Source: an uncultured Planctomycetia bacterium (GTDB lineage: Bacteria; Planctomycetota; Phycisphaerae; FEN-1346; JAACEH01). From it: a DNA stretch of 64,000 nt. The notes under the pieces were generated by a model that saw only the letters and a list, made by a program, of their open reading frames with translations, ran no database searches and was not told the origin of the DNA. The stretch is taken from positions 16,974 to 80,973 of the forward strand of contig CAIYVX010000082.1 of the NCBI GenBank assembly GCA_903929765.1, given 5' to 3'. This document shows, in pieces, positions 1-64,000 of the stretch. Made by a program: the position numbers and the translations under genes. Position 1 is the stretch's first letter. The number at the start of each line of letters is the position of its first letter.

Positions 1-167
1 TCGCCTTTTTCATCGTGTACGCGGAGCGTAGTTTCGCGCCGCATAACCTTCGAGTACTTCGGATGCTTCACCGTCCGCTTCACCGAAACGGTGATGGTCT
101 TCTGCGACTTGGCGCTGGTGACCACGCCTTCGAGCGTCTCGAGTATTTTCGTCGGGTTCTGACTCAT
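1..167 (-). CDS. rpsQ: 30S ribosomal protein S17 (5' part only; 3' end lies beyond the window start)
   Basis: Minus-strand translation from ATG 167-165 reads MSQNPTKILETLEGVVTSAKSQKTITVSVKRTVKHPKYSKVMRRE, an S17-like N-terminus. ATGA start/stop overlap with rpmC. It follows L29 as in the S10/spc cluster. Not in the ORF track because it is truncated. Confidence 0.85.
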   Translation of the reverse strand, partial: MSQNPTKILETLEGVVTSAKSQKTITVSVKRTVKHPKYSKVMRRETTLRVHDEKG

Positions 168-382
168 GCTTTCACGCTCCCACCAGCAGACTGGGCGGCA
201 ATTTCTCGCTCACGCAACACCGTTTTAATCTTGGCCACGTCCTTGCGACCCTTAATAAGTTCGCTGACCTTCACCTTCTCCGTCACCGACTGGGTCCGCA
301 GGTCGAACAGGCGGCGCTCGATCGCTTCCAGTTCCGTCCCGAGTTGCGCCGATGAGTGGTCGCGCACTTCTTTAATCTTCAC
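164..382 (-). CDS. rpmC: 50S ribosomal protein L29
   Basis: Last 72 codons of ORF 164..499. GTG at 382 is preceded by GGAGA. VKIKEVRDHSSAQLGTELEAIERRLFDLRTQ is L29-like, and the gene lies between L16 and S17. Confidence 0.85.
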   Translation of the reverse strand: MKIKEVRDHSSAQLGTELEAIERRLFDLRTQSVTEKVKVSELIKGRKDVAKIKTVLREREIAAQSAGGSVKA

Positions 383-398
383 GCCTGATTCTCCGCTT

Positions 399-436
399 TC
401 GTAGGGGCACCCCTCGTGGACGCCCTGCCCTGCTAC
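399..436 (+). repeat. Family F (GTAG-headed) REP inside the ribosomal-protein operon
   Basis: TCGTAGGGGCAcccctcgtggacgcccTGCCCTGCTAC has the same head (TCGTAGGGGCA) and tail (TGCCCTGCT) as 63521-63552. It fills the 53-nt rplP-rpmC spacer. Confidence 0.5.
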
Positions 437-849
437 TAGAAACTGTGCCGCCGGACGACGAACCGCGTCTTGACCGGCAGTTTGTGGCTGACGCGACACA
501 ACGTTTCCTTGGCCGTCTCTTCCGAGACGCCGCCGACCTCAACCAGCACCTGGCCCGGCCGGACACACGCGACGTAATATTCTGGTTCGCCCTTGCCCTT
601 GCCCATGCGGGTTTCCAGGGGCTTGGCCGAAACCGGCTTGTGCGGGAACATCCGCATCCAAAGCTTGCCTTCGCGGTGCATGTGGTGCGTCGCCGTGACG
701 CGGCTGGCCTCAATCTGGTTGCCGGTGATCCAGGCCGCTTCGAGCGTCTGGAGGCCGTACTCGCCGAAGGCAACAAAGTTGCCACGGGTGGCGTTGCCAC
801 GAATGCGTCCGCGCTGGGCTTTGCGGAACTTAACTCGCTTTGGCATCAT
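436..849 (-). CDS. rplP: 50S ribosomal protein L16
   Basis: ORF 436..906. [23 protein letters not shown] is the canonical L16 N-terminus. Start set at ATG 849 (855 or 846 also possible); it overlaps the 3' end of rpsC. Confidence 0.9.
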
Positions 850-1492
850 GGCCATCGGCGGCGCCCTCCTCGTACTGCCCCTTGTAAATCCAAACCTTGA
901 TGCCAATCGCGCCGTAAGTCGTGAACGCTTCGGTGAAACCGTAGTCGATGTTGCTCATCAGCGTCTGCAGCGGAATCGACCCGACAATCTGCTTTTCGGT
1001 GCGGCTCATTTCCGCCCCGCCCAGACGACCGGCCAAGACGATCTTCACTCCTAAGGCTCCGTTCTGCATGATCGCTTCGGACCGCATCCGCAACACCCGC
1101 CGGAAAGCCTGGCGTTTCAACAGGTTGTCGGCAATCATCTCAGCGGCGAGCAAGGCGCTGGTGTCCGGGTTCTTGACTTCAATAATGTTCACGACCACCT
1201 TGCGGCTGGTCAGATCTTCGAGTTGCTCGCGCAGCTTGTCAACCTCGGCGCCTTTGCGACCGATGATCAGGCCGGGCCGGGCGGCGTGCAGCACAACCTT
1301 GAGTTCCTCGCGCGTCCGTTCGATCTCTACCTTCGGGATACCGGCGAACCGGTAGTTGTCCTTGATGAACTTCCTGATCTTGAAGTCCTCGATCAGCAGC
1401 ACCGGAAACACCTTTTTGCCGGCGTACCAGCGGCTTTTCCAGTCTTCAGTGATGCCGACCCGGAACCCGATTGGATTAACTTTTTGTCCCAT
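830..1492 (-). CDS. rpsC: 30S ribosomal protein S3
   Basis: [27 protein letters not shown]... over 220 aa is full-length S3-like, in conserved operon position. Confidence 0.95.
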
Positions 1493-1505
1493 GCTCTCCG
1501 GCTTC

Positions 1506-1838
1506 CTACTGTTTTTCGTCCAGTTCGACGATAATGTGACACGTCTGAATCTGTAGCGTATCAGCTCGCCCGCGACCGCGCGCCCAGAACCGCTTCATCG
1601 ACGGCCCCTCATCGACGCGAATGGTCGAAACGACCAGCGCTTCGAGATTGGCTTCCTTCTCGTCGGCGTTGGCCAGGGCCGACTTGATCACCAGGCGGGT
1701 GAAATAGGCCGCCCGCTGCGGCTGAAACTGAAGCTGATCCAAGGCCTGCTGGACCGGCAACCCGCGAACCGTATTGACCACCCGGCGCGCCTTGTGGGCC
1801 GCCATCGGGGCATACCTGTGTTTGGCTATGTATGGCAT
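1506..1838 (-). CDS. rplV: 50S ribosomal protein L22
   Basis: ORF 1506..1964, but L22 similarity starts at MPYIAKHRYAPMAAHKARRVVNTVRG (ATG 1838, GGAG 8 nt upstream). The Arg-rich N-terminal extension is an alternate-frame reading of the S19 Ala/Pro tail. Confidence 0.9.
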   Translation of the reverse strand: MPYIAKHRYAPMAAHKARRVVNTVRGLPVQQALDQLQFQPQRAAYFTRLVIKSALANADEKEANLEALVVSTIRVDEGPSMKRFWARGRGRADTLQIQTCHIIVELDEKQ

Positions 1839-1878
1839 CGCATCCACTCCAGGGTCCGCTTTCGGACCCGCATTACAC

Positions 1879-2196
1879 TTACGCCTTCGGCGCCGCCGGA
1901 GCCGGGGCCGCCGTCGCGGCCGCTGCCGCCGCCGCACGTCCGCCGGAATGACCGCGGAATACACGTGTCGGCGAGAATTCGCCCAGTTTATGGCCGACCA
2001 TGTCTTCCGTCACATAGACCCGATGAAAAATCTTGCCGTTGTGCACGTTGAAGGTGTGCCCGATGAAGTCCGGCACGATGGTCGAGCGCCGCGACCAGGT
2101 CTGCATCGGCGTCCGCTCGCCGGTGGCGTTCATCTTCTCCACGCGCGTCAGCAACTTCGCGTCCACAAACGGCCCTTTTTTCGTCGAACGACCCAT
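1879..2196 (-). CDS. rpsS: 30S ribosomal protein S19 (with Ala/Pro-rich C-terminal tail)
   Basis: [23 protein letters not shown]...[27 protein letters not shown] is S19-like. Confidence 0.95.
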
Positions 2197-2243
2197 AGCT
2201 TCCCTCGCTCTGGTCCGGACTCAAGCGGCCCGGACCGGACTGA

Positions 2244-3098
2244 CTATCTAAGTTTCACTTCGCCATAGCGACGGCTGCGGCGCCGCCGAATGATGTTCCG
2301 ACTCGTCGGATTGCGCGGCTTGCGGGTCCGACCGCCCTTGGCCAGCACGCCGGTGGGCGAGCAGGGATGGCGACCGCCGCCGGACCGACCCTCGCCGCCG
2401 CCCAGCGGATGATCCACGGGGTTCTGCGACGTGCCGCGATTGTGCGGCTTGCGGCCACGGTAGCGCGTCCGACCGGCCTTGCCCCAGCGGATGTTCTGAT
2501 AGTCGCCGTTGCCGAGCTTGCCGATGGTGGCCATGCAGTCCAGGTTGACACGCCGTGTTTCGCCGGACGGCATGATGATAGTGGCATCATTGCCTTCCTT
2601 GGCCGAGAGTACCGCCGCACGTCCGGCGGAGCGAATGAACTGGGCGCCGCGACCGCGGTGCAACTCGATGCAGTGAATCTCCAGGCCCGCCGGGATGTTG
2701 CGAATCGGCATAGCATTGCCGGGCTTCGGTTCAACGCGGTCGCCGCTCAGCAGCATCTCGCCGACCTTGATCCCCTCGGGACAGAGAATATAACGCTTCG
2801 CACCGTCGGCGTAGTGCAACAGGGCGATTCGGCAATTGCGGTTCGGATCGTACTCAATCGTAGCCACCTTGGCCGGAATGTCGAACTTTTCGCGTTTGAA
2901 GTCGATCAGGCGGTAAATCAGCCGTGCTCCGCCGCCACGGAACCGCACCGTGTGTACGCCCGTACAGTTGCGGCCGCCGTGCTTCTTGATCCGGAAACTG
3001 AGCGACTTTTCCGGCTTCGACGCCGTCAGATCCGAAAAGTCCTGAACGCTCGAATTGCGGCGCCCGGCGCTCGTCGGATTATAGACCCTGTTTGCCAT
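2244..3098 (-). CDS. rplB: 50S ribosomal protein L2
   Basis: 284 aa containing ...GGGEGRSGGGRHPCSPTGVLAKG..., the L2 C-terminal signature region. Operon position fits. Confidence 0.95.
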   Translation of the reverse strand: MANRVYNPTSAGRRNSSVQDFSDLTASKPEKSLSFRIKKHGGRNCTGVHTVRFRGGGARLIYRLIDFKREKFDIPAKVATIEYDPNRNCRIALLHYADGAKRYILCPEGIKVGEMLLSGDRVEPKPGNAMPIRNIPAGLEIHCIELHRGRGAQFIRSAGRAAVLSAKEGNDATIIMPSGETRRVNLDCMATIGKLGNGDYQNIRWGKAGRTRYRGRKPHNRGTSQNPVDHPLGGGEGRSGGGRHPCSPTGVLAKGGRTRKPRNPTSRNIIRRRRSRRYGEVKLR

Positions 3099-3158
3099 CT
3101 CGACCGTCCTCGTCTTAAACCTGTCGGGTCCGTTGACCCGGCCTGCGTAACTTAAGTT

Positions 3159-3440
3159 CTAGAACAAATCAATGTGGTCTTCTTCGTGCAGCGTGACCAC
3201 GGCTCTCTTGAAACTTTTGGTGTGCCCGACCTTCCGGGTCCGCGTGTGACGCACCTTGCCCTTGCGATTCATGGTCCGCACGTTGACCACGCGCACACCG
3301 TAAATCTGCTTGATCGCCGCAGCGATCTCGGCCTTGTTGGCATCCGCATGGACCTCAAAGGGGTACTGATTCAACTCCTCGTTCAAAGAGGTTCCCTTTT
3401 CGGTGATCATCGGACGAACGATAATTTTATACGGATCCAT
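3159..3440 (-). CDS. rplW: 50S ribosomal protein L23
   Basis: ORF 3159..3509. L23 similarity begins at MDPYKIIVRPMITEKGT (ATG 3440), directly after the rplD stop at 3443. Confidence 0.9.
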   Translation of the reverse strand: MDPYKIIVRPMITEKGTSLNEELNQYPFEVHADANKAEIAAAIKQIYGVRVVNVRTMNRKGKVRHTRTRKVGHTKSFKRAVVTLHEEDHIDLF

Positions 3441-3442
3441 TG

Positions 3443-4072
3443 CTAGTTGCTCCGTGCCGAAACCAGGGCATCGAACGCCTCGCGGGTGAAAATCAACCGC
3501 TTCGGCCACAGCACTTCCCAGGGATTGAGTTCAGCCACCGGCCGCACCTTCAACCGCGGCAGATTCCGCGAACTCTTCCAGATATTTTCGTTTGGATTAC
3601 CGATGGTCAACAGGCAGGTACTGGAAACTTTCAGGGCTTTGAGAATGGCCGTCATGCTCTTGGTCTTCGGGGCGGCGATCTCCAGAGCCGACAGCACACA
3701 GACCGACCCGTCGATCATCTTCGACAGGAGGGCCGAGTCCAGGGCCGCCCGCCGCGCCTGCTTCGGCATCGACTGGCGGAAGCTCCGGTTCTTCTTGCCG
3801 AAGGCCACACCGCCGCCCCGGCGGACATTGGTCCGGATGGTGCCCATGCGGGCCCGGCCGGTCCCCTTCTGCCGGTAAATCTTCTTCGTCGAGCCGGCCA
3901 CCAGGCCGCGACCCTTCGTCGTCGCCGTGCCTACATGCTGATTGGCCTCGTAGCGGATGATCGCGGCCCGCAACAACTCGCGCCGCACTTTCGACCCGAA
4001 CAGCGCCTCGTCGACCTGCACGGATTCGACCTGGCTGCCATCGGGACTATAGACCGGTATTTCCAACATCAC
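3443..4072 (-). CDS. rplD: 50S ribosomal protein L4
   Basis: 209 aa containing ...KGTGRARMGTIRTNVRRGGGVAFG..., an L4 hallmark. Confidence 0.95.
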   Translation of the reverse strand: MMLEIPVYSPDGSQVESVQVDEALFGSKVRRELLRAAIIRYEANQHVGTATTKGRGLVAGSTKKIYRQKGTGRARMGTIRTNVRRGGGVAFGKKNRSFRQSMPKQARRAALDSALLSKMIDGSVCVLSALEIAAPKTKSMTAILKALKVSSTCLLTIGNPNENIWKSSRNLPRLKVRPVAELNPWEVLWPKRLIFTREAFDALVSARSN

Positions 4073-4096
4073 GCTATCCTCGGACGTTCCTACGTC

Positions 4097-4732
4097 TTAT
4101 TCCTTGACGCTCTTACGAACCATCACATAGCCGCCTGTGGGACCGGGAATGCTGCCCTTGACGATCAGCAGATTCCTGGCCGCATCGATCTTGATTAACG
4201 TCAGCCGCTCGGCCGTGCGGCGCACATGGCCCATGTGGCCGGACATCTTTTTGCCGGGCAGAATGCCCTTGTCCGGTAGGGCGTTGGAGGCAATGGCCCC
4301 GGGACTGCGATGCTTGCGCTCGGTGCCGTGACTGGCGCACTGGCCGCCGAAGTGCCAGCGTTTCATGACGCCCTGAAAACCTTTACCCTTGGTCGTGCCG
4401 ACCACGTCGACCAGCTTCACGCCCTCAAACGAGCCGACCGTGATGGTCGCGCCCGGCTCGACCGTCTCGCCGGCCGCCAGGCGGAACTCACGGACATAAT
4501 ACATCGGTTTGCCGTTGGTCTTGGCCGCATGGCCGGCCAAAGGCTTCGTGATGCGGGCTTTCTTGAGCGGGTCGAAGCCGAGTTGCATGGCCTGATAGCC
4601 ATCGGTCTCCACGGTTCTGACCTGGAGTACGTGGCACGGCCCCGCCTCGATGAGCGTGACGGGAGAACTTCGGCCCTCGGTGTCAAAAAGCTGAGTCATA
4701 CCCAGCTTTTTGCCAAGAATTGCTGGCGCCAT
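4097..4732 (-). CDS. rplC: 50S ribosomal protein L3
   Basis: ORF 4097..4747 starts at a GTG. ATG 4732 (MAPAILGKKLGMTQLF) has GAGGA 9 nt upstream and matches the usual L3 N-terminus. Confidence 0.9.
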   Translation of the reverse strand: MAPAILGKKLGMTQLFDTEGRSSPVTLIEAGPCHVLQVRTVETDGYQAMQLGFDPLKKARITKPLAGHAAKTNGKPMYYVREFRLAAGETVEPGATITVGSFEGVKLVDVVGTTKGKGFQGVMKRWHFGGQCASHGTERKHRSPGAIASNALPDKGILPGKKMSGHMGHVRRTAERLTLIKIDAARNLLIVKGSIPGPTGGYVMVRKSVKE

Positions 4733-4820
4733 CTCTAAGTTCCTCACTTGCGCGGTAGTCGGGCCGTGGCACGGCCACTATCGCTCGCTAGGACTTCACC
4801 CGCTGGACTGCCGACCAAGG

Positions 4821-5129
4821 TTAAGCCTTGATCTTGATATAAACGCCGGCGGGCATATTCAACTTGTTGAGCGCATCGACCGTCTTGGCCGTCGGCTCTT
4901 CAATATCGATCAGACGCTTGTGCGTCCGAATCTCAAACTGTTCGCGCGACTTCTTGTCCGTGTGCGGCGAACGCAACACCGTGTACCGTTCGATTCTCGT
5001 CGGCAGCGGAATCGGCCCCTTGACCCGGGCCCCGGTCCGCTTGCTGGTCTCGACGATCTCCATCGCGCTGGTATCCAGAACGCGGTGATCGTAGGCTTCC
5101 ATCCGGATACGAATTCGGCCTTCTGGCAT
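4821..5129 (-). CDS. rpsJ: 30S ribosomal protein S10
   Basis: 102 aa: [39 protein letters not shown]... is S10-like. Confidence 0.95.
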
Positions 5130-5255
5130 ATCTTGCTCTCACTCCCGAAAACTGACCCGCCCAGTACGGCCACAGTTCGTTGTTCACTTGTTCCGAAGCC
5201 GCCCTGCCGCCCGACTCCTTCACTCTACCGCATTTACCAATTCGACAGACCGAGC

Positions 5256-5283
5256 AGTCTATCATCCCGAAGCGTTATGTCAA
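5256..5283 (-). promoter_or_regulatory. Candidate sigma-70 promoter of the S10 operon
   Basis: Minus strand reads TTGACA(5283-5278)-16 nt-TAGACT(5261-5256), about 125 nt upstream of the rpsJ ATG, in the 194-nt fusA-rpsJ spacer. Confidence 0.4.
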
Positions 5284-5323
5284 ACAGAAAAATTACTTTT
5301 CTGACACAAAAAATACTATTTTC

Positions 5324-7435
5324 TTACTTCAAGCCGTTCGCGATGTCCTCGGCCACGCTCTCCGGCACCGGTGCGTAAACGTGCGGTTCCATGCTGTAGG
5401 AGGCCCGACCCTGGGTCAAACCACGAATCACAGTTGAATATCCAAACATCTCGCCAAGAGGAACTTCTGCATGAATGATTCGCAGATTGTTCCGCATGTC
5501 GGTGTGGGTGATCGTGGCCCGGCGGCTCATCAGGTCGCCCGTCACGTCGCCGAAAAACTCGTTGGGTGTCACGACTTCGACCTTCATCAGCGGTTCCAGC
5601 AGCGTCACCCCGGCGTGTTCCACGGCCGCCTTGAGGGCAATGGACCCGGCCGCCTCGAAGGCCATTTCGGAGGAGTCCACCGGGTGATCCTTGCCGTCCA
5701 CCAGAGAAACCTTGATATCAATAAGCGGATATCCCGAGACGATGCCGCTCTGGGCTGCGGTGCGGACGCCGGCTTCAACGGCCGGGATGTAGTTCCGTTC
5801 GATGGCCCCCTGGCGAATCTCATTGACGAAGGTCACCGTAATGTCTTCGTCCTCGTTCTTGAAGGGTTCGACCACCAACTTGCAGACGGCGAAGGCTCCG
5901 TGGCCGCCGGTCTGGCGAACAAATTTTCCTTCGGCCTGGGCGGCGCTCTTGATGGTTTCGCGATAGGCCACGCGCGGCCGGCCGACGCGCACGTCGAGAT
6001 TAAAGTCGCGCAGCATCCGGTGCTTCAACACCTCCAGGTGCAACTCGCCCATGCCGGCGACGATGGTCTGGCCGGTCTCGGAGTCGCCGAAGAATTTAAA
6101 CGTCGGATCCTCGCGGGCCAGGATGCGCAGCACCTCGCCCAGGCGGTCCTTCTCGGCGCTCGACTGCGGTTCGATCGACATCGAAATTACCGTCTTGGGG
6201 AAGTGCATCTTTTGCAGCAGCACCGGACGCTTCGGGTCGCAGAGCGTGTCGCCGGTGACCGACTCCTTCGGCCCCACGGCGGCGATGATGTCGCCGGCCA
6301 CGGCCTCGTCGACCCGAATCCGCTCGTCGGCGTGCATCCGCCACAGGCGGCTGACGATTTCCTTCTTGTCACGGTTGACGTTCAGAACCCGCGAGCCGGA
6401 CTTCAGCGTCCCCGAGTAGATGCGAATCCAGGTCAGGTCGCCGTGCTGGTCGCTGGCAATCTTGAAGGCCAGCCCGGCAAACGGTTCATTCGGGTCGGGA
6501 TGAAGTTCGACCATCTCCTCTTTTTTCTCTTTGTCTTTGCTCGGCACGTGAGCCTGGTAAACGCCGATGTCGGCCGGACTCGGCAGGTAGGCCACCACCG
6601 CGTCCAGGAGCGGCTGAATATTCCGTTTTTTCAGGGCCGACCCGCAGAGCACGGGGTTGACCCGGCCGAGGATGGTGCCCTTGCGGATGGCCCGGCGAAT
6701 CATCTCGTTGGTGATCGTCTGATGCTCCAGGTAGGCGTGCATCATTTCATCGTCGAACTCGGCCACGTGTTCGATCAGGTGTTCGCGTTCGATGTGGGCG
6801 GTGACGTGCTGCTCCTCGCTGATCTCCGTCTCTTCGAATTTGTTGCCCATTTCGTCCGTGTAGACGTAACCCTTCTGCTCGATGACGTCGATGAACCCGT
6901 TAAAATCGGCTTCCCGGCCCAGGGGCAGAATCACCGGCACGGGATTGGAGTGCAACCGTTCCTTGATGTCGGCCAACACGCGGGCGAAATCGGCCCCCGT
7001 GCGGTCAAGCTTGTTGATGAAAATCAGGCGCGGCACCTTGTAGCGGTCGGCCTGGCGCCAGACCGTCTCGCTCTGGGCCTCGACCCCGGCCACGCCGCAA
7101 AAAACGGTGATCGCTCCGTCCAGCACGCGCAGCGAACGCTCGACCTCGGCCGTAAAATCGACATGGCCCGGCGTATCGATCAGGTTGATCGTGTGGTCGG
7201 CCCACGGGCAGGTTGTGGCCGCAGCGTGAATGGTGATGCCGCGGGCCTGCTCCTCGGGGTCGAAGTCCATGATGGCCGTGCCCTCGTGGACCTCGCCCAT
7301 CTTGTGCGTCAGCCCCGTGTAATAGAGGATCCGCTCCGTAACCGTGGTCTTGCCGGCGTCGATGTGTGCCATGACACCGATGTTGCGCAGTTGCCGCAGA
7401 TCAAACTGAACTTGAGATTCGCCTTTTTCCGTCAT
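5324..7435 (-). CDS. fusA: Translation elongation factor G
   Basis: 703 aa: [24 protein letters not shown]..., with a G domain and EF-G domains II-V throughout. Confidence 0.97.
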
Positions 7436-7530
7436 TTGTCCTTACCCATAAAAAGACCGACGGCGAGGTCGTCGCATTCCTGCGGCCGACCTCGCCGTGG
7501 TCGACCGTGGCCTGGGGCCACGGACTCGTG

Positions 7531-8004
7531 TTACCACGCAAAGTGGGCAAAGGCCGTGTTGGCCTCGGCCATCTTATTCACATTTTCCCGAGTGGTCATG
7601 GCGGTGCCTTCCTTGCGATACGCCGCCATCAATTCATCGGCCAGGCGAACGCACATGGCCTTGCCGCCCTTGTCGCGAGCAGCGCCAAGAATCCAGCGGA
7701 TGGCCAGCGACTGCTGGCGCTTCCGGTTAACCTGCATCGGCACCTGGTAGGTGGCCCCGCCGACGCGCTTGGAACGCACTTCGAGGTAAGGCTTGACGTT
7801 GTTCAACGCCGTCTCAAAGACGACGATCGGCTCGGCGTCCTTGATCTTCTTGGCGATGATCTCCAGCGCATCATAGAAGATCCGCTGGGCCACGCTCTTC
7901 TTGCCTTGCCACATCATGCAGTTAATGAACTTGGCCGCCAGAACGTTGCCGAACTTCGGGTCCGGCTTCAACGTCTCGACCGATGCCGTGAATTTCTTCG
8001 CCAT
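7531..8004 (-). CDS. rpsG: 30S ribosomal protein S7
   Basis: 157 aa: ...[23 protein letters not shown]... is S7-like, in str-operon position. Confidence 0.95.
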
Positions 8005-8061
8005 CCGTTATCCTCTTTACCCCTTGCGGCGGCCATAAGGCCCGAGCCGCAAAAAATGTCC

Positions 8062-8433
8062 TTACTTGCCTTTCTTCGCCCCGTACCGTGAACGCGACTG
8101 CTTGCGGGCCTCGACGCCCATCGCGTCGAGTGTGCCGCGGATAATGTGGTAGCGCACGCCGGGCAGATCGCGGACGCGCCCACCGCGCACCAGCACGATC
8201 GAGTGTTCCTGCAGGTTGTGATCGACGCCTGGAATGTAGACGGTCACTTCCTTGCCGTTCGAGAGCCGCACGCGAGCCACTTTCCGCAAGGCCGAGTTCG
8301 GCTTCTTGGGCGTCATGGTCTTTACCAGCGTGCATACGCCGCGCTTGAACGGGTTCCGGTCGAGCACCGGGCTCTTCGACTTGGCCCGGACCTTGTTCCG
8401 ACCCTTCCTGATCAACTGGTTAACTGTGGGCAT
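8062..8433 (-). CDS. rpsL: 30S ribosomal protein S12
   Basis: [15 protein letters not shown]...[20 protein letters not shown] is canonical S12. Confidence 0.97.
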
Positions 8434-8514
8434 CGAAACCGCCTCTCCTGTTTTCAGTCCTTCTTCAACTTCCGGTTATCCCAGCGCCGCCCAAAGGGCC
8501 GACGCGAGTCCCAT

Positions 8515-8538
8515 AGTATAGCACATCTTTTCGGGATT

Positions 8539-8542
<4 letters not shown>
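8515..8542 (-). promoter_or_regulatory. Candidate promoter of the str operon (rpsL-rpsG-fusA)
   Basis: Minus strand reads TTGAAA(8542-8537)-16 nt-TATACT(8520-8515), with a TGc extended -10 immediately upstream. The -35 overlaps the rpoC stop codon. It lies about 80 nt upstream of rpsL. Confidence 0.5.
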
Positions 8543-12843
<4,301 letters not shown>

Positions 12844-12897
12844 ATTTCCGCTCCTCTGGAAATCCCTCGTCCGGCCCTGAAGCGGCCGGCCAAAGAA

Positions 12898-15800
12898 CTA
12901 AATCCTCTTCTTTTCCATCTGAATGTTCAGGCCCAGGCCCTTGATTTCGTTGCACAGAACGTCGAAGGACACCGGCGTCCCGGCCTCGAGCTTGTTCTTG
13001 CCCATCACGATGGCCTCGTAAATCTTCGTCCGGCCCTCGACGTCGTCGCTCTTTACGGTCAGTAGTTCCTGGAGAATGTGGGCGGCGCCGTACGCCTCCA
13101 GGCCCCACACTTCCATTTCGCCGAACCGCTGACCGCCGCTGCGGGCCTTGCCGCCCAGGGGCTGCTGGGTGATCAAGCTGTACGGCCCCGTGGCCCGGGC
13201 GTGCACCTTGTCGTCGACCAGGTGATGGAGCTTCATCATGTAAATGTACCCAACCGTCACTTGCTGGTCGAACGGCTCGCCCGTGCGCCCGTCGTACATC
13301 TCCACCTTCCCGGAGGACGGCAGACCGGCTTCTTCCAGCAACTCGTGAATCGTGTCTTCCTTGCAGCCGTCGAAAATCGGCGTGATGGCCTGGAAGCCCA
13401 GCAACTTGGCCGCCCAGCCCAGGTGCGTCTCCAGAATCTGCCCGACGTTCATGCGGCTCGGAACGCCCAGCGGGTTCAGCAGAATCTCGACCGGCGTGCC
13501 ATCGGCCTGGAACGGCATGTCCTCTTCCGGCAGAATCCGGGCAATGACGCCCTTGTTGCCGTGCCGGCCGGCCATCTTGTCGCCCACCGAAAGTTTACGC
13601 TTCGTGGCGATGTAAATCTTGACCATTTCCAGCACGCCCGAAGGCAACTCGTCGCCGCGCTTCAGGCGGTTCAACTCACGTTCCCGGTCGTCCAGCAGGG
13701 TCTGCAGTCGCGGCCAGGCCCGCACCACGTAGGCCCGCCCGTCATCAACATTCTTCGACCGCGTCTTCAAGGCATCGTAGTTGAATGCCGACGCTTCACG
13801 CACCAGGTCGGCTTCAACCTGGCTCGTGGCGTACTCGACGCCGTTCTGCGGATCGGCCACCTTGGTGTTCAGCATCACGTTCAGATTTGTGATGATCTCG
13901 CGGAACACGTCGGCGATGCGGGCGTTGATTTCCTTCTCGAACTTGCGGGCTTCGCGCTGCCGGTTCTTCTTGGCGTCCTCGCTCAGGTGCTGGAGCCGCG
14001 AAAAATGGCTGTGCCCGATGACGATGCCCTCGGTGCCCGCCGGCACGGTCAGCGAATCGTTTTTCACGTCCTCGCCCGCACGGCCGAAAATGGCGTGCAG
14101 CAGTTTCTCTTCCGGCGACAGCTCGCTCTTGGATTTCGGACTGACCTTGCCGACCAGCAGGTCGTTCGGGCCGACCCGCGTCCCGACCCGGACCACGCCC
14201 ATTTCGTCCAGATTCCGCAGGGCCTTTTCACTGACGTTGGGAATGTCGCGCGTGAACTCCTCGCGGCCCAACTTCGTCTCGCGGATCTCGACGTCGAACT
14301 CTTCGATATGAATCGACGTGAACCGGTCGTCCTTCAGCAGGCTCTCGCTGATCAGGATGGCGTCCTCGAAGTTAAAGCCGTCCCAGGCCATGAAGCCCAC
14401 CAGGACGTTCTTCCCGAGGGCCAGTTCGCCCTGGTTCGTCCCGGCCCCGTCGGCCACGATCTGTCCCTTCTTCACCTTCTGACCCTGGCGGACGATGGCC
14501 GTCTGGTTCAGGCAGGTCCGCTCGTTCATCCCGACGTACTTGCGCAACTCGTATTCGTCCTCGTCGTCGATGATGATCCGCTGGCTGTCGACGTAGGTCA
14601 CCGTCCCGGCGCGCTTGGTCCGGACCACCAGACCCGAATTCTGGGCCACCGGCTTTTCCATGCCCGTAGCCACGATCGGCGGCTCCGGCCTCAAGAGCGG
14701 CACGGCCTGACGCTGCATGTTCGAACCCATCAAGGCCCGGTTGGCGTCGTCGTGCTCCAGGAACGGAATGAGACTGGCCGAGACGCCGACCAACTGCTTC
14801 GGGCTGACGTCACAATACGTCACGTCCTCGGGCGCCACCTCGCGGAAGTCGCCGCCCTGGCGGCTCAGAACCGTCGTCCCCTTGATTTTCTTATTGTCGT
14901 CCTGCGGCACGTCGGCCGGGGCCAGCACCGCCGCCAGATCCTCGTCGGCCCGCAGGTTCACCACCTCATCGGTGATCTTCGACCGGGACACTTTGCGGTA
15001 AGGCGTGATCAGGAAGCCGTACTCGTCCACCGCGGCAAAGATACTGAGCTGGGCGATCAGACCGATGTTCGTGCCTTCCGGCGTCTCGATCGGACAGATG
15101 CGGCCATAATGGCTGATGTGTACGTCGCGGACCTCGAAGCCCGCACGCTTCCGGTTCAATCCGCCCGGTCCCAGGGCGCTCAAGCGACGCTCGTGGGCCA
15201 GGGTGCTCAGAGCGTTGGTCTGGTCGACCACCTGCGACAACTCGCTCCGGCCGAAGAAAAACTCGATGGCCGACGAAACGCTCTTGGTGTTGATCAGCGT
15301 GCGCGGCGTCATCTCCTTGGGATCTTTGATGCTCATCCGTTCCTGGACGGTGCGGCGCAGCTTCAGGAAGCCCTTGCGGATTTCGTCGCCCGACAATTCG
15401 TCGATGGTCCGCAGGCGGCGATTACCCAGGTCGTCGATATCGTCGACCAGGCCTTCGCCGGCCCGCAGCTTCATGATGTAACGGATCGATTCGATGAAGT
15501 CCTCGGGCCGCAAGGTCATCTCGGTGTCCTTGACCTCGGTCCCGAACTTGCGGTTCAGACGGAACCGGCCCACGCGGCCCAACCGGTAGCGATTCTCGTC
15601 ATAGAATTTCTCAAAGAAAAGCTGCTTGGCCTTGTCGAGGTTCGGCGGGTTGCCGACGCGGAGTCGGGCATAGATCCGCAGCAACGCGTCGTCGTTGGTC
15701 TTCGTCGAATCTTCGGCCAGCGTGTTCAGAATCAGCGGATCGACCACCTTCTGATCGACCACTTCCAACTGCTTAATCGTCGAGTTGCGGATCACGTCCC

Positions 15801-16572
15801 ACTTCTCGCCGATCTGGCGACCGGCCTCGACGATAACCTCGCCCGTCTCCGGGTCGATCACGTCGCCCACCACATACATCTGCTGGGGTTTCTGGCTCGG
15901 CTTGACCTGACTCAGGTTCTGGACTTTGGTCTGGTAGAAGAGCCGGATCAGGTCCACCGAATCGCCGAACTTCGGGTCCATGGCCCGCAGGAACGCCGTG
16001 GCCAGGATCTTGCTCGACTGGTCGATCTTGATGGTCAGAACGTCTTTCTTGGTGACGTTGACCTCGATCCAACTGCCGCGCTCGGGAATGATGCGGCAGG
16101 AGTGCAGGCGCCGGTCGCCGGCCTCCAACTCCACACTGAAGTCGATGCCGGGGCTGCGGTGCAACTGGCTGACGATGACGCGCTCGGCCCCGTTGATGAT
16201 GAATTCGCCGCCGCCCATCATGATCGGCATTTCGCCGAGATAGACGTCCTCTTCGATCACTTCTTCCAGTTGCTTGCCCGACAGGCGAATCCAGATCCGC
16301 AGCGGCATGCCGTAGGTCAGCCGCAACTCGCGGCAATCGGTCGGCCGGTAGCGGGGCTTGCCGAGATCATATTTCACATAATCCAGGGTCAGCGACTCGT
16401 CGTAGGACTTGATCGGAAAAATCTCGCGCAGCGTCGATTCCAGTCCGTGATTCTTGCGCTTTTCCGGATCGACGTCGGCCTGAAGGAACCGCTCGTAAGA
16501 CTTGGTCTGAATCTCCGTCAGGTTCGGGATCTCGATCAAATCCCCCAGACGACCAAAATTGCGGATCTGCAT
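12898..16572 (-). CDS. rpoB: DNA-directed RNA polymerase subunit beta
   Basis: 1224 aa with typical rpoB blocks such as [20 protein letters not shown] and [18 protein letters not shown]. Confidence 0.98.
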
Positions 16573-16642
16573 AACGTGTGATCCTCTTCTTAAGAAGGCT
16601 TCAGTCTTCAGACCTCAGACTTCAGGAACGGCAGAACACATG

Positions 16643-16672
16643 CCGGGTGCGCGGCCGAAACCGCTCACCCGG
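16643..16672 (-). promoter_or_regulatory. Strong hairpin in the rplL-rpoB spacer (possible attenuator/processing site)
   Basis: CCGGGTG-c-GCGG-ccgaaa-CCGC-t-CACCCGG forms 7+4 bp. It lies in the 152-nt gap between rplL and rpoB, where an attenuator is known in E. coli. There is no clean U-tract on the transcribed strand. Confidence 0.3.
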
Positions 16673-16724
16673 CCTTTTTCTCCAGGCCAACCTCTCCCAA
16701 GAGAGAGGGGTACAATCGCCGCGA

Positions 16725-17150
16725 CTACTTGATCTCGACGGCCGCGCCGACTTCTTCCAGCTTCTTCTTGAGGTCGGCCGCCTCGTCCTTCGAGACGCCG
16801 GTCTTGACCGGCTTGGGGGCGCCGTCCACCAGGTCTTTGGCTTCCTTGAGACCGAGGCTCGTGATTTCGCGCACGACCTTGATCACCGGAATCTTCTTGT
16901 CGCCAGCGCCCACCAGAATGACGTCGAAGGTCGTCTTCTCGGCCGGGGCCGCGGCAGCCGCCGCCGGAGCCGCCATCATCATGCCGCCCGCCGCCGGCTC
17001 AATGCCGTACTGATTCTTCAGATAATCCTTGAGGTCCCGGGCCTGGAGCACCGTCAGGGCCACCAGCTTGTCGCCCAGTTCCTTGATTTCCGGAGCCACT
17101 GCCGCCGCCGGAGTCGCCACCACCGCCGCTGTTTCTTCCGCCATGTTCAA
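16725..17150 (-). CDS. rplL: 50S ribosomal protein L7/L12
   Basis: 141 aa with an Ala-rich hinge and the C-terminal domain [31 protein letters not shown]... Confidence 0.93.
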
Positions 17151-17250
17151 TCTCCTCGACTTCCCTGGGGCCGACCGTCGCCCCCGTTAATGACCAGATT
17201 CCTTATTTGCACTGCTTCCGACCGCCGGCACCCTGCCGGCACGCCGGCCA

Positions 17251-17784
17251 TCATGCCGCTTGTTTGCCTTCCTCCGTACGTTCGGAGATCTTCTCGATCT
17301 GGCTGGCAATTTGCGACGCCGGGGCGTTGATCGCGCCCACCACGCCGGAAACGGTCGCCAGCAATCCGCCCACCACCATGCCCAGCAGTTCCTCACGACC
17401 GGGCAACTTGCTCAGCGCCGTCACGTCGGTGGCACTGAAGACCAGGCCGTCGCCGGCCCCGCCGCGCAGCACCACCATCTTGAACGGTTTGGCGGCCTCG
17501 ACCAGAACCTTGGCCGTGTCGACCAGCGTTTCGCCGCCATAAATCAGCGTGCTCGGCCCCTCCAGCACCGGACGGGCATAGCTCATCTCCATCGCGTCGA
17601 ACGCCCGACCGCAGAGCGAATTTTTGACCACCAGTGCCCGTACGTCTTTCGCACGGAGGGCGGCACGAAACTTCACGGCGTCTTTCACCGTCAGGCCCTT
17701 GGTCGAGACCACCAGCAGGCCCGGTGCGCCTTTGAGCCGCCGGACGATCTCATCGACCACGAGCTGTTTGACTGCCTTACTCAT
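17251..17784 (-). CDS. rplJ: 50S ribosomal protein L10
   Basis: 177 aa, MSKAVKQLVVDEIVRRLKGAPGLLVVSTKGLTVKDAVKFRAALR... is L10-like, upstream of rplL. Confidence 0.9.
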   Translation of the reverse strand: MSKAVKQLVVDEIVRRLKGAPGLLVVSTKGLTVKDAVKFRAALRAKDVRALVVKNSLCGRAFDAMEMSYARPVLEGPSTLIYGGETLVDTAKVLVEAAKPFKMVVLRGGAGDGLVFSATDVTALSKLPGREELLGMVVGGLLATVSGVVGAINAPASQIASQIEKISERTEEGKQAA

Positions 17785-17924
17785 GTCGCTATCCTCGCTT
17801 GAACTTCCACTCTCGAAAAGCCGTTTATGTACACCGCGCTATTGCTCCGGTGAGAAGCGCCGGCCCTCGAAAGCTCGTTCTCCCGAGCCGGCCACCAGAG
17901 TTTTTTCGCGGACGGTTGTCCCGC
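17785..17924 (-). promoter_or_regulatory. Possible L10 leader region (structured 5' UTR)
   Basis: 140-nt rplA-rplJ spacer with nested pairings (GCCGGC...GCCGGC enclosing CTCG-ggagaa-CGAG). The position matches the L10(L12)4 autoregulatory leader known in other bacteria. The fold was not verified. Confidence 0.25.
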
Positions 17925-18608
17925 CTACAGCGCCAACTTGATCCCCGGACTCATCGTCGCCGTCAGGGTCAGGCTCTTGATATAGACGCCCTTGACCGCG
18001 GCCGGCCGAATCCGCCGGATGTGTTCCAGGAAGGCATCAACGTTCTGCTTCAGGGCCGGCGCCGCGAACGACACCTTGCCCACAATCACGTGCAGGTTCC
18101 CGCCGTCGTCGTTGCGGAACTCCACCTTGCCGGCCGCAAATTCCTTAACCGCCTGAACCACGTCCGCCGTCACCGTCCCGGCCTTGGGACTGGGCATCTT
18201 GCCTTGCGGTCCGAGCACGCGGCCCAGCTTGCCCACCTTCGACATCAGCGTCGGATGGGCGATAGCCACGTCGAAATCGAGCCAGCCGCCCTGAACCTTG
18301 GCGATCAGATCGTCGGCCCCGGCCTCAATCGCGCCGGCCGCCTTGGCCTGCTCCGCCGCAGCGCCGTCCACGAAACAGATCACCTTCTTGGTGCCGCCGA
18401 TGCCCTGCGGCAGGCTGAGGGCCCCGCGCAACGTCTGGTCGCTCTGCTTCGGATCGATTCCTAAATTCAGGTGCAACTCGACCGTCTGGTCGAATTTCGT
18501 CTTGGGCAGCGCCAGCAGCAGCGCGATCGCCTCGTCCAACGTATATAGACGCGGTTCGACCTTACCCGCCGATTCCCTGAAACGTTTACTGTGCTTGGTA
18601 ATAACCAT
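17925..18608 (-). CDS. rplA: 50S ribosomal protein L1
   Basis: ORF 17925..18668. ATG 18608 (MVITKHSKRFRESAGKV) has AAGGAG 5 nt upstream. L1-like throughout. Confidence 0.9.
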   Translation of the reverse strand: MVITKHSKRFRESAGKVEPRLYTLDEAIALLLALPKTKFDQTVELHLNLGIDPKQSDQTLRGALSLPQGIGGTKKVICFVDGAAAEQAKAAGAIEAGADDLIAKVQGGWLDFDVAIAHPTLMSKVGKLGRVLGPQGKMPSPKAGTVTADVVQAVKEFAAGKVEFRNDDGGNLHVIVGKVSFAAPALKQNVDAFLEHIRRIRPAAVKGVYIKSLTLTATMSPGIKLAL

Positions 18609-18689
18609 GTTCGCTCCTTGTGGTTCCGGCGATTCCTGTGGCTCCCGAAGAGCCTCGGAATCTCCCACTCCGAAGAGTTCGTTCGAAGG

Positions 18690-19115
18690 CTAGTCCTTGA
18701 TCGTAATGCCCATGCTGCGGGCCGTTCCGGCCACGATTTTCGCCCCGGCTTCGAGGCTGCCCGCGTTCAGGTCCGCCAACTTCGTCTTGGCGATTTCCAG
18801 AACCTGGGCCATCGTCACCGTACCAACGGTCTGGCTGTGCGGCGTGGGAGAGCCTTGCGCAACGCCGGCCGCCTGCTTCAGCAGCACCGACGCCGGCGGG
18901 CTCTTCAGAATGAAGTCGAAGGTCTTGTCGTGGTAGACGTTGATCTCAACCGGGATCGTCGTCCCGTTGAACTCCCGCGTCCGTTCGTTGAACTGGCTGA
19001 TGAACTGCCCGATGTTGACGCCGTGCTGGCCCAGCGCCGGGCCGACCGGAGGCGCAGGCGTCGCCTTGCCGCCGGGACATTGCAACTTGATCTTGGCCAC
19101 TAATTGCTTCGCCAT
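18690..19115 (-). CDS. rplK: 50S ribosomal protein L11
   Basis: [35 protein letters not shown]... is canonical L11. Confidence 0.95.
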
Positions 19116-19177
19116 TGTTCTTCTCTTCCTTTCGCGGTCCGAACGGAACCCTCACCGGGTTCCTCCCGCAACGAGGA

Positions 19178-19744
19178 TTAAACGGCTTCAACCATCCAGT
19201 ATTCGAGTTCGACCGGCGTCGGCCGACCGAAGATCGTCACGATGACCTTGACCAGGCCCTTCGAGGGCACCACTTCGTCGACCACGCCGTCGAAGTTCTC
19301 GAACGGACCTTCCTTGATCTTGACCGAGTCGCCCTTCTTGAAGTCGATCTTCAGCGTCGGCGCCTGGTCCGGGGCCTTGTCCACCTGAATCAGCAGCTTC
19401 TCAACCTCGTGCGTCTCCATGGCCACGGGCTTCGAGTACTTGCCGCCCTCGGTCCCGATAAAATCGCCGACGCCGTTGGTCTCCCGAATCAGGAACCAGG
19501 CCCGCTCGGGAATCGTCCCGTCTTCTTTCACGTCCATTTCGACGAAAACATAGCCGGGATAAAGCTTGCGCTCCATGATGCGGCGCTTGCCGCTCTTCAT
19601 CACCGAGACGCTTTCGGTCGGCACCAGGACGCGCGCGATCTCGCTCTCCAGGCCCTCAATCCGTATCTTCTCCTGGAGCGTCCGGCAGACACTCACTTCC
19701 CGGTTGCTCTGAACGCGAAGGACCAGCCAGCGCTTCGCCATCAA
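19178..19744 (-). CDS. nusG: Transcription termination/antitermination factor NusG
   Basis: 188 aa with an NGN domain (WLVLRVQSNRE...) and a KOW motif (FKKGDSVKIKEGPFENFDGVV). Lies between secE and rplK. Confidence 0.93.
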   Translation of the reverse strand: MMAKRWLVLRVQSNREVSVCRTLQEKIRIEGLESEIARVLVPTESVSVMKSGKRRIMERKLYPGYVFVEMDVKEDGTIPERAWFLIRETNGVGDFIGTEGGKYSKPVAMETHEVEKLLIQVDKAPDQAPTLKIDFKKGDSVKIKEGPFENFDGVVDEVVPSKGLVKVIVTIFGRPTPVELEYWMVEAV

Positions 19745-19767
19745 AAACCTCGCAGACGCTCAACGGG

Positions 19768-20352
19768 TTAGTAAACGCCTAATTTCTGATTGCCCCAGAT
19801 GACGATCATGTCCGCCAGCCAGATAATCACCGCCAGGATGACCACTGTTGCAATCACCACCGCCGTCGAACCCAGCAACTCCTGCCGGCTCGACCACGAA
19901 ACTTTCTTCATCTCGCTTTCCGTGGCGATCAGGAAGTCGGCGAACCGCTCCTTGTTCACCAGGACGAAAATAAAATATGCCCCGACCAGGAACACCAAAA
20001 ACGGCACGCAATACTGGATGTACATGGCGTAGGGAATCGGGTGGGCCGGGGCCACCTTCCACTTCTTCAGGCCCGCCTTCTCCACCTCGTCAATCATCTG
20101 CTCCGTAACCAGCGTCCCGACCGCGTACTTCGGATTTTCGGTCGTCGGCCAACCGTCCGTCAGCGCCATGCCCTTGGTGTTGTGAATCTCCATCGTCACG
20201 GGCTTGTTACTGGGGATCACCTGCAACAGGTAGGCGTTGATCAGGTAACAAATCGCCCCCAACGCCACCACCAGCCCGACCGCCGTCAGGCTGCGGGTCG
20301 TCTGGCCCTGATTCCTCTTATAGATCGTCGGCAGTACAGGCACTTTTAGCAC
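19768..20352 (-). CDS. secE: Preprotein translocase subunit SecE, long three-TM form
   Basis: The C-terminal ~55 aa (ATESEMKKVSWSSRQELLGSTAVVIATVVILAVIIWLADMIVIWG) look like the SecE core. There are two extra N-terminal hydrophobic segments. Canonical position between tRNA-Trp and nusG. Confidence 0.7.
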   Translation of the reverse strand: MLKVPVLPTIYKRNQGQTTRSLTAVGLVVALGAICYLINAYLLQVIPSNKPVTMEIHNTKGMALTDGWPTTENPKYAVGTLVTEQMIDEVEKAGLKKWKVAPAHPIPYAMYIQYCVPFLVFLVGAYFIFVLVNKERFADFLIATESEMKKVSWSSRQELLGSTAVVIATVVILAVIIWLADMIVIWGNQKLGVY

Positions 20353-20460
20353 CTCTTATTATCGTCCGGCATCCGCGACCTCACCTGGCCGCACTCCGGA
20401 CTCTCTTCGGCCCAGCCGCCACCCTGGGGGGCCTCGCTCAGCGGCTCGACCGGCTCTTTG

Positions 20461-20537
20461 TGGCAGGGGCGGAGGGACTCGGACCCCCAACATGCGGTTT
20501 TGGAAACCGCCGCTCTACCAATTGGAGCTACGCCCCT
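20461..20537 (-). tRNA. trnW: tRNA-Trp (anticodon CCA)
   Basis: The minus strand AGGGGCGTAGCTCCAATTGGTAGAGCGGCGGTTTCCAAAACCGCATGTTGGGGGTCCGAGTCCCTCCGCCCCTGCCA folds as a cloverleaf. Anticodon loop is TT-CCA-AA, and the 3' CCA is encoded. Confidence 0.9.
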
Positions 20538-20570
20538 GTGGATTCTCGTCCGGCCTGCGGCACGGACGGT

Positions 20571-20720
20571 CTACTTCTTCTTCTCCTTGTGCGCCGTGCG
20601 CTTGCGGTCGAACTTGCAATACTTCTTCAGTTCGAGCTTCTTCTGCGCCCGGGAATCGATCTGCGTCCGGTAGTTCCGGTTGCCGCACTCGGTACATTCC
20701 AGTGATACATACTCACGCAT
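20571..20720 (-). CDS. rpmG: 50S ribosomal protein L33
   Basis: ORF 20571..20780. L33 starts at MREYVSLECTECGNRNYRTQ (ATG 20720). 49 aa. Confidence 0.9.
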   Translation of the reverse strand: MREYVSLECTECGNRNYRTQIDSRAQKKLELKKYCKFDRKRTAHKEKKK

Positions 20721-20812
20721 CGAACACACCCCTGAAAAAGACGATGACGCCGCTACGGCAGGTTCTGCTTCTCGGCCCAACCTGCCGCGCTTCGCTTCGT
20801 TGCTCTAGTTCC

Positions 20813-22021
20813 CTAGGCAATAATCTTGGACACCACGCCGGCCCCGATCGTCCGGCCGCCCTCGCGAATCGCGAAACGCAGCCCTTCCTCCATGGCGATC
20901 GGATACCCAAGTTTCACCTTCACCCGGACGTTGTCGCCCGGCATGCACATGTCGGCCCCGCCGCCCAGTTCCAGGCTTCCCGTCACGTCCGTCGTGCGGA
21001 AATAGAACTGCGGCCGGTAACCCGTGAAGAACGGCGTATGGCGGCCGCCTTCCTCTTTCGTCAGAACGTAAATCTCGCCGTCGAATTCCGTGTGCGGCGT
21101 AATCGAACCAGGCGCCGCAATGACCTGACCGCGCTCGATGTCCGTACGCTCCACGCCGCGGAGCAGAACGCCCACGTTGTCGCCGGCCATGCCTTCGTCC
21201 ATCGTCTTCTGGAAAGCCTCGACGCCCGTGACGGTCGTCTTCTTCGCGTCAGGCGACAGACCGATGATTTCCACCGGATCGCCGACGTGCACTTTGCCGC
21301 GCTCGATACGGCCCGTGGCCACCGTGCCGCGGCCCTTGATCGAGAACACGTCTTCAACCGCCAGCAGGAACGGCTTGTCGACCAGACGCACCGGCTCTGG
21401 AATCGACTTATCCAGGGCCGCAACCAGTTCGAGAATGCACTTGCGGGCTTCCGGCGGACAGTTGAGCACCGTGGCCGGCAGGGCCGAGCCGCGAACGACC
21501 GGAATGTCGTCGCCGGGGAATTCGTACTTCGACAGCAGTTCGCGAATTTCCAGTTCGACCAGGTCCAGCAGTTCCGGATCGTCCACCAGGTCGCACTTAT
21601 TCATGAAGACGACCAGCGCCGGCACGTTCACCTGGCGAGCCAGGAGGACGTGTTCGCGCGTCTGCGGCATCGGGCCGTCGGCGGCCGAAACCACCAGGAT
21701 CGCCCCGTCCATCTGGGCCGCGCCCGTGATCATATTCTTCACGTAATCGGCGTGACCGGGGCAGTCGATGTGGGCATAGTGCCGCGTCGCCGACTGATAT
21801 TCGACGTGCGCGACCGCAATGGTCAGAATCTTCGTCGGATCGCGCCGGCCCTGCGACTCGCTGGCCTTGGCGATTTCGTCGTAGCTCTTGCTCTTGGCCA
21901 GGCCTTCGAGCGACAGCACGTTCAGAAGCGCCGCCGTCAAGGTCGTCTTGCCATGGTCAACGTGCCCGATCGTCCCGACGTTCACGTGCGGCTTGGTCCG
22001 TTGGAAAGTTTCTTTAGCCAT
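20813..22021 (-). CDS. tuf: Translation elongation factor Tu
   Basis: [32 protein letters not shown]... The ORF begins at an upstream TTG (22033), but ATG 22021 gives the universal EF-Tu N-terminus. Confidence 0.97.
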
Positions 22022-22110
22022 CGCCGATGTCAACCTCCATGAAAAGGTTATTAGTTTCCGTCTCTACACAGTCCGCGGGGACTTCCCGCGGGAACCGATT
22101 CTCTCGTTAC

Positions 22111-22186
<76 letters not shown>

Positions 22187-22279
22187 GACACTTCTGCGGC
22201 TCCTCAAAAATTCGCCGCCCGCCGCTTCCCAGCACTGATAGACGCCCTGCGCAGGGAACGGCCAACGTTAAGACCGCCC

Positions 22280-22308
22280 ATTAAACCGTAAAGAATCGGT
22301 TACGTCAA
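22280..22308 (-). promoter_or_regulatory. Candidate promoter for tRNA-Thr/tuf
   Basis: Minus strand reads TTGACG(22308-22303)-17 nt-TTTAAT(22285-22280), preceded by an A/T tract, about 90 nt upstream of the tRNA. Confidence 0.45.
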
Positions 22309-22373
22309 CCGAAAAAAAACAAAATTCCGCTTTTTCACCACAAAAAATGAACCCGCCGTTGACTGACCTGAAA

Positions 22374-23870
22374 CTACTCCACGCGTTCCCAGATCGGCTT
22401 GATCCGCTTTTTGCCGCGCTTGCCCAGTACCACCGGCGTTATGCCCGCGATTTCGCACAGGTAAACCAGCGGCTGCACGTGGTCGCCCGCCAGGCCGAGT
22501 ACATGGTTGCATGGGAACGTCGCCAGGAATTCCTCAAAATCGCAGTCCAGCTTGGCGTGAACGTGCGGCCAGGTCGGCGTCGTCTGAGCGTTGAGCTCTT
22601 TCCGCGTCTCGGCGTCCAGTTCGGTCGACTCGCCCGGCACGATCACCATATACGGCTTCTGGTCCCACAGTCCGAGCCGCGCGAACGTCATCGGCCCCGG
22701 CAGAGCGTCGAACTCCACGCTCGCCCCGCCCGCCTTGAAGTAGAACTTCAGCGCCGGGTGGAGCGTCACCGTCTCGAAATTCTTCTTGGCCGTCAGGCTC
22801 TGCGCCGCAAAATAACTGGCGTGGTTGCCCGAGTTGCACCAGTCCCACAAATCGCGGTCCGGGTGATAGAGCCGCACGTCCATGAACAGCGTCGGATAAC
22901 CACCAGAGATATATTTCATTAGCTGCATGGTTATGGCGGCATAGGCGTCGGCTTCCGTGGCGCAGACCGTCGGCTCCTTCGGCCCGTTCCAGTCGTAAGG
23001 ATCGTTCATCAGCATCTCCGGCACGTCGCCCAGGCAGACGTATTCCGTCATCTCGCGCTGCCCCTTCAGCCCGCAGTAGTCGAAGCCGTTTTCCTCGTTG
23101 ACCTGACGCATGGCGCAGTACAGGCGAATCTGCGTCGAGAGCCTCTCCTCCGTCAGCATGTCGCCGTCCCAGAGAATCCGCTGGCCCAGCAGCCGCTTGA
23201 ACCACTGGAGCCCCTTCTTCACCTCCGCCTCATCCACCTTCTTCATCGCCTCTACGAGCCAGAGCTGGTCGATCTGGTAACAGGTCGTGCCCAGCGACTT
23301 CAGCGTCGGCGTCAGGTGGAAAAACCCGGTTTCCATACCCATCGAGTGGCCGCCGTACAGGCCATAGACCTCGTTCTTGATCGTCGTCCGGGCCTGGGCC
23401 GCCCGAACCCAATCGAACACCTGCTGCTGCGTCGCCGCATCGTTCATGTCGCCCACGATCCGATGCGTGCGCCGCCCCGCCTGCCGCAACGCTCCGTCCG
23501 TGGCCAGCAGGCCCACGTTCCCCGGATACTCCCCGTTATTGTTCGACAGGCTCAGGATCGGCGTATCGACGCCGAAGCAATTCACGAACGGCCAGCACAG
23601 ATACGGAAAATCCCAGACGTTGTAGAGCATGATAATGCTGCGGCACCCCGCCTTGAGCAACTGTTCGCCGATCTGCTGGGCCGACCGCACCGAATGGACC
23701 GTCGAGCGGGCCGCGACCAGATTCACCGTGCTGCCGTCGAGATTCTTGACCTTCTTCTCAATCAGCGCCGCCCAGTCCGCGACGATCTTCAGATTCTCCG
23801 CCTGGTTCGCCTTCCACACCGCGTCCCGCCCGTCGTTCAGCATCACAATTCCAATTGGGGTACTTCGCAT
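22374..23870 (-). CDS. L-fucose/L-arabinose isomerase-family sugar isomerase (putative)
   Basis: 498 aa. Overall size and sequence feel match the short FucI-like isomerases. Assigned from memory of the family, not from a search. Confidence 0.5.
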   Translation of the reverse strand: MRSTPIGIVMLNDGRDAVWKANQAENLKIVADWAALIEKKVKNLDGSTVNLVAARSTVHSVRSAQQIGEQLLKAGCRSIIMLYNVWDFPYLCWPFVNCFGVDTPILSLSNNNGEYPGNVGLLATDGALRQAGRRTHRIVGDMNDAATQQQVFDWVRAAQARTTIKNEVYGLYGGHSMGMETGFFHLTPTLKSLGTTCYQIDQLWLVEAMKKVDEAEVKKGLQWFKRLLGQRILWDGDMLTEERLSTQIRLYCAMRQVNEENGFDYCGLKGQREMTEYVCLGDVPEMLMNDPYDWNGPKEPTVCATEADAYAAITMQLMKYISGGYPTLFMDVRLYHPDRDLWDWCNSGNHASYFAAQSLTAKKNFETVTLHPALKFYFKAGGASVEFDALPGPMTFARLGLWDQKPYMVIVPGESTELDAETRKELNAQTTPTWPHVHAKLDCDFEEFLATFPCNHVLGLAGDHVQPLVYLCEIAGITPVVLGKRGKKRIKPIWERVE

Positions 23871-23896
23871 GTTTTGTTTCTCCTTATTTTCTGTCC

Positions 23897-24973
23897 TTAC
23901 CGTGGAAACCGTTCCGGCCGCGTCGGCAGTTTCGGAAACTTGCCGTGCGGCTCCGCCTGATACCAGTACGCCGTGCTGGCGATATCATCCGTCAAGGGCT
24001 GGTACCTAAAGTTCGGCCACCAACCCAGAGCCTGCATCGTCACCCGTAAATCTTTCCCAAACCGCACCGGATCCATAATGTGCCAGCGATACAGGCCGTG
24101 CTTCGGCACCTTACCCTCGCCCTTGACAAACAAGGGATAGCCCAGGAACGCCGTCGTGAACGTCTCGCCCAAAGGATTCTGCGGCGTCTGAAAACCCCAC
24201 GCCCCGCCGAAGTAATCCTCCGTCCCCGTGCCGCAAATGGTCGGATCGTCCTTGTCGCCGTCCATGAAAAACTTGATCTCGCCCTCGCCCCACCACCCGT
24301 CCGACATCTGCGTCCAGGCCAGATACGTGCCGACGTACTGCCCCTGCCCTTTCACTCCGTCCAGAATCGTGTGCTCCGGGCACTCGCGCGTCGTCACGCT
24401 CCGCCGCCACTGGGCATGAAAATACGCCGCCTCCGCCGGCACGTCGGTCAGACTATAGTTGATCTGATAGAAGAACCCGTCGATCTTATCGATATGCTGA
24501 TTCTCGATCGTGATGCGGGCCGACTTCCGGAACGGCATCGGCCAGTAGCAATTCATCCCGCCGCTCGCATTCACCGCCACCGCCAGGCTGTCAATCTTGG
24601 TCCGCAGGGCATGACCGCAGGCGAAGAAATCTCCCAGCGGCACTTCCACGCTCGGCGTCGTCTCCCCATCCCAGTAGAAGCGCAGCAGACAATTCCGATA
24701 AGCGACCTCGGCCACCGTCATCCAGATCTGCCCAATGACGCCAGGCCCCTTGATCTCCGCCAGCGTCACCGTCTCGCCCGCTGGCAGAGTAATACAAGGC
24801 CGCGCTTTCCAGCCTCGCCCCAGGTCGCTCGCCGGACCGCCCGGTTCGGGCTTGGCTTTCGCCCCGCCGCCCTTGGCCCCGTCGGGATTCTCCGCCGAAA
24901 TGCTTCGCGTCTGGGCTTTCGACATCAAAAAGATATTGCCCAGCCCCATGGACAGCCCGCTGAATGAATCCAT
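23897..24973 (-). CDS. DUF2961 / GH172-family glycoside hydrolase-like protein
   Basis: 358 aa. WWGEGEIKFFMDGDKDDPTICGTGTEDYFGGAWGF matches the DUF2961 core motif (GEGDE..DG...GTGTEDYF). Confidence 0.7.
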   Translation of the reverse strand: MDSFSGLSMGLGNIFLMSKAQTRSISAENPDGAKGGGAKAKPEPGGPASDLGRGWKARPCITLPAGETVTLAEIKGPGVIGQIWMTVAEVAYRNCLLRFYWDGETTPSVEVPLGDFFACGHALRTKIDSLAVAVNASGGMNCYWPMPFRKSARITIENQHIDKIDGFFYQINYSLTDVPAEAAYFHAQWRRSVTTRECPEHTILDGVKGQGQYVGTYLAWTQMSDGWWGEGEIKFFMDGDKDDPTICGTGTEDYFGGAWGFQTPQNPLGETFTTAFLGYPLFVKGEGKVPKHGLYRWHIMDPVRFGKDLRVTMQALGWWPNFRYQPLTDDIASTAYWYQAEPHGKFPKLPTRPERFPR

Positions 24974-25061
24974 TACGCCATCCCTTACTTTTTTACCGCC
25001 GGGTACGCATCAAAGTGACCCTCGCGGGCCAAGACTGTTCTTAAAGAACTGCTCTTGGCGC

Positions 25062-26111
25062 TCAGGCGCCGCCGACGCTGACCCAACCTCCGGTCTCGGC
25101 CGAGTCGTACATGGCCAAGGCCAGTTCAAGCGTCTTGCGGCCTTCGCGTCCGGTGATTCGCGGATCACGGTTCCGGCGGATCGCCTCGCACAGATCCTCG
25201 ATCAGGTATTGGTGTTCGAAGTACTGAAACGACGCCGCGCCCGCCGCCCCGGTCGGCCCCTGCTGGGCGCCGATCTGGAGCACCGCCGCGTCCTCCGGCC
25301 GCTCGTCCTCGAACTGGAACCGGACCAGCCGTTCGCCCACCAGCACCGCCGTGCCTTTTGATCCGTTGATTTCGATCCGCAAGTCGCTACCCGGGTACAT
25401 GGCGGTCGAGGCCTGCATCACGCCACGGGCCCCGTTGGCGTACTCGAACAGCGCGGTCGTCGAGTCTTCCACCGGCACTCCGGGATGAGCGAGATTGTCC
25501 ATCCTGGCCCAGACCCGGCTGATCGGACCCAGCAGGTAGAGCAAGAGATCGTAGTAATGAAACGCCTGCTGCACCGTCACTCCGGCCCCATGCTCGCGGC
25601 TCGAGCGCCACGAGTCCAGATGATAATAGCTATCCGGTCGGAACCATTTCATATACACGTCGCCCGACAGCAGCGTTCCGAACCGCCCCTGCGCCAGGGC
25701 CTCGCGGATCGGCACAAGGGCCTTGCGGAACCGACAGTTCAGGCAAATAGCCAGCTTCGTCCCCGAGCGGTCAAAAGCCGCGATCAGCCGGTCCGTCTTC
25801 TCCAGCGTCATGTCCGGCGGCTTCTCCACCAGACAATGCTTGCCCGCCGCCGCCACTTTGATCCCCAACTCCGCGTGTGTGGCGTTCGGTGTCAACACGC
25901 TAATCACGTCGAGATCCTTACGGGCGAGCATGGCCTCGGTCGAACTCTCCGCCTCGCAACCGTAGGTTTTCGCGAACTTCGCCAGGCGTTCGCCATTGGG
26001 ATCGCAGGCCGCCACCAGCGTAGTCTCGGCGGAAGCCTGGAGAGCCTTGGCGTGAAAATCGGCCACCAGCCCCGTGCCGATCAGCCCGAAACGCAACCTT
26101 TTATTTTCCAT
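25062..26111 (-). CDS. Gfo/Idh/MocA-family NAD(P)-dependent oxidoreductase
   Basis: N-terminal Rossmann motif RFGLIGTGLVADFHAKAL plus the EKP motif (CLVEKPP). 349 aa. Confidence 0.85.
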   Translation of the reverse strand: MENKRLRFGLIGTGLVADFHAKALQASAETTLVAACDPNGERLAKFAKTYGCEAESSTEAMLARKDLDVISVLTPNATHAELGIKVAAAGKHCLVEKPPDMTLEKTDRLIAAFDRSGTKLAICLNCRFRKALVPIREALAQGRFGTLLSGDVYMKWFRPDSYYHLDSWRSSREHGAGVTVQQAFHYYDLLLYLLGPISRVWARMDNLAHPGVPVEDSTTALFEYANGARGVMQASTAMYPGSDLRIEINGSKGTAVLVGERLVRFQFEDERPEDAAVLQIGAQQGPTGAAGAASFQYFEHQYLIEDLCEAIRRNRDPRITGREGRKTLELALAMYDSAETGGWVSVGGA

Positions 26112-26125
26112 GACGACCTCCTCGA

Positions 26126-27172
26126 TTAGGGGATCAGGATGGCCTTGAGCCCGCGCTGGGCTTCGACGTCCTCAAACACGGTTTTCCACTTTTCCAGCGG
26201 TTCGCGATGCGAAATCAGAGCTTTCAGATTCAATTGTCCGGACGCGGCCATGGCCAGCGTCCGGTCCCAGCACTCGAAGGCCGTCGAGATGTGGAAATCG
26301 ATCCGGCAATCGCGGAAAATGGCCGCGTCCCATTTGAAAGCAATCTGCGGTTTGCCGGTCATGCCGATGACCGCGATGCGGCCCTGCTTGCGAATGAGTT
26401 GCACCGCCTGGTTGATGGCAGGCTCGGCCCCTGAGGCTTCGACCACCAGGTCGGCCCCGCGTCCGCCCGAAAGTTGTGTCACCAGCGCCGGCAGATCCTG
26501 CTGTTGAACATTGATCGCCTGATCGAAACCGAGCTTCCTGGCCGTCGGCAGGCGCAGTTCCTCATCTCGGTTTGTGCCCGCCACGATCACCGCTTTGGCC
26601 CCGCCCAACCGGGCACACATCGCCGCCATCAGACCGATCGGTCCGGGTCCCAGCACGACCACGACGTCGCCCGGATCGACCCGCGTCCTGAGCAGGACGT
26701 CCTGAAACACGTTGGCCGCCGGTTCCACCACCGCCGCCTCGTCATAGCTCATGCCTTCGGGAATCCGGTGCAGCAGAACCTCAGGCATCACGATGAACTT
26801 GGCGAACGCGCCATCGATGCCCCAGCCCGGACTGCGTTTCTCCGGACAGATCTGCCGGTTCCCCGTGCGGCACAGATAGCACTTGCCGCAAGCCCGCGTA
26901 TGCGGTTCGCCGATGACCCGGTCGCCGACTTTGAATCCCGTGACCTGCGGCCCGACCTCCACGATTTCGCCCGAGAACTCGTGACCCAGGATGACCGGTG
27001 GCCAATAGGGGAATTCGTCATGCAGAATGTGAATGTCGGTGCCGCAAATGCCCGCCGCCTTCACGGCAATCAGCACCTCGTCGCCGCCGCGAATCACCGG
27101 CACCGGCTTGTCCTGCAGTTCGACGTGGCCCACGCCTTTGGCCGTCTTGACCAGCGCCTTCATCGTTGCCAC
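26126..27172 (-). CDS. Zinc-dependent alcohol/polyol dehydrogenase (MDR family)
   Basis: GICGTDIHILHDEF, GHEFSGEIVEVG, a structural-zinc Cys cluster (CGKCYLCRTG) and GPGPIGL. Confidence 0.85.
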   Translation of the reverse strand: MATMKALVKTAKGVGHVELQDKPVPVIRGGDEVLIAVKAAGICGTDIHILHDEFPYWPPVILGHEFSGEIVEVGPQVTGFKVGDRVIGEPHTRACGKCYLCRTGNRQICPEKRSPGWGIDGAFAKFIVMPEVLLHRIPEGMSYDEAAVVEPAANVFQDVLLRTRVDPGDVVVVLGPGPIGLMAAMCARLGGAKAVIVAGTNRDEELRLPTARKLGFDQAINVQQQDLPALVTQLSGGRGADLVVEASGAEPAINQAVQLIRKQGRIAVIGMTGKPQIAFKWDAAIFRDCRIDFHISTAFECWDRTLAMAASGQLNLKALISHREPLEKWKTVFEDVEAQRGLKAILIP

Positions 27173-27267
27173 CGCTCCGCTCCTCTCTTATCTCGGGCGC
27201 CCTGGCCCACGCTTGCCTGGCCAGACACGGGAGCCGCTCAGTTGCTGTCCCGCGCGCCCGTATCCCG

Positions 27268-28530
27268 CTATCGTCCAAGTCTCTCGATGGCCAGCACCAG
27301 CGTTTCGGCCGCCCGCAGGATCTCGCCGATCTTGATCTGTTCGTCCTTGCCATGAGCCGTGCCCAGGTCGCCCGGTCCGAAGACCACCGTAGGAATCTCA
27401 AGCTGGTTGGCATAGAACCAGGCGTCGCACGAACCCGTCAGGGCGCTCAGGCACGGTTCCACCCCGACCGACCGCAGGCCGTCCTGGAGGGCCGTCACCA
27501 GCGCATGTCCCGGGTCAAGTTCGTTGCCGTCCGAGTTGAGCATCGGGAACGTCAACTCGAAATGCTCGCGCAGGTATTCATCGTCGGACTGCCGTAGAGC
27601 TTCGGCCATTTCCTTCTGAACCTGGTGCCGCGATTTCGGCGGCAGGAATCCGAAGACGCCCTTCAGGGTGGCCTCGGCCGGCGCCGCCGCCGGCCAGTTC
27701 CCCGCCTCACAGACCCCGAACGTCACGGGCATCGGATTGGCAAAGGCGTCGAACAGCGGATTTCGTCCCCGGCTGGCGGTCAGCAGCCGGTCGTGATAGT
27801 CCTCCAGCACCTGCATGGCCAGGACCGCTTTCTTCAGGGCGCTGACACTCGAACCCGGAGTGCCGCTGTGGCCCGGACGTCCGAAACACTTCAGTTGGAA
27901 CCAGACCGCCCCGCGGACGCTCGGCATGATCCGCAGATTCGACGGTTCCAGCACCACCGCTGCGGCGGCACAGCGCCGTCCGCGCGTAGCTTCCAGATGG
28001 CGAATCATGGCCAGGGTGCCGTTGCCGCCGTTCTCTTCTTCGACTACCAGGTGCGCTTCCACCGGCCCCGGCAACCGCAGATCCAACTCCTTCAGGGCAC
28101 GCATCACGGCATAGATGGTCGCCGCCTGGCCCTTGGCGTCACAGGCCCCGCGGCCGAAAACCGTCTCGCCCTCAACCCGCGGATCGAACGCCCGCTCCTG
28201 CCCCACGCTCGCCGGCACCACGTCCAGGTGCGTATTCAGAAAAACCGCCGGTCCCCGCCCGGCCCCTTGCCGCACCGCCGCCACATTCGGGCGGTCGGCA
28301 TAGGTGAGGCTCGGCAGTTTGAAGGCGTAATCGCGGTCGTTCTGGATGGTCTCGGGAATCGTCACGTCCGTGCTGGAATCGCAGACCGAGGCCAGGGCCT
28401 CGCGCATGATCCCCAGCGCCGGCCCTTCCTGGCCGCGTGTCGATGGCACGGCGATCAAACGGCACAGGAGCGACTGAACGTCGCCGCGCGCTGCTTCAAG
28501 AATCGGACGGAGCCTGTTCTGGTCGATCAT
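27268..28530 (-). CDS. M20-family metallohydrolase (ArgE/DapE-like deacylase)
   Basis: 420 aa with LNTHLDVVP, RGACDAKG and EEENGGNG, the typical M20 metal and catalytic motifs. Confidence 0.8.
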   Translation of the reverse strand: MIDQNRLRPILEAARGDVQSLLCRLIAVPSTRGQEGPALGIMREALASVCDSSTDVTIPETIQNDRDYAFKLPSLTYADRPNVAAVRQGAGRGPAVFLNTHLDVVPASVGQERAFDPRVEGETVFGRGACDAKGQAATIYAVMRALKELDLRLPGPVEAHLVVEEENGGNGTLAMIRHLEATRGRRCAAAAVVLEPSNLRIMPSVRGAVWFQLKCFGRPGHSGTPGSSVSALKKAVLAMQVLEDYHDRLLTASRGRNPLFDAFANPMPVTFGVCEAGNWPAAAPAEATLKGVFGFLPPKSRHQVQKEMAEALRQSDDEYLREHFELTFPMLNSDGNELDPGHALVTALQDGLRSVGVEPCLSALTGSCDAWFYANQLEIPTVVFGPGDLGTAHGKDEQIKIGEILRAAETLVLAIERLGR

Positions 28531-28540
28531 GATTTCCGTC

Positions 28541-29860
28541 CTACAGGCCCTTCAGCACCTTCTCCATGATATCGCACGACCGCTCGGCTTCGTCGCGGCT
28601 GATGACCAGCGGGGGCGCCACGCGAATGACCGAGCCATAGTAGCCCACGCGGCCGACCAGCAGCCCCTGGGCCGCCGCCCGGTTGATGACCTCGACCGTG
28701 AGACCCGGTCCCGGCTCCTTGGTCTTCTTGTCCTTGACGAACTCCAGGCCCATGACCAGCCCCTTGCCGCGCACGTCGCCCAGATAACGGCAGGTCTGCT
28801 GCATTTTACGGAAGCGTCCGAGCATGTACCGGCCGATGGCCACCGCATTGGCGACCAGATGCTCTTCCTCGAAAATGTCCAGCACGGCCAGCGTCCCGGC
28901 GCTGCACAGGGGATTGCCGCCGTGGGTGCTCGACATCTCTCCCGGCGACAGGCAACTGAATATCCGCTCTTCGCTCATCAGCGCTGCGGTCGTCACTCCC
29001 GAACCGATGCCCTTGCCCAGGCAGAGCATGTTCGGCTTCAGTTTCTCATGTTCGAGCGCGAACATCTTGCCAGTCCGGCCGAACGAGGCCTGCACTTCGT
29101 CCAGAATAAATAGCACGTCGTTCGCTCGGCACCACTCCTGGACGCCCGTCAGCCAGCCGTCCGGCGGGAAGATGAACCCGGACGCCCCCTGATATGGTTC
29201 GACGATCAGCCCGCCCACGTCGCCGGCCGTTTCGGTGGCCATCACCTTGTCCAGCCACTGGAGGCAATGCATCTTGCACTTCGGATAGCTCTCGCCGAAC
29301 GGGCAGCGGTAGCAATAGGCATACGGGCTGAAGTACACGCCCGGGAGCATGGTCCCGAAGCCTTTCTTCCCGGACGCCTTGCCGCCCATGCTCGTGGCCC
29401 CCATGGTGCGGCCGTGGAATCCACCCCAGAAACTCATGATTCCATTCCGCCCGGTGTAGCGTTTGGACAGCCGCATCGCCGCTTCCGTCGCCTCGCTCCC
29501 GGTCGTCAGCAGGAAACAGCGGTTCAGGTGCTTGGGCATCAGCCCCACCAGCCGCCGGGCCACTTCCAGCCGGGGCGGCGTCGGAAAATCATAGACGTTC
29601 AAGAGCAGCGACGCCTGCTTCTGGATGGCCGCCACCAGCTTCGGGTGGCAGTGGCCGACGTTGGTCACCAAAACCCCGCTGGTCCAGTCGATAAACTCGC
29701 GGCCATCGACGTCCCACAACTTCGCTCCGCGACCATGATCGAGCACCACCGCCGCCTGTTGGCTCATACAACCGGCCTCATACTCGCGGCTGATCTTCAA
29801 AAGCTCAGCGCTGCGCGGACCGGTGACACTACCCGTGGAACGACTCTGTTTCTTAGCCAT
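28541..29860 (-). CDS. Class-III (PLP-dependent) aminotransferase
   Basis: 439 aa with LFILDEVQASFGRTGKMFA (PLP-Lys region) and GSEATEAAMRLS. Confidence 0.85.
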   Translation of the reverse strand: MAKKQSRSTGSVTGPRSAELLKISREYEAGCMSQQAAVVLDHGRGAKLWDVDGREFIDWTSGVLVTNVGHCHPKLVAAIQKQASLLLNVYDFPTPPRLEVARRLVGLMPKHLNRCFLLTTGSEATEAAMRLSKRYTGRNGIMSFWGGFHGRTMGATSMGGKASGKKGFGTMLPGVYFSPYAYCYRCPFGESYPKCKMHCLQWLDKVMATETAGDVGGLIVEPYQGASGFIFPPDGWLTGVQEWCRANDVLFILDEVQASFGRTGKMFALEHEKLKPNMLCLGKGIGSGVTTAALMSEERIFSCLSPGEMSSTHGGNPLCSAGTLAVLDIFEEEHLVANAVAIGRYMLGRFRKMQQTCRYLGDVRGKGLVMGLEFVKDKKTKEPGPGLTVEVINRAAAQGLLVGRVGYYGSVIRVAPPLVISRDEAERSCDIMEKVLKGL

Positions 29861-29905
29861 CGTAGAACTGATCCTTCCTATCTATCCAGAGGCGAGGGCA
29901 CCAAC

Positions 29906-30946
29906 TCAGCCCCGCGCCAGGGCCTTCTCAACTTCCGCATTCACCGTGAACCGAGGCGGCCGGCCTTCCAGGTGCAGAATAATGTTTTCGAGAATCTTCT
30001 CCCGGATGCTCCAACCCGACTCCTCGCTGTACCAGGAGAGGTGAGGCGTCAGCAGGCACTTCGGCGAACCCAGGAGGGGACTGTCCGGAGAAGGCGGCTC
30101 GCGATGATAAACGTCCAGCGCCGCCCCGGCGATCGTGCCCTGGGCGAGCGCCGCCGCCAGGTCCTCATCGACGATGAGCGGCCCGCGCGCTGTATTCACC
30201 AACAGGGCGGTCTTTTTCATCTGGGCCAGCGTGCGCTTGTTGATCAACCCGCGAGTCTCGTCTTTCACGGGGATGTGCAGGGTGAGCACGTCTGCTTCGG
30301 CCAGCACCTTTTCCAGGGACACCGGCTCGACATCCAGTTCCCGGCGACTCTCCGGGCTTAGGTACGGGTCGCAGACGAGGATCTTCATGTCGAACGAGCG
30401 CATCTTGCGCAGCACGCGACTGCCGATACGTCCGCAGCCGACGATGCCCAGAGTTTTGCCCTCCATCAGGCCCACCGGAGCCACGGGCGAGAAATCCCAT
30501 TGCCCCTTGGCCACGCTGGCCGCCATGGAAACCTGCTGCTCGACCAGGTGGCGAGCCGCACACATGATCAGCATGACCGTCTGCTCGGCCACTTCCCCGA
30601 CGCAGTAATCCGGAATGTTCGCTACCCGGATGCCCTTGGCGGTCGCGGCGGCCAGGTCGACGTTGTCGTAGCCGATGCCGTGGCGGATAATCAGCTTGCA
30701 ATTCTGAAGCCGGCCGATAACGCCCGCCGTCATGCGGGCCATGTTCACCACCAGGACGTCGGCCTCACGGATGGCCGGCGCCAATTCCTCCTCCGAGGCG
30801 AACTTGAGCTGGTGTTCCTGCCAGGAAAAATCAAAACCCCGGTTGCGAAGCTGCTCCTTCTCCCAATTGAAGTCAGGTTCCAGGTAGTCGGTGACGACGA
30901 TTTTCGTGGGCACGATGGTAACTCCTGCGCCGAATGGGTTAAACAA
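29906..30946 (-). CDS. D-isomer-specific 2-hydroxyacid dehydrogenase (PGDH/CtBP-like)
   Basis: GIVGCGRIGSRV NAD motif and ...LVNTARGPLIVDEDL...LDVY..EP. The real start may be GTG 30913 (GGAG 8 nt upstream) rather than ATG 30946. Confidence 0.8.
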   Translation of the reverse strand: MFNPFGAGVTIVPTKIVVTDYLEPDFNWEKEQLRNRGFDFSWQEHQLKFASEEELAPAIREADVLVVNMARMTAGVIGRLQNCKLIIRHGIGYDNVDLAAATAKGIRVANIPDYCVGEVAEQTVMLIMCAARHLVEQQVSMAASVAKGQWDFSPVAPVGLMEGKTLGIVGCGRIGSRVLRKMRSFDMKILVCDPYLSPESRRELDVEPVSLEKVLAEADVLTLHIPVKDETRGLINKRTLAQMKKTALLVNTARGPLIVDEDLAAALAQGTIAGAALDVYHREPPSPDSPLLGSPKCLLTPHLSWYSEESGWSIREKILENIILHLEGRPPRFTVNAEVEKALARG

Positions 30947-31023
30947 ATAGGACGATCAAACCCGGGTCGCCAGGACGAAACTGCTGCCGCCCTGGACGAA
31001 CTCCCGCGATAATTCCGGGCCAG

Positions 31024-31052
31024 ATTCTATAGTCCCGACAAGCTCGTGTCCA
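31024..31052 (-). promoter_or_regulatory. Candidate promoter of the seven-gene operon 30946-22374
   Basis: Minus strand reads TGGACA(31052-31047)-17 nt-TAGAAT(31029-31024), about 75 nt upstream of the first ATG. Confidence 0.4.
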
Positions 31053-31130
31053 CCAGATTATACCGGAGTTACATCTGGTCTGAGCCGTGCGCAGGAATAG
31101 AGCAGTTCACGATTGAATGGTTACTTCCAG

Positions 31131-31175
31131 GGTGCCACACCTTGGCCCCCGGCTGTATGGGGGCAAGGTCTGTGG
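31131..31175 (+). repeat. REP-A hairpin repeat (divergent copy)
   Basis: GGTGCCACACCTTGGCCCCCggctgtatGGGGGCAAGGTCTGTGG has the same head (GGTGCCACAC) and the same architecture as the REP-A copies. It lies just downstream of the cytochrome c gene. Confidence 0.6.
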
Positions 31176-31221
31176 AAGGCCGGCATACTTTCCCAGAGAG
31201 AACACCCCATCGTTAACTGCT

Positions 31222-31587
31222 CTAGGAGGCCGAAGCTGCCGGTTTCGCGCTAACGGCGGAGGTTGGTTTCGCCACTGGCGGGACGCCCGCCGCCCAGGCC
31301 CGGTGCGCCCCTGTCGCCGCCAAGCCGCCGGCCAGGTTACGCAACAACGTGTCCGCGTCGTTCAGCTTCTTCGCCGCCGTCGCGCTGTCACCGGTCGTCA
31401 GAGCTTTTTTCGCCGCCGCCACATCCTGCGCCGCTTTGTCCACCGCCTGGCTGCCGCCATGACACGTGACGCAGTGGCTGACGACCTTGGGCGGCGCCGG
31501 GGCCTGGGCCGTCACAGCGTGAACCGCCGCCAGGGCCAGGAACGTCGCGGCCGCCACACCTAGGACCAAAGCAATTGTCTTACTCAT
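31222..31587 (-). CDS. Small secreted protein with one CxxCH motif (putative monoheme c-type cytochrome)
   Basis: 121 aa with signal peptide MSKTIALVLGVAAATFLALAAVHA, a single CVTCH, and an Ala-rich tail. Confidence 0.5.
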   Translation of the reverse strand: MSKTIALVLGVAAATFLALAAVHAVTAQAPAPPKVVSHCVTCHGGSQAVDKAAQDVAAAKKALTTGDSATAAKKLNDADTLLRNLAGGLAATGAHRAWAAGVPPVAKPTSAVSAKPAASAS

Positions 31588-31633
31588 CCACCGCTCCTTT
31601 TATAATGGGGTTCTCACCTCTGAATTGCCCGCT

Positions 31634-32701
31634 TCAGGATTTAGCCTTTTCCGGCGGCGCGTACCACCTCAGGCACCAGTTGCGCCAGCGCCGCTCCAGT
31701 TCCTTATAATTCAGCCCGGGATAGGCCTGCCCCAGCGCTTCTTCCCCCCGCGTGCCGTCCTTCATCAAGTCCAGAAAACGCCGGATGCCGTCCGGGTCGC
31801 GGCTCGCCAGGTAATCGATCAGGCTCATGCTCACCTCATAGGCCTGGATGTCGCTGGGCGGAAACGGTTCGGTCAGTATCCGCTGAATGGAAACGTATGG
31901 CTCCGTTCCCGCCCGCTGGTAAGCCGGAACCTCTTTCCCGACCCGCAGCCCCGGATCGATTTCCACCGTCATGTATTCCGCCAGGCCTTCATGCACCCAG
32001 AGCGGCAGGGGCACCGACTCCCGGTACATCTCCACCAGGGCGTGCGTGCTTTCGTGCACCAGCACGTCCCGGAAATGTTCGATGCCTCCCTCGGCCGGCT
32101 GATAGGTCGCAATGTGCACCAGCCGCGGCCCGCCGGCCTGCCGGGCTTCCAGAACAAAGTACCCGCGCGAGTGCGTCACCAGGTGCCGGTCGAACCGCCG
32201 GGCGAAGGCGTCCAGGGCCTCCTGCTGGGAAAAAACCACCACCAGGCACTTGCCGTCCCACAAGCGTTGCTCGGCGGGAATGGCCAGCCGAGCCATCAGC
32301 TTCGTCCGCAGATCCTCCAGCCAGACGAGGATCGCGTTTCGCATCTTCGGATCAAGATCTGAAAAAAGAATATAATTCTTCGATTCCTTCGCCACCAGCG
32401 CCGTCTGCAAGGTCCGCCGCATCTCCCCCAGCCGGTCACGCTGGCTCTGCACGATGGCCGCCTGGTCGATCTGCGGCCGCGGCGGCAAAGCCTCCGTCGC
32501 CGGCGCCGACAGAATCACCGTCGCCGAAGGCGACGCCACCGGGGCCGCCTGACCTGAGGGCGCTGCCGAACTCCAGACCACCGCGTCGGCCGCCATGCTG
32601 CCGGAGACGAACGAGAGCATGAGAACCAGGACGACTGCCGCTCCTGGAATCCTGCCGTTTATAATTTTTAATTTTTCATTTTGCATTTTGCCTTCTTCCA
32701 T
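31634..32701 (-). CDS. Secreted DUF1570-like HExxH metallopeptidase (putative)
   Basis: Signal peptide, VLVHESTHAL (HExxH) followed by WVHEGLAEY, the pattern of the DUF1570/MA-clan family described in Rhodopirellula. ATG 32701 overlaps the hflX stop (TGATG). Confidence 0.55.
   Translation of the reverse strand: MEEGKMQNEKLKIINGRIPGAAVVLVLMLSFVSGSMAADAVVWSSAAPSGQAAPVASPSATVILSAPATEALPPRPQIDQAAIVQSQRDRLGEMRRTLQTALVAKESKNYILFSDLDPKMRNAILVWLEDLRTKLMARLAIPAEQRLWDGKCLVVVFSQQEALDAFARRFDRHLVTHSRGYFVLEARQAGGPRLVHIATYQPAEGGIEHFRDVLVHESTHALVEMYRESVPLPLWVHEGLAEYMTVEIDPGLRVGKEVPAYQRAGTEPYVSIQRILTEPFPPSDIQAYEVSMSLIDYLASRDPDGIRRFLDLMKDGTRGEEALGQAYPGLNYKELERRWRNWCLRWYAPPEKAKS
32658..32690 (+). repeat. AT-rich element J (copy 1)
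   Basis: Contains AATTTTTAATTTTTCATTTT (32663-32682) and TAATTTTTCATTTTGCATTTT, both shared with copies at 59698 and 63694. It sits immediately 3' of the hflX stop. Confidence 0.7.
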
Positions 32702-34029
32702 CACGACGCCGACTTCCTCGTTTCACCCGCCAGAACTACGCCCGCGCGCTCGGCCGGGTGCAACGTAATCTCCAGCCGCGAAAACTCCCGCAGCAAAAAA
32801 TCCGTCAAATGTTGCGGCAACCGCACCTTCATCACCGTCCGGCTGCCGTCCAGTTCGCACTCCACCCGCCCGGCGTGCCGCGTCACCGCCGACTGCCACG
32901 CCCCGTCCTCGCTCGGACCCTTGATCGTCAGATCCCGCAGCGGACCGCCCAGAATCTCCAGCACCCGTTCCCGCAGCGCCTCGATCCCCCGACCCGTCAC
33001 GGCGCTGGTGAGCACGTTTTCCTGATGGCGGAATTCCAGCACGCGCAACCCGTTCTCGTCCGCCAGCAGATCCGTCTTGTTGAACACCATCAGGACCGGT
33101 TTAGTGCCGCACCCAATTTCCCGCAGCACCACGTTCACCGCCTCAATCTGCCCTTCCACGTCCGCCGCGCTTGAGTCCACGACGTGCAGCAACAAATCCG
33201 CGCTGCGGGCCTCCTCCAGCGTCGCCCGAAACGACGCCACCAGATGGTGCGGCAAGTCGCGCACAAATCCCACCGTGTCGCTCAGCAGCACCCGCAGGTT
33301 GTACGGCAAAGTCCAGGTCCGCGTCCGCGTGTCCAGCGTCGCAAACAGCTTGTCTTCCACGTAAGCATTAGCGTTCGTCAGGGCGTTCAGCAGCGACGAT
33401 TTCCCGGCGTTGGTATACCCCACCAGGCTCACCGCAAACTCTTCCTTGCGCGATTGCACCTGCCGCTCGCGCCGCTCCTGAATCTCCTGAATCCGCCGCT
33501 TCAAATCCACGATGCGCTTCCGCACCAGCCGCCGGTCGGTTTCCAACTGCGTTTCGCCCGGCCCGCGCACCCCGATGCTCCCGCCGCCCTCCAGCCGCGA
33601 CAAATGCGTCCACATCTGCCGCAAGCGCGGATAGGTGTATTCCAATTGCGCCAGTTCGACCTGAAGCTTTGCTTCCGACGTGCGCGCCCGTGTGGCAAAA
33701 ATGTCGAGGATCAATTCGCTGCGGTCCAGCACCTTGACCCCAACCGCCTTTTCGAGGTTCCTGATCTGCCCCGGCGTCAGGTCATTATCAAAAATCACCA
33801 CCGTCGCCTTCCGCGCCACGGCCAGCCGCCCGATCTCCTCGGCCTTGCCTTTGCCGACGTAAAGCCCGGCGTCGGTCATGCGACGGTTCTGCACCACCGT
33901 CCCCACCACCGCTCCGCCCGCCGCCTCCGTCAACCGCGTCAACTCCGCCAGCGGCTCTTCGCCGACATCGGCCTTGCGCTCCGGCAGAATCACCTCCACC
34001 AGAATCGCCCGTTCGCGCGCCACCGTCAT
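32701..34029 (-). CDS. hflX: GTPase HflX
   Basis: 442 aa with an HflX N-domain and G domain (LVGYTNAGKSSLLNALT, DTVGF, NKTD). Confidence 0.9.
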   Translation of the reverse strand: MTVARERAILVEVILPERKADVGEEPLAELTRLTEAAGGAVVGTVVQNRRMTDAGLYVGKGKAEEIGRLAVARKATVVIFDNDLTPGQIRNLEKAVGVKVLDRSELILDIFATRARTSEAKLQVELAQLEYTYPRLRQMWTHLSRLEGGGSIGVRGPGETQLETDRRLVRKRIVDLKRRIQEIQERRERQVQSRKEEFAVSLVGYTNAGKSSLLNALTNANAYVEDKLFATLDTRTRTWTLPYNLRVLLSDTVGFVRDLPHHLVASFRATLEEARSADLLLHVVDSSAADVEGQIEAVNVVLREIGCGTKPVLMVFNKTDLLADENGLRVLEFRHQENVLTSAVTGRGIEALRERVLEILGGPLRDLTIKGPSEDGAWQSAVTRHAGRVECELDGSRTVMKVRLPQHLTDFLLREFSRLEITLHPAERAGVVLAGETRKSAS

Positions 34030-34105
34030 CGTCGCGCGCTTCGGCTCGTTTATATTCTTTCCCAGGCTTTGTTACCCCTCAAAAAATGCAGTTATTGTAC
34101 ACCTC

Positions 34106-34134
34106 ATTCTATACCTGCCGCGCCTGACATTCAA
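34106..34134 (-). promoter_or_regulatory. Candidate hflX promoter
   Basis: Minus strand reads TTGAAT(34134-34129)-17 nt-TAGAAT(34111-34106), about 75 nt upstream of the hflX ATG. Confidence 0.45.
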
Positions 34135-34149
34135 CGCGGCTGCTTCACA

Positions 34150-34196
34150 GTGGCACGGGCATCTTGCCCGTGAGTCTTAGGGGCATCTTGCCCCTG
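34150..34196 (+). repeat. REP-B double-hairpin repeat
   Basis: GTGGCACGGGCatcttGCCCGTGAGTCttAGGGGCatcttGCCCCTG: two consecutive 7-bp hairpins. Confidence 0.85.
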
Positions 34197-34208
34197 GTTC
34201 TTCTTTTA

Positions 34209-35633
34209 TTATTGTTTCTTCTCTCCGGGTGCCACACTTTGAAGCCCCGGCTTTGCCGGGGCCAAAGTGTGTGCTTTGTCGCGCTCCTCGCTCTCCTCGA
34301 CAACCACCTTCGGCTCCGGGAACAACCACATCACCAGCCGCCCGTGATTCGACACGGCCGCAGCGGGCAATTCTACCGCCGAATTTCCGTCGAACCACCC
34401 GAACAGCACGCCCACGCCCTGCCGCACATATTGCTGCGCGACCCAGCGCATGGCCCGCCGCCTAAACGCATCCGCCGGCGCTTCCGCCGAAAACGCCGCC
34501 GCGTCGATCGAAACCGCCTCGCTCGTCGGCCGGTACACTTCGTCAACCAGCCCCATCCGCCACGCCCGGCCCGCCAGATAGCACCACGCATCCTCCAGCC
34601 GCGCCCCATCACCTAAACGCACTCCGGGCACACCCGATTGCACCCAAAACATTTTACCACCACTCGAAGGGTAGGTGCTTATATCCCACTCGCCAGCCTC
34701 AAAGGCCAGAATCAGACCAGGGGTAGCAGGAATGTTCTCCACCGACCATTCTCCGCCCTCGTGGCGATGAAGTATCACCCCTTCGTACATCACCCGGTCC
34801 GCCTCGGCCGCCACCAGCGGGCGCGGCTGCAACCGTGCCTTAAAGTACAGCGTCGCTGGACCTGCTCGGAGAGCCGTCACCGCCGCCAGATCTTCCACCA
34901 GGGCCTGACCCGTCGAGCCATCACGGGAAACGACCGAAACTGCATCCACCGAATACAGCGGTTTTTCAACCAGGGCCACGGCCCAGACCGCCCCACCCAA
35001 AGCCACAACAACCATCGCCGCGATCTTAATCCTATGCGAAAAAAGTTCTGCCACCAACGCCAGGCAAACCAGCACCGCCGTCACCGCCAGCGCCGGAATC
35101 AGAAAATGCCAAACGTCAGCCAACTGCCACGACCGCCCCTGAAACAACATCGTTGGAATCTGTCCTTTATTCTGATCCACATATCCAATCAAATCCGGCC
35201 GCACATGCGTCCGCGCCGCCAGACGGTCGAGCAAACTACCTGACGAAGCCGCACCCTGCCCTCCCAAGCTCGGCCTCAGTTTCGCAGGAGCATAGCTAAC
35301 CAACAACTTCCCTGCGGCGTCCAGCCCCTCGATGGCCGAAAGGTTCAGCGACCCGTCGAAATACCACGGCTCAAACGTCACGTCGCCCGTTTGCCGCGCC
35401 GGAATCAGCACGTCCAGCCGGTACTCGAAAAGTTGATTGGTTTTAATCCGCACCTGCCGGATGTCGGCCGCCGAAGTGTTCGCCAGTTGCAGCGCCACCG
35501 GCAGCTTCATCCCCGAAATTCCCACATCCGAGCCGGCGAAACGAACGTTCGCCCCCGTCTCAGCCCGCGCCTCCACACCCAACGCCGCCGAAAACATGAA
35601 AACCAACAGAACGACGAGCGGCAACTTTTTCAT
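34209..35633 (-). CDS. Hypothetical membrane-anchored protein
   Basis: ORF 34209..35648. ATG 35633 gives MKKLPLVVLLVFMFSAALGVEA (signal peptide) 5 nt after the upstream stop. There are two central TM segments. No recognisable domain. Confidence 0.5.
   Translation of the reverse strand: MKKLPLVVLLVFMFSAALGVEARAETGANVRFAGSDVGISGMKLPVALQLANTSAADIRQVRIKTNQLFEYRLDVLIPARQTGDVTFEPWYFDGSLNLSAIEGLDAAGKLLVSYAPAKLRPSLGGQGAASSGSLLDRLAARTHVRPDLIGYVDQNKGQIPTMLFQGRSWQLADVWHFLIPALAVTAVLVCLALVAELFSHRIKIAAMVVVALGGAVWAVALVEKPLYSVDAVSVVSRDGSTGQALVEDLAAVTALRAGPATLYFKARLQPRPLVAAEADRVMYEGVILHRHEGGEWSVENIPATPGLILAFEAGEWDISTYPSSGGKMFWVQSGVPGVRLGDGARLEDAWCYLAGRAWRMGLVDEVYRPTSEAVSIDAAAFSAEAPADAFRRRAMRWVAQQYVRQGVGVLFGWFDGNSAVELPAAAVSNHGRLVMWLFPEPKVVVEESEERDKAHTLAPAKPGLQSVAPGEKKQ
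34228..34274 (+). repeat. REP-A hairpin repeat
   Basis: GGTGCCACACTTTGaAGCCCCGGCtttGCCGGGGCcAAAGTGTGTGC is a long imperfect palindrome. It overlaps the last ~20 codons of ORF 34209..35633. Confidence 0.85.
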
Positions 35634-35637
35634 GTCA

Positions 35638-37605
35638 TCACAAATCATAAGCCCGCTTCACCCTCAGTATTTCCGCCACGCTCCAGGCCTGAGCGAAACA
35701 GCCGCGCGGCCAGTGCGGCTCGTCCCCATCAAATATCTCCGCCACCGTGCCCAGCGTCCCCTGGTCCAACGTCGCCAGGGCATTGTCGATCACGCCCTGA
35801 GCCTCGCCGTGGGCCACAAACTCCGACTCCGCCGACGCCATCAGGGCATCGACATACGGCCCCAGCAGCCACGGCCAGACCGTCCCCTGGTGATACGCGA
35901 AATCCCGCTCGAACCAATTCCCGATGCACCGGCCCCGGTAATCCCGATCCTCGCGCGCGAGCGTCCGCAGGCCGCACGGCGTCAAAAGTTTCCGCCGCAC
36001 CGTCCCCACCACCGCCCGCGCCCGCTCGCCCGTCACCGGGGCAAAGGGCAGCGACACCGCGAAAAGCTGATTCGGCCGCACCCGGACATCCCGGTTCTTA
36101 CCGTCCACGCAGTCATAAAGGTAGCCGCCCTCAGCGTTCCAGAACGTCTCGCCGAAGGCCGCCGTCGTCCGAGCCCGCCCGCGCACCGCCTCGGGCAATT
36201 TCGCTTTCGTCGCCCACTTTTCGCCCCAGTCCGCCACGATCCCCAGCGCCGACAGCCACAGGGCGTTGATCTCCACCGCCTTGCCGCGCCGCTGCGTAAA
36301 GGGAACGCCCCCGTGCATCGCGTCCATCCAGGTCAGGGCGTGGCCGTCCTCGCCCGCCCAGATCAGCCCGTCGGTGTCCGCATGAATGTGGTGCCGCGTC
36401 CCCGAGTGGTAGCGCCGCACAATTTCCAGAATCGGCTTCCACAGCTTGTCGTGGACGAAGTCCAGGTCGCCCGTCGCCTGCCCATAGGCCCGCGCCGCCT
36501 GGATGAACCAGAGCGACGAATCCACAGAGTTATATGACAACTTCTTGTTGTCGTCCTCGAAGCGGTTCGGCATCATCCCTTCGTCAATGAGGCCGGCGAA
36601 AAGTTCCAGCACCGCCCGGGCCAGGTCGTGCCGCCCCGTCGCCAGGCACAGCCCCGGCAGCGCAACCATCGCGTCGCGGCCCCAGTCCGCGAACCACGGA
36701 TAACCCGCCAGAATGCTCGCCAGAGTCCGCTCCCGGCTCGGCCGTTCCACCAGGAACTGATCCGCCGCGATCACCAGCATCTCTTCACGCTGCCCGCGCG
36801 GCCCCGCCAGCCGTACCAGTTCCCGCCGCCGCGCCAGTTCTCCCTGACACGCCGCCGCGAACGTCAGCGCCGGTTCATCCGCCCCCAGACTCGCCGTCAG
36901 CACCACTTCCTGCCGCGCGTCCAGATCGACCGTCGCCGACCCGACGCGCAACAAATCTTCCACGTCGTCCTGCCCGCGCTCCGTCTCCACGCGATAGCAA
37001 ATCCCCTTGTACCAGATCGGCTCAACCATGATCTCCGCCCCGCCCGCACGAATGAAGAGATCCTGTCCCCCGACACCCGACACCCGCCAGCCCGCGTCCG
37101 CCGGCTCAACATTCAGCCCGTCGCGCCGCCCTTTCAACTCATGAAAACTCCGCATCGCCACAAACGGCGCGAGCACCAGCTTGGCCCCCGCCGGCGCCCC
37201 GGTCACCTGGTACTGAATCATCACGCAATTGGTCCGGTACACCATCAGGACGCGCTTCGTCACCACCGTTTCGCCGACCTGCCAGCGCCAGACCGGCAGC
37301 GGATCGAGCCGGAAGTCGAGCAGCCGCCGATTGCCATCCGGAAAAAATCCGTCGCGATATTCCGTTGTGTTGAGGTAATGTTCGCCCGACGGCAGGACCA
37401 GCATTTCGTCCAGGTGCGACAGCAGGACGTAACGATCCAGCGGCGGATTCAGCGCCGCCACCAAGAGGCCGTGGTACCGCCGCGTGTTGCACCCCACCAG
37501 GCTCGACGAGCAATACCCGCCCAGCCCGTTGGTCAGCAGAAACCCGCGCCGCAACGACCACTCCAAATCCTGAAGATTATCCGCCCCGGCCACAAACGTC
37601 CACAT
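35638..37605 (-). CDS. Glycogen debranching enzyme (amylo-alpha-1,6-glucosidase, GDE_C type)
   Basis: 655 aa. N-terminus ...GFLLTNGLGGYCSSSLVGCNTRRYHGLLVAAL... and an (alpha/alpha)6-type C-terminal region typical of archaeal/bacterial GDE-like proteins. Confidence 0.8.
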   Translation of the reverse strand: MWTFVAGADNLQDLEWSLRRGFLLTNGLGGYCSSSLVGCNTRRYHGLLVAALNPPLDRYVLLSHLDEMLVLPSGEHYLNTTEYRDGFFPDGNRRLLDFRLDPLPVWRWQVGETVVTKRVLMVYRTNCVMIQYQVTGAPAGAKLVLAPFVAMRSFHELKGRRDGLNVEPADAGWRVSGVGGQDLFIRAGGAEIMVEPIWYKGICYRVETERGQDDVEDLLRVGSATVDLDARQEVVLTASLGADEPALTFAAACQGELARRRELVRLAGPRGQREEMLVIAADQFLVERPSRERTLASILAGYPWFADWGRDAMVALPGLCLATGRHDLARAVLELFAGLIDEGMMPNRFEDDNKKLSYNSVDSSLWFIQAARAYGQATGDLDFVHDKLWKPILEIVRRYHSGTRHHIHADTDGLIWAGEDGHALTWMDAMHGGVPFTQRRGKAVEINALWLSALGIVADWGEKWATKAKLPEAVRGRARTTAAFGETFWNAEGGYLYDCVDGKNRDVRVRPNQLFAVSLPFAPVTGERARAVVGTVRRKLLTPCGLRTLAREDRDYRGRCIGNWFERDFAYHQGTVWPWLLGPYVDALMASAESEFVAHGEAQGVIDNALATLDQGTLGTVAEIFDGDEPHWPRGCFAQAWSVAEILRVKRAYDL

Positions 37606-37662
37606 AGTGACCCCCAGTATACGCTACTGTTGGTATGGTGCAATAGAAGATGACAAATACAG

Positions 37663-37710
37663 GGTGCCACACTTTGTCCCGACCGCCTTTTGGTCGGGCA
37701 AAGTGTGTGG
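37663..37710 (+). repeat. REP-A hairpin repeat (left flank of RAYT)
   Basis: GGTGCCACACTTTGtCCCGACCgccttttGGTCGGGcAAAGTGTGTGG, 18 nt downstream of the RAYT stop. Confidence 0.85.
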
Positions 37711-37727
37711 TTGGTCTGCCGGAAACC

Positions 37728-38264
37728 TCAGACCGGAAGAATATCCATCTCTAAACCTTCATGTCGTTCGTACCACGCGGCACTACTCCAGCGCCAGTCC
37801 GCGACCGACTCGACCAGGCCTCGCCGCACCGGATTATTGTGAATGTAATTGAGCTTCTCATAGAGTTCTTCCCGGCTTGTGATATTCCTATCATAACCAC
37901 CTCCTCCCAGCCAGAAGTGCGGCCTTCCCTGAGCGTCGGTGATCCGAGAGAGAATGGGGGCGTTCAACTCGCGCCACCGAGCGAGAACATCTTTCGAGAA
38001 CGGGCGCTTCAGGGCGTGAAGAATAGCCGTGACGGTAAAGTCAGGGAGGTCAGGTGTCAGAAGCAGGTGGAAATGCTCCGGCATAACGACCCAGGCGTAG
38101 AGGGCAAAGTCCGTCTGCCGCCGGACAAAAGACAACCGGTCTACGAAGGCGTCCTTGACGCGATCACTCTTGAACAGCGGCAACCGGCCGTAGCAGGAAC
38201 AAGTCAGGTAGCGAACATGGTTTGGCAACTCGTAGCGTTTAAGAGTTCGACGATTGTCGCTCAT
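37728..38264 (-). CDS. REP-associated tyrosine transposase (RAYT; IS200-like Y1/HUH family)
   Basis: ORF 37728..38393. The likely start is ATG 38264 (MSDNRRTLKRY...). HUH motif VMPEHFHLLL and Tyr region GGGYDRNITSREELYEKLNYIHNNPVRRGLV...WRWSS. Confidence 0.8.
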   Translation of the reverse strand: MSDNRRTLKRYELPNHVRYLTCSCYGRLPLFKSDRVKDAFVDRLSFVRRQTDFALYAWVVMPEHFHLLLTPDLPDFTVTAILHALKRPFSKDVLARWRELNAPILSRITDAQGRPHFWLGGGGYDRNITSREELYEKLNYIHNNPVRRGLVESVADWRWSSAAWYERHEGLEMDILPV

Positions 38265-38323
38265 GACGGGGCATCTCGACCAATCGGCACGAAGTTTATT
38301 CGGAAGATTTACTTGCGGTCCGA

Positions 38324-38370
38324 ACACACACTTTGCCCGGCATACTGCCGCCGGGACAAAGTGTGGCACC
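38324..38370 (-). repeat. REP-A hairpin repeat (right flank of RAYT, inverted)
   Basis: ACACACACTTTGcCCGGCatactgcCGCCGGGaCAAAGTGTGGCACC is the reverse-complement orientation of the other REP-A copies. Confidence 0.85.
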
Positions 38371-38403
38371 CTCGTTCCAAGGATCCCAAACAATCAGCTG
38401 AAA

Positions 38404-39579
38404 CTACCTCTTCAGCCGCTGCCGGATGTTGTCCAGGACGTTCATGTAGTTGATGTAGGAATCGTACGGTGAATCGTACGGATTGAAGTACTTATGAACG
38501 TCCCCGTCCGCGAACCACTTCGTGCACATGTAATAGAAATGGTCCGACGTCAGCAGCCGCCGCCAGTCGTGCAGCAGGTTCGGATCAGCCTTGTCCTTGA
38601 TCTGCTTCTCCAGCCGGTAGACTTCGTGCAGGGCGTTGGACTGCATGGCGTTGCCGAGCCACGCCGACAGGTCGCGCTCGATGTCCGCCCACGATATCAT
38701 GTGCGGCACGTCCAGCGTCCCCTCCGGCTCGTAGCGGTCCGTCGCCTCCGAGAGGGTCAGAAAATTATTATCCGGGTGCTGCAGCACGATCTCCGGCAAC
38801 TTCTGCATGAACTGGAAAATCCCCGTGTCTTCCCACTGGTGTTCGCCGAAGGTCTCATAGTCCATAAACAGGTTGACCATGTAGCCGTTGCCGTTGACCT
38901 GGTTGACCCACTGCCCGAACTTCTCCGCCGTCAGCGGCCACTCGTTCCACTGGCGGTTCGAGAAGCGGAAGGCGATGTCGTCGCTCAGGCGATAATTCTT
39001 CAGCAGCAGCTTGATGTTGCGCGTGCCCAGCGGCCGGTACATGAACGTCGGGCTGCGGTAGCCCAGAATGTGGTCCGCCCCCTCGGCCAGGATGCCCTTG
39101 AAGCCCATCTCCTCGATGTAGTGCGCCAGATCATTATTATAAATAAGCTCGGTGTTCCGGAAAACCTGCGGCTTGTAGCCGAACACTTCCTGCATCTTGG
39201 CCGCGTGCGAAACCACCTGCTGCCGGAATTCTTCCCGGCTGTACAGGAAGGCCAGCGAGTGGTAATAGGTCTCGTTCAGAAATTCCACGCAACCGGTGGC
39301 CGCCAGTTGCTTGAAGCTCTCGATCACCTCCGGGCAATAGGCCAGGAACTGATCGACCGCGATCCCGGTGATCGAATAGCTGCACCGGAACCGTCCCTGG
39401 TTGCGGCGGATCAGATCCAGCATCACCTGGTTCGCCGGCAGGTAGCACTTGGTGGCCACCTTCCGACAAATTTCCGCATTCTTGTAGTCATCGAAATAAT
39501 ACGGATCGGTGTCAAAGACGGAATAGCGGCGCAACCGGTACGGCTGATGCACTTGGAAATAAAAACACACTGAGGCCAT
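38404..39579 (-). CDS. GH57-family alpha-amylase/glycoside hydrolase
   Basis: MASVCFYFQVHQPYRLRRY...ELIYNNDLA...ETFGEHQWE matches the GH57 conserved blocks (HQP, E..GEH). Confidence 0.8.
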   Translation of the reverse strand: MASVCFYFQVHQPYRLRRYSVFDTDPYYFDDYKNAEICRKVATKCYLPANQVMLDLIRRNQGRFRCSYSITGIAVDQFLAYCPEVIESFKQLAATGCVEFLNETYYHSLAFLYSREEFRQQVVSHAAKMQEVFGYKPQVFRNTELIYNNDLAHYIEEMGFKGILAEGADHILGYRSPTFMYRPLGTRNIKLLLKNYRLSDDIAFRFSNRQWNEWPLTAEKFGQWVNQVNGNGYMVNLFMDYETFGEHQWEDTGIFQFMQKLPEIVLQHPDNNFLTLSEATDRYEPEGTLDVPHMISWADIERDLSAWLGNAMQSNALHEVYRLEKQIKDKADPNLLHDWRRLLTSDHFYYMCTKWFADGDVHKYFNPYDSPYDSYINYMNVLDNIRQRLKR

Positions 39580-39618
39580 ATCGTCGTTTCGTCCTTCCCC
39601 CGCAAGTTGTCCTTACCA

Positions 39619-39666
39619 GTGGCACGGGCGTCCCGCCCGTGAGTCCCACGGCCATCTTGGCCGTGG
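39619..39666 (+). repeat. REP-B double-hairpin repeat
   Basis: GTGGCACGGGCgtcccGCCCGTGAGTCcCACGGCCatcttGGCCGTGG, in the spacer between the GT gene and GH57. Confidence 0.85.
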
Positions 39667-39687
39667 TTGTTTTTGTTTTTTGCGCCA

Positions 39688-41073
39688 CTACGCCTGCGTC
39701 ACCGCCCGCTCGTACACCTTCACACACGCATTGGCCGCGTCATGCCACGAGAACTTCCGCACCTCAAAGTGGGCGTGTTTCTTCAGCGTCTCCTGCAACG
39801 GCGCGTGCCGCAGCACCGCGATGATCTTGTTGGCCATCTCGTTGATGTCCCAGAAATCGACCTTCAGCACGTGCGTCAGCACCTCGCTCACCCCGCTCTG
39901 CTTCGAGATGATCACCGGCACGTTCTGGCTCATCGCCTCCAGCGGCACCAGCCCGAACGGTTCGCTCACGCTCGGCATCACGAACAGGTCGGCCATCCGG
40001 AAAATCTTCTGCACGTCATCGCCCCGCAGGAACCCCGTAAAGAGAATCCGGTGCCCGATCCCCAGGTGCGCCGCCAGTTCGATCACCCGCCGGAACATGT
40101 CCCCGTCCCCGGCCATGACGAACTTCACGTTCCCCATTTTTTCCAAAACCTTCTTCGCCGCCGCCACAAAATATTCCGGCCCCTTCTGCATCGTCATCCG
40201 GCCCAGGAAGAGCACCAGCCGCTCGTCCGAATCGAAATCCACCGGGCCTTCCTGCACCGCCTCGGCCGCCGTCTCGTCGATGTCGATCTGGTTGTGCACC
40301 ACCTCCACCTTCTCCGGGTCCGCCCCGTAGCGCGAAATACAGATGTTCCGCGTCAGGTTCGACACGGCGATGACCTTCGTCGCCCCGTGCATCCCCGCCC
40401 GCTCAATGTCGTAGACGACCTGGTTGACGTTGTCCCCCGACCGGTCGAACTCCGTGCTGTGTACGTGGACCACCAGGGGCTTGCCGGTAATTCCTGCCAC
40501 AGCCAGCGCCGCCGGGAAGGTCATCCAGTCGTGGGCGTGAATCACGTCGAACTCGATCCGGTGAGCGAAGGCCATCAGCAGTTTCGTGTAGCGGTGCACC
40601 TCCGACATCAGGTTCCGCCCGTACTGTCCGGTCAACATGGCGCTTTCGGGTCCCGAGGCGGCGGAGCTTTGCTGCTCCCGCCCGATTTCCCGCAGTTCGC
40701 CCTCGGCCGTCATTTCTTCCAGGAACGCCGTACGTTCCTTTTCCGCCCGCTGGGCATAAGTCCCGGCCGTCGCGTACGGCATGAGGTTAACCTGCACCGG
40801 CACGAACGTCACGTTCTCCATATTCTTCAGCCGGTAGCTCAGCAATCCGCCCGGACCCAGGATCGGCACCCACGGCGCTGCATTGCCGTTGGTCTCCGCC
40901 TTTGGCGCGATCAGCCGCACGTGCGTTGCCAGGTCGCTTCGCACCGCCCGCGGCAGCACGAAAAACACTTCCACGCCCAGTTCGCTCATGGCCCGCGTCA
41001 GTCCATAGCAGGCCACCCCCAGGCCCCCACTGATGAACGGCGGAAATTCCCATCCTAACATCAATACACGCAT
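39688..41073 (-). CDS. Glycosyltransferase (GT-B fold, glycogen-synthase-like)
   Basis: MRVLMLGWEFPPFISGGLGVACYGLTRAMSELGVEV, a C-terminal E..G....EAM-type motif (SEPFGLVPLEAMS), and a glycogen-gene context. Confidence 0.75.
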   Translation of the reverse strand: MRVLMLGWEFPPFISGGLGVACYGLTRAMSELGVEVFFVLPRAVRSDLATHVRLIAPKAETNGNAAPWVPILGPGGLLSYRLKNMENVTFVPVQVNLMPYATAGTYAQRAEKERTAFLEEMTAEGELREIGREQQSSAASGPESAMLTGQYGRNLMSEVHRYTKLLMAFAHRIEFDVIHAHDWMTFPAALAVAGITGKPLVVHVHSTEFDRSGDNVNQVVYDIERAGMHGATKVIAVSNLTRNICISRYGADPEKVEVVHNQIDIDETAAEAVQEGPVDFDSDERLVLFLGRMTMQKGPEYFVAAAKKVLEKMGNVKFVMAGDGDMFRRVIELAAHLGIGHRILFTGFLRGDDVQKIFRMADLFVMPSVSEPFGLVPLEAMSQNVPVIISKQSGVSEVLTHVLKVDFWDINEMANKIIAVLRHAPLQETLKKHAHFEVRKFSWHDAANACVKVYERAVTQA

Positions 41074-41197
41074 GAATAACCTCTCGAGCCCGGCGTCTCC
41101 GCCGGACTCCCATGTCCCGTCCCTGGGTTACTTCGGATTGCCCCCTGGTCGATAGCGGCGTGGTTGTTCCGTCAACGGACGTGCTTCGACTTGCTTG

Positions 41198-41226
41198 AAG
41201 ATACTCTGCGCGCTGTTTTAAGTCAA
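41198..41226 (-). promoter_or_regulatory. Candidate promoter of the glycogen operon
   Basis: Minus strand reads TTGACT(41226-41221)-17 nt-TATCTT(41203-41198), about 125 nt upstream of the GT start. Confidence 0.4.
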
Positions 41227-41261
41227 TCGTTATAAACCAAAATTTTTTCGTGAGCGACAGG

Positions 41262-42245
41262 TTAACTTGTCAGCCGTGCGAACTCCGCCGCGTAGTACGT
41301 CAGAATAATGTCCGCCCCGGCCCGACGAATACTCGTCAGCGTCTCACGAATCGCCGCGCCGCGGTCGATCCACCCCGCCCGCGCCGCCGCTTCGATCATC
41401 GCGTACTCACCGCTCACCTGGTACGCCGCCACCGGCACGCCAAACCGCTGTTTCACCCGCCAGATCACGTCCAGATACGCCAGGGCCGGCTTCACCATCA
41501 CGATGTCGGCGCCTTCCTGCAAATCGTTTTCCACCTCACGCAATGCTTCGTTCCCATTGCGATAATCCATCTGGTACCCGCGCCGGTCGCCGAACTGCGG
41601 CGGACTTTCCGCCGCCTCCCGGAACGGCCCGTAAAAACTCGACGCGAACTTCGCCGCATAAGACATGAGCGGCACGTGGCTCAGGGACGCCGCATCCAGC
41701 GCCTGGCGAATCGCCCCCACCCGCCCGTCCATCATGTCGCTCGGCGCCACCACGTCCGCCCCCGCACGGGCGTGGGCCAGCGCCATCGCCGCCAGGAGCG
41801 GCAACGTCTGATCATTATCTATGACGCGCCGCCCGCCGCGCTCCACCGGCACGCCGCAATGGCCGTGATCGGTATATTCGCACAGGCAGACGTCCGTAAT
41901 CACCGCCAGGTCCGGCAGCGCCTTCTTGAGCGCCCGCACCGCCCGCGGAATCAGCCCGTCCGGATCGACCGCGCTCGTCGCCCCGGCGTCCTTGCGGTCC
42001 GGTATCCCGAACAGAATCACCGCCGGCACGCCCGCCGCCGCCACCTCGCCCGCCCGCTCCACCAGCGTGTCCACCGACCACTGGAACTGCCCCGGCATCG
42101 ACGAAATCGCCCGCCGCTCCCCCCGCCCTTCCCGCACAAACAGCGGCTGCACCAAATCCTTCGCCTCCAGCGTCGTCTCCGCCACCATCTCGCGCAGCAC
42201 TGCCGTGTCCCGCAGCCGCCGCAGACGTGTTATCGGAAAAGCCAC
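41262..42245 (-). CDS. hemB: Porphobilinogen synthase (delta-aminolevulinate dehydratase)
   Basis: ORF 41262..42278. GTG 42245 (VAFPITRLRRLR...) has GGAGGA 7 nt upstream and matches usual HemB N-termini. Active-site region DVCLCEYTDHGHCG and the Schiff-base Lys region (MVKPALAYLD) are present. Confidence 0.9.
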   Translation of the reverse strand: MAFPITRLRRLRDTAVLREMVAETTLEAKDLVQPLFVREGRGERRAISSMPGQFQWSVDTLVERAGEVAAAGVPAVILFGIPDRKDAGATSAVDPDGLIPRAVRALKKALPDLAVITDVCLCEYTDHGHCGVPVERGGRRVIDNDQTLPLLAAMALAHARAGADVVAPSDMMDGRVGAIRQALDAASLSHVPLMSYAAKFASSFYGPFREAAESPPQFGDRRGYQMDYRNGNEALREVENDLQEGADIVMVKPALAYLDVIWRVKQRFGVPVAAYQVSGEYAMIEAAARAGWIDRGAAIRETLTSIRRAGADIILTYYAAEFARLTS

Positions 42246-42273
42246 GATCCATTCCTCCGCGTGCCGCTTCTTT

Positions 42274-42318
42274 TTCACCCCTCTCCCTTGAGGGGAGAGG
42301 GTAGGGTGAGGGTGTTGC
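42274..42318 (+). repeat. Family C repeat, variant (45 nt)
   Basis: TTCACCCCTCTCCCTTGAGGGGAGAGGGTAGGGTGAGGGTGTTGC. Its exact reverse complement occurs at 48782-48826. Confidence 0.9.
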
Positions 42319-42374
42319 TGTTTCTTCTGCTTTTGTTGCTGCGCCTTAAGCCTTAAGCCTCAAGCCTGCCTTTC

Positions 42375-43607
42375 CTACTCCTTCTCCAGTTCAAACGCCG
42401 CATGCACCGCCCGCAGCGCCTGTTCCGCGTGATCGCGGCTGATGATGCACGAAATCTTGATCTCGCTCGTCGTGATCATCTGGATGTTGATCTTCGCGTC
42501 GGCCAGGGCCTTGAACATCTTCTGGGCCACGCCCGTGTGGCTCCTCATGCCCACGCCGACAATCGAAACTTTCGATATATTCTTGTCGATTTCGACCGCG
42601 CCCGCCCCGAGTTCTTTGGTCAGACCGTTGGCCACGTCGATCACATCCTCAATGTCGGCCAGGGCCACGGTGAATGACAGGTCGGTCTGCCCTTCGCGCG
42701 AAATGTTCTGAATGATGTCGTCCACCACGATGTTGGCCGACGCGATTTGGTGGAAAATTTCCGCCGCCGCCCCCGGCCGGTCCGGCACCGACCGCAGCGT
42801 CACCTTGGCCAGGTCCCGCGTCATGGCCGCCCCGCGCACCACGATGCCTTCCATGCTCTTTACCTCCTTCGTAATCAGCGTCCCCTCCGCCTCGCTGAAA
42901 CTAGAGCGGACGTGAATCGCTATGTCGTATTTCTTTCCGAACTCAATCGACCGGCTGTGCATCACGCCCGCCCCCAGCGAGGCCAGTTCCAGCATCTCCT
43001 CGTAGCTGATCTCCGTCAGCTTCCGCGCCTCCGGCACTTTCCGCGGATCGGCCGTATACACCCCGTCCACGTCCGTGTAAATCTCGCAAACAACATTTTC
43101 GCTGCCGCACAATTTCAGCGCCGCCGCCAGGGCCACCGCCGTCGTGTCGCTCCCGCCGCGCCCCAGCGTCGTCACGTTCGCGTTCGCGTCCACGCCCTGA
43201 AACCCCGCCACGATCACGATGTTGCCCTTGGCGAACTCCTTCTTGATCCGTTCGCAATCGACGCTCTTGATCCGGGCCTTCGTGTGCACGCTGTCCGTAA
43301 TCATCCCGACCTGGTGACCCGTGAAGCTGATCGCCCCGGCCCCCTCGGCATGAATCGCCATGGCCATCAACGCGATCGAAATCTGCTCGCCCGTCGCCAG
43401 CAACTGGTCCATCTCCCGGGCCGACGGTCGATCCGTAATTTCCTTGGCCAACTCGATCAATTCGTCCGTCGTGTCGCCGCGCGCCGAGACCACCACCACC
43501 ACCTGGTTGCCCCGGTCCCGCGCCGCAATCGCCCGCCGCGCCGCCCGCTTGATCTTCTCGGCCGTCGCCACGCTCGACCCACCGAACTTCTGCACCACCG
43601 TCGCCAT
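42375..43607 (-). CDS. lysC: Aspartate kinase
   Basis: ORF 42375..43664. ATG 43607 gives MATVVQKFGGSSVAT, the canonical AK start. ACT domains at the C-terminus. Confidence 0.9.
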   Translation of the reverse strand: MATVVQKFGGSSVATAEKIKRAARRAIAARDRGNQVVVVVSARGDTTDELIELAKEITDRPSAREMDQLLATGEQISIALMAMAIHAEGAGAISFTGHQVGMITDSVHTKARIKSVDCERIKKEFAKGNIVIVAGFQGVDANANVTTLGRGGSDTTAVALAAALKLCGSENVVCEIYTDVDGVYTADPRKVPEARKLTEISYEEMLELASLGAGVMHSRSIEFGKKYDIAIHVRSSFSEAEGTLITKEVKSMEGIVVRGAAMTRDLAKVTLRSVPDRPGAAAEIFHQIASANIVVDDIIQNISREGQTDLSFTVALADIEDVIDVANGLTKELGAGAVEIDKNISKVSIVGVGMRSHTGVAQKMFKALADAKINIQMITTSEIKISCIISRDHAEQALRAVHAAFELEKE

Positions 43608-43634
43608 CAGAACCAACCTTTCAAACCTGTGCTG

Positions 43635-43663
43635 GGTGGCATGGCCGCTTGCGGCCATGCGCA
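43635..43663 (+). repeat. Family D-like hairpin (variant)
   Basis: GGGTGGCATGGCCGCttGCGGCCATGCGC has a perfect 10-bp stem (GCATGGCCGC/GCGGCCATGC, central tt unpaired) and the same GGGTGGCATGGC head as family D. It lies in the 66-nt spacer upstream of lysC. Confidence 0.6.
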
Positions 43664-43673
43664 TAACCCCGCC

Positions 43674-44870
43674 TCACGCCCTCAAAAAATATTCCATCAA
43701 CTCATAACCCACCGGAATCCGGAACCCGCTCGCCGCCGCATGTTTCTCCGTGTACGGCCCCGGCCGCGACGGACTCATCCCCGTCCCGATAATTCCCACC
43801 GGCACCGCATCGTGCGTGTGCGTCCGCAAGCTGATCGGCGTCAGGTGATCCGGCAGAACCATCAGCCGCCACTTCTCCAGCGTTTCCATGTAGCCCAGGA
43901 GCGGCGCCAGAATGTGCCGGTCGATCTGCTGAATCGCCTGAATCTTGTGCTGCGCCGAGCCCTCGTGCCCCGCCTCGTCCGTCGCCTCCACGTGCACGCA
44001 AACGATGTCGCAATCCTCCAGGGCCTTGATCGCCGCCTCGCCTTTGCCCTTGTAATTGGTATCCAGATAGCCCGTCGCCCCCTCGACCTCGATCACCCGC
44101 CAGCCGATGCCCTTGGCCAGCCCGCGCACCAAATCCACCGCCGTGATCGCCTCCCCTTGCAGCTTGTGCAGTTCCCGGAACGGCGTCAGCTTCGGCCGCG
44201 TCCCCTGGCCCCACAGCCAGATCTGCGTCGCCGGCCGCTCGCCCAGATCGCGCCGCACTCGATTTATTTCATGCTCCCCCAAGAGCGCCCGGCTCCCTTC
44301 CATCAGCCGCACCAACTCCGCCGCCCCCGGACCGCGCGGCAAATGCGTCGCCACCTCCTGATCCAGAATGTCGTGCGGCGGAGTCGTCTGAAGCTCGTCC
44401 TTCCCGTGTCCGCGATGCACCAGCAAATGCCGGTACCCGACCCCGTTGTGAAATTCCCACCGGTCGGATCCCAACGCGATGGCGAGTTCCTTAATTATCG
44501 CCGCCCCTTCCTCCGTCGAAATCCCGCCCGCCGTGTTATCCAGCATTTTCCCGTCGATCACCGTCACCAGATTACACCGAAACACCACGTCGTCGTCGCC
44601 AAGCTCGATGTCGCGGGCCAACGCCTCCAGCGGCGCCCGGCCCGTGTAATATTTGTGCGGATCGTAGCCCAGGAGGCTCAGGATCGCCACGTCGCTGCAC
44701 GCCGGCAAATCCTTCGGCGTGTTGCACGTCGTCCCGAACAGACCTTCCATCGACACCCGGTCAAAAGCAGGACACTCCGCCATCTCCAGCGGCGTCCGCC
44801 CCTTCAGCGACGCCTGCGGCAGGTCGCCCGCTCCGTCCGGAATGACAATCGCAAATTTCATCCCGCTCAT
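43674..44870 (-). CDS. Cofactor-independent phosphoglycerate mutase-like protein (ApgM family; candidate alternative homoserine kinase)
   Basis: MKFAIVIPDGAGD...DVVFRCNLVTV... is the metalloenzyme (alkaline-phosphatase superfamily) ApgM type. ATG 44870 overlaps the hom stop (ATGA); ATG 44861 is also possible. The gene lies between hom and lysC. Confidence 0.7.
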   Translation of the reverse strand: MSGMKFAIVIPDGAGDLPQASLKGRTPLEMAECPAFDRVSMEGLFGTTCNTPKDLPACSDVAILSLLGYDPHKYYTGRAPLEALARDIELGDDDVVFRCNLVTVIDGKMLDNTAGGISTEEGAAIIKELAIALGSDRWEFHNGVGYRHLLVHRGHGKDELQTTPPHDILDQEVATHLPRGPGAAELVRLMEGSRALLGEHEINRVRRDLGERPATQIWLWGQGTRPKLTPFRELHKLQGEAITAVDLVRGLAKGIGWRVIEVEGATGYLDTNYKGKGEAAIKALEDCDIVCVHVEATDEAGHEGSAQHKIQAIQQIDRHILAPLLGYMETLEKWRLMVLPDHLTPISLRTHTHDAVPVGIIGTGMSPSRPGPYTEKHAAASGFRIPVGYELMEYFLRA

Positions 44871-46174
44871 CGGCTCCGCTCCTCGTCCAGAACTCGTATG
44901 CACACCGGCCGATTATGCACCACGTCCAGCCCGGCAAATTCCTTCAGCGCCACCCGCATGTCCCGTTCCACCGCCAGGTGCGTCATAATCATGAGCGGCA
45001 CGCTCGTCGCCTCCACCGGCTCGTGCTGAAGCACGCTGGCGATGGAAATGTGGTGCGCGCCCAGCACCCCCGTGATCCGCGACAGCACGCCCGGCTGATC
45101 CACCACGTCGAACCGCAGATAATACCGCGACGGCACGTCGTCAATCGACTGCACCGTCCCCTTTCCCGCGATGCTGAAAATGTCCCGCGCCGCAAACGTG
45201 ATCTCCGCCCGGCCCAGGGCCACGTCCACCAGGTCCGCCACCACCGCCGAAGCCGTCGGCCGCTGCCCCGCCCCTGCCCCATAATATAAGGTGTCGCCCG
45301 TCTCGTCGCCGCGCACCATCACCGCGTTGAACGGCCCGTCCACGTGGGCCAGCGGATTGCTGCGCGGCACAAAGGCCGGATGCACCCGCAGGCTCACCCC
45401 GCCGTCCGCCCCGCGCCGCCCGATGGCCAGCAGCTTGATTGTGTAATTCAACTCGGCGGCATAACGCACGTCCGCCGCCTCGATCTTCTGAATCCCTTCG
45501 CAGTGCACGTCCTCGAACCGCGCCGGCACGTCGAACGCCAGCCGCGCCAACACCGTCAGCTTGTGGGCGCTGTCCCCGCCCGACACGTCCAGCGTCGGAT
45601 CCGCCTCCGCATAGCCCTTGGCCTGCGCCTCCGCCAGGGCCTTCTTATAGCTCGTCCCCTGCTTCGTCATGCTCGTCAAAATGTAATTCGACGTCCCGTT
45701 CAGTATCCCCGTCAGCCCGGTGATCCGGTTGGCCACCAGCCCGTCCCGCACCGCCAGAATGAGCGGCAACCCGCCGGCCACCGCCGCCTCAAAACAAATC
45801 GCCTTGCCCAACTCCCGCGCCAACTTCACGAGCGGCTCTCCCCGCTCGGCCAGCAACGCCTTGTTCGCCGTGACCACGTCTTTGCCCGCCCGCAGACAGC
45901 GCTCGACCACGTCGTAAGCCGTCGTCGTCCCGCCGACCAACTCGCACACCACCGTCACTTCCGGGTCGGCCAGCACGCGATCCAGATCGTTGGTCAACAG
46001 TTCCGCCGGAACCTTCACCCCGCGATCCCGCGCCAGCTCTGTGTCGCAAACATATTTCAACTTTAGCCGCACCCCGGCCCGCGCCGCCACGGTCTCGCCG
46101 GACTCCAACAGAATCCGCGCCACCCCGCTGCCCACGGTCCCGAACCCGACTATCGCCACAGTTACCGTCTTCAT
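44867..46174 (-). CDS. hom: Homoserine dehydrogenase
   Basis: ORF 44867..46198. ATG 46174 gives MKTVTVAIVGFGTVGSG (NAD motif). C-terminal ACT domain. Confidence 0.9.
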   Translation of the reverse strand: MKTVTVAIVGFGTVGSGVARILLESGETVAARAGVRLKLKYVCDTELARDRGVKVPAELLTNDLDRVLADPEVTVVCELVGGTTTAYDVVERCLRAGKDVVTANKALLAERGEPLVKLARELGKAICFEAAVAGGLPLILAVRDGLVANRITGLTGILNGTSNYILTSMTKQGTSYKKALAEAQAKGYAEADPTLDVSGGDSAHKLTVLARLAFDVPARFEDVHCEGIQKIEAADVRYAAELNYTIKLLAIGRRGADGGVSLRVHPAFVPRSNPLAHVDGPFNAVMVRGDETGDTLYYGAGAGQRPTASAVVADLVDVALGRAEITFAARDIFSIAGKGTVQSIDDVPSRYYLRFDVVDQPGVLSRITGVLGAHHISIASVLQHEPVEATSVPLMIMTHLAVERDMRVALKEFAGLDVVHNRPVCIRVLDEERSR

Positions 46175-46233
46175 GGTTTCCCCGGACGCGACTCGCACGT
46201 CGTCTCTTTACCCCTCTCCCCATAAGGGAGGAC

Positions 46234-46271
46234 GGGTGGCATGGCGGCGTCGTTTGCCGCCATGTTTCGCC
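46234..46271 (+). repeat. Family D hairpin repeat
   Basis: GGGTGGCATGGCGGCgtcgtttGCCGCCATGTTTCGCC, near-identical to 58075-58113. Confidence 0.85.
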
Positions 46272-46300
46272 AGTGCCCGTTCTTCGGGTGCCGCCGTTTC

Positions 46301-46349
46301 TTCACCCCTCTCCCTCGGGAGAGGGTGGCCCGAAGGGCCGGGTGAGGGG
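46301..46349 (+). repeat. Family C repeat
   Basis: TTCACCCCTCTCCCtcGGGAGAGGGTGGCCCgaaGGGCCGGGTGAGGGG. The same element lies inside valS at 56210-56269. Confidence 0.85.
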
Positions 46350-46488
46350 TTAGCTCACCACCTCAAAAACTTCACCAGAACGCCATCATACGCGAGGACA
46401 TGCCCTGCCCGCGCCCTAAGCCCGACCAAAGTATTCCGAATCGCCCCATTTTTCAAGTAAAAACGCTGTGCGTACAGCCTTTGTTGTT

Positions 46489-46514
46489 CGTAGGGACAGG
46501 GCTCTGCCCTGTCC
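46489..46514 (+). repeat. Family F (GTAG-headed) REP
   Basis: CGTAGGGACAGGGCtcTGCCCTGTCC, identical to 63476-63500. Confidence 0.85.
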
Positions 46515-46544
46515 AGCCGTTTCTTTTGCCGTTGCCGCTTCACC

Positions 46545-46595
46545 GTGGCACGGGCTTCCCGCCCGTGAGTCGCAGGGGCATCTTGCCCCTGTGCC
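46545..46595 (+). repeat. REP-B double-hairpin repeat
   Basis: GTGGCACGGGCttcccGCCCGTGAGTCgCAGGGGCatcttGCCCCTGTGCC. About 75 nt including flanks is nearly identical to 61598-61675. Confidence 0.9.
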
Positions 46596-46615
46596 GTTGT
46601 TCTTGCCGTTGCCGC

Positions 46616-46648
46616 GTGTAGGGGCAACCCGTGGGTCGCCCGTTGCTG
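46616..46648 (+). repeat. Family F (GTAG-headed) REP, variant
   Basis: GTGTAGGGGCAACCCgtgGGTCGCCCGTTGCTG: a GTAGGGGC head followed by an imperfect hairpin. Confidence 0.6.
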
Positions 46649-46672
46649 TTGTTTGTTGCTTCTCTCTAGGCC

Positions 46673-46740
46673 CCCGCGCCATCGCCCTCCACTCCGCTCT
46701 CCCCCAGCCGCGAAGCGGCGAAAGTTTTTAGCCGGGCGGC
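46673..46740 (+). repeat. Family I 68-nt direct repeat (copy 1)
   Basis: CCCGCGCCATCGCCCTCCACTCCGCTCTCCCCCAGCCGCgaaGCGGCGAAAGTTTTTAGCCGGGCGGC has 5 mismatches over 68 nt against 46907-46974. Confidence 0.85.
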
Positions 46741-46906
46741 GTCAGCCCCCGGTCCCCGCCGCAAACACATTCTTCTTCTTTTTCTTCTTATTTCTCTTCT
46801 CAGCCGCAGCGCGGCGTCTGATAATAACCACGCGGCGCAAGCCCGTGGTTCCCAACGCGCCGACCCGGCTTTTTTCTTCTTCTTTTTCTTTTCCCAGCCC
46901 CCTCCC

Positions 46907-46974
46907 CCCGCGCCATCCCCCTCCCCTCCGCTCACCCCCAGCCGCGAAGCGGCGAAAGTTATTAGCCGGGTGGC
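46907..46974 (+). repeat. Family I 68-nt direct repeat (copy 2)
   Basis: CCCGCGCCATCCCCCTCCCCTCCGCTCACCCCCAGCCGCgaaGCGGCGAAAGTTATTAGCCGGGTGGC, 234 nt downstream of copy 1. Confidence 0.85.
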
Positions 46975-47167
46975 ATAAGCCAGCCACACCCTGTCCGCGC
47001 AGACATTCACCATCCGCTTTGGCTTGGTTATTAACACATGACAATGTTCATTTTGAGGAGGGCAGGTCGAAGTAAAGGCGGAGCCAGGGTTCAAGGTCTT
47101 CGAGCGCCACGGCCTTGCCTGTAGAGATGAGGAAGGACTTCATGTTCTCGGTGAATCCGTCGCCGTC

Positions 47168-47920
47168 TTAGGAAGCGAGATTCATCTCAATGCCGAATAA
47201 GTTTTTGCCCCGCTCAAACCCGACAGCAAAATCATGCAACTCCCCGACTTCTTCGTATCGGTGAAATCGAAATCGTTCTCGGTACTGTCTGAATGGCGAT
47301 TGACTCATGTAACGCTCGAAAAGATGCTCTTCCTCATCACCCTGCCCAATGATATAGAGACCTGTTTGGAATCGTTTGGGGATTTTTAGCAACCGCAGGA
47401 GCCCGCTTTTCACTTTGGTGCTATGCTCGACTTCGAATGCGTAACGAGGGTAAAGGCCCTCATCGTCCTCGGACAGCCACATTACATCAACGTCTCGCAT
47501 CCTTGAAAGTGGCAAGCCGCTTATGCTGGCCGAGTCATTACGAACTGTGGCAAAAGAATGAATTGGGATTGCACCCATCGAGCGAATGGTCCGGTCAGTC
47601 GCATTGGTGTAGGTTTCATAGCCACATAATCGTCCGATATGAAGAAGCAACCCTTGCTGTTCCCCGTGTGGATCATTTGCGGCTCCATCGACCACAGGAG
47701 GAAGCTGGCCAAACTCAACGAGGCGATATGCCGCCCTTCCCGACGACGAACGAAATGGCTCAAATATCCGGTATTGCCGCACGACGCGACGAACAGTTGC
47801 CTCCCATGTGGCGGTCCGCGGTCGTTGCGGGCTATTCGCCAAGCACTCCGTAAGAGTTTCAAGCGTCGCCTCACCCCCGAGCTGGCGCAAAGCGTCGGCG
47901 ACAATATCTTTCCAAGTCAT
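47168..47920 (-). CDS. Hypothetical protein: N-terminal winged-helix-like domain plus C-terminal PD-(D/E)xK-like nuclease core (putative)
   Basis: 250 aa. The N-terminus MTWKDIVADALRQLGGEATLETLTECL...TVRRVVRQYRIFEPFRSSSGRAAYRLVE resembles Mrr-N/HARE-type wHTH. The C-terminus has DVDVMWLSEDDEGLYPRYAFEVEHSTKVKSGLLRLLKI (D...E-x-E...K spacing of restriction-endonuclease folds). Lies in the low-GC island. Function is inferred from motifs only. Confidence 0.45.
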   Translation of the reverse strand: MTWKDIVADALRQLGGEATLETLTECLANSPQRPRTATWEATVRRVVRQYRIFEPFRSSSGRAAYRLVEFGQLPPVVDGAANDPHGEQQGLLLHIGRLCGYETYTNATDRTIRSMGAIPIHSFATVRNDSASISGLPLSRMRDVDVMWLSEDDEGLYPRYAFEVEHSTKVKSGLLRLLKIPKRFQTGLYIIGQGDEEEHLFERYMSQSPFRQYRERFRFHRYEEVGELHDFAVGFERGKNLFGIEMNLAS

Positions 47921-47922
47921 AT

Positions 47923-48180
47923 TTATGCCCTGCTAGTTTTGGCGCCCGGTTTCAATTTGGTCACAAACCTTTTACCGGCACGGCCTCTTGAAACTGGCTT
48001 TGCGGAAACAACATTGGTCACCAACGTTGGCCCGACAACGGACATACGGGGGCCTTTGCAACAAAAATCAATTATCGACTCTGGTGGGAGGCACTCTACC
48101 CAATCACGAGCATCAGCCTCATCGTCGCACTCAACAACCATCTTAAAAGGAACAGAAAGGTTCACAAGGAATTCCGGCAT
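47923..48180 (-). CDS. Small hypothetical protein (85 aa), first gene of the low-GC island operon
   Basis: ORF 47923..48357. ATG 48180 has AGGAGG 5 nt upstream. MPEFLVNLSVPFKMVVECDDEADARDWVECLPP... has an acidic, 4-Cys N-terminal part and a basic tail. Its stop is 2 nt before the next ATG. Confidence 0.5.
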   Translation of the reverse strand: MPEFLVNLSVPFKMVVECDDEADARDWVECLPPESIIDFCCKGPRMSVVGPTLVTNVVSAKPVSRGRAGKRFVTKLKPGAKTSRA

Positions 48181-48204
48181 TGTATCCTCCTGGAGGGACG
48201 AACT

Positions 48205-48234
48205 ATTATGCACCTCAAAGCTTGCTTGATGCAA
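48205..48234 (-). promoter_or_regulatory. Candidate promoter of the island operon
   Basis: Minus strand reads TTGCAT(48234-48229)-18 nt-CATAAT(48210-48205), with TG immediately upstream. It would give an ~20-nt leader carrying the AGGAGG. Confidence 0.35.
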
Positions 48235-48395
48235 TAGGCAAATGCCAAACCCGCAAGATTTTTCTCCACCCTCAGACAAATGGGCTGGGAAAGAGGTGAT
48301 AATTGAGTGGCCTGAGCCACAACTCTTTCCACCACACCATTGTTTTTTCTCCTTCATTCGGCGACAATATCCCCATTCTCTCGCGGAGGTCTCTT

Positions 48396-48764
48396 ATGTC
48401 CTACGAACTTCTTGTCACCATGGATTTCGGCGCCGCCCATTCCCTGCGGCAATATAAGGGCAAGTGCGAGCGGCTGCACGGCCACAACTGGCACATCGAC
48501 GTTTGCCTCGCCGCCGACGTCCTCAACCCCGACGGCATGGTCATGGACTTCGTCGAGGCCAAGGCCCTCATCCGCGAAATCCTCTCAAGTTACGATCACT
48601 ATCATCTGAACGAGGTGCCGCCCTTCGACCAGATCAACCCCACCAGCGAGAACCTGGCCCGTGTTCTGTCCGAGCGGCTCCAGCCCGGCCTGCCGCCGGG
48701 CGTCCGCGTCGTCCGCGTCACCGCCTGGGAAAGCGATAATTGCGGCGCGACGTTTATTGTGTAA
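48396..48764 (+). CDS. queD: 6-carboxy-5,6,7,8-tetrahydropterin synthase / 6-pyruvoyl-tetrahydropterin synthase family
   Basis: ORF 48303..48764. ATG 48396 (GGAGG upstream) gives MSYELLVTMDFGAAHSLRQYKGKCERLHGHNWHI, carrying the C-x3-HGH QueD/PTPS signature. Confidence 0.8.
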   Translation: MSYELLVTMDFGAAHSLRQYKGKCERLHGHNWHIDVCLAADVLNPDGMVMDFVEAKALIREILSSYDHYHLNEVPPFDQINPTSENLARVLSERLQPGLPPGVRVVRVTAWESDNCGATFIV

Positions 48765-48781
48765 GATGAACGACAAAAGAA

Positions 48782-48826
48782 GCAACACCCTCACCCTACC
48801 CTCTCCCCTCAAGGGAGAGGGGTGAA
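48782..48826 (-). repeat. Family C repeat, variant (inverted copy)
   Basis: GCAACACCCTCACCCTACCCTCTCCCCTCAAGGGAGAGGGGTGAA is the exact reverse complement of 42274-42318. Confidence 0.9.
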
Positions 48827-50150
48827 GAAGAAAAAGAAGAGGCAGGCCGTGACCGAACGAAAAATCCGCATCCAACTCGCCCTCGATTTCGCCGACCTGA
48901 GCCGCGCCCTGGCCGTGGCCCGCGCCGCCGTGCCCGAGGGCATCGACATCGTCGAAGCCGGCACGCCGCTCATCAAGAGCGAGGGTCTTAACGCCGTCCG
49001 CGAGTTGCGCCGCCTCTTTCCCGACCGGCCGATCCTGGCCGACCTCAAGACCGCCGACGCGGGCCGCATCGAAATGGAATGCGCCGCCAAGGCCGGGGCC
49101 ACGATGGCCATCTGCCTCGGCGCCGTCAGCGAATCGACCGTCCAGGAATCCATCGAAGCCGGCCGCAATTACGGCATCGAGGTCGGCGTCGACATGCTCG
49201 GCGTCGCCGATTACGTCGCCCTGGCCAAAAAATGCGAAGCCTGGGGCGCCGCCTTCCTCAACGTCCACCTCCCCATCGACGACCAGATGCGCGGCCTCCA
49301 ATCATTCGACCGCCTCCGCCAGATCGCCGAAGCCGTCTCGATTCCCGTCGCCGCCGCCGGGGGACTTAATTCCGAAAACGTCGTCGACGCCATCGCCGCC
49401 GGCGCTGCCATCGTCATCATCGGCGGCGCGATCACCAAGGCCGCCGACGTGGCCCAGGCCACGAGGGACATTCGCCGCGCGGTGGACACGCGGGCCAAAG
49501 TCGCCACCGAACTTTTCCGCCGCGCCGGCGAGACCGACATCCGCGAAGTCCTCGGCCGCGTCTCGGCCGCCAATTTAAGCGACGGGGCACACCGCCTGCC
49601 CTCGCTCGACGGACTCCGCCCGCTCTGGCCGGGCATCCGCTTTTGCGGCCCGGCCCTGACCGTCCGCACCGTCCCCGGCGATTGGTCGAAGCCCGTCCTG
49701 GCCATCGACCAGGCTGAGCCTGGCGACGTTCTCGTCATCGACGCCGGCGGCCGCCCGCCCGCCGTCTGGGGCGAACTGGCCACACAGAGCGCCATCGTCA
49801 ACAAGCTCTCCGGCGCCGTCATCGACGGGGCCGTCCGCGACACCATGGACATCCGCCGCCTCGAATTCCCGATCTTCTCCCGCTGCGTCTCGGCCAACGC
49901 CGGCGAACCCAAGGGCCTCGGCGAAATCGGCCAGCCGATTTTCCTTTCCGGCCAGCGAATCATGACCGGCGACTGGATTCTCGCCGACGACGACGGCGTC
50001 GTGGTTCTGCCCAAGGCCCGGGCGGTGGAAATGGCCAACCGCGCCCAGGACGTTCTGGAAAAAGAAAACCGCCTTCGCGACGAAATCACCAGCGGCCGCA
50101 GCTCGCTCGGCAAAGTCGCCGAACTTTTGCGCTGGGAGAAAAAATCTTAA
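48822..50150 (+). CDS. Fusion protein: 3-hexulose-6-phosphate synthase-like (OMPdecase/HUMPS fold) plus RraA-like domain
   Basis: The N-terminal half has IQLALDF...IVEAGTPLIK...LADLKTADAG (HPS/KGPDC pattern). The C-terminal half has ...PGDVLVIDAGG...AVWGELATQSA...GAVIDGAVRD (RraA/aldolase pattern). The start may be GTG 48849 instead of GTG 48822. Confidence 0.75.
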   Translation: MKKKKKRQAVTERKIRIQLALDFADLSRALAVARAAVPEGIDIVEAGTPLIKSEGLNAVRELRRLFPDRPILADLKTADAGRIEMECAAKAGATMAICLGAVSESTVQESIEAGRNYGIEVGVDMLGVADYVALAKKCEAWGAAFLNVHLPIDDQMRGLQSFDRLRQIAEAVSIPVAAAGGLNSENVVDAIAAGAAIVIIGGAITKAADVAQATRDIRRAVDTRAKVATELFRRAGETDIREVLGRVSAANLSDGAHRLPSLDGLRPLWPGIRFCGPALTVRTVPGDWSKPVLAIDQAEPGDVLVIDAGGRPPAVWGELATQSAIVNKLSGAVIDGAVRDTMDIRRLEFPIFSRCVSANAGEPKGLGEIGQPIFLSGQRIMTGDWILADDDGVVVLPKARAVEMANRAQDVLEKENRLRDEITSGRSSLGKVAELLRWEKKS

Positions 50151-50251
50151 CCCCGCATTTCCCCGTTGTCCCTTACAATCTTTTGTTCGCGCCCGACAAG
50201 TTTGCTCGGTAGAATACGTCCGATTCCGATGTTGAAAAACAGGAGAGAAAT

Positions 50252-51319
50252 ATGGTGCCGACGATCCGATCCGTTGCAGCGTGGTTGTTATTGGCTGTGT
50301 TCCTGGCGACTGCGGGGTGTACTGCGCCATCCACGATGCCAACGGCTCCGAAGGGCGCCGTGACGGGCGCCGCGTCGGCAGCCTCCAGCGCCCAGCCCCC
50401 CTGCCCGGCTACGGCGACCGACCTCAAGGGCGCCTATGCCATGAACGGTGAACTGTACGTCAACACCTTCGGCACGCCGGAGGGCCGGCCGATCACGACC
50501 GGACACCATGACATGAAGCCCTCCTGGTCCAAGACGGGCGACAGTCTCGTCTTCTTCCGCGTCATCGCCTTCGCCAAGCAGGTTCCCGACTGGAAGACCG
50601 CGATCTGCACGATCAAGACCGACGGCTCGGGCTTCCGCCAGCTCACCGACGGAACCCACACCGACTTCAATCCCACCTGGACGCGAGACGGCCAGAACCT
50701 GATCGTCTTGAATCGACAGGACAAACAGGTCGTCGGAACCCACAGTTACGTTGTGATGTTCACCCGCTCCGACGCCGGCCCCGGCGATGAGTACGCCGTG
50801 AGCGACACGCGGACCCCCACCGAGTCCCTCAGTTGCCTCAAGGATGGCCGCGAACTGGTCTGGGCCTTCAGGGGCCTGGGGATCAAACGTGGCTACTTTC
50901 TCATGACGCCCGGCCGAGACAACAGTGCGAAATACGAACCCCTTCAGTGCGAGTTGGCGAACGCGGGCCTGCTCGATCGTGTCAGCGTCTCGCCCGGCGA
51001 GACGAAGATCTGCTTCGAGTTCCAGAGAGGCTCCGGCGCCTACCGCTACCCCGGCCGGATTCTCTACATCGCCGACTTCGACGCCAGGGCGAAAACCATC
51101 ACCAACCCGAAGATCATTGCCAACGAGGCCGGCGACCCGGACACCGTCTATCTCTACCCCCGCTGGACCAGGGACGAGAGTGCGGTCGTTTACCACTGCA
51201 ATAAGACCGGCAAGAATCAGTTGTACCTGTACCGGCTTAAGGACGGATCGACGATCCGCGTTTCGACCAACGCCGGCGCGGATTATATGTTCCCCCACGG
51301 CGAGGCGACGCCGAAATAG
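50252..51319 (+). CDS. Lipoprotein with TolB-like PD40 beta-propeller repeats
   Basis: Lipobox LLAVFLATAGC, AGGAGA SD, and repeated P.W(S/T)..G..(L/V)V(F/V) blades (MKPSWSKTGDSLVFF, FNPTWTRDGQNLIVL, LYPRWTRDESAVVYH). Confidence 0.7.
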   Translation: MVPTIRSVAAWLLLAVFLATAGCTAPSTMPTAPKGAVTGAASAASSAQPPCPATATDLKGAYAMNGELYVNTFGTPEGRPITTGHHDMKPSWSKTGDSLVFFRVIAFAKQVPDWKTAICTIKTDGSGFRQLTDGTHTDFNPTWTRDGQNLIVLNRQDKQVVGTHSYVVMFTRSDAGPGDEYAVSDTRTPTESLSCLKDGRELVWAFRGLGIKRGYFLMTPGRDNSAKYEPLQCELANAGLLDRVSVSPGETKICFEFQRGSGAYRYPGRILYIADFDARAKTITNPKIIANEAGDPDTVYLYPRWTRDESAVVYHCNKTGKNQLYLYRLKDGSTIRVSTNAGADYMFPHGEATPK

Positions 51320-51366
51320 GCTTCCTCCGCGGCAGCTTTGCCGTGGGCCGACGAAAGGAACCGAGA

Positions 51367-52443
51367 ATGGCGAAAGAAACTGACCAACTCTCGCGGCGGG
51401 ACATGCTCAAGCTGGCCGCGCAAGCCGCCCTCGTGGCCACAGTTTCGGGCTGCCTCTCGCGGACGGTTACGCCGCCGGTTGTTAAGGTCGCGCCGGTTGA
51501 CCAGCCCGCGCCGGCGGACCAGGCCGTGGCGACCGGGACCATCCCCGCGCGGGCCTTCGGCCGGACCGGCCTGGAACTGCCGATTCTCGGCTTTGGCGGC
51601 GCCGCCCTCCCCGCCACCTGGGGCAATCCGCTCTCGCTCGACGACCGCGTGAAACTGGTTCGCTACGCCTATGATCGCGGCGTGCGCTACTTCGACACCG
51701 CCGGCAACTATTTTGAGAGCGAGTCGATTCTCGGCCAGGGACTGCTGGGCCTCCGTCAGCACGTCCAGTTGGCCACGAAGGTCCAGACGACCATCCCGGC
51801 CGAGGTGCCGAAGGCCGTGGAGAAGTCTCTCCAGCAACTCCAAACGGACTACCTCGACTTCATCCAGATTCACGGCACGCCGGGCCTGGAGCAGATGAGC
51901 GTCAAGCAGGCCATGGCGATCCACGGTGAACTGGTCAAGCTGCGCGACCAGGGCGTCGTCCGACATATCGGGTTCAGCGCCCACTCCTACTTCGACAAGG
52001 CCCTGGCCCTAATCGAGACCGGCGGCTTCGAACAGTGCATGCTGGCGTACGGCTATCTTCCCAAAGGCTACAATCAGGTCTTTGCCGCCAGAATGCTGGA
52101 GCTGCGTAACGCCTGCCTGGCCAAAGCCCATGAGCGGGGCATGGCCATCGTCGCCATGAAGGTCGTTGGCGCCGGGTGTCTCGGCGTACGGGCCGGATCC
52201 TTGGTCCCCGACTTCGACAAAAAACGCCTCACCCAACTGCCCGCCGCCGCGATCCGCTATGTGCTGCAAGACCAGCGGGTTAACCTCCTCGCCATCGGCA
52301 TGCGTCTCAAGCAGGAGATTGACGCGAACATCGGTACGCTTGCGGGGGATACTGCGTTCACCGCCGCAGACCGCGCGCTTCTTGCGGAGTTCTCCGTGCG
52401 CGTGCTGGATAGCGAACCGCTCAAGAAGCTGCGGGTGGACTGA
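51367..52443 (+). CDS. Aldo/keto reductase with Tat-type signal
   Basis: ATG 51367 (AGGA upstream) gives MAKETDQLSRRDMLKLAAQAAL (twin-arginine motif). AKR blocks follow (YAYDRGVRYFDTAGNY, DYLDFIQIHG). Confidence 0.8.
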   Translation: MAKETDQLSRRDMLKLAAQAALVATVSGCLSRTVTPPVVKVAPVDQPAPADQAVATGTIPARAFGRTGLELPILGFGGAALPATWGNPLSLDDRVKLVRYAYDRGVRYFDTAGNYFESESILGQGLLGLRQHVQLATKVQTTIPAEVPKAVEKSLQQLQTDYLDFIQIHGTPGLEQMSVKQAMAIHGELVKLRDQGVVRHIGFSAHSYFDKALALIETGGFEQCMLAYGYLPKGYNQVFAARMLELRNACLAKAHERGMAIVAMKVVGAGCLGVRAGSLVPDFDKKRLTQLPAAAIRYVLQDQRVNLLAIGMRLKQEIDANIGTLAGDTAFTAADRALLAEFSVRVLDSEPLKKLRVD

Positions 52444-52603
52444 GTTCACCGCCGGGGCCGGGCGTCATTGGTTCATCGCCGCAACACTTTTTATCCCCAA
52501 GGTCTTGATTTCCTGACACGAAGTCCTCAAACTGTTGTCCGAAGAGCCCGGCTTCGTGGCCGGACCAGTCCAAGTGGAAAATATCGGTTAAAAGGAGATT
52601 CTC

Positions 52604-53404
52604 ATGCTCGTAGTTGCCGAACGCCTCAACTGCACCCGTAAACGCATCCGCCAGGCCGTCCTGGACAAGAACGCGGAGTTCGTCCGCGATGAGGCCACCC
52701 GCCAGGCCGCGGCCGGCGCCGCCTATATCGACGTCAACTCCGCCACCGGCGTCGACTCGGAAGTCGACGACATGAAATGGATGATCGAGCAGGTCCGCTC
52801 TGTCACCGCCCTGCCCATCAGCGTCGACACGGCCAACCCCACGGCCATGCGCGTCGGCCTGGAGCTGCACGGCCCCGGCCAGCCCATGCTCAACTCCATC
52901 ACCGGCGAAAGTGAACGCCTGAAGATCATGCTGCCTCTGGCCGCGGCGTTCCACACCAAGGTCGTCGCCCTGGCCATGGACGACACCGGCATGCCCGAAA
53001 CCATCGACGCCCGCTTCGTGGCCATCGAAAAAATTCTTGCCGCCGCCGGCCCTCTCGGCATCAAACGAGAGGACATCTACATCGACCCGCTCATCCGCCC
53101 CATCTCGACCAACCCCACCCACGCCCTGGACTGCCTGGAAACGGTGCGGCGCATCAAGGCCGAGTTCGGCCCGCTCCAGACCACCGGCGGCCTCTCCAAC
53201 GTCAGCTACGGCCTGCCCAAGCGCAACCTCATCAACCGCGTCTTCATCCCCTACATGATCCTCTCCGGCATCGACGCCGCCATCATCGACCCGCTGGAAC
53301 CCGGCATCATGGCCGCCATCTACGCCGCCGAAGCCATCCTCAACCGCGACGAATACTGCATGAACTACATCACCGCCGACCGCGAAGGACGACTGGGACT
53401 ATAG
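52604..53404 (+). CDS. Pterin-binding methyltransferase (methyltetrahydrofolate:corrinoid type, AcsE/MtrH-like)
   Basis: 266 aa TIM-barrel pterin-binding pattern: ...YIDVN...ISVDT...MLNSITGE...GGLSNVSYGLP... Strong AAAGGAG SD. Confidence 0.7.
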   Translation: MLVVAERLNCTRKRIRQAVLDKNAEFVRDEATRQAAAGAAYIDVNSATGVDSEVDDMKWMIEQVRSVTALPISVDTANPTAMRVGLELHGPGQPMLNSITGESERLKIMLPLAAAFHTKVVALAMDDTGMPETIDARFVAIEKILAAAGPLGIKREDIYIDPLIRPISTNPTHALDCLETVRRIKAEFGPLQTTGGLSNVSYGLPKRNLINRVFIPYMILSGIDAAIIDPLEPGIMAAIYAAEAILNRDEYCMNYITADREGRLGL

Positions 53405-53445
53405 GCTGCGGTTGCCCTTTCTTTTTCACCCGCACCCCCTTGCCG

Positions 53446-53482
53446 GTGGGTGAAATGGTCTGGCGCAGACAGGCCATGAAAG
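53446..53482 (+). repeat. Family H hairpin repeat
   Basis: Core ATGGTCTGgcgcagaCAGGCCATGAAAG (53455-53482) has 2 mismatches against 61704-61731. Confidence 0.8.
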
Positions 53483-53501
53483 AATAACTGTTCGCAAATA
53501 T

Positions 53502-53526
53502 TGTAGGGTGCGTGCTTGCACGCACC
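53502..53526 (+). repeat. Family F (GTAG-headed) REP, variant
   Basis: TGTAGG-GTGCGTGC-tt-GCACGCAC-C: a GTAG head and a perfect 8-bp hairpin. Confidence 0.6.
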
Positions 53527-53587
53527 AAAATTAAAAGCTGTTTTCCGCTTGCTGTTGCCGTCGTTTCTTTTATTGAATTTTCTTCTT

Positions 53588-53620
53588 TTGAAGCCCCCAG
53601 CACTACTGGGGGATGCTGTT
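53588..53620 (+). repeat. Family G hairpin repeat
   Basis: TTGAAGCCCCCAGcactaCTGGGGGATGCTGTT has 2 mismatches against 61566-61598. Confidence 0.85.
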
Positions 53621-53647
53621 TCTTCTTTTTCTTAGAAATCTTTCGCC

Positions 53648-54133
53648 ATGACCAAAACTTCTTTCACCATCCGCCCCGCCACTCCCGCCGACGCCGACGC
53701 CGTCGTCGCCATGTGGCAGATCATGGTGGACCAGCACCAGGCTTACGATCGCCTGCGCTGGCGCATGAAGCCCAACGCCCCCGCCCTTTGGCGCAAGTTC
53801 TTTCTGGAAGTCCTGGCCAAAAAAGATTCCTTCGCCCTGGTCGCCGTCAACGCCACTGGTCAACCCATTGGCTATCTCGTCGCCAACATCGCCGCTCCGC
53901 CGCCGATCGTGGCCATCCGCTCCCGCGGCGATATCGGCGATCTCTTTGTCCGAAAAGAATATCGCCGCCACGGTCTCGGCCGCCGACTAATGAACCACGC
54001 CGTCAAAATCATGAAGAGCCGCGGCGCCGAATATATCAGCCTCTACGTTGCCGCCTCGAACCGCAGCGCCGTCCGTTTCTACAAAAACCTCGGCCTGAAA
54101 CCGCTCGTGCTGCAGATGTGCAATAAGTTATAA
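53648..54133 (+). CDS. GNAT-family N-acetyltransferase
   Basis: 161 aa with acetyl-CoA motif A region VRKEYRRHGLGRRLMNHAV and ...SAVRFYKNLGLKP. Confidence 0.8.
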   Translation: MTKTSFTIRPATPADADAVVAMWQIMVDQHQAYDRLRWRMKPNAPALWRKFFLEVLAKKDSFALVAVNATGQPIGYLVANIAAPPPIVAIRSRGDIGDLFVRKEYRRHGLGRRLMNHAVKIMKSRGAEYISLYVAASNRSAVRFYKNLGLKPLVLQMCNKL

Positions 54134-54139
54134 TGAAAC

Positions 54140-54174
54140 GTGCCACGGCGGGTCTTGTCCCGCCGTGCGAATGC
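54140..54174 (+). repeat. Family E hairpin repeat (upstream of valS)
   Basis: GTGCCACGGCGGGtcttgtCCCGCCGTGCGAATGC. A second copy in the same orientation is at 58120-58153. Confidence 0.85.
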
Positions 54175-54207
54175 GGGCCGACGCTCGCTAAAAGGATAAT
54201 TGTCCCG

Positions 54208-57200
54208 ATGACCCAACCCGAAACCAACTCCACCAACCCCACCGACCTTCCCACCCAATACGACCCCAAGCTCTTCGAAAAGGAAGTTTACGCCTTCTGG
54301 GAATCTCATAACTATTTCCACGCCGACCCCGCGCGCGGCGGAAAACCCTACGCCATAGCCATCCCGCCCCCCAACGTCACTGCCGCCCTCCACCTCGGCC
54401 ACGCCCTCAACAACACCCTTCAGGACATCCTCGTCCGCTGGCGCCGCCAGCAGGGCTACAACACCCTCTGGATGCCCGGCACCGACCACGCCGGCATCGC
54501 CACCCAGGCCGTCATCGAAAAACGTCTCCTCGCCAACGAAGGCCTGCGCCGCAAAGACCTCGACCCCGACCCCGCCGTCGCCCGCACCAAGTTCGTCGCC
54601 CGCGTTCAGGCCTGGAAAGACGAGTACGAAGCCCGCATCCTCGGCCAGCTCAAAGCCATGGGCTGCTCCTGCGACTGGGACCGCACCCGCTTCACCATGG
54701 ACGAAACCTGCGCCGCCGCCGTCCGCGAAGCCTTTTTCCGCCTCTTCAAAGACGGCCTCATCTATCGCGGCAAACGCCTCGTCAACTGGGACCCCGCCAC
54801 CCAGACCGTCCTCGCCGACGACGAAGTCGAACACGAAACCGTCCAGGGAAATTTCTATTACCTCCGCTACCCGCTGGCTGAAGCCGTTGCTTTACCCAGT
54901 GACACGGGCATCTTGCCCGTGAGTCCCACGGGCGTCCCGCCCGTGGCCGCCGTTTCTTCTTCACCCAGTGGCACGGGCGTCCCGCCCGTGAGTGCCACGG
55001 GCATCTTGCCCGTGGAAGACTTGCCTGTAATCAAGCGTCAGGGTGCCAACCTGCCTCACTGGACTCAATCCGGCGCAACCTATGCCATCACGTTCCGGTT
55101 GGCCGATTCTCTCCCCGCCCAAGTCATTGAATCATGGAAGCATCACCGGGAAGAAATCGAACAAAGAGCCAACTCCCAAGGCCGCAAGATGACCTGGCAG
55201 GAGCGTAAGGAACTCCACCAACTGTACGAATCCCGCATCGACAGCATGCTGAACACCGGTCTTGGGGCGTGTTATCTCAACAATCCGGAAGTAGCCGAAA
55301 TCGTCCAGGACGCACTGAAACATTTCCACGGCGAGCGATACGAACTGATCGCCTGGTCACTCATGCCCAACCACATCCATGCCGTTCTCCGTCCTCTGGG
55401 AGAACACCATCTCGCGGACATCATCCACTCCTGGAAGTCCTTCACGGCTAAGCAAGCCAACAAAATTCTTGGACGAGAAGGACAGTTCTGGATGGAGGAA
55501 TACTACGACCACCTGATTCGCGACGAAGAGGATTTTGGCCATGCGGTAATGTACGCGATCAGCCATCCGGAGCGCGCCGGCCTGGCCGACTGGCCGTGGG
55601 TCGGACTGCAAAAAACGGCACAGGGGCAAGATGCCCCTGCGACTCACGGGCAAGATGCCCGTGCCACTGTTATAACACACATCACCGTCGCCACCACCCG
55701 ACCCGAAACCATGCTCGGCGACACCGCCGTCGCCATGAACCCCCGCGACCCCCGCGCCGCCGCTCTCGTCGGCCAGATGGTTCGCCTCCCCATCGTCGGC
55801 CGCCTCATCCCCATCATCGCCGACGAACACGTCGTCCTCCCCAACCCCGAAGGCGACGAAAAAGCCCGCTTCTCCACCGGCTTCCTCAAAGTCACACCCG
55901 CCCACGACCCCAACGACTGGGACATCGGCCAGCGCCACAAACTCCCGGCCATCAACGTCATGGCCCCCGACGGCTCAATCTCCGACAAGCACGGCTGGAC
56001 CGACTGGGACGCCGTCAAAAATCCTGATGTCGAAAAATTCATTGGCCTCGACCGCTTCATAGCCCGAAAGAAGATCGTCGACTGGTTCGGCGAAAACAAT
56101 CTTCTCGAAGAAGTCCGCCCCTACGCCCACGAAGTCGGCCACTCCTACCGCAGCCATGTCCCCATCGAACCCTACCTCTCCGACCAGTGGTTCATCGCCG
56201 TGAAAAAGCCGTTTCTTCTTCACCCCTCTCCCTCGGGAGAGGGTGGCCCTTCAGGGCCGGGTGAGGGGTTGAGGCCCTTGCCCGTTCCGACCGCGCCCGA
56301 ACTGATCCCCGGCACCGACGTGCCAGTTAATTCTTTAGCCGGCTTGGCCATCAAGCCGCTCCTCGACGGCAAACTCAAATTCGTCCCCGAGCGCTACGCC
56401 CGCAACTACCAGAACTGGCTCGAAAACCTTCGCGACTGGCCCATCTCCCGCCAACTCTGGTGGGGACACCGAATTCCAGTGTGGCAAGGAATCACTGAAT
56501 TTGGATCGAAGGTGTTTGAGGGCAAGGACACAGCAAAATCTCCATTCGGAATAGCCGGCGTAGAAGGAATACACATACAGCACAGAGATGAGGCTGGAAA
56601 ACTGGGACTGTATGCCTCGGTACCGCCCGGCCATCCAGACAAGGAAAAGAAACTGGAGGAGGCTGGCCTAACCCGCGACCCCGACGTCCTCGACACCTGG
56701 TTCTCTTCCGGCCTCTGGCCCATCTCAACCCTCGGTTGGCCGGAACAAACCGACGCGCTGAAATTCTATTACCCCACCTCCGTCCTCTGCACCGCCCGCG
56801 AAATCATCACCCTCTGGGTCAGCCGCATGGTCATGTTCGGCGAATATTTCCAGCACGACCTCCCCTTCCGCACCGTCTACATCCACGCCATGATTCAGGA
56901 CGGCGAAGGCCGCAAAATGTCCAAGAGCCTCGGCAACGGCATCGACCCCCTCGACATCATCGACTCTCACGGGGCCGACGCCATGCGCTTCACCATCGCC
57001 GCCATGACCACCGAAACTCAGGACGTCCGCATGCCGGTCGAAACCCTCACCCTCCGCGACGGCCGCACCGCCAACTCCAGCCCCAAGTTCGACCTCGGCC
57101 GCAACTTCTGCAACAAGCTCTGGAACGCCTCCCGCTTCGCCTTCATGAACCTCGCCGAACTTTCCCCCGAGCCGTTCGACCGCGCAAAAATGCTCCTCGA

Positions 57201-58053
57201 AGACCGCTGGATTCTCTCCCGCCTCACCACCACCGTCGAAGCCGCCACACAGGCCCTCGAAAAGTTCCAGTTCCACGACGCCACCGACGTGATCTACTCT
57301 TTCTTCTGGAACGATTTCTGCGACTGGTACCTCGAAATCACCAAGCCGCGCATGCGCGACGCCGCCACCAGAGCCGTCCCCCAACGCATCCTCGCCTACG
57401 CCCTCGACCGTCTCCTGCGGCTCCTCCACCCCTTCGTCCCGCACATTACCGAGCACCTCTGGACCCACTTCGCCCGCCTCGTCCCCGACCGCTCGCTCGA
57501 CTCTGCGGCCCCCGCCCCACCCGCCGAAGCCTGCATCATCGCCCTTTGGCCCGAGCCGGTCGCCGCTTTTTACGCGCCCCAGGCCGAAACCGATTTCGCC
57601 CTCGTCCAGGCCGTCATCCGCGCCATCCGCAACATCCGTTCGCGCATGAACATCGCCCCGCGCGTCCCGCTCCGCGCCGTCATCCGCTCGAGCGCCGCCG
57701 CCACCGCCCGCCTCTCCGCCGCCGCCGACACCATCCGCCACCTCGCCGCCCTCGAATCTCTTGAGGCCGACCCTGCCGCCGAAAAGCCCAAAGCCTCCGC
57801 CGCCGAAATCGTCGAAGGCCTGGAAGTCTTCGTCCCCCTCGCCGGCGTCATCGACCTCGCCACCGAGCGCGACCGCCTCGCCAAACTCTCGGCCGAGAAG
57901 GATAAGGCCCTCGACAGCGTCCGCAAAAAACTCTCGAACGAAAACTTCGTCGCCCGCGCCAAGCCCGAAATCGTCGCCAGCGAACGCGACCGCGCCGCCA
58001 AGCTCGAATCCGAACTCGCCGCCCTCACAGCCAACATGAAAGATTTGGAATAG
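54208..58053 (+). CDS. valS: Valyl-tRNA synthetase carrying in-frame mobile-element insertions
   Basis: ORF 54133..58053. ATG 54208 gives MTQPETN...PTQYDPKLFEKEVYAFWE. HIGH (PPNVTAALHLGHA), ATTRPETMLGDTAV, DWPISRQLWWGHRIP, KMSKS (RKMSKSLGN) and a coiled-coil C-terminus are all present in one frame. 1281 codons because of the inserts at 54899-55667 and about 56200-56300. Confidence 0.9.
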   Translation: MTQPETNSTNPTDLPTQYDPKLFEKEVYAFWESHNYFHADPARGGKPYAIAIPPPNVTAALHLGHALNNTLQDILVRWRRQQGYNTLWMPGTDHAGIATQAVIEKRLLANEGLRRKDLDPDPAVARTKFVARVQAWKDEYEARILGQLKAMGCSCDWDRTRFTMDETCAAAVREAFFRLFKDGLIYRGKRLVNWDPATQTVLADDEVEHETVQGNFYYLRYPLAEAVALPSDTGILPVSPTGVPPVAAVSSSPSGTGVPPVSATGILPVEDLPVIKRQGANLPHWTQSGATYAITFRLADSLPAQVIESWKHHREEIEQRANSQGRKMTWQERKELHQLYESRIDSMLNTGLGACYLNNPEVAEIVQDALKHFHGERYELIAWSLMPNHIHAVLRPLGEHHLADIIHSWKSFTAKQANKILGREGQFWMEEYYDHLIRDEEDFGHAVMYAISHPERAGLADWPWVGLQKTAQGQDAPATHGQDARATVITHITVATTRPETMLGDTAVAMNPRDPRAAALVGQMVRLPIVGRLIPIIADEHVVLPNPEGDEKARFSTGFLKVTPAHDPNDWDIGQRHKLPAINVMAPDGSISDKHGWTDWDAVKNPDVEKFIGLDRFIARKKIVDWFGENNLLEEVRPYAHEVGHSYRSHVPIEPYLSDQWFIAVKKPFLLHPSPSGEGGPSGPGEGLRPLPVPTAPELIPGTDVPVNSLAGLAIKPLLDGKLKFVPERYARNYQNWLENLRDWPISRQLWWGHRIPVWQGITEFGSKVFEGKDTAKSPFGIAGVEGIHIQHRDEAGKLGLYASVPPGHPDKEKKLEEAGLTRDPDVLDTWFSSGLWPISTLGWPEQTDALKFYYPTSVLCTAREIITLWVSRMVMFGEYFQHDLPFRTVYIHAMIQDGEGRKMSKSLGNGIDPLDIIDSHGADAMRFTIAAMTTETQDVRMPVETLTLRDGRTANSSPKFDLGRNFCNKLWNASRFAFMNLAELSPEPFDRAKMLLEDRWILSRLTTTVEAATQALEKFQFHDATDVIYSFFWNDFCDWYLEITKPRMRDAATRAVPQRILAYALDRLLRLLHPFVPHITEHLWTHFARLVPDRSLDSAAPAPPAEACIIALWPEPVAAFYAPQAETDFALVQAVIRAIRNIRSRMNIAPRVPLRAVIRSSAAATARLSAAADTIRHLAALESLEADPAAEKPKASAAEIVEGLEVFVPLAGVIDLATERDRLAKLSAEKDKALDSVRKKLSNENFVARAKPEIVASERDRAAKLESELAALTANMKDLE
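54899..54946 (+). repeat. REP-B double-hairpin repeat (inside valS, left copy 1)
   Basis: GTGACACGGGCatcttGCCCGTGAGTCcCACGGGCgtcccGCCCGTGG, translated in the valS frame as SDTGILPVSPTGVPPV. Confidence 0.85.
54968..55014 (+). repeat. REP-B double-hairpin repeat (inside valS, left copy 2)
   Basis: GTGGCACGGGCgtcccGCCCGTGAGTGcCACGGGCatcttGCCCGTG, translated as SGTGVPPVSATGILPV. Confidence 0.85.
55617..55667 (-). repeat. REP-B double-hairpin repeat (inside valS, right copy, inverted)
   Basis: GGCACAGGGGCaagatGCCCCTGcGACTCACGGGCaagatGCCCGTGCCAC is the reverse complement of the REP-B consensus, translated as TAQGQDAPATHGQDARAT. Confidence 0.85.
56210..56269 (+). repeat. Family C repeat with shared leader, inside valS
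   Basis: GCCGTTTCTTCTTCACCCCTCTCCCtcGGGAGAGGGTGGCCCttcaGGGCCGGGTGAGGGG, the same element as the intergenic copy at 46301-46349. It is read in frame as PFLLHPSPSGEGGPSGPGEG. Confidence 0.85.
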
Positions 58054-58074
58054 GTGGACTCACATCCGTCGAAC

Positions 58075-58113
58075 GGGTGGCATGGCGGCCGTCGTTTGCC
58101 GCCATGTTTCGCC
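58075..58113 (+). repeat. Family D hairpin repeat
   Basis: GGGTGGCATGGCGGCcgtcgtttGCCGCCATGTTTCGCC, 22 nt after the valS stop. Lies between convergent valS and the response regulator gene, so it may act as a terminator. Confidence 0.85.
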
Positions 58114-58119
58114 CCGGGT

Positions 58120-58153
58120 GTGCCACGGCGGGCTTGCCCCGCCGTGCGAATGC
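58120..58153 (+). repeat. Family E hairpin repeat (downstream of valS)
   Basis: GTGCCACGGCGGGcttgcCCCGCCGTGCGAATGC, in the same orientation as 54140-54174. Confidence 0.85.
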
Positions 58154-58215
58154 CCGCCAACCCCGGTTGCTCTAAAACGTGTTTTGATTCTTCTTTTTCT
58201 CTTTCCGCAACTCCC

Positions 58216-59607
58216 CTACCTCGGCCCCTCCCCAAAATCCAACCCGAACTTCTTCATCTTCTTATATAGCGTCGTCCGATTGATCTCCAGCACGTCGGCC
58301 GTCACCTGCCGGTTCCAGTTGTTCGCCCGCAGCGTCCGCTCGATGATCTCCTTTTCCGGCACCTCCAGCGCGTCCTTCAGCGGCCGGATCCGCCCGTCCG
58401 TCCCCGCCAGCCCCGCCTTCGGGCTTTCCCCGTGCTTGATAATCGTCGGCGGCAAATCCCCCGCCTCCACCTGCCGCCCCCGCGCCAGCACCGTCACCCG
58501 CTCCATCGCGTTTTCCAGTTCCCGCACATTCCCCGGCCAATCATACGTCTGCATTAGTTGCATCGCCTCGTTCGAGAACCCCAGGATCTTCTTCCCGTTC
58601 CGCTCACAGAACATCTTCAGAAAATGGTCTGCCAGGAGCGGTATGTCGCTCAGCCGCTCCCGCAGCGACGACAACTCAATCGCCACCACGTTGATCCGGT
58701 AATACAAATCCTGCCGGAACTTCCCATCATGCACATCCTGCAACAGGTCGCGATTCGTCGCCAGAATCACCCGCACATCGCTCTTGATGGTCTCCGATCC
58801 GCCCACCCGCTCGAACTCGAACGTCTGTAGCACGCGCAGCAACTTCACCTGAAACGCCGGGCTGGCGGTGGAAATTTCGTCCAGAAAAATCGTCCCCGTG
58901 TTGGCGATCTCAAACTTGCCTTGCCGGTCCGCCACCGCCCCGGTGAACGATCCCTTCGTATGCCCGAACAGTTCCGACTCCAGCAGCGTCTCCGGCAGAG
59001 CCCCGCAGGCCACTTCTATGAAGGGCCGGGCGTTGCGGCTGGACCGCTGGTGAATCGTCCGCGCGATCATGCTCTTGCCCGTCCCGCTCTCGCCGGTGAT
59101 CAGCACCGTCGCCCGCGAATCCGCCACCGCCTCGATCAGGTCGAAAACTCTCAGCATCTTATAATCGTTCCCGATCACGTTGTCGAGCGAGTAACGCATG
59201 TTCAACTGTTGCCGCAGGTTCCGGTTTTCCCCCACCAGGGCCTGCTGTTTCATCGCCCGCTCGATGACCAGTTTGATCTCGTCGTCGATAATCGGCTTGG
59301 TCAGATAATCATATGCCCCCAGCTTGATCGCATCGACCGCCGACTCAATCGTCCCGTACCCCGTAATCATAATCACCGCCGCGTCCGCGTGCCGGTTCTT
59401 GCAGACCTTCAGCAACTCGAACCCGTCCACTCCCGGCATGTTCACGTCGGTAATGACCACGTTGAACGGTTTGGTGTCGAGCCAACTGATCGCCGACTCG
59501 AACTTCTCCGCCGTCTCGACCTCGTACCCTTCCAGCCGCAAAAACTCGCACAGGCTGGTCAGAATAATCCGGTCGTCATCGACCACCAGAATGCTTCCCT
59601 TAGCCAC
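58216..59607 (-). CDS. Sigma-54-dependent response regulator (NtrC family: REC-AAA+-Fis HTH)
   Basis: The REC domain has ILVVDDD...DVNMPG. The AAA+ domain has Walker A GESGTGKS, GAFTGA-like GSFTGA and ESELFGH. C-terminal HTH (NRTTLYKKMKKFGL). Confidence 0.9.
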   Translation of the reverse strand: MAKGSILVVDDDRIILTSLCEFLRLEGYEVETAEKFESAISWLDTKPFNVVITDVNMPGVDGFELLKVCKNRHADAAVIMITGYGTIESAVDAIKLGAYDYLTKPIIDDEIKLVIERAMKQQALVGENRNLRQQLNMRYSLDNVIGNDYKMLRVFDLIEAVADSRATVLITGESGTGKSMIARTIHQRSSRNARPFIEVACGALPETLLESELFGHTKGSFTGAVADRQGKFEIANTGTIFLDEISTASPAFQVKLLRVLQTFEFERVGGSETIKSDVRVILATNRDLLQDVHDGKFRQDLYYRINVVAIELSSLRERLSDIPLLADHFLKMFCERNGKKILGFSNEAMQLMQTYDWPGNVRELENAMERVTVLARGRQVEAGDLPPTIIKHGESPKAGLAGTDGRIRPLKDALEVPEKEIIERTLRANNWNRQVTADVLEINRTTLYKKMKKFGLDFGEGPR

Positions 59608-59630
59608 GTTTACATCCTTTCCTTGTTACA

Positions 59631-59677
59631 GTGGCACGGGCGTCTCGCCCGTGAGTCGCAGGGGCATCTTGCCCCTG
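59631..59677 (+). repeat. REP-B double-hairpin repeat
   Basis: GTGGCACGGGCgtctcGCCCGTGAGTCgCAGGGGCatcttGCCCCTG, in the 116-nt spacer between the kinase and regulator genes. Confidence 0.9.
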
Positions 59678-59696
59678 CTTACTGTTTTTGTTTCTT

Positions 59697-59730
59697 CAAT
59701 TTTTAATTTTTCATTTTTAACTTTTAATTT
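59697..59730 (+). repeat. AT-rich element J (copy 2)
   Basis: AATTTTTAATTTTTCATTTT at 59698-59717. It contains the stop codon of the histidine kinase gene. Confidence 0.7.
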
Positions 59731-61475
59731 CCCTTTTCCTCACGGCTCGCCCACCGCGTCGCAATCCGCACCACGAACTCCGCCCCGCCCGTCGCCCGGT
59801 TCCGCGCCAGCAGCGTCCCGCCCTGCTTTTCCACCAGTTCCTTGCAAATCGCCAGGCCCAGCCCCGTCCCCTGCCCCGCCTCTTTGGTCGAGAAGAACGG
59901 CTCGAAAATATGGTCGAGCGCCTCGTGCGACAACCCCGGCCCGTCGTCCGCCACGGAGATATCCACCGCCCCGTCGATGCACACCGCCCGCACCTGCACC
60001 CGCCCGCCCTGGGGCTGCGCCTCGATCGCGTTCTTGATCAGGTTCGTAAACACCTGATACAGTGAACTTGACTCCATCTCCGGCACGTTGTCCGCAATTT
60101 CCAACTCCAGCGCCACGCCCCGTTCCTGGGCCTTGCCCGACAGCGACGTGATCGCGTCCTCCATCGCCGCCCGCAGCGTCCCGTCGCTCGAAGCCGCCAC
60201 CGTCGAACGCGAAAATTCCAGCAACTCGCTGATGATCCGCACCATCCGCATCAGCCCGCCGCGCGCCGACTCGACGTACCCCACCGCCCGCTGATCCGGC
60301 GTATCCTTCAGCACGCGCACCGCCAGCCCCAGATACCGCAGAATCCCGTCCAGCGGATTATTCAACTCATGTGCAACTTTTGCCGCCAGCTTCCCCACCG
60401 CCGCCAGCCGCTCGCTCGCCGCCAGCCGGTTCTCCATCGACACGTCGCGCGTCACGTCCTCGATCGTCATAATCCCGCCCACCGCCGCCTCGCGCTTGCC
60501 CACCAGCGGCGAAGCCGACAGCCGCAGCACCAGCGGCGCCGCGCCCGTTTTCCCCTGCCCCTGGCTCACCGCGTCAAACGTGCAGACCTGACCCAGCCGC
60601 ACCACGTCACGGAAGATCGCCTGGTAATCCCCGTACCGCGCCGCTATGTCCGTCCGCGCCAAACCATGCAGCACGTTCCGGTCGTCCGGAAAAATCCGTT
60701 CCGCCTCCCGGTTGCGGAAGACGACCGCGAACGACCGGTCGAAGACCACCACCCCCATCGGTATCGATTCAAATATGTTTTCGTTGAACGTCTTGACCTG
60801 GACCAGCTCCGCCGAGGCCCGCGCAAGCTCCTTCGTCGCCTCCACAATCCGCGACCGCAGATCGTAGCTGAAACATTTGAACTGCGTCGCGCTGTCCACC
60901 AGCGCCGCCGAAAAATTCGCCACCACCCCGAGCGCCGCCTGGTCCGCCGTCCCCAGCTTGCGACCGGGAATCGTCGAGGCCACCACCAGAATCCCCACCA
61001 GACGCTCCCCGGTCATCATCGGCACGGCCGCCAGCGCCGTCAGGTGCCCGAACGACAGCCCGAGGCTTTCCTCCGGATCCCCGAGGCACAGCCCCTCGTT
61101 CCGCTCGATCAGAACTTCCGTCACCGGCCGGCTCGCGAAAAAGTCCAGCGTCTGCAGCATGTGCCCCTCGCCCAACGTCGCCCCGGGCTTCAGGGCCTGC
61201 TCCGCATCGTCCCACAACGCCACCGCGCCGCACTGGCAATCCACGAGCGCCGCCGAACGCTGCAGCACCGTCTGCATGAGTTCCGCAGGCTCCGCCACCG
61301 CCGTCAGCTCCGCCCCCAGAGCCGCCAGCGCCGCCAGAATCCGGCCGTCAGGTTGCCCCCGCGAAACATCGGACGTTGTCTTTTTTCTCGCCAAAGCCAA
61401 ACCCCTCGTCAATACGGCTCTTCCGATTCGAAGTTCCTCAAAGATCCTCCGGCCCGCCATGTTGCCATTCCACAT
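59724..61475 (-). CDS. Sensor histidine kinase (GAF + PAS + HisKA + HATPase_c), soluble
   Basis: 583 aa with H-box KVAHELNNPLDGI, N/G boxes (NLIKNAIEA, DDGPGL, GTGLGLAI), N-terminal GAF-like and PAS-like segments, and no obvious TM. The start could be ATG 61460. Confidence 0.85.
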   Translation of the reverse strand: MWNGNMAGRRIFEELRIGRAVLTRGLALARKKTTSDVSRGQPDGRILAALAALGAELTAVAEPAELMQTVLQRSAALVDCQCGAVALWDDAEQALKPGATLGEGHMLQTLDFFASRPVTEVLIERNEGLCLGDPEESLGLSFGHLTALAAVPMMTGERLVGILVVASTIPGRKLGTADQAALGVVANFSAALVDSATQFKCFSYDLRSRIVEATKELARASAELVQVKTFNENIFESIPMGVVVFDRSFAVVFRNREAERIFPDDRNVLHGLARTDIAARYGDYQAIFRDVVRLGQVCTFDAVSQGQGKTGAAPLVLRLSASPLVGKREAAVGGIMTIEDVTRDVSMENRLAASERLAAVGKLAAKVAHELNNPLDGILRYLGLAVRVLKDTPDQRAVGYVESARGGLMRMVRIISELLEFSRSTVAASSDGTLRAAMEDAITSLSGKAQERGVALELEIADNVPEMESSSLYQVFTNLIKNAIEAQPQGGRVQVRAVCIDGAVDISVADDGPGLSHEALDHIFEPFFSTKEAGQGTGLGLAICKELVEKQGGTLLARNRATGGAEFVVRIATRWASREEKGN

Positions 61476-61565
61476 CGATTATGTCGGCAGGAAACAACCT
61501 CGGAATGATGCAAAAATACAACATTTTCCGCTGTTAGTCAAGTCGCCGCCCAGCTTTTCTTGCTT

Positions 61566-61598
61566 TTGAAGCCCCCTGCACTGCTGGGGGATGCTGTT
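61566..61598 (+). repeat. Family G hairpin repeat
   Basis: TTGAAGCCCCCTGcactgCTGGGGGATGCTGTT. Confidence 0.85.
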
Positions 61599-61612
61599 GT
61601 TGCCGCTTCACC

Positions 61613-61663
61613 GTGGCACGGGCGTCCCGCCCGTGAGTCGCAGGGGCATCTTGCCCCTGTGCC
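61613..61663 (+). repeat. REP-B double-hairpin repeat
   Basis: GTGGCACGGGCgtcccGCCCGTGAGTCgCAGGGGCatcttGCCCCTGTGCC. Confidence 0.9.
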
Positions 61664-61694
61664 GTTGCCGTTGTTTCACCGCCAATCCTTAACT

Positions 61695-61731
61695 GTGAGT
61701 GGCATGGTCCGGCGCAGACGGGCCATGAAAG
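61695..61731 (+). repeat. Family H hairpin repeat
   Basis: Core ATGGTCCGgcgcagaCGGGCCATGAAAG (61704-61731). Confidence 0.8.
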
Positions 61732-61801
61732 GAGGTCGCCGAAAGTGGAACTGTTTCTGTTGTTTCTGTTGTTTTTGCCGTTCCTGAAGTCTGGCGTCAC
61801 T

Positions 61802-61833
61802 GTCCTCAACCGTCCTCAGAACGTCCTCAGAAC
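61802..61833 (+). promoter_or_regulatory. Three tandem ~11-nt direct repeats abutting the purE -35
   Basis: GTCCTCAACC / GTCCTCAGAAC / GTCCTCAGAAC with ~one-helical-turn periodicity (10- and 11-nt units), ending 1 nt before TTGACA. A candidate transcription-factor binding array. Confidence 0.3.
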
Positions 61834-61834
61834 G

Positions 61835-61864
61835 TTGACACGCCCCACCGCCCCCGCCTATACT
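61835..61864 (+). promoter_or_regulatory. Candidate purE-mtnA promoter
   Basis: TTGACA(61835-61840)-18 nt-TATACT(61859-61864), 42 nt upstream of the purE ATG, which has an AAGGAG SD. Confidence 0.5.
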
Positions 61865-61905
61865 GTGCCGATTCTCAATCGGACCTTTTTGTAAGGAGCC
61901 AATCC

Positions 61906-62409
61906 ATGCCCCGCAGCGACAAACCCCAAGTCAGCATCGTCCTCGGCAGCGACAGCGACCTGCCCGCTATGCAGGAAGCCACCGAAATTCTCAACGACTT
62001 CGCCGTCGATTACGAGGTCCGCATCATCAGCGCCCACCGCTCGCCCGCCCTCGCCCACCAGTACGCCTGCACCCTCGAAGAGCGCGGCGTGGAAGTCGTC
62101 ATCGCCGCCGCCGGCGGCGCCGCCCATCTCGCCGGCGTCGTCGCCAGTTTCACCCCCCTGCCCGTCATCGGCGTCCCGATTGCCACCGCCCTGGCCGGCG
62201 GACTCGACTCGCTCCTCGCCATGGTTCAAATGCCCTCCGGCGTCCCCGTCGCCACCGTCGCCGCCGGCAAGAGCGGCCCGAAAAACGCCGCCCTCCTCGC
62301 CGTCCAGATTCTCGGCGTCAAACTCCCGGCCATGCGAAAAAAAATCAGCGACTACAAGGCGGCCCTGGCCCGCAAGATCGAAGACAAAGACAAACAGTTC
62401 CGAGGATAA
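61906..62409 (+). CDS. purE: 5-(carboxyamino)imidazole ribonucleotide mutase
   Basis: VSIVLGSDSDLPAMQEA...ISAHRSP...AAGGAAHLAGVVA...PVIGVP is canonical PurE. Confidence 0.92.
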   Translation: MPRSDKPQVSIVLGSDSDLPAMQEATEILNDFAVDYEVRIISAHRSPALAHQYACTLEERGVEVVIAAAGGAAHLAGVVASFTPLPVIGVPIATALAGGLDSLLAMVQMPSGVPVATVAAGKSGPKNAALLAVQILGVKLPAMRKKISDYKAALARKIEDKDKQFRG

Positions 62410-62410
62410 C

Positions 62411-63460
<1,050 letters not shown>

Positions 63461-63475
63461 TGCCGTTGTTTTTTT

Positions 63476-63500
63476 GTAGGGACAGGGCTCTGCCCTGTCC
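63476..63500 (+). repeat. Family F (GTAG-headed) REP
   Basis: GTAGGGACAGGGCtcTGCCCTGTCC, identical to 46490-46514, 16 nt after the mtnA stop. Confidence 0.85.
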
Positions 63501-63520
63501 GGCAGTTGCTGTTGTTTCTT

Positions 63521-63562
63521 TCGTAGGGGCAGAGTTCATCTCTGCCCTGCTGTTTCTTTTTT
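63521..63562 (+). terminator. Family F REP acting as a likely intrinsic terminator of mtnA
   Basis: TCGTAGGGGCAGAGttcatCTCTGCCCTGC is followed by TGTTTCTTTTTTT: an 8-bp GC-rich stem plus a T-run on the mtnA strand. Confidence 0.45.
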
Positions 63563-63566
63563 TCCG

Positions 63567-63610
63567 GGTGCCACACTTTGAAGCCCCGGCCCTGCCGGGG
63601 CCAAAGTGTG
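63567..63610 (+). repeat. REP-A hairpin repeat
   Basis: GGTGCCACACTTTGaAGCCCCGGCcctGCCGGGGCcAAAGTGTG, near-identical to 34228-34274. Confidence 0.9.
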
Positions 63611-63687
63611 TTCTTTGCTTCGCTCTACAATCCCCAATCGCCGCAACCCATCCTACTTCCGCCCGCCTCATTTTCTGCTTCTTTCGC

Positions 63688-63740
63688 TTTTACATTTTTA
63701 ATTTTTCATTTTTAATTTTTCATTTTGCATTTTTCATCTC
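63688..63740 (+). repeat. AT-rich element J (copy 3, internally duplicated)
   Basis: ATTTTTAATTTTTCATTTT (63694-63712) followed by TAATTTTTCATTTTGCATTTT (63712-63732). It contains the trpC stop codon. Confidence 0.7.
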
Positions 63741-64000
63741 CCGCACTTTCCCCGCCCGATCCTTCGCCCGCATCAGCGTCTCGCCCACCAGCACCGCCTG
63801 CGCCCCCACATTCAGCACGCGCCGCACTTCCGCCGCCCCCGCAATCCCGCTCTCGGCCACCAGCACCCGATCCCCCGGCACCCGCGCCGCCAGCCGCTCC
63901 GTCGTCGCCAGGTCCACCACGAACGTCCGCAAATCCCGGTTATTCACCCCCACCAGAGTCGCCCCCGAAGCCACCGCCCGCTCCAATGCCTCCGCCCCAT
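63720..64000 (-). CDS. trpC: Indole-3-glycerol-phosphate synthase (3' part; 5' end beyond the window)
   Basis: ...ASGATLVGVNNRDLRTFVVDLATTERLAARVPGDRVLVAESGIAGAAEVRRVLNVGAQAVLVGETLMR is the TrpC C-terminal barrel. The frame stays open to position 64000. Confidence 0.8.
   Translation of the reverse strand, partial: GAEALERAVASGATLVGVNNRDLRTFVVDLATTERLAARVPGDRVLVAESGIAGAAEVRRVLNVGAQAVLVGETLMRAKDRAGKVREMKNAK

What the first reader, a model, noticed from the sequence alone, without database searches (positions are those of the whole stretch)
31131..63610. Two divergent RAYTs, each bracketed by its own REP family that is also dispersed across the window
RAYT-1 (37728-38264) is flanked by REP-A, a single long hairpin with head GGTGCCACACTTTG. 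Other REP-A copies are at 31131, 34228 and 63567. RAYT-2, inside valS, is flanked by REP-B, a tandem double hairpin GTGGCACGGGC..GCCCGTGAGTC..AGGGGC..GCCCCTG. Other REP-B copies are at 34150, 39619, 46545, 59631 and 61613. The two proteins are clearly different lineages: one has the LPHW..FRL..SLP N-terminus and the other does not. This one-to-one pairing within 64 kb is direct in-sequence support for cognate RAYT/REP specificity. It offers a natural two-system comparison in one genome. The other families (C to I, and the GTAG-headed F) have no transposase in this window.
Basis: partly seen in the sequence, partly recalled or inferred. Interest (0 to 1): 0.55.

Follow-up and report, generated by a model that had tools for sequence, protein, structure and literature searches.

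The report
RAYT transposase embedded in-frame in valS
One of the two REP-associated transposases here is not a separate gene: it is a hairpin-flanked cassette translated as part of the essential valyl-tRNA synthetase, relatives of it sit inside many other housekeeping proteins, and I found no description of this in the literature I could search.

Summary

RAYT-1 (37728-38264, minus strand) is an ordinary free-standing RAYT bracketed by inverted REP-A hairpins.

RAYT-2 is different. It lies on the same strand and in the same frame as valS, with no start or stop codon of its own. Its REP-B arms are translated as linker peptides. The cassette replaces a 5-residue loop at the entry to the ValRS editing domain.

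At least 118 ValRS clusters from Planctomycetota carry such a cassette at this site. The HUH histidines are kept in 118/118 and the catalytic tyrosine in 117/118. dN/dS is about 0.1.

The cassette is not simply inherited. ValRS pairs at least 90% identical outside it carry domains that are either about 90% or about 55% identical. Each domain type has its own flanking hairpin stem. Two syntenic loci differ only by a sharply bounded cassette swap.

The same domain, still hairpin-flanked, sits in frame in LeuRS, AlaRS, DnaE, CarB, IspG, MetH, FabZ, Ddl, DinG-like helicases and restriction enzymes across several phyla.

The cognate RAYT/REP pairing is supported but already known. The translated intragenic REPtron was not found in the searchable literature.

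The parts
54208..58053 (+). valS (valyl-tRNA synthetase), 1281 aa, host gene of the cassette. The longer 1306-aa frame starting at 54133 begins inside a repeat hairpin.
   Evidence: P0001 is a 100% match of 1281 aa. Pfam finds tRNA-synt_1 at 405.6 bits, Anticodon_1 and Val_tRNA-synt_C. The HLGH, KMSKS and TPAHD motifs are intact. One search gives the alignment to T. thermophilus ValRS, 1gax.
54899..54946 (+). REP-B doublet, outer 5' copy, translated in the valS frame as SDTGILPVSPTGVPPV
54968..55015 (+). REP-B doublet, inner 5' copy, translated as SGTGVPPVSATGILPV
55027..55611 (+). RAYT-2: a Y1/HUH (TnpA_REP-like) domain in frame with valS. LPHW is at 55051, the HUH motif (NHIH) at 55369-55380, and the catalytic Tyr in MYAISHP at 55549-55569. 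It carries His instead of the usual Asn at Tyr+4.
55617..55667 (-). REP-B doublet, 3' copy, inverted, translated as QGQDAPATHGQDARAT. It is nearly identical to the dispersed copies, including the bases beyond the hairpins.
56207..56275 (+). Second in-frame repeat insertion in valS, from a third family (CCCTCTCCCTCGGGAGAGGG..GGCCC..GGGCC). It encodes LLHPSPSGEGGPSGPGEG.
   Evidence: It is nearly identical to the intergenic copy at 46290-46350 and lies between 1gax residues 364 and 366.
34150..34196 (+). Dispersed REP-B copy, intergenic
39619..39667 (+). Dispersed REP-B copy, intergenic. Its second hairpin stem is CACGGCC.
46545..46592 (+). Dispersed REP-B copy, intergenic
59631..59679 (+). Dispersed REP-B copy, intergenic
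61613..61660 (+). Dispersed REP-B copy, intergenic
37728..38264 (-). RAYT-1: free-standing REP-associated tyrosine transposase gene, 178 aa. HUH motif in MPEHFHLL, Tyr motif in NYIHNNP.
37663..37710 (+). REP-A hairpin flanking RAYT-1, on the 3' side of the gene
38323..38370 (-). REP-A hairpin flanking RAYT-1, inverted, on the 5' side of the gene
31131..31178 (+). Dispersed REP-A copy, degenerate
34228..34275 (+). Dispersed REP-A copy, next to the REP-B copy at 34150
63567..63613 (+). Dispersed REP-A copy

Best explanation
The window holds two REPtrons (a RAYT gene plus its flanking REP hairpins) with different lifestyles.

RAYT-1 with REP-A is a conventional free-standing REPtron in an intergenic gap.

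RAYT-2 with REP-B is an intragenic, translated REPtron. It is a cassette of the form [REP hairpins - Y1/HUH nuclease domain - inverted REP hairpins]. It has one reading frame open from end to end and no start or stop codon of its own. It sits in a surface loop at the entry of the ValRS editing (CP1) domain.

Shown:
- The cassette is in frame.
- It occupies the same site in many ValRS orthologues.
- Its catalytic residues are conserved and its protein sequence is under purifying selection.
- Its flanking hairpins are conserved as DNA structures, with compensatory changes and with type-specific stems.
- Whole cassettes have been exchanged between closely related valS alleles.
- One relative carries the cassette at a different valS site.
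- The same domain, with hairpin flanks, sits in frame in many unrelated host proteins.

Inferred:
- The domain is made as part of the ValRS polypeptide, with the REP-encoded Gly/Pro/Ser/Thr/Asp-rich peptides acting as linkers.
- It is an active single-strand DNA nuclease/transferase that recognises its own REP type. That would make it the likely cognate enzyme of the dispersed REP-B copies, as E. coli TnpA_REP is for its REPs.
- Residence in an essential gene gives the element expression without its own signals and protects it from deletion. This resembles an intein without splicing.
- Cassette turnover happens by recombination or transposition through the REP flanks.
For: In frame with no stop codon. 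An identical 1281-aa product is called on an 86.6-kb public contig (P0001).

Domain identity:
- Pfam Y1_Tnp.
- Profile hit to 4er8 TnpA_REP, E = 1.9e-8.
- AlphaFold model (pLDDT 80) whose best Foldseek PDB hit is 4er8, E = 9e-7.

Site: the cassette, aa 224-491, replaces residues 205-209 of T. thermophilus ValRS 1gax. Empty-site relatives P0082 and P0100 have 31 aa there and no REP remnant.

Conservation:
- 118 of the 120 best ValRS hits have 245-347 aa at this site.
- HUH His 118/118, Tyr 117/118.
- Among 62 diverse embedded proteins, both HUH histidines are invariant, and so is a tyrosine shortly upstream of a nearly invariant Asn-Pro, which I take to be the Tyr motif.
- Domain dN/dS is 0.09-0.16, against 0.15-0.23 for the host part.

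Hairpins:
- All 14 valS DNA loci carry hairpin doublets on both flanks, heads pointing outward.
- In 32 hairpins, 98.7% of cells pair and 5 of 7 pairs show changes on both sides. No shuffle of 500 reached the covariation score.
- The 25-nt hairpins are 24-25/25 identical between same-type loci whose domains have dS of about 1 or more.

Turnover:
- Of 118 ValRS pairs at least 90% identical outside the cassette, 63 have domains below 65% identical, 51 have domains at 75% or above, and 4 fall between.
- L085 and L086 are 90-98% identical in DNA except for the cassette, which has sharp breakpoints at the REP flanks. L085 also retains an outer REP layer that it shares with L086.
- P0100 carries the cassette at a C-terminal valS site.
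- GC3 of the domain is lower than that of the valS segment upstream of the cassette in 14/14 loci, and lower than the downstream segment in 13/14.

Cognate pairing: domain types 3, 5, 13 and 8 each have their own flank peptides and stems. See also the stem statistics.

Link to dispersed REP-B: the five intergenic copies match the valS 3' flank at 94-96% over 47 nt.

Generality: host proteins were identified by Pfam. 62 of the 150 best representatives are 400 aa or longer.
Against: No expression or protein data exist, so translation as a fusion and nuclease activity are inferences.

The window's own copy has His instead of the near-universal Asn at Tyr+4 (116/118 have Asn). From general knowledge of Y1 transposases, this position helps bind the metal ion. 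This particular copy could therefore be impaired, although His can also bind metals.

RAYT-2 scores 70 bits on NCBIfam REP_Tyr_transpos, below the cut-off of 80.

I could not show that RAYT-2 is the only enzyme of its type in this genome.

In most other valS loci few or no dispersed copies of the flank REP lie within 10 kb. L085 and L086 have none. REP spreading is therefore not a constant companion of the cassette.

The 118/120 figure is biased, because hits were ranked by bit score and that favours cassette-bearing proteins. Prevalence among all Phycisphaerae ValRS is unknown.

The hairpins used for the covariation count were picked by eye at the flanks. The loci are phylogenetically related, so the permutation results overstate significance.

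dS is near saturation, so the dN/dS values are rough.
Confidence: 0.7

Rival explanations
1. RAYT-2 is an ordinary, independently expressed RAYT gene that recently landed within valS. The two REPtrons differ only in family.
For: Inverted REP-B flanks and dispersed REP-B copies are present, as in a normal REPtron. GC3 of the domain (0.67) is below that of valS (0.81), which suggests foreign origin.
Against: The cassette has no start or stop codon and shares the strand and frame of valS. A cassette occupies the same site in at least 118 ValRS clusters that are 52-63% identical to this one. Free-standing relatives have a stop codon right after the domain, while the embedded ones do not.
Confidence: 0.03
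2. Exaptation. The Y1 domain was captured long ago and now serves ValRS itself, for example by binding nucleic acid or regulating the enzyme. The flanking repeats are then only linker-coding remnants, and REP-B copies are spread by some other enzyme.
For: The cassette is widely retained at one site in an essential enzyme, and the domain is under purifying selection. Dispersed copies of the flank REP are rare near valS in most other genomes.
Against: Near-identical valS alleles carry domains only about 55% identical, so the cassette is exchanged rather than co-evolving with ValRS. The flanking hairpins are kept as palindromes with compensatory changes and type-specific stems, and they are far more conserved than synonymous sites next to them. 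The same domain with the same kind of flanks sits in dozens of unrelated host families. ValRS alleles with an empty site exist. The catalytic HUH and Tyr residues are retained.
Confidence: 0.12
3. Removable intervening element. The cassette is taken out after transcription or translation, like an intein, a group I intron or an IStron, so that mature ValRS lacks it.
For: The host range looks like that of inteins: DnaE, helicases, aminoacyl-tRNA synthetases and other essential enzymes.
Against: Pfam finds no Hint or intein domain in the 1306-aa product. Rfam finds no intron or other RNA family in valS. The flanks are variable-length translated REP arrays rather than conserved splice junctions. 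Selection at the amino-acid level shows the domain is read in the valS frame, but that does not exclude later removal.
Confidence: 0.05
4. Strict vertical inheritance with fast divergence. The cassette entered valS once and simply evolves quickly, with no horizontal exchange.
For: The same insertion site is used in almost all carriers. Domain and host identities are weakly but positively correlated (Pearson 0.33).
Against: Domain identity is bimodal at fixed host identity (63 pairs low, 51 high, 4 between). Some pairs have domains more similar than their hosts (63 pairs). DNA breakpoints are sharp in an otherwise 90-98% identical syntenic pair, with nested REP layers.
Confidence: 0.05

Closest known systems
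REPtrons: RAYT / TnpA_REP genes flanked by REP or BIME hairpins (E. coli yafM, Pseudomonas; Nunvar 2010, Bertels and Rainey 2011, Ton-Hoang 2012 PMC3333891, Messing 2012 PMC3479197 with PDB 4er8, Di Nocera 2013 PMC3733652, Quentin 2018 PMC6006769)
   Same: Both have a Y1/HUH fold with the HUH motif and a Tyr motif. Both are bracketed by inverted hairpins carrying a 5' GT(A/G)G-type head. The same hairpin family is dispersed between genes. Genomes with several REP families carry family-specific RAYTs. RAYT-1 with REP-A fits this description fully.
   Different: RAYT-2 has no gene of its own. The whole REPtron is one open frame translated inside valS. REPtrons are described as single-copy, vertically inherited and unable to propagate themselves (PMC3733652). 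Here whole cassettes are exchanged between close alleles and occur at a second valS site and in many other host genes. [quoted passage not shown]
Intragenic in-frame palindromic repeats: Rickettsia RPEs (Ogata 2000, cited from memory) and intragenic GTAG/CGTC REPs (Di Nocera 2013, PMC3733652)
   Same: Palindromic repeats are inserted in frame into genes for functional, often essential proteins, including tRNA synthetases, helicases, DnaE and UvrA, and add 20-80 residues. The GTGG head variant is known from Opitutus terrae. The REP-B arms and the third-family insert at 56207-56275 are of this kind.
   Different: Those cases are repeats alone. Here the enzyme thought to mobilise the repeats is itself part of the in-frame insert.
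Inteins
   Same: Both are selfish in-frame inserts in conserved essential proteins such as DnaE, helicases and synthetases. Both encode a nuclease domain, show patchy distribution with empty-site alleles, and are transferred horizontally between alleles at the same site.
   Different: No Hint splicing domain or splice-junction residues were found. The nuclease is a Y1 HUH enzyme rather than a LAGLIDADG or HNH enzyme. The insert presumably stays in the mature protein. Membership is not met.
IS200/IS605 insertion sequences and IStrons
   Same: The Y1 TnpA is homologous. Both have subterminal hairpins, and single-strand 'peel and paste' chemistry is the likely mechanism. IStrons also make insertions into genes harmless.
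   Different: NCBIfam transpos_IS200 scores only 17-21 bits against a cut-off of 55. There is no TnpB. No group I intron was found (Rfam). Harmlessness here comes from an open reading frame, not from RNA splicing.

Membership tests
RAYT / TnpA_REP (REP-associated tyrosine transposase) | Homology to and fold of Y1 HUH transposases, closest to TnpA_REP | tested here: met
   Both proteins reach the Pfam Y1_Tnp gathering score: 25.1 and 26.7 bits against a cut-off of 23. The best PDB sequence hit for both is 4er8. The best Foldseek PDB hit of the RAYT-2 model is 4er8, E = 9e-7.
RAYT / TnpA_REP (REP-associated tyrosine transposase) | HUH motif and catalytic Tyr in a Y-x-x-x-N/Q-P motif | tested here: met
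   RAYT-1 has PEHFH and NYIHNNP. RAYT-2 has PNHIH and MYAISHP, aligned to H59/H61 and Y115 of 4er8. His is kept in 118/118 and Tyr in 117/118 ValRS-embedded copies. The window's RAYT-2 has His rather than Asn at Tyr+4.
RAYT / TnpA_REP (REP-associated tyrosine transposase) | Curated family score (NCBIfam NF047646 REP_Tyr_transpos, cut-off 80 bits) | tested here: inconclusive
   RAYT-1 scores 100.3 bits and is met. RAYT-2 scores 70.0 bits, below the cut-off. It carries an extra helical segment of about 60 aa after the first strand, seen in the alignment and in the model.
RAYT / TnpA_REP (REP-associated tyrosine transposase) | Bracketed by inverted copies of a REP hairpin | tested here: met
   REP-A lies at 37663 (+) and 38370 (-). 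REP-B lies at 54899 and 54968 (+) and at 55667 (-). The same holds in nearly all of 80 related loci.
RAYT / TnpA_REP (REP-associated tyrosine transposase) | The flanking hairpin family is dispersed in intergenic DNA of the same genome | tested here: met
   The 64-kb window holds 3 further REP-A and 5 further REP-B copies. REP-B also occurs on 3 unrelated metagenome contigs. The genome-wide census was not possible.
RAYT / TnpA_REP (REP-associated tyrosine transposase) | Free-standing, single-copy gene with its own start and stop | tested here: not met
   This is met for RAYT-1. It is not met for RAYT-2, which is embedded in frame in valS with no stop codon.
RAYT / TnpA_REP (REP-associated tyrosine transposase) | Sequence-specific binding and cleavage of its own REP single strand | not testable with these tools
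   This needs biochemistry. The only indirect support is the co-variation of domain type and stem.
Intein | Hint splicing domain with conserved N- and C-terminal splice-junction residues | tested here: not met
   Pfam finds no Hint or intein family in the 1306-aa product. The junctions are variable translated REP arrays.
IS200/IS605 insertion sequence | TnpA of the IS200 type (NCBIfam NF033573, cut-off 55 bits), multi-copy element | tested here: not met
   The scores are 17.4 and 20.6 bits. Only one copy of each enzyme is present in the window.
IStron or other self-splicing intron carrying a transposase | Group I or group II intron RNA structure around the transposase | tested here: not met
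   The Rfam gathering-threshold scan of the whole window finds only 2 tRNAs and an Acido-Lenti-1 RNA.
In-frame intragenic palindromic repeats (RPE / intragenic REP) | A palindromic repeat of a dispersed family inserted in frame in a conserved protein, absent from orthologues | tested here: met
   The REP-B arms and the third-family insert at 56207-56275 match intergenic copies. They fall at positions with no counterpart in 1gax. They are absent from P0082 and P0100 at the CP1 site.

The most novel reading that the evidence does not exclude
Translated intragenic REPtrons may be a distinct and so far undescribed class of selfish element. They are open-reading cassettes of a RAYT nuclease plus its REP hairpins. 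They colonise surface loops of essential proteins such as ValRS, LeuRS, AlaRS, DnaE, CarB, IspG, MetH, FabZ, Ddl, DinG-type helicases and restriction-modification enzymes. They occur in Planctomycetota, Verrucomicrobiota, Acidobacteriota and other phyla. On this reading they are expressed only as part of the host protein, cannot be lost without a precise deletion, and are replaced horizontally through their REP flanks. They would be functional analogues of inteins that never splice. It would also mean that RAYTs are not purely vertically inherited, domesticated genes.
Probability: 0.5. Interest if true: 0.9.

Novelty: new variant of a known kind. Interest (0 to 1): 0.8.

Why it matters
RAYTs are regarded as domesticated, single-copy, vertically inherited genes. 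How they are expressed, how they persist, and whether they still move have been open questions since 2010.

A RAYT that exists only as a translated insert in an essential enzyme gives one concrete answer to the expression and persistence questions. Its expression is borrowed from the host gene, and it can be lost only by a precise deletion. The cassette swaps between near-identical valS alleles show that these elements do move.

The ValRS series is also a natural experiment for RAYT/REP specificity. The host gene and the site are the same, while at least four enzyme types each carry their own hairpin stem.

On the practical side:
- Annotation pipelines call these proteins plain 'valine--tRNA ligase', and earlier surveys discarded long Y1 proteins as errors, so the class is hidden in existing data.
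- The findings show that ValRS, DnaE, IspG and others tolerate inserts of 250-350 residues at defined loops. This is useful for engineering domain insertions.

Tried and rejected
- Exact look-up of the valS product under two start codons found nothing on record. The protein was recovered instead by homology search (P0001).
- The metagenome scan for the exact REP-B doublet gave only three short contigs that share nothing else with the window. The source genome is not among the GTDB representatives; the best match there was 66-67%.
- I searched for dispersed copies of the flank REP around valS in other genomes. Most shared 12-mers are at chance level, and L085 and L086 have none. Cognate dispersal could therefore not be tested outside this window.
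- An intein or intron explanation was considered and rejected on the Pfam and Rfam results.
- I first took YYDH as the catalytic tyrosine motif. Alignment to 4er8 shows that YYDH corresponds to FWEH, and that the catalytic Tyr115 aligns with the Tyr of MYAISHP. This is corrected throughout.
- One dN/dS script timed out and was rerun. dS is saturated for some pairs.
- Eight literature searches found no paper on a RAYT or REPtron in frame in a host gene. The library lacks most subscription journals, so this is not proof of absence.
- The orientation bias of the repeats relative to GC skew was noted but not interpreted, because the replication direction cannot be fixed from 64 kb.

Full report
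**1. The observation**

The REP-A head GGTGCCACACTTTG occurs five times in the window, against 0.37 expected. The positions are 31131 (1 mismatch), 34228, 37663 and 63567 on the + strand and 38357-38370 on the - strand.

The REP-B head GTGGCACGGGC occurs exactly at 34150, 39619, 46545, 54968, 59631 and 61613 (+) and at 55657-55667 (-). A one-mismatch copy lies at 54899. In all there are 13 matches at up to one mismatch, against 3.6 expected.

REP-A is one long hairpin. Its outer stem (CACACTTTG / CAAAGTGTG) is conserved, and its inner stem varies between copies with compensating changes. REP-B is a tandem pair of short G+C-rich hairpins. As single-stranded DNA they fold 4.5-6 standard deviations better than shuffles.

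Both proteins are Y1/HUH transposase homologues (Pfam Y1_Tnp). They are 28% identical over 107 residues. No other Y1 homologue exists among the six-frame ORFs of the window.

**2. RAYT-1 is ordinary**

- The gene at 37728-38264 (-) encodes 178 residues.
- It scores 100.3 bits on NCBIfam REP_Tyr_transpos, whose cut-off is 80.
- It has the HUH motif (PEHFH) and the Tyr motif (NYIHNNP).
- Its best solved relative is E. coli TnpA_REP, 4er8.
- It lies in an intergenic gap between a glycogen-debranching-type gene and a GH57 gene, with inverted REP-A copies on both sides.
- Its 1774 detected homologues are all free-standing proteins of about 175-300 aa from Planctomycetota/Phycisphaerae.
- Its GC3 (0.63) is well below that of its neighbours (about 0.83).

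**3. RAYT-2 is translated as part of ValRS**

The valS frame runs from 54133 to 58053 without a stop codon. A public prediction, P0001, starts at 54208 and gives 1281 aa. The Y1 domain (about 55027-55611) is on the same strand and in the same frame.

The REP-B arms are translated. On the 5' side they read SDTGILPVSPTGVPPV...SGTGVPPVSATGILPV. On the 3' side they read QGQDAPATHGQDARAT.

Against T. thermophilus ValRS (1gax), query residues 13-223 align to chain residues 2-204 and query residues 492-666 align to chain residues 210-364. The 268-residue cassette therefore replaces a 5-residue loop where the chain enters the CP1 editing domain.

The ValRS catalytic and editing motifs (HLGH, KMSKS, TTRPET, TPAHD) are intact.

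A profile of the domain hits 4er8 at E = 1.9e-8. An AlphaFold model (pLDDT 80, pTM 0.73) has 4er8 as its best Foldseek hit in the PDB, followed by the ISDra2 and IS608 TnpA structures. In the alignment to 4er8, the domain's HIH aligns with H59/H61 and the Tyr of MYAISHP aligns with the catalytic Y115.

**4. The cassette occupies this site in many ValRS**

Of the 120 best ValRS homologues, 118 have 245-347 residues between YPL and TTRPET. These hits are 52-63% identical to the query and include Sedimentisphaerales, Phycisphaerales and Anaerobaca lacustris. Two hits, P0082 and P0100, have only 31 residues there and no repeat remnant.

Caveat: hits were ranked by bit score, which favours cassette-bearing proteins, so true prevalence is unknown.

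Conservation within the 118 carriers:
- The motifs LPHW, FRL, MPNHVH, HSWKS, EYYDHLIR and Y..NP are at least 90% conserved.
- The HUH histidines are kept in 118/118, the Tyr in 117/118 and the Asn at Tyr+4 in 116/118.
- The window's copy is the only one with His at Tyr+4.
- Between same-type cassettes, the domain has dN/dS of 0.09-0.16, against 0.15-0.23 for the ValRS part downstream. dS is about 1-1.5, so the values are rough.

**5. The flanks are kept as DNA hairpins**

In all 14 valS loci for which I have DNA, both flanks carry hairpin doublets with heads pointing outward. The heads are GTGGC, GTGTC, GTGAC or GTAGC. The loops are of the form (G/A/T)TC(C/T)N.

The stems differ between lineages: CACGGGC, CGAGGGC, CGCGGGC, CATGGGC and CACGGCC. 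On 32 such hairpins, 98.7% of cells pair and 5 of 7 pairs have changes on both sides. No shuffle of 500 reached the covariation score. These hairpins were picked by eye at the flanks, which favours pairing.

The 25-nt hairpins are 24-25/25 identical between same-type loci (L008/L009/L085 and L010/L086), although the synonymous sites of the adjacent domains are saturated. The DNA sequence itself is therefore either under selection or being homogenised.

**6. The cassette is exchanged, not just inherited**

Host-part identity and domain identity correlate only weakly (Pearson 0.33). Among 118 ValRS pairs at least 90% identical outside the cassette, 63 have domains below 65% identical, 51 have domains at 75% or above, and 4 fall between.

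Clustering gives four main domain types, each with its own translated flank:

| Type | Sequences | 5' flank peptide | 3' flank peptide | Stem |
|---|---|---|---|---|
| 3 | 27 | CGTGFQPV | HGQDARAT | CACGGGC |
| 5 | 31 | RGEGVPPL | QGRDALAT | GAGGGC |
| 13 | 33 | VAGVPPA | RGRDARDT | GCGGGC |
| 8 | 5, including the window | S(M/T)GVPPM..TGILPV | QGQDAP.THG.DA.AT | CA(C/T)GGGC |

L085 (type 5) and L086 (type 13) are syntenic and 90-98% identical in DNA across valS and its neighbours. There are two exceptions:
- The cassette, which is about 50-65% identical and has sharp breakpoints at the REP flanks.
- A second, REP-free hypervariable island in valS.

L085 keeps the outer REP doublet that it shares with L086. 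Inside that it has a type-5 doublet, and outside it a further GTAGCATGGGC hairpin. This layering is what successive invasions would leave.

P0100 has an empty CP1 site but carries a cassette of the same kind near the C-terminus of ValRS.

GC3 of the domain is lower than that of the valS segment upstream of the cassette in 14/14 loci, and lower than the downstream segment in 13/14.

**7. The same domain sits in frame in many other proteins**

A scan of one genome per species returned at least 584 relatives. I examined the 80 best. About 44 of them lie inside long open frames.

Pfam identifies these hosts:
- ValRS (11 loci)
- LeuRS
- DinG-like helicase (5)
- IspG/GcpE (7)
- MetH (2)
- FabZ/FabA-like dehydratase (6)
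- Type ISP restriction enzymes (4)
- Type IIG restriction enzymes (2)
- CarB
- DnaE
- Ddl
- TatD
- a helicase with a NOV_C domain
- a DUF5107-TPR protein

The organisms are Planctomycetota, Verrucomicrobiota, Acidobacteriota, Hydrogenedentota, Armatimonadota and others.

Against 1.84 billion cluster representatives the domain profile has 23,873 hits at E <= 1e-3 and 1,870 hits at E <= 1e-30. Of the best 150, 62 are 400 aa or longer. Those 62 match 61 Pfam families, which add AlaRS, chorismate-binding enzymes, GH38 and XseA. Both HUH histidines are invariant in them, and so is a tyrosine shortly upstream of a nearly invariant Asn-Pro, which I take to be the Tyr motif.

In nearly all of the 80 loci, embedded or free-standing, inverted GT(A/G)G-type hairpins bracket the domain. 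In the 41 loci that pass a strict hairpin definition:
- Left and right stems match within a locus (mean Hamming distance 0.51, against 2.08 between loci; 0 of 5000 permutations).
- Stem distance follows domain distance (Spearman 0.43).

The loci are related to one another, so these figures overstate independence.

**8. Link to the dispersed REP-B copies in this window**

The five intergenic REP-B copies match the valS 3' flank at 94-96% over 47 nt. Two of them also share the bases beyond the hairpins. This fits RAYT-2 being their cognate enzyme. From 64 kb I cannot exclude another enzyme of the same type elsewhere in the genome.

**9. Interpretation**

Shown:
- The cassette is in frame.
- It recurs at one site.
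- The protein domain is under purifying selection.
- The hairpins are conserved, and domain type goes with stem type.
- Cassettes are exchanged between alleles.
- The domain occurs in many host proteins.

Inferred:
- The domain is expressed as a ValRS fusion, with REP-encoded linkers.
- It is active on its own REP type.
- Embedding in an essential gene supplies expression and protects against loss.
- Turnover proceeds through the REP flanks, either by homologous recombination between an intragenic REP pair and a REPtron, or by single-strand transposition.

**10. Comparison with what is known**

Already described:
- RAYT/REP pairing, and family-specific REPtrons in genomes with several REP families (PMC3733652).
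- In-frame intragenic REPs in tRNA synthetases, helicases, uvrA and dnaE, and the GTGG head variant in Opitutus terrae.

The same paper states that REPtrons cannot propagate themselves. [quoted passage not shown]

Eight full-text searches found no report of a whole REPtron translated inside a host gene. The library misses most subscription journals, so this is not proof of absence.

I rate this a new variant of a known kind: a REPtron with an intein-like, non-splicing, intragenic lifestyle. Intein, IS200/IS605 and IStron membership were tested and not met.

**11. Verdict**

The point of real interest is what 'inside valS' turned out to mean. Interest 0.8.

Noticed in passing
window 56207-56275: A third repeat family (TTCTTCACCCCTCTCCCTCGGGAGAGGGTGGCCC..GGGCCGGGTGAGGGG) is inserted in frame in valS. 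It encodes LLHPSPSGEGGPSGPGEG and lies between residues 364 and 366 of T. thermophilus ValRS. It is nearly identical to the intergenic copy at 46290-46350. Related copies lie at 42279 and 48799 in the opposite orientation. No transposase for this family is present in the window.
   Followed up: partly
window 55549-55569 (MYAISHP): The window's RAYT-2 has His at Tyr+4, where 116 of 118 ValRS-embedded copies have Asn. From general knowledge this residue is the presumed third metal ligand. This copy may have altered or reduced activity.
   Followed up: partly
window, all dispersed repeat copies (31131, 34150, 34228, 39619, 46494, 46545, 53507, 59631, 61613, 63480, 63527, 63567): Every dispersed REP-A, REP-B and GTAG-headed copy has its head on the + strand, whatever the direction of the neighbouring genes. 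The + strand has negative GC skew along the whole window (-0.04 to -0.26). This suggests a replication-strand bias of the kind expected for single-strand transposition. The replication direction was not established.
   Followed up: partly
L085:12219-12570 versus L086:3780-4070; window about 56488-56664 (ValRS aa 761-819): A second island in valS has been replaced between two otherwise 90-98% identical loci. It lies between LWWGHxIPVW and DPDVLDTWFSS, and no repeat hairpins were seen in it. It is a hypervariable ValRS insertion of unknown origin.
   Followed up: no
P0100 (ValRS, 1323 aa), residues about 880-1110: The cassette sits at a different site in valS, after the anticodon-binding domain, while the CP1 site is empty. 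Its flanks read SGTGVPPVCPMGVSPM and HGQDAHGTHGRDARAT. This is an independent in-frame insertion in the same host gene.
   Followed up: partly
L014:10282-10500 (3' flank); P0103 and P0070 (protein flanks): Arrays of 5-7 tandem REP hairpins lie inside the valS coding sequence. They are translated as repeated peptides: RGQDGRDT.., seven copies of SSMGVPPMS, and six copies of DRGQDACDTKE. Repeat expansion therefore changes the linker length of an essential enzyme.
   Followed up: no
window 54145-54166 and 58124-58146; 46241-46263 and 58083-58104: Two more hairpin families were seen: CCACGGCGGG.CTTG.CCCGCCGTGCGAATGC and GGTGGCATGGCGGC.GTCGTTTGCCGCCATG. One copy lies just upstream of the true valS start, inside the spurious N-terminal extension of the 1306-aa frame. 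Another lies just downstream of the valS stop.
   Followed up: no
window 46706-46752 (-): There is an Rfam Acido-Lenti-1 sRNA match (41.8 bits, gathering score 37). It lies in the gene-poor stretch 46.2-48.3 kb, which also holds a cluster of four repeat families.
   Followed up: no
window 37728-38264 and 55027-55611: Both transposase sequences have much lower GC3 (0.63 and 0.67) than the surrounding genes (about 0.8). The ValRS-embedded domain has lower GC3 than the valS segment upstream of the cassette in 14/14 loci examined.
   Followed up: yes
L018:9122-10576: Here the Y1 domain is fused to the C-terminus of a TatD-type DNase rather than inserted in a loop. The stop codon comes right after the domain. 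This may be an intermediate between free-standing and embedded forms.
   Followed up: no

Follow-up and report, generated by a model that had tools for sequence, protein, structure and literature searches.

A RAYT gene between inverted REP hairpins in the glycogen gene cluster of an uncultured Phycisphaerae bacterium

We analysed a 64,000-nucleotide stretch of DNA from an uncultured Planctomycetia bacterium, hereafter the window, in which a small gene, RAYT-1, lies between a GH57 amylase gene and a glycogen debranching enzyme (GDE) gene. An earlier note on this DNA had placed a 178-codon HUH/Y1 transposase-like gene between these two and co-oriented with them, and all three genes were indeed found on the minus strand. 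RAYT-1 is bordered on each side by one hairpin of a repeat family, REP-A, and the whole unit of hairpin, gene, and hairpin spans about 712 nt. Further minus-strand genes comprise a GT4/GT5 glycogen synthase-like gene (GT), hemB, an aspartokinase gene, a 479-aa ORF without domains, and hflX. The features at the locus are:

35638..37605, minus strand: glycogen debranching enzyme gene (GDE_N + GDE_C), downstream neighbour, N-terminus intact (MWTFVAG…)
37616..37621, minus strand: TATACT hexamer, candidate −10 element, 10 nt upstream of the GDE start codon
37661..37710, plus strand: downstream REP-A hairpin (GGGTGC foot, stem CACACTTTGTCCCGACC, loop, stem GGTCGGGCAAAGTGTG)
38264..37728, minus strand: RAYT-1 gene, 178 aa plus stop, ATG start (from the ORF, NCBIfam, Pfam, and the predicted fold)
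38324..38372, minus strand: upstream REP-A hairpin (GGGTGC foot, stem CACACTTTGTCCCGGC, loop, stem GCCGGGCAAAGTGTG)
38404..39579, minus strand: GH57 gene, upstream neighbour, C-terminus intact (…DNIRQRLKR, then stop)

The RAYT-1 translation contains both motifs quoted for it earlier, VMPEHFHLLL and YEKLNYIHNNPVRRGL. It matched the NCBIfam equivalog REP_Tyr_transpos (NF047646) with 100.3 bits (cut-off 80), covering model positions 3–146 of 146, and Pfam Y1_Tnp (PF01797), the family whose absence the earlier note had named as a refutation, with 25.1 bits (cut-off 23). An assignment as an IS200-type transposase was rejected, given a score of 17.4 bits against the IS200 model NF033573 (cut-off 55) and the inverted ends of the element. 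The closest solved relative by sequence, and the sole clear one, is 4er8 (E. coli TnpA-REP; E = 7.7e-8). In the alignment, PEHFH of RAYT-1 falls on PEHMH, and Y140 falls on the first tyrosine of DYIYINP, which we take to be the catalytic Tyr115 (Messing et al. 2012). The HUH motif of RAYT-1 reads H64-F-H66 and the Y motif reads Y140-IHNNP (Y---NP); H64, H66, and Y140 were invariant in 32 homologues of 52–71% identity. An AlphaFold model built on these 32 homologues reached a pLDDT of 92.1, and its best PDB match in Foldseek was 4er8_A (E = 1.1e-9; TM 0.63/0.68), with the ISDra2, IS608, and IS200 transposases ranking behind it. By its sequence matches and its predicted fold, RAYT-1 belongs to the RAYT/TnpA-REP proteins (REP-associated tyrosine transposases), a group of HUH-Y1 single-strand DNA endonucleases. 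The protein database holds 1777 relatives, the named ones coming from Planctomycetota or Phycisphaerae, and NCBI already annotates some of them as REP-associated tyrosine transposases. The unit in the glycogen spacer was correctly recognised as a REPtron and is an ordinary one.

In both flanking hairpins, the foot lies at the outer end and points away from RAYT-1, and the downstream hairpin is inverted relative to the upstream copy. The upstream hairpin is separated from the start codon by 59 nt and the downstream one from the stop codon by 17 nt. Inverted-repeat arms join 37661–37686 with 38347–38372 (26 nt, 92%) and 37695–37719 with 38315–38339 (25 nt, 84%), each flank forming its own hairpin as well as an inverted repeat of the other. 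The flanks had also been described as reverse complements; the inverted hairpins were confirmed, but the right flank is not an exact reverse complement because its inner stem and loop differ. The REP-A stems are near-perfect, with one unpaired base. Folding as single-stranded DNA gave −17 to −21 kcal/mol (z = −4.0 to −5.4) for REP-A, with 0 of 200 shuffles as stable; the values for the upstream hairpin were −17.3/−18.6 kcal/mol (z about −4), and those for the downstream hairpin were −18 kcal/mol (z −4.4).

GGTGCCACACTTTG occurs exactly at 37663 (plus), 38357–38370 (minus), 34228 (plus), and 63567 (plus), and with one mismatch at 31131, while the core 12-mer CACACTTTGYCC was found six times in the window, against 0.52 expected. 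Outside the unit, the window holds two solo REP-A copies and one variant:

31130..31175, plus strand: diverged REP-A (GGGTGCCACACCTTGG...CAAGGT)
34227..34273, plus strand: solo REP-A with the same foot and outer stem and another inner stem; −20.7 kcal/mol
63566..63611, plus strand: solo REP-A, 88% identical to the copy at 34227

These three and the flanking palindromes are members of one family; the earlier note had named unrelated palindromes as a refutation of its reading. The solo copies are single hairpins and not obvious doublets, and the one at 34227 overlaps the last codons of an ORF (34209..35648). The CACACCTTG stem variant of the 31130 copy also flanks the RAYT gene of another locus, L007.

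To relate gene and hairpin across genomes, we scanned one genome per species, a set of representatives without the source genome, and confirmed 583 relatives of RAYT-1, the best 80 of which were analysed; almost all of these 80 come from Phycisphaerae metagenome-assembled genomes. Several genomes hold two or three members of the family, with paralogues 43–56% identical to the query. REP-A palindromes were found to flank orthologous genes in other genomes as well: three homologues of 58–64% identity, in unrelated gene contexts, share GGGTGCCACACTTTG hairpins in a similarly inverted layout, reading GGGTGCCACAC(T/C)TTG. A flank hairpin was scored when it had a Watson–Crick stem of at least 8 bp, an exact GTGC directly 5' of it, and the foot pointing at the gene. 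By this criterion, 49 of the 80 loci have a GTGC-foot hairpin upstream and 49 have one downstream; 41 have both. Elsewhere in the same 80 loci, GTGC accounts for 2.4% of hairpin feet, yet it is still the commonest foot there, presumably because of solo copies. The 100 flanking hairpins comprise 55 different stems behind the constant foot. In about 70% of them, the two bases before GTGC are G (GGGTGC). The stems nearly always open with C-G, A-T, C-G; further in, all four types of Watson–Crick pair occur. Since pairing and the GTGC foot were selection criteria, the informative results are the stem diversity, positions −5/−6, and the comparison with background. The REP-A stem of the window is common only to L008, L009, and L010, whose RAYTs (64, 58, and 65% identity) are the most similar ones. 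With 55 stems behind GTGC and the window's stem occurring only with the most similar proteins, a constant foot with a co-varying stem is, on sequence comparison, the rule in this Phycisphaerae RAYT clade. A large clade with a GGGTGC/GTGC foot and freely changing stems provides a data set for the part of the REP that the enzyme reads. Two other detection schemes were abandoned: a flank search for GGGTGCC with one mismatch allowed was uninformative, with a background of 4.8 hits per kb in these G+C-rich genomes, and an initial hairpin search tolerating G-T pairs and long loops returned mostly noise in the window and was replaced by the Watson–Crick criterion.

The REPtron of E. coli K-12 (4ER8; PMC3333891, PMC3479197, PMC8266576) resembles this unit in having an HUH-Y1 protein of similar size, closest among solved structures by sequence and fold, with PEHxH and YIxxNP motifs, and cognate hairpins that bracket the gene, are scattered in the genome, and carry a short 5' foot before the stem. 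The two differ in the foot (GTAG in E. coli, GGGTGC/GTGC here), in the arrangement (BIME arrays there, one hairpin per side here), and in the stem, where the E. coli enzyme requires a mid-stem bulge and the stems here are near-perfect; the proteins share about 22–30% sequence identity, and the host here is a planctomycete. The GGGTGC/GTGC foot takes the place of the proteobacterial GTAG guide (PMC3333891, PMC8266576) with another sequence, and the E. coli recognition rules may therefore not transfer. As in the REPIN-RAYT systems of Pseudomonas (Bertels and Rainey; PMC3116915, PMC5581495), each RAYT has its own co-evolving repeat family and several systems coexist, the window containing two or more RAYT genes along with four or five families of hairpins. 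The Pseudomonas RAYTs, however, are described as single-copy, vertically inherited, and housekeeping-like, whereas no sampled relative has RAYT-1 at the syntenic site, and its orthologues occur in unrelated contexts; the single solo hairpins noted above are a further difference. IS200/IS605 elements (IS608, ISDra2) share the catalytic fold and sub-terminal hairpins with a 5' guide sequence, but their ends have the same orientation on one active strand, in contrast to the inverted ends here, and RAYT-1 has no accompanying tnpB and a class 2 Y motif, Y---NP, instead of Y--NQ.

A further comparison is with TnpA-Y1 subclass 2.6, or Bertels group 5 (Quentin et al. 2018, PMC6006769 Table 1). The similarities are the length (median 179 aa, 178 here), the W-Q motif (FWQ in the family consensus), YIH[QN]NP (YIHNNP here), a serine pair after the Y motif (WSS here), and an enlarged HuH-Y spacing (74 aa here). 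Unlike RAYT-1, however, subclass 2.6 has mainly Bacteroidetes hosts, the structures flanking its genes are described as atypical and weak (the hairpins here are strong), and the residue before HuH is N, not E (PMC6006769). The signature is ambiguous, with PEHxH as in the E. coli subclass 2.2 and YIHNNP, SS, and length as in 2.6, and we therefore leave RAYT-1 without a subclass and treat the Table 1 motifs as a lead only toward 2.6. Exceptions to the GT[AG]G foot are already accepted for subclasses 2.6 and 3 (PMC6006769), so the GTGC foot does not exclude membership among REPtrons. The element fits the REPtron definition (PMC3333891, PMC6006769) in family, motifs, fold, and flanking hairpins and, as far as the copies within these 64 kb go, in dispersed copies, and departs from it in the foot. 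Its earlier description as a "textbook" REP/RAYT unit goes slightly too far, since the foot is GGGTGC/GTGC (REP-A) instead of the canonical GT[AG]G.

We next compared the gene neighbourhood with that of relatives. The gap between GH57 and GDE is 798 nt in the window. In 35 of the 37 related loci carrying both genes, the two are less than 350 nt apart (median 216 nt), and none of the 37 has a RAYT between them. The order hemB-GT-GH57-GDE-hyp-HflX is kept uninterrupted in L093, L173, L174, and L176, with GH57-GDE spacings of 154 nt, 58 nt, an ATGA overlap, and 200 nt, respectively, and no REP-A hairpin was found in any of these four spacers. The synteny comparison that the earlier note had proposed thus yielded relatives lacking the insert, and the adjacency of GH57 and GDE is widespread. 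The closest relatives with both genes show 80–82% identity in GH57 and about 55–61% in GDE. A group of loci, L088–L092 (GH57 76–83%), keeps hemB-GT-GH57 followed by unrelated genes, which had suggested that the cluster is not ancestral; the wider sample reversed this view. Given the gap of 798 nt here against less than 350 nt without a RAYT in 35 of 37 relatives, the most parsimonious reading of these comparisons is that the whole unit would be a lineage-specific insertion into the spacer of a conserved GT-GH57-GDE cluster. The window spacer did not align with those of L093, L173, L174, or L176; these spacers have diverged too far for the comparison to define the insertion junctions. The locus offers a clear case of an empty site against a filled site for a whole REPtron in a widely conserved cluster, which bears on the mobility of the unit.

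The G+C content of the element is 56.2% and that of the RAYT-1 coding sequence 55.7%, compared with a window mean of 61.9% and 57–67% in the neighbouring genes. These measurements replace an earlier hand count of about 50% against a background of 65–70%. GC3 brings out the difference better, at 65% in RAYT-1 and 83–86% in the adjoining glycogen genes. Low G+C as a sign of recent horizontal transfer was ruled out, because it is a trait of the whole RAYT-1 family.

Taken together, we consider it very likely, with a probability of roughly 85%, that the locus is a REPtron, consisting of a RAYT gene and two inverted cognate REP hairpins, inserted as a unit into the GH57-GDE spacer in this lineage only. 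By analogy with E. coli TnpA-REP, RAYT-1 would bind the folded REP-A hairpin on single-stranded DNA, with the GGGTGC foot and the CAC/GTG stem base as the recognised features. The strand would then be cut via a 5'-phosphotyrosine at Y140, with a metal held by H64/H66, and strands would be rejoined. In such a scheme, REP-A copies would be spread in trans by RAYT-1, and the unit would have entered the short GH57-GDE spacer as hairpin, gene, and hairpin.

How the unit reached this spacer allows more than one explanation. It might be an autonomous mobile element, that is, a giant REPIN/BIME excised and inserted whole in cis by RAYT-1 and not domesticated. Read 5' to 3', each strand of the unit begins with a footed REP and finishes with an inverted one, so that formally it is a REPIN/BIME with a 613-nt linker holding RAYT-1, and E. 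coli TnpA-REP binds REP and cuts at the iREP or the linker on just such a REP + iREP configuration (PMC3333891). The absence of the whole unit from the same spacer in relatives, the orthologues in unrelated contexts, the genomes with two or three family members, and a second, unrelated REPtron that landed as a unit inside valS in the same window also favour this explanation. Set against it, the 64-kb window contains a single RAYT-1 copy (the second RAYT is only 28% identical), the five metagenome contigs carrying RAYT-1 all show the identical gene context, and the paralogues within a genome are distant (43–56% to the query), unlike the near-identical copies of an active IS. Moreover, the score against the IS200 model falls well short of the cut-off, there are more solo hairpins than copies of the gene, and unit transposition has been seen for no REPtron (PMC3333891, PMC6006769); according to the literature, whole REPtrons do not transpose (PMC3333891). 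We hold autonomous mobility to be rather unlikely. The broader proposal that Phycisphaerae REPtrons move as whole units, with the gene riding in the linker of a REPIN-like hairpin pair, is likewise a tentative one that we doubt. If it were true, the window would contain two independent unit insertions, one in an operon spacer and one in frame in valS, and the view of REPtrons as immobile, domesticated loci acting only in trans would be contradicted.

A passive arrival, in which the unit came with a larger imported fragment by homologous or illegitimate recombination and the transposase had no part in its placement, appears improbable. The spacer just outside both hairpins is unusually A+T-rich for the genome, so the import may extend beyond them, and GC3 is 65% in RAYT-1 versus 83–86% in GDE, GH57, and GT. 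Yet of 65 loci compared, 92% have a RAYT gene with lower G+C than its flanks, the mean difference being 5 points, and a family-wide trait is no evidence of recent transfer. Close relatives were absent from the plasmid collection (best ≤32% identity), the phage collection contained no relatives, and the insertion left both neighbouring coding sequences intact to the last codon. It has also to be asked whether RAYT-1 is an inactive relic, with the hairpin pair acting on RNA between GH57, the ORF, and GDE, either by protecting mRNA 3' ends or by attenuation. On the transcribed strand, both hairpins give strong RNA stem-loops (about −32 to −35 kcal/mol in 76–86-nt segments; z −3.4 and −4.0), transcription of REPs and effects on mRNA stability have been documented (PMC3733652), and a REP-B element is also present in the GT-GH57 spacer (39605–39673). 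However, the ORF is full length with all of the family's invariant residues in place, and orthologues whose surroundings have nothing to do with glycogen are flanked by the same hairpins. Neither hairpin is followed by a U-run or was flagged in the terminator scan, whose only hit, a weak terminator-like stem, covers the GH57 stop codon. We consider a relic very unlikely.

For a REPtron inserted into an operon spacer, the preferred reading, the question arises of how the downstream gene is transcribed. We would guess that REP-A forms a stable RNA stem-loop on any read-through transcript. GDE probably has a promoter of its own immediately after the insert, which is again a guess, made from the TATACT hexamer. 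The hexamer also occurs upstream of GDE in L176, L093, and L094 and is rare in distant relatives; it makes a weak case, because a strict sigma-70 scan returned no promoter upstream of either GDE or RAYT-1 and left TATACT unflagged. The locus provides a test bed for the uncoupling of operon genes by REP hairpins.

A search of the window with RAYT-1 also revealed a second RAYT-like sequence, RAYT2, at about 55040–55600 (plus strand), 28% identical to RAYT-1. It belongs to a second unit:

about 54880–55675, plus strand (RAYT2): second REPtron unit, in frame inside valS
54885–55022 (two copies) and 55611–55670 (an inverted one): REP-B hairpins with a GTGG foot, flanking RAYT2

The unit runs in frame, with no stop codon, within a valine–tRNA ligase ORF of 1281 to 1306 aa, which scored 1043.6 bits against the NCBIfam model (cut-off 704) and has a Y1_Tnp domain at residues 387–458. 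The insert swaps 5 residues of T. thermophilus ValRS for 268. REPs that lie in frame within uvrA or within genes for aminoacyl-tRNA synthetases have been described before, one of the hosts being the PVC bacterium Opitutus terrae (PMC3733652). The literature covered, which was incomplete, yielded no report of a complete REPtron that persists together with its gene in the reading frame of host genes. Exact-product look-ups of the valS ORF returned no record, and by that route the insertion gained no independent assembly support. In our view, the valS REPtron is more interesting than the one in the glycogen spacer: a REPtron and other REPs in frame inside valS, and a RAYT family recurring in many unrelated host proteins, are the larger lead.

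Two ValRS orthologues, 60–66% identical, carry the RAYT2 domain at the same site with the HUH and Y motifs kept, and in both of them REP-B-encoded peptides (…GILP.SPTGV…, …HGQDARAT…) lie on either side of the domain. An exhaustive search with the 196-aa RAYT2 domain returned 9881 relatives, and 66 among the best 150 representatives were longer than 400 aa. Eight of nine long proteins scanned have the domain inside or fused to a recognisable host protein; the hosts are ValRS, AlaRS, UvrA, MurC-Ddl, DNA methylases, and a DinG-like helicase. The ninth, a Type ISP restriction enzyme, had no Y1_Tnp at the Pfam threshold, its RAYT2 match coming from the exhaustive search. In these nine and in three more long matches, the sequence around the domain carries similar repeat-encoded peptides in most cases.

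We identified a second REPtron (a RAYT gene with flanking REP hairpins), distinct from the unit of RAYT-1, the REP-associated tyrosine transposase gene of the glycogen cluster. It lies within the ORF of valS (valine-tRNA ligase, 54133/54208..58053), in frame with the host and without a stop codon, and consists of two REP-B hairpins, followed by a RAYT-like domain (RAYT2) and an inverted REP-B. The domain carries the motifs NHIH, FWMEEYYDH, and MYAISHP, and scored 26.6 bits against Pfam Y1_Tnp and 70 bits against the NCBIfam RAYT model, the latter below the cut-off of 80. The insert in the window ValRS amounts to 268 aa, versus 5 in T. thermophilus ValRS at that place. Two ValRS orthologues (P0361 and P0363, 60–66% identical) harbor a RAYT-like domain at the same site, with intact motifs. 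The REPtron and the repeats detected in the window are listed here.

Elements detected in the window
54880-55675 (+), REPtron within valS
34136-34204, 39605-39673, 46531-46599, 54885-55022, 55611-55670 (-), 59617-59685, 61599-61667, REP-B copies: GTGG-footed double hairpins, CAGTGGCACGGGC.TC..GCCCGTGAGTC… (repeat and hairpin search)
46484-46528, 63470-63514, 63517-63561, REP-C: canonical GTAG foot, GTAGGGACAGGGCTCTGCCCTGTCC (repeat search)
56215-56250, 42268-42319, 46282-46315, 48781-48832, 53406-53439, REP-E hairpins: CACCCCTCTCCC…GGGAGAGGGTG (repeat search)
54144-54167, 58124-58146, further GTGC-footed hairpins: GTGC CACGGCGGG…CCCGCCGTG CGAATGC (hairpin search)
32644-32705, 59686-59733, 63667-63742, tandemly repeated heptamers rich in A+T: TTTTTAA/TTTTTCA/TTTTGCA (repeat search)
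46671-46747, 46905-46981, 77-nt direct repeat, 91% identical, 234 nt apart (repeat search)

The RAYT2 family comprises 9881 relatives, which are often internal to long host proteins; among the best 150 representatives of these (P0361-P0510, for example P0377, P0381, P0394, P0419, P0366, and P0380), 66 exceed 400 aa. Nine long members were scanned for domains. In eight, the RAYT2 domain is internal in, or fused to, a host protein, these hosts being ValRS, AlaRS, UvrA, MurC-Ddl, DNA methyltransferases, and a DinG-like helicase. The match of the ninth, the Type ISP restriction enzyme P0362, comes solely from the family sequence search. In most, the domain is flanked by peptides that the repeats encode, for example TGILPV or HGQDARAT. 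No paper describing RAYT2-family domains within long host proteins was found in the literature searched.

A hairpin of another family, REP-E, also lies within valS. The copy at 56215-56250 is in frame and encodes …HPSPSGEGGPSGPGEG…, a peptide forming part of a 43-aa insert relative to the reference ValRS, 1GAX; in P0363, this site is taken up by a REP-B-like peptide. Additionally, the further GTGC-footed hairpins bracket both ends of the valS ORF. They share their foot with REP-A, the hairpin flanking RAYT-1, and could serve RAYT-1, or a paralogue of it, as a second substrate. A solo REP-A (34227-34273) lies inside the last ~20 codons of a 479-aa ORF (34209..35648). Because the alignment with homologues from relatives ends near residue 445, the C-terminus of this ORF seems to have been replaced or extended by the hairpin.

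REP-B is the commonest footed hairpin of the window. One copy adjoins the solo REP-A at 34227, and another is located in the GT-GH57 spacer. The solo REP-A at 63566 forms a mixed cluster with two tandem REP-C copies that immediately precede it. The heptamer repeats are intergenic, and the rest of the window has 62% G+C.

In some close relatives (GH57 76–83% identical; loci L088-L092 versus L093, L173, L174, and L176), the debranching enzyme gene (GDE) is gone from the position after GH57; the GH57 3′ end is therefore a recurrent breakpoint. Within the same genomes, GDE is conserved at 55–61%, versus 80–83% for GH57. Among the Phycisphaerae loci with RAYT-1 homologues (L008-L087), several genomes (CP053450.1, CAZBDZ01, DAINDF01, CAXREY01, and JACKHC01) contain two or three distant RAYT-1-family paralogues. 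The G+C content of the RAYT gene was lower than that of its flanks in 92% of 65 loci, by 5 points on average.

Follow-up and report, generated by a model that had tools for sequence, protein, structure and literature searches.

How can a restriction-type nuclease gene persist where no methyltransferase gene accompanies it? A type II restriction gene is regarded as lethal when its methyltransferase is missing, and solitary ones have long been puzzling. The question is raised here by a pair of genes in a 64-kb stretch of DNA that was analysed as a whole and is referred to below as the window (Table 1). The reading favoured here, to which a probability of roughly 0.4 is given, is that the pair forms a horizontally acquired module derived from a type II restriction-modification (R-M) operon, in which a small acidic partner has taken over from the methyltransferase of the nuclease.

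Table 1. Coordinates of the features discussed, in the window and, with locus prefix, in related loci
Feature	Position	Strand	Description
Compositionally foreign island	47168..48357	.	~1.2 kb; from GC profile, GC3 and module-versus-flank GC
Small-protein gene	47923..48180	-	85 aa + stop; acidic core of ~58 aa and basic tail of 27 aa; rare unnamed family
Shine-Dalgarno (SD) sequence AGGAGG	48186..48191	-	5 nt before the small-gene ATG
Candidate promoter	48205..48234	-	Weak; TTGCAT (48229-48234), 18-nt spacer, CATAAT (48205-48210); consensus match 8/12
Nuclease gene	47168..47920	-	250 aa + stop; PF27126 'NmeDI_C' type II restriction-endonuclease-like family
N-terminal winged-helix domain	47711..47920	-	Residues about 1-70, pI 9.8; modelled, presumed DNA recognition
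C-terminal PD-(D/E)XK restriction-endonuclease-fold domain	47171..47683	-	Residues 80-250
Putative catalytic motif	47426..47488	-	D145 (47486-47488), E163 (47432-47434), V, E165 (47426-47428)
E102, candidate fourth acidic residue	47615-47617	-	At least 90% conserved in 69 homologues
Small-gene HMM matches	L003:5750-5980; L069:2105-2284; L093:6001-6237		Each just upstream of a PF27126 gene
Small-gene HMM matches	L097:1654-1893; L104:2227-2406; L105:2-178		Each just upstream of a PF27126 gene

Composition and setting of the island

An initial annotation of the locus had described a low-GC island with a compact pair of minus-strand genes, and both parts of this description are borne out. In 300-nt windows, the G+C content amounts to 47-58% over about positions 47050-48400 and to 62-70% on both sides, and the module as a whole has 51.4% G+C compared to 64.8% and 64.7% in its 2.7-kb flanks. 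The GC3 values agree with this profile (0.53 for the nuclease gene and 0.48 for the small ORF, compared to 0.85 for hom, 0.78 for queD and 0.85 for the gene at 48822-50150). Only 2 nt separate the stop codon of the small gene from the ATG of the nuclease gene. On one side, the island is neighboured by a repeat tract that adjoins hom and whose reported presence was confirmed (46200-47050), on the other side by the divergent queD (PTPS). The order PTPS, 85-aa protein, 250-aa protein is also found on an identical small contig.

A 39-codon in-frame stretch at 47048-47167, previously taken for a remnant, is present but has a host-like GC3 of 0.75 and matches nothing in any related locus. It was therefore rejected as a part of the module and placed outside the island. 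No integrase was seen at the island and no tRNA was found within 10 kb on either side of it.

The nuclease and its methyltransferase-linked relatives

A sequence search retrieved 332 homologues of the nuclease of about 250 aa. Its family membership was read from precomputed database tags, the PF27126 tag being carried by the identical protein P0001 and by all 120 homologues listed. An AF2 model of the 250-aa protein (pLDDT 90.7, pTM 0.89) places a winged helix in the N-terminal and a restriction-endonuclease fold in the C-terminal part, and an hhalign comparison with the C-terminal domain of a plasmid protein annotated as 'type II restriction endonuclease' gave a probability of 98.8%. Profile and fold searches agree on a nuclease family, as had been proposed for the large protein. 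The winged helix that had been described as Mrr-N/HARE-type stands at the level of the modelled fold, but the Pfam profiles Mrr_N and HARE-HTH did not match the protein, and neither did Mrr_cat. A PDB sequence search with profiles of both proteins of the pair returned nothing significant. Among the PADLOC-DB 2.0 profiles, the nuclease matched REase_II weakly (E 0.023) and nothing else, so that this check for membership in a known defence system yielded no significant component.

The residues D-V-D...A-F-E-V-E-H-S-T-K, whose spacing had been taken to fit a restriction-endonuclease core, are present, but the conserved motif is D-x17-E-x-E with a variable lysine and not D...E-x-K. An alignment of 69 homologues shows no variation at D145 and E165 and at least 90% conservation of E163 and E102; D143 and K169 vary. 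The window nuclease keeps all 30 invariant columns of this alignment, D145 and E165 included, as well as E163, and every nuclease linked to the small protein retains D145, E163, E165 and E102. Judged from the modelled fold, D145, E163 and E165 are probably the catalytic residues.

The reported absence of an adjacent methyltransferase was found to extend across the whole 64-kb window. An iterated HMM search revealed no PF01555-like ORF, a motif scan revealed no ORF of at least 120 aa with a convincing [DNS]PP[YFW] or C5-MTase motif, and the flanks of the island contain no methyltransferase traces at E values up to 100. In the closest sister clade, an intact PF01555 DNA methyltransferase is encoded directly upstream of the nuclease (L001/L005, L007-L011, L084, L085 and L088; 14 nt apart in L001, L085 and L088) or convergently to it (L103). 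By its gene content and order, this arrangement is a classical type II R-M operon. The earlier view that no named system could be assigned is thus superseded for the nuclease, which belongs to PF27126 and has ordinary M-R operons in its sister clade. An apparent 99-aa ORF upstream of the nuclease gene in L084, considered as a second small partner, turned out to be the end of an intact 442-aa methyltransferase split by the gene caller.

Other relatives have incomplete systems. Only N-terminal (5') methyltransferase stumps are left in L093 and L097, and truncated or frameshifted methyltransferases beside intact nuclease ORFs are common in the family (about 19 loci). About 31 more distant nuclease homologues are solitary, with housekeeping neighbours and with neither a methyltransferase nor the small gene; both are also missing from L006, a close relative.

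The small gene and its linkage to the nuclease

In a mechanical ORF list, the small ORF starts at an ATG at 48357 (144 aa). The start at 48180 is preferred because it is supported by the family alignment and by the SD sequence, which had been claimed before and was found 5 nt ahead of this ATG. Purine-rich SD-like sequences also lie 5' of the homologous small genes in L003, L069, L091, L092 and L093. The promoter elements proposed in the initial annotation are likewise present with their 18-nt spacing, but only 8 of the 12 positions agree with the consensus and the promoter scanner made no call.

Computed charges agree with the described acidic N-terminal part and basic tail: the core of the window protein has a pI of 4.1 and a net charge of -6, the tail a net charge of +9. 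Across the family the core pI is 4.1-4.8, compared to 9.8 for the winged helix of the nuclease, and the tail is missing in three members (L069, L104 and P0124). The four cysteines that had been pointed out are present in the window protein but are not conserved, one member having a glycine at the best-conserved position, so that nothing points to a metal site. This very rare family has nine members found so far, and the relatives of the window protein include P0123, P0124 and P0125. Identity in the family alignment is 0.51, 0.60 and 0.31 at codon positions 1, 2 and 3, respectively. On the basis of the nine members, the conservation at codon positions 1 and 2 and the perfect SD sequence, the small gene is judged to be real; the codon pattern is a signature of selection at the protein level.

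Searches of Pfam, NCBIfam, PADLOC (PADLOC-DB 2.0) and PDB sequences with the small protein revealed no known antitoxin or immunity family and no DNA-binding fold. All six family members tested matched phrog_14649, a phage family of unknown function, although weakly (best E 0.0015). A search of 2.9 million viral contigs yielded no small-gene homologue and, for the nuclease, distant domain matches only; GenBank phages gave nothing, and carriage of the module by phages was rejected on these grounds. The small ORF is also not regarded as a methyltransferase remnant, given that a methyltransferase-core HMM did not match it at E values up to 100, a C-extension HMM scored -5 bits and the BLAST similarity is at chance level. 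P0122, a eukaryote-type repeat protein of 3445 aa, was discarded as a relative, its E value of 2e-13 being an artefact that sums 19 sub-threshold repeats. Fusions of the small protein to the nuclease were not found among 125 proteins.

In seven loci (the window, L003, L069, L093, L097, L104 and L105), the small gene precedes the nuclease gene by 2-190 nt in the same orientation. Co-occurrence of the pair elsewhere, a check suggested by the initial annotation, was hence found in six other loci. None of the seven contains an intact methyltransferase, and the small gene is absent from all ten methyltransferase-linked loci (Fisher p = 6e-4, from a test that treats the loci as independent and thereby overstates their independence). 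L104 and L105 were examined as predictions after the pattern had been noticed, and both fitted. In the nuclease tree the small-gene-linked nucleases group together, so that one swap in the past plus linkage, and not repeated selection, could account for the exclusivity. P0123 and P0124 are encoded on 0.5-kb contigs with no nuclease gene following.

The pair makes up the entire island in the window, in L003 (between pdxJ and creD) and in L104 (between MFS and HAD genes). Its G+C content lies below that of the flanks by 4-19 points in L003, L104, L093 and L097 and by 1-3 points in L069. Foreign composition, the extent of the island and the varied housekeeping contexts argue that the pair travels as a unit. 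An additional ORF in L093 (orf82) was rejected as a conserved third gene, as neither the window nor any other locus contains it. Six of the seven loci have both ORFs of the pair intact, although their nucleases have diverged to 55-67% identity; the nuclease of L069 is frameshifted. The proposed horizontal acquisition of a compact two-gene module is supported and has survived the attempts at refutation outlined together with it.

Explanations for a nuclease without a methyltransferase

In the favoured reading, the nuclease gene would originally have been paired, as R gene, with a beta-class PF01555 methyltransferase in an M-R operon, as it is in the sister clade. The clade of the window would have lost this methyltransferase or reduced it to a 5' stump, and the small gene, whose acidic product of about 60 aa carries a basic tail that varies, would have taken the position directly upstream of the nuclease gene. 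The small protein might now keep the nuclease harmless to the host by binding to it, like an immunity protein or an antitoxin; one possibility is that its acidic surface occupies the basic DNA-binding domain. Freed from methylation, the pair would represent a toxin-antitoxin-like or defence module that could enter naive genomes as a unit. We infer an active nuclease and a small protein that binds to it and inhibits it; in their order and spacing and in the charges of their products, the two genes are consistent with antitoxin-toxin and immunity-nuclease pairs. In barnase-barstar and colicin DNase-Im, a small acidic protein is encoded beside the nuclease. More tentative, with the odds somewhat against it, is the specific version in which the lineage swapped its methyltransferase for an acidic inhibitor of about 60 aa, possibly phage-derived (phrog_14649-like), which restrains an active nuclease in a methylation-free toxin-antitoxin or abortive-infection module able to invade genomes that have no matching methylase. 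The solitary distant homologues and L006 suggest that the nuclease may be tolerable alone, which weakens the need for an inhibitor.

The same solitary homologues can be accommodated if the nuclease is latent by default and the small protein is an accessory subunit, i.e. an activator, sensor or specificity factor that, for example, keeps the nuclease latent until a phage infects the cell. The conserved linkage of the two genes is consistent with such a role and the phrog_14649 matches hint at phage biology, but these matches are individually weak, no small-gene homologue occurs in the viral contigs, and the non-co-occurrence of the small gene with an intact methyltransferase is left unexplained; we consider an accessory role quite unlikely. 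Slightly more probable, yet still unlikely, is a separated R-M system in which an unlinked methyltransferase protects the host from an ordinary methylation-sensitive type II enzyme and the small protein, instead of being an inhibitor, delays or limits nuclease expression in a controller-like manner. Separated systems account for 57 of 272 solitary restriction genes, i.e. a fifth (Ershova et al., 2012; PMC3488263), and a second, related M-R pair, which may lie on the same contig as the window protein, suggests that related methyltransferases may exist in this genome. The basic tail could bind nucleic acid, but it is dispensed with in three family members and the small protein has no HTH or known DNA-binding signature. 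Furthermore, L066, the sole related methyltransferase seen, is interrupted by an in-frame stop and belongs to a nuclease of only 42% identity, and a nuclease that depends on a pre-existing matching methyltransferase should rarely manage to persist as a self-contained island in varied hosts and contexts.

Decay of the whole locus, with the methyltransferase lost, the nuclease inactive or unexpressed and the upstream ORF devoid of a function of its own, would be in line with the many damaged methyltransferases in the family, with the frameshift in L069 and with the documented occurrence of inactive solitary restriction genes (PMC3488263). This is very unlikely in view of the intact ORFs in six loci despite nuclease divergence, the selection signature of the small gene, the complete set of invariant nuclease columns together with E163 and the perfect SD sequence. 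Least credible is the type IV option raised by the initial annotation, a modification-dependent nuclease that needs no methyltransferase. Its winged helix and PD-(D/E)XK architecture resembles that of Mrr and no methyltransferase is adjacent, but the Mrr profiles do not match and the conserved small partner is not accounted for. The option is disfavoured above all because close relatives, 56-64% identical, are paired with methyltransferases, an arrangement that rules out cleavage of DNA methylated with the same specificity.

This clade, with a conserved small protein in the position of a methyltransferase that has disappeared or shrunk to a stump, offers a concrete, testable answer to the puzzle of solitary restriction genes for at least one lineage. 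Should the small protein inhibit the nuclease, it would form a natural evolutionary bridge from R-M to toxin-antitoxin systems and would be new as a protein that inhibits a restriction-type nuclease, and the two genes would make up a module that current defence-system finders miss. Otherwise, the small protein would still be new as an accessory partner of this restriction enzyme family.

Comparison with known systems

Among the closest known systems is the type II system R.NmeDI/M.NmeDI of Neisseria meningitidis (PMC2095814), whose catalytic domain gave PF27126 its name NmeDI_C. Like the window nuclease, NmeDI consists of a separate N-terminal part and a C-terminal cleavage domain, and as in the sister clade the M gene is followed directly by a co-directional R gene. 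However, NmeDI has 351 aa and a different N-terminal region, whereas the window nuclease has 250 aa and a 70-aa winged helix. The partner of NmeDI is M.NmeDI (recognition sequence 5' RCCGGY 3'; PMC2095814), that of the sister clade a PF01555 N6/N4 methyltransferase of the beta class, and no methyltransferase was found in the 64 kb of the window; the specificity, double-sided cutting and tetramer form of NmeDI are not transferable to the window nuclease. The sister-clade M-R operons (PF01555 + PF27126), found in Verrucomicrobiota MAGs, encode nucleases that match over their full length at the identity given above and share the same domains and motifs. They contain an intact methyltransferase of 430-560 aa and no small gene, whereas in the window clade the small gene is present and an intact methyltransferase is missing. 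The linked cognate methyltransferase of classical type II R-M systems is thus absent from the window. Mrr shares the domain order and the lack of an adjacent methyltransferase, but differs in its profiles and in the methyltransferase linkage found among relatives of the window nuclease.

Solitary restriction endonucleases such as PacI (Ershova et al., 2012; PMC3488263) likewise have a full-length nuclease gene without a linked methyltransferase, and methyltransferase pseudogenes accompany some relatives, too. The explanations published for them (PMC3488263) invoke a methyltransferase at a distance, inactivity of the enzyme, site avoidance, repair or proteolysis, and none of them includes a conserved dedicated small protein encoded in the place of the methyltransferase. 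A small partner encoded beside a nuclease is known from type II toxin-antitoxin and Tox-REase/immunity pairs (PMC3482391; bioRxiv 10.1101/835710). In sequence, the small protein shows no relationship to known antitoxin or immunity families, and Tox-REase toxins are C-terminal domains of secreted or trafficked proteins, whereas the window nuclease comprises 250 aa with a winged helix at its N-terminus and no trafficking or secretion domain. Unlike these toxins, it has a recognisable R-M ancestry and a presumed DNA-recognition domain, and its neutralisation is deduced by analogy. What the pair shares with them is a small, acidic, co-directional partner, tight spacing and mobility as a unit, and adjacent co-directional small genes with conserved pairing, a feature of type II toxin-antitoxin systems, are found in all seven loci.

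Composition and surroundings of the two-gene island

A composition profile in 300-nt windows revealed a G+C trough at approximately 47050-48400 (47-58%, against 62-70% on either side). The two-gene module has a G+C content of 51.4% and each 2.7-kb flank 65%; GC3 is 0.53 in the large gene and 0.48 in the small gene, compared to 0.85 in hom, 0.78 in queD and 0.85 in the gene at 48822-50150. These values and the 2-nt gap between the ORFs bear out the compact low-G+C island described in the initial annotation, whose finding is real and whose reading of the island was largely right. The perfect Shine-Dalgarno sequence was likewise found as described. The hexamers of the proposed promoter are present, with the consensus base at only 8 of 12 positions, and were not called by a promoter scanner.

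Features of the island and its surroundings in the window
Feature	Position	Strand	Remark
Large ORF, 250 codons	47168-47920	-	starts 2 nt past the small ORF
Small ORF, 85 codons	47923-48180	-	first of the two genes
Shine-Dalgarno AGGAGG, perfect		-	5 nt ahead of the ATG of the small ORF
Acido-Lenti-1 RNA matches	46706-46752 and 46940-46969	-	Rfam RF01687
77-nt direct repeat	46671-46747 and 46905-46981		91% identical
Exact 14-nt direct repeat TCGGCGACAATATC	47895-47908 and 48358-48371
REP-like G+C-rich palindromes CCCTCTCCC-N5-GGGAGAGGG	42279-42301 and 48799-48821		intergenic
Arms related to the REP-like palindromes	46205-46230 and 46298-46315
Long polypyrimidine runs TTCTTCTT...	46767-46893

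Several repeats surround the two genes. The tract downstream of the nuclease gene contains a match to the Acido-Lenti-1 RNA (41.8 bits, gathering score 37) and a weaker second copy (27.8 bits), both within the 77-nt direct repeat. One copy of the 14-nt repeat covers codons 5-9 of the nuclease gene, and the other borders the island some 25 nt from the start of queD. Repeats of this kind have a chance expectation of about 0.03 in this 3-kb region, and the two copies could mark a recombination or duplication junction. No REP-like palindromes are expected by chance.

The nuclease family and its methyltransferase partners

Local sequence searches of Pfam, NCBIfam, PHROG and PDB returned no significant match for the large protein, and PADLOC gave a weak REase_II match to residues 142-180. 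A search of 5.8 billion proteins recovered 332 homologues, nearly all of about 250 amino acids, and every homologue among the matches listed carries the precomputed Pfam tag PF27126, named NmeDI_C in contig tables after the characterised type II enzyme R.NmeDI. Profile-profile comparison matched the nuclease with 98.8% probability to a protein of 421 amino acids from a Deinococcus plasmid, which is annotated as 'type II restriction endonuclease', across the C-terminal domain only, with the common motifs GYE, IDVxW and AFEVEH(S/T)T. The nuclease represents a new addition to a known family. An AF2 model built from 69 homologues is confident (pLDDT 90.7, pTM 0.89). D145 and E165 are invariant family-wide and E163 and E102 nearly so, whereas D143 and K169, noted initially, are variable. 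The resulting motif, D-x17-E-x-E, is presumably a BamHI-like variant of PD-(D/E)XK. More distant proteins of about 420 amino acids on a Deinococcus (L106) and a Sphingobium plasmid (L107), annotated 'type II restriction endonuclease', have only the NmeDI_C domain in common with the nuclease; no adjacent methyltransferase is listed in the incomplete plasmid gene table.

Nuclease loci were surveyed in 79 cases from GTDB species representatives and in further contigs for individual proteins. The closest relatives (56-64% identity) stem mostly from Verrucomicrobiota MAGs. In the sister clade, an intact gene for a PF01555 N6/N4 DNA methyltransferase of 430-560 amino acids comes immediately before the nuclease gene (L001/L005, L007-L011, L084, L085, L088), with a gap of 14 nt in L001, L085 and L088. 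The L084 enzyme is intact (442 amino acids) and had been split by the gene caller. These methyltransferases resemble CcrM at a sub-threshold level only, and the loci are ordinary type II M-R operons. As initially noted, the window nuclease has no such neighbour: an iterated methyltransferase HMM found nothing over the 64 kb and no trace in the island flanks even at E = 100, and motif IV of DNA methyltransferases is absent from every long ORF of the window.

Among relatives of 40-45% identity, many nuclease genes that are themselves intact follow a methyltransferase ORF with a 3' truncation or a frameshift (L012, L015, L021, L022, L029, L032, L039, L043, L046, L049, L050, L060, L061). Here the methyltransferase decays and the nuclease is kept intact, opposite to what would usually be expected. 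Several of the broken ORFs terminate in '...EGDLS' immediately ahead of the nuclease start and look like a nested deletion series sharing its right end. An 11.9-kb Dehalococcoidia contig (L012/L013, JACWAE010000091.1) carries two inverted copies of nuclease and methyltransferase stump about 5.4 kb apart. In a Candidatus Acidoferrum sp. MAG (L066, DATEQG010000071.1, 5001-6912), a family member 42% identical to the window nuclease faces a convergent PF01555 methyltransferase broken by an in-frame stop codon. Two sister nucleases without methyltransferase follow a different conserved ORF of about 100 amino acids (MxxKxxHFYCLEFPV...; L014 4653-4964, L020 4661-4963), which might represent a further type of small partner.

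The small gene and its linkage to the nuclease

A first search with the small ORF matched only itself. Scanning 1.84 billion cluster representatives exhaustively with HMMER identified two true relatives, P0123 and P0124 (36-38% identity over residues 1-59), and a profile search added P0125; a repeat protein from the same scan was rejected as an artefact. Derivation of the small ORF from a degraded methyltransferase was tested and rejected. Eight aligned full-length members define the core M-x-x-F-x-V-x-F-x-x-(S/P)-G-x-I-x-V-(E/D)-C-D-D-x-x-D-A-x-(E/D)-(Y/W/F)-V, and identities of 0.51/0.60/0.31 by codon position argue for selection on the protein. The core is acidic (pI 4.1-4.8) and the tail basic and variable, in line with the acidic part and basic tail recognised initially; the four cysteines of the window protein are not conserved. 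The winged helix of the nuclease has a pI of 9.8. Known families and structures gave no match to the small protein; its first hairpin weakly resembles plant ferredoxin, and all six members tested weakly matched phrog_14649 (best E 0.0015), a 62-position phage family with no assigned function.

The suspected pairing recurs in other genomes. P0125 belongs to L093-L096, where a methyltransferase stump of 180 amino acids is followed by orf82, the small gene and the PF27126 nuclease. The family HMM uncovered small genes directly upstream of the nuclease in L003, L069 and the metagenome contig L097, the last with a methyltransferase stump ending just past DPPY ahead of the small gene. In a neighbour-joining tree, the nucleases of small-gene loci cluster together, apart from the methyltransferase-linked clade. 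The pattern was tested by prediction on the three nucleases scoring closest to this group: L104 carries a 59-amino acid family member immediately before the nuclease and lacks a methyltransferase, in L105 the family member is truncated by the end of the contig, and L103 has a methyltransferase, convergent with the nuclease, and no small gene. In total, the small gene directly precedes the nuclease at seven loci, none with an intact methyltransferase, and is absent from all ten methyltransferase-linked loci (Fisher p = 6e-4 over evaluable loci, where both states are clade-structured and the events therefore not independent).

The stumps beside the small gene (L093 5109-5651, L097 1167-1559) are well preserved. 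That of L093 shares about 75% identity with an intact relative along some 130 common amino acids and is free of frameshifts, a better state than would be expected if it were an old pseudogene. This leaves two readings, selection on the stumps or a recent or recurrent swap. The 82-amino acid ORF following it (L093 5711-5959) is confined to this contig group, with no counterpart in the window.

The pair forms the entire island in the window, L003 and L104, bordered each time by unrelated housekeeping genes (pdxJ and creD in L003). In hosts that differ widely in base composition, its G+C content lies below that of the flanks, by 4-19 points in L003, L104, L093 and L097 and by just 1-3 points in L069. 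This deficit and the unrelated gene contexts fit the foreign origin initially suggested; no tRNA or integrase was found near the island in the window.

Origin and role of the pair

In the best-supported reading, the small gene that now accompanies the nuclease took the place of the methyltransferase in an M-R operon. The small protein would be protective, acting as inhibitor, antitoxin or immunity protein for the nuclease. We favour this role by inference because small gene and intact methyltransferase are mutually exclusive, the gene order is antitoxin-like with tight spacing, the acidic core complements the basic winged helix in charge, the acidic putative active-site residues are retained and the pair enters new genomes as a self-contained unit.

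Against protection stand two family members without an adjacent nuclease, L006 with neither partner, and the clade structure, given which a single historical swap is possible. The nuclease may also be tolerable alone, since about 31 more distant relatives are solitary among housekeeping genes and about 19 adjoin truncated methyltransferases. Alternatively, the locus could belong to a separated R-M system in which the small protein is a regulator, the small protein could be an accessory or sensor subunit, the pair could be a decaying remnant, or the nuclease could be a type IV-like enzyme.

The literature on solitary restriction genes describes no comparable partner protein (PMC3488263). The nearest functional analogy is offered by restriction-fold toxins with immunity proteins. 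A conserved small protein in the place of the methyltransferase constitutes a new, directly testable variant on a known system type.
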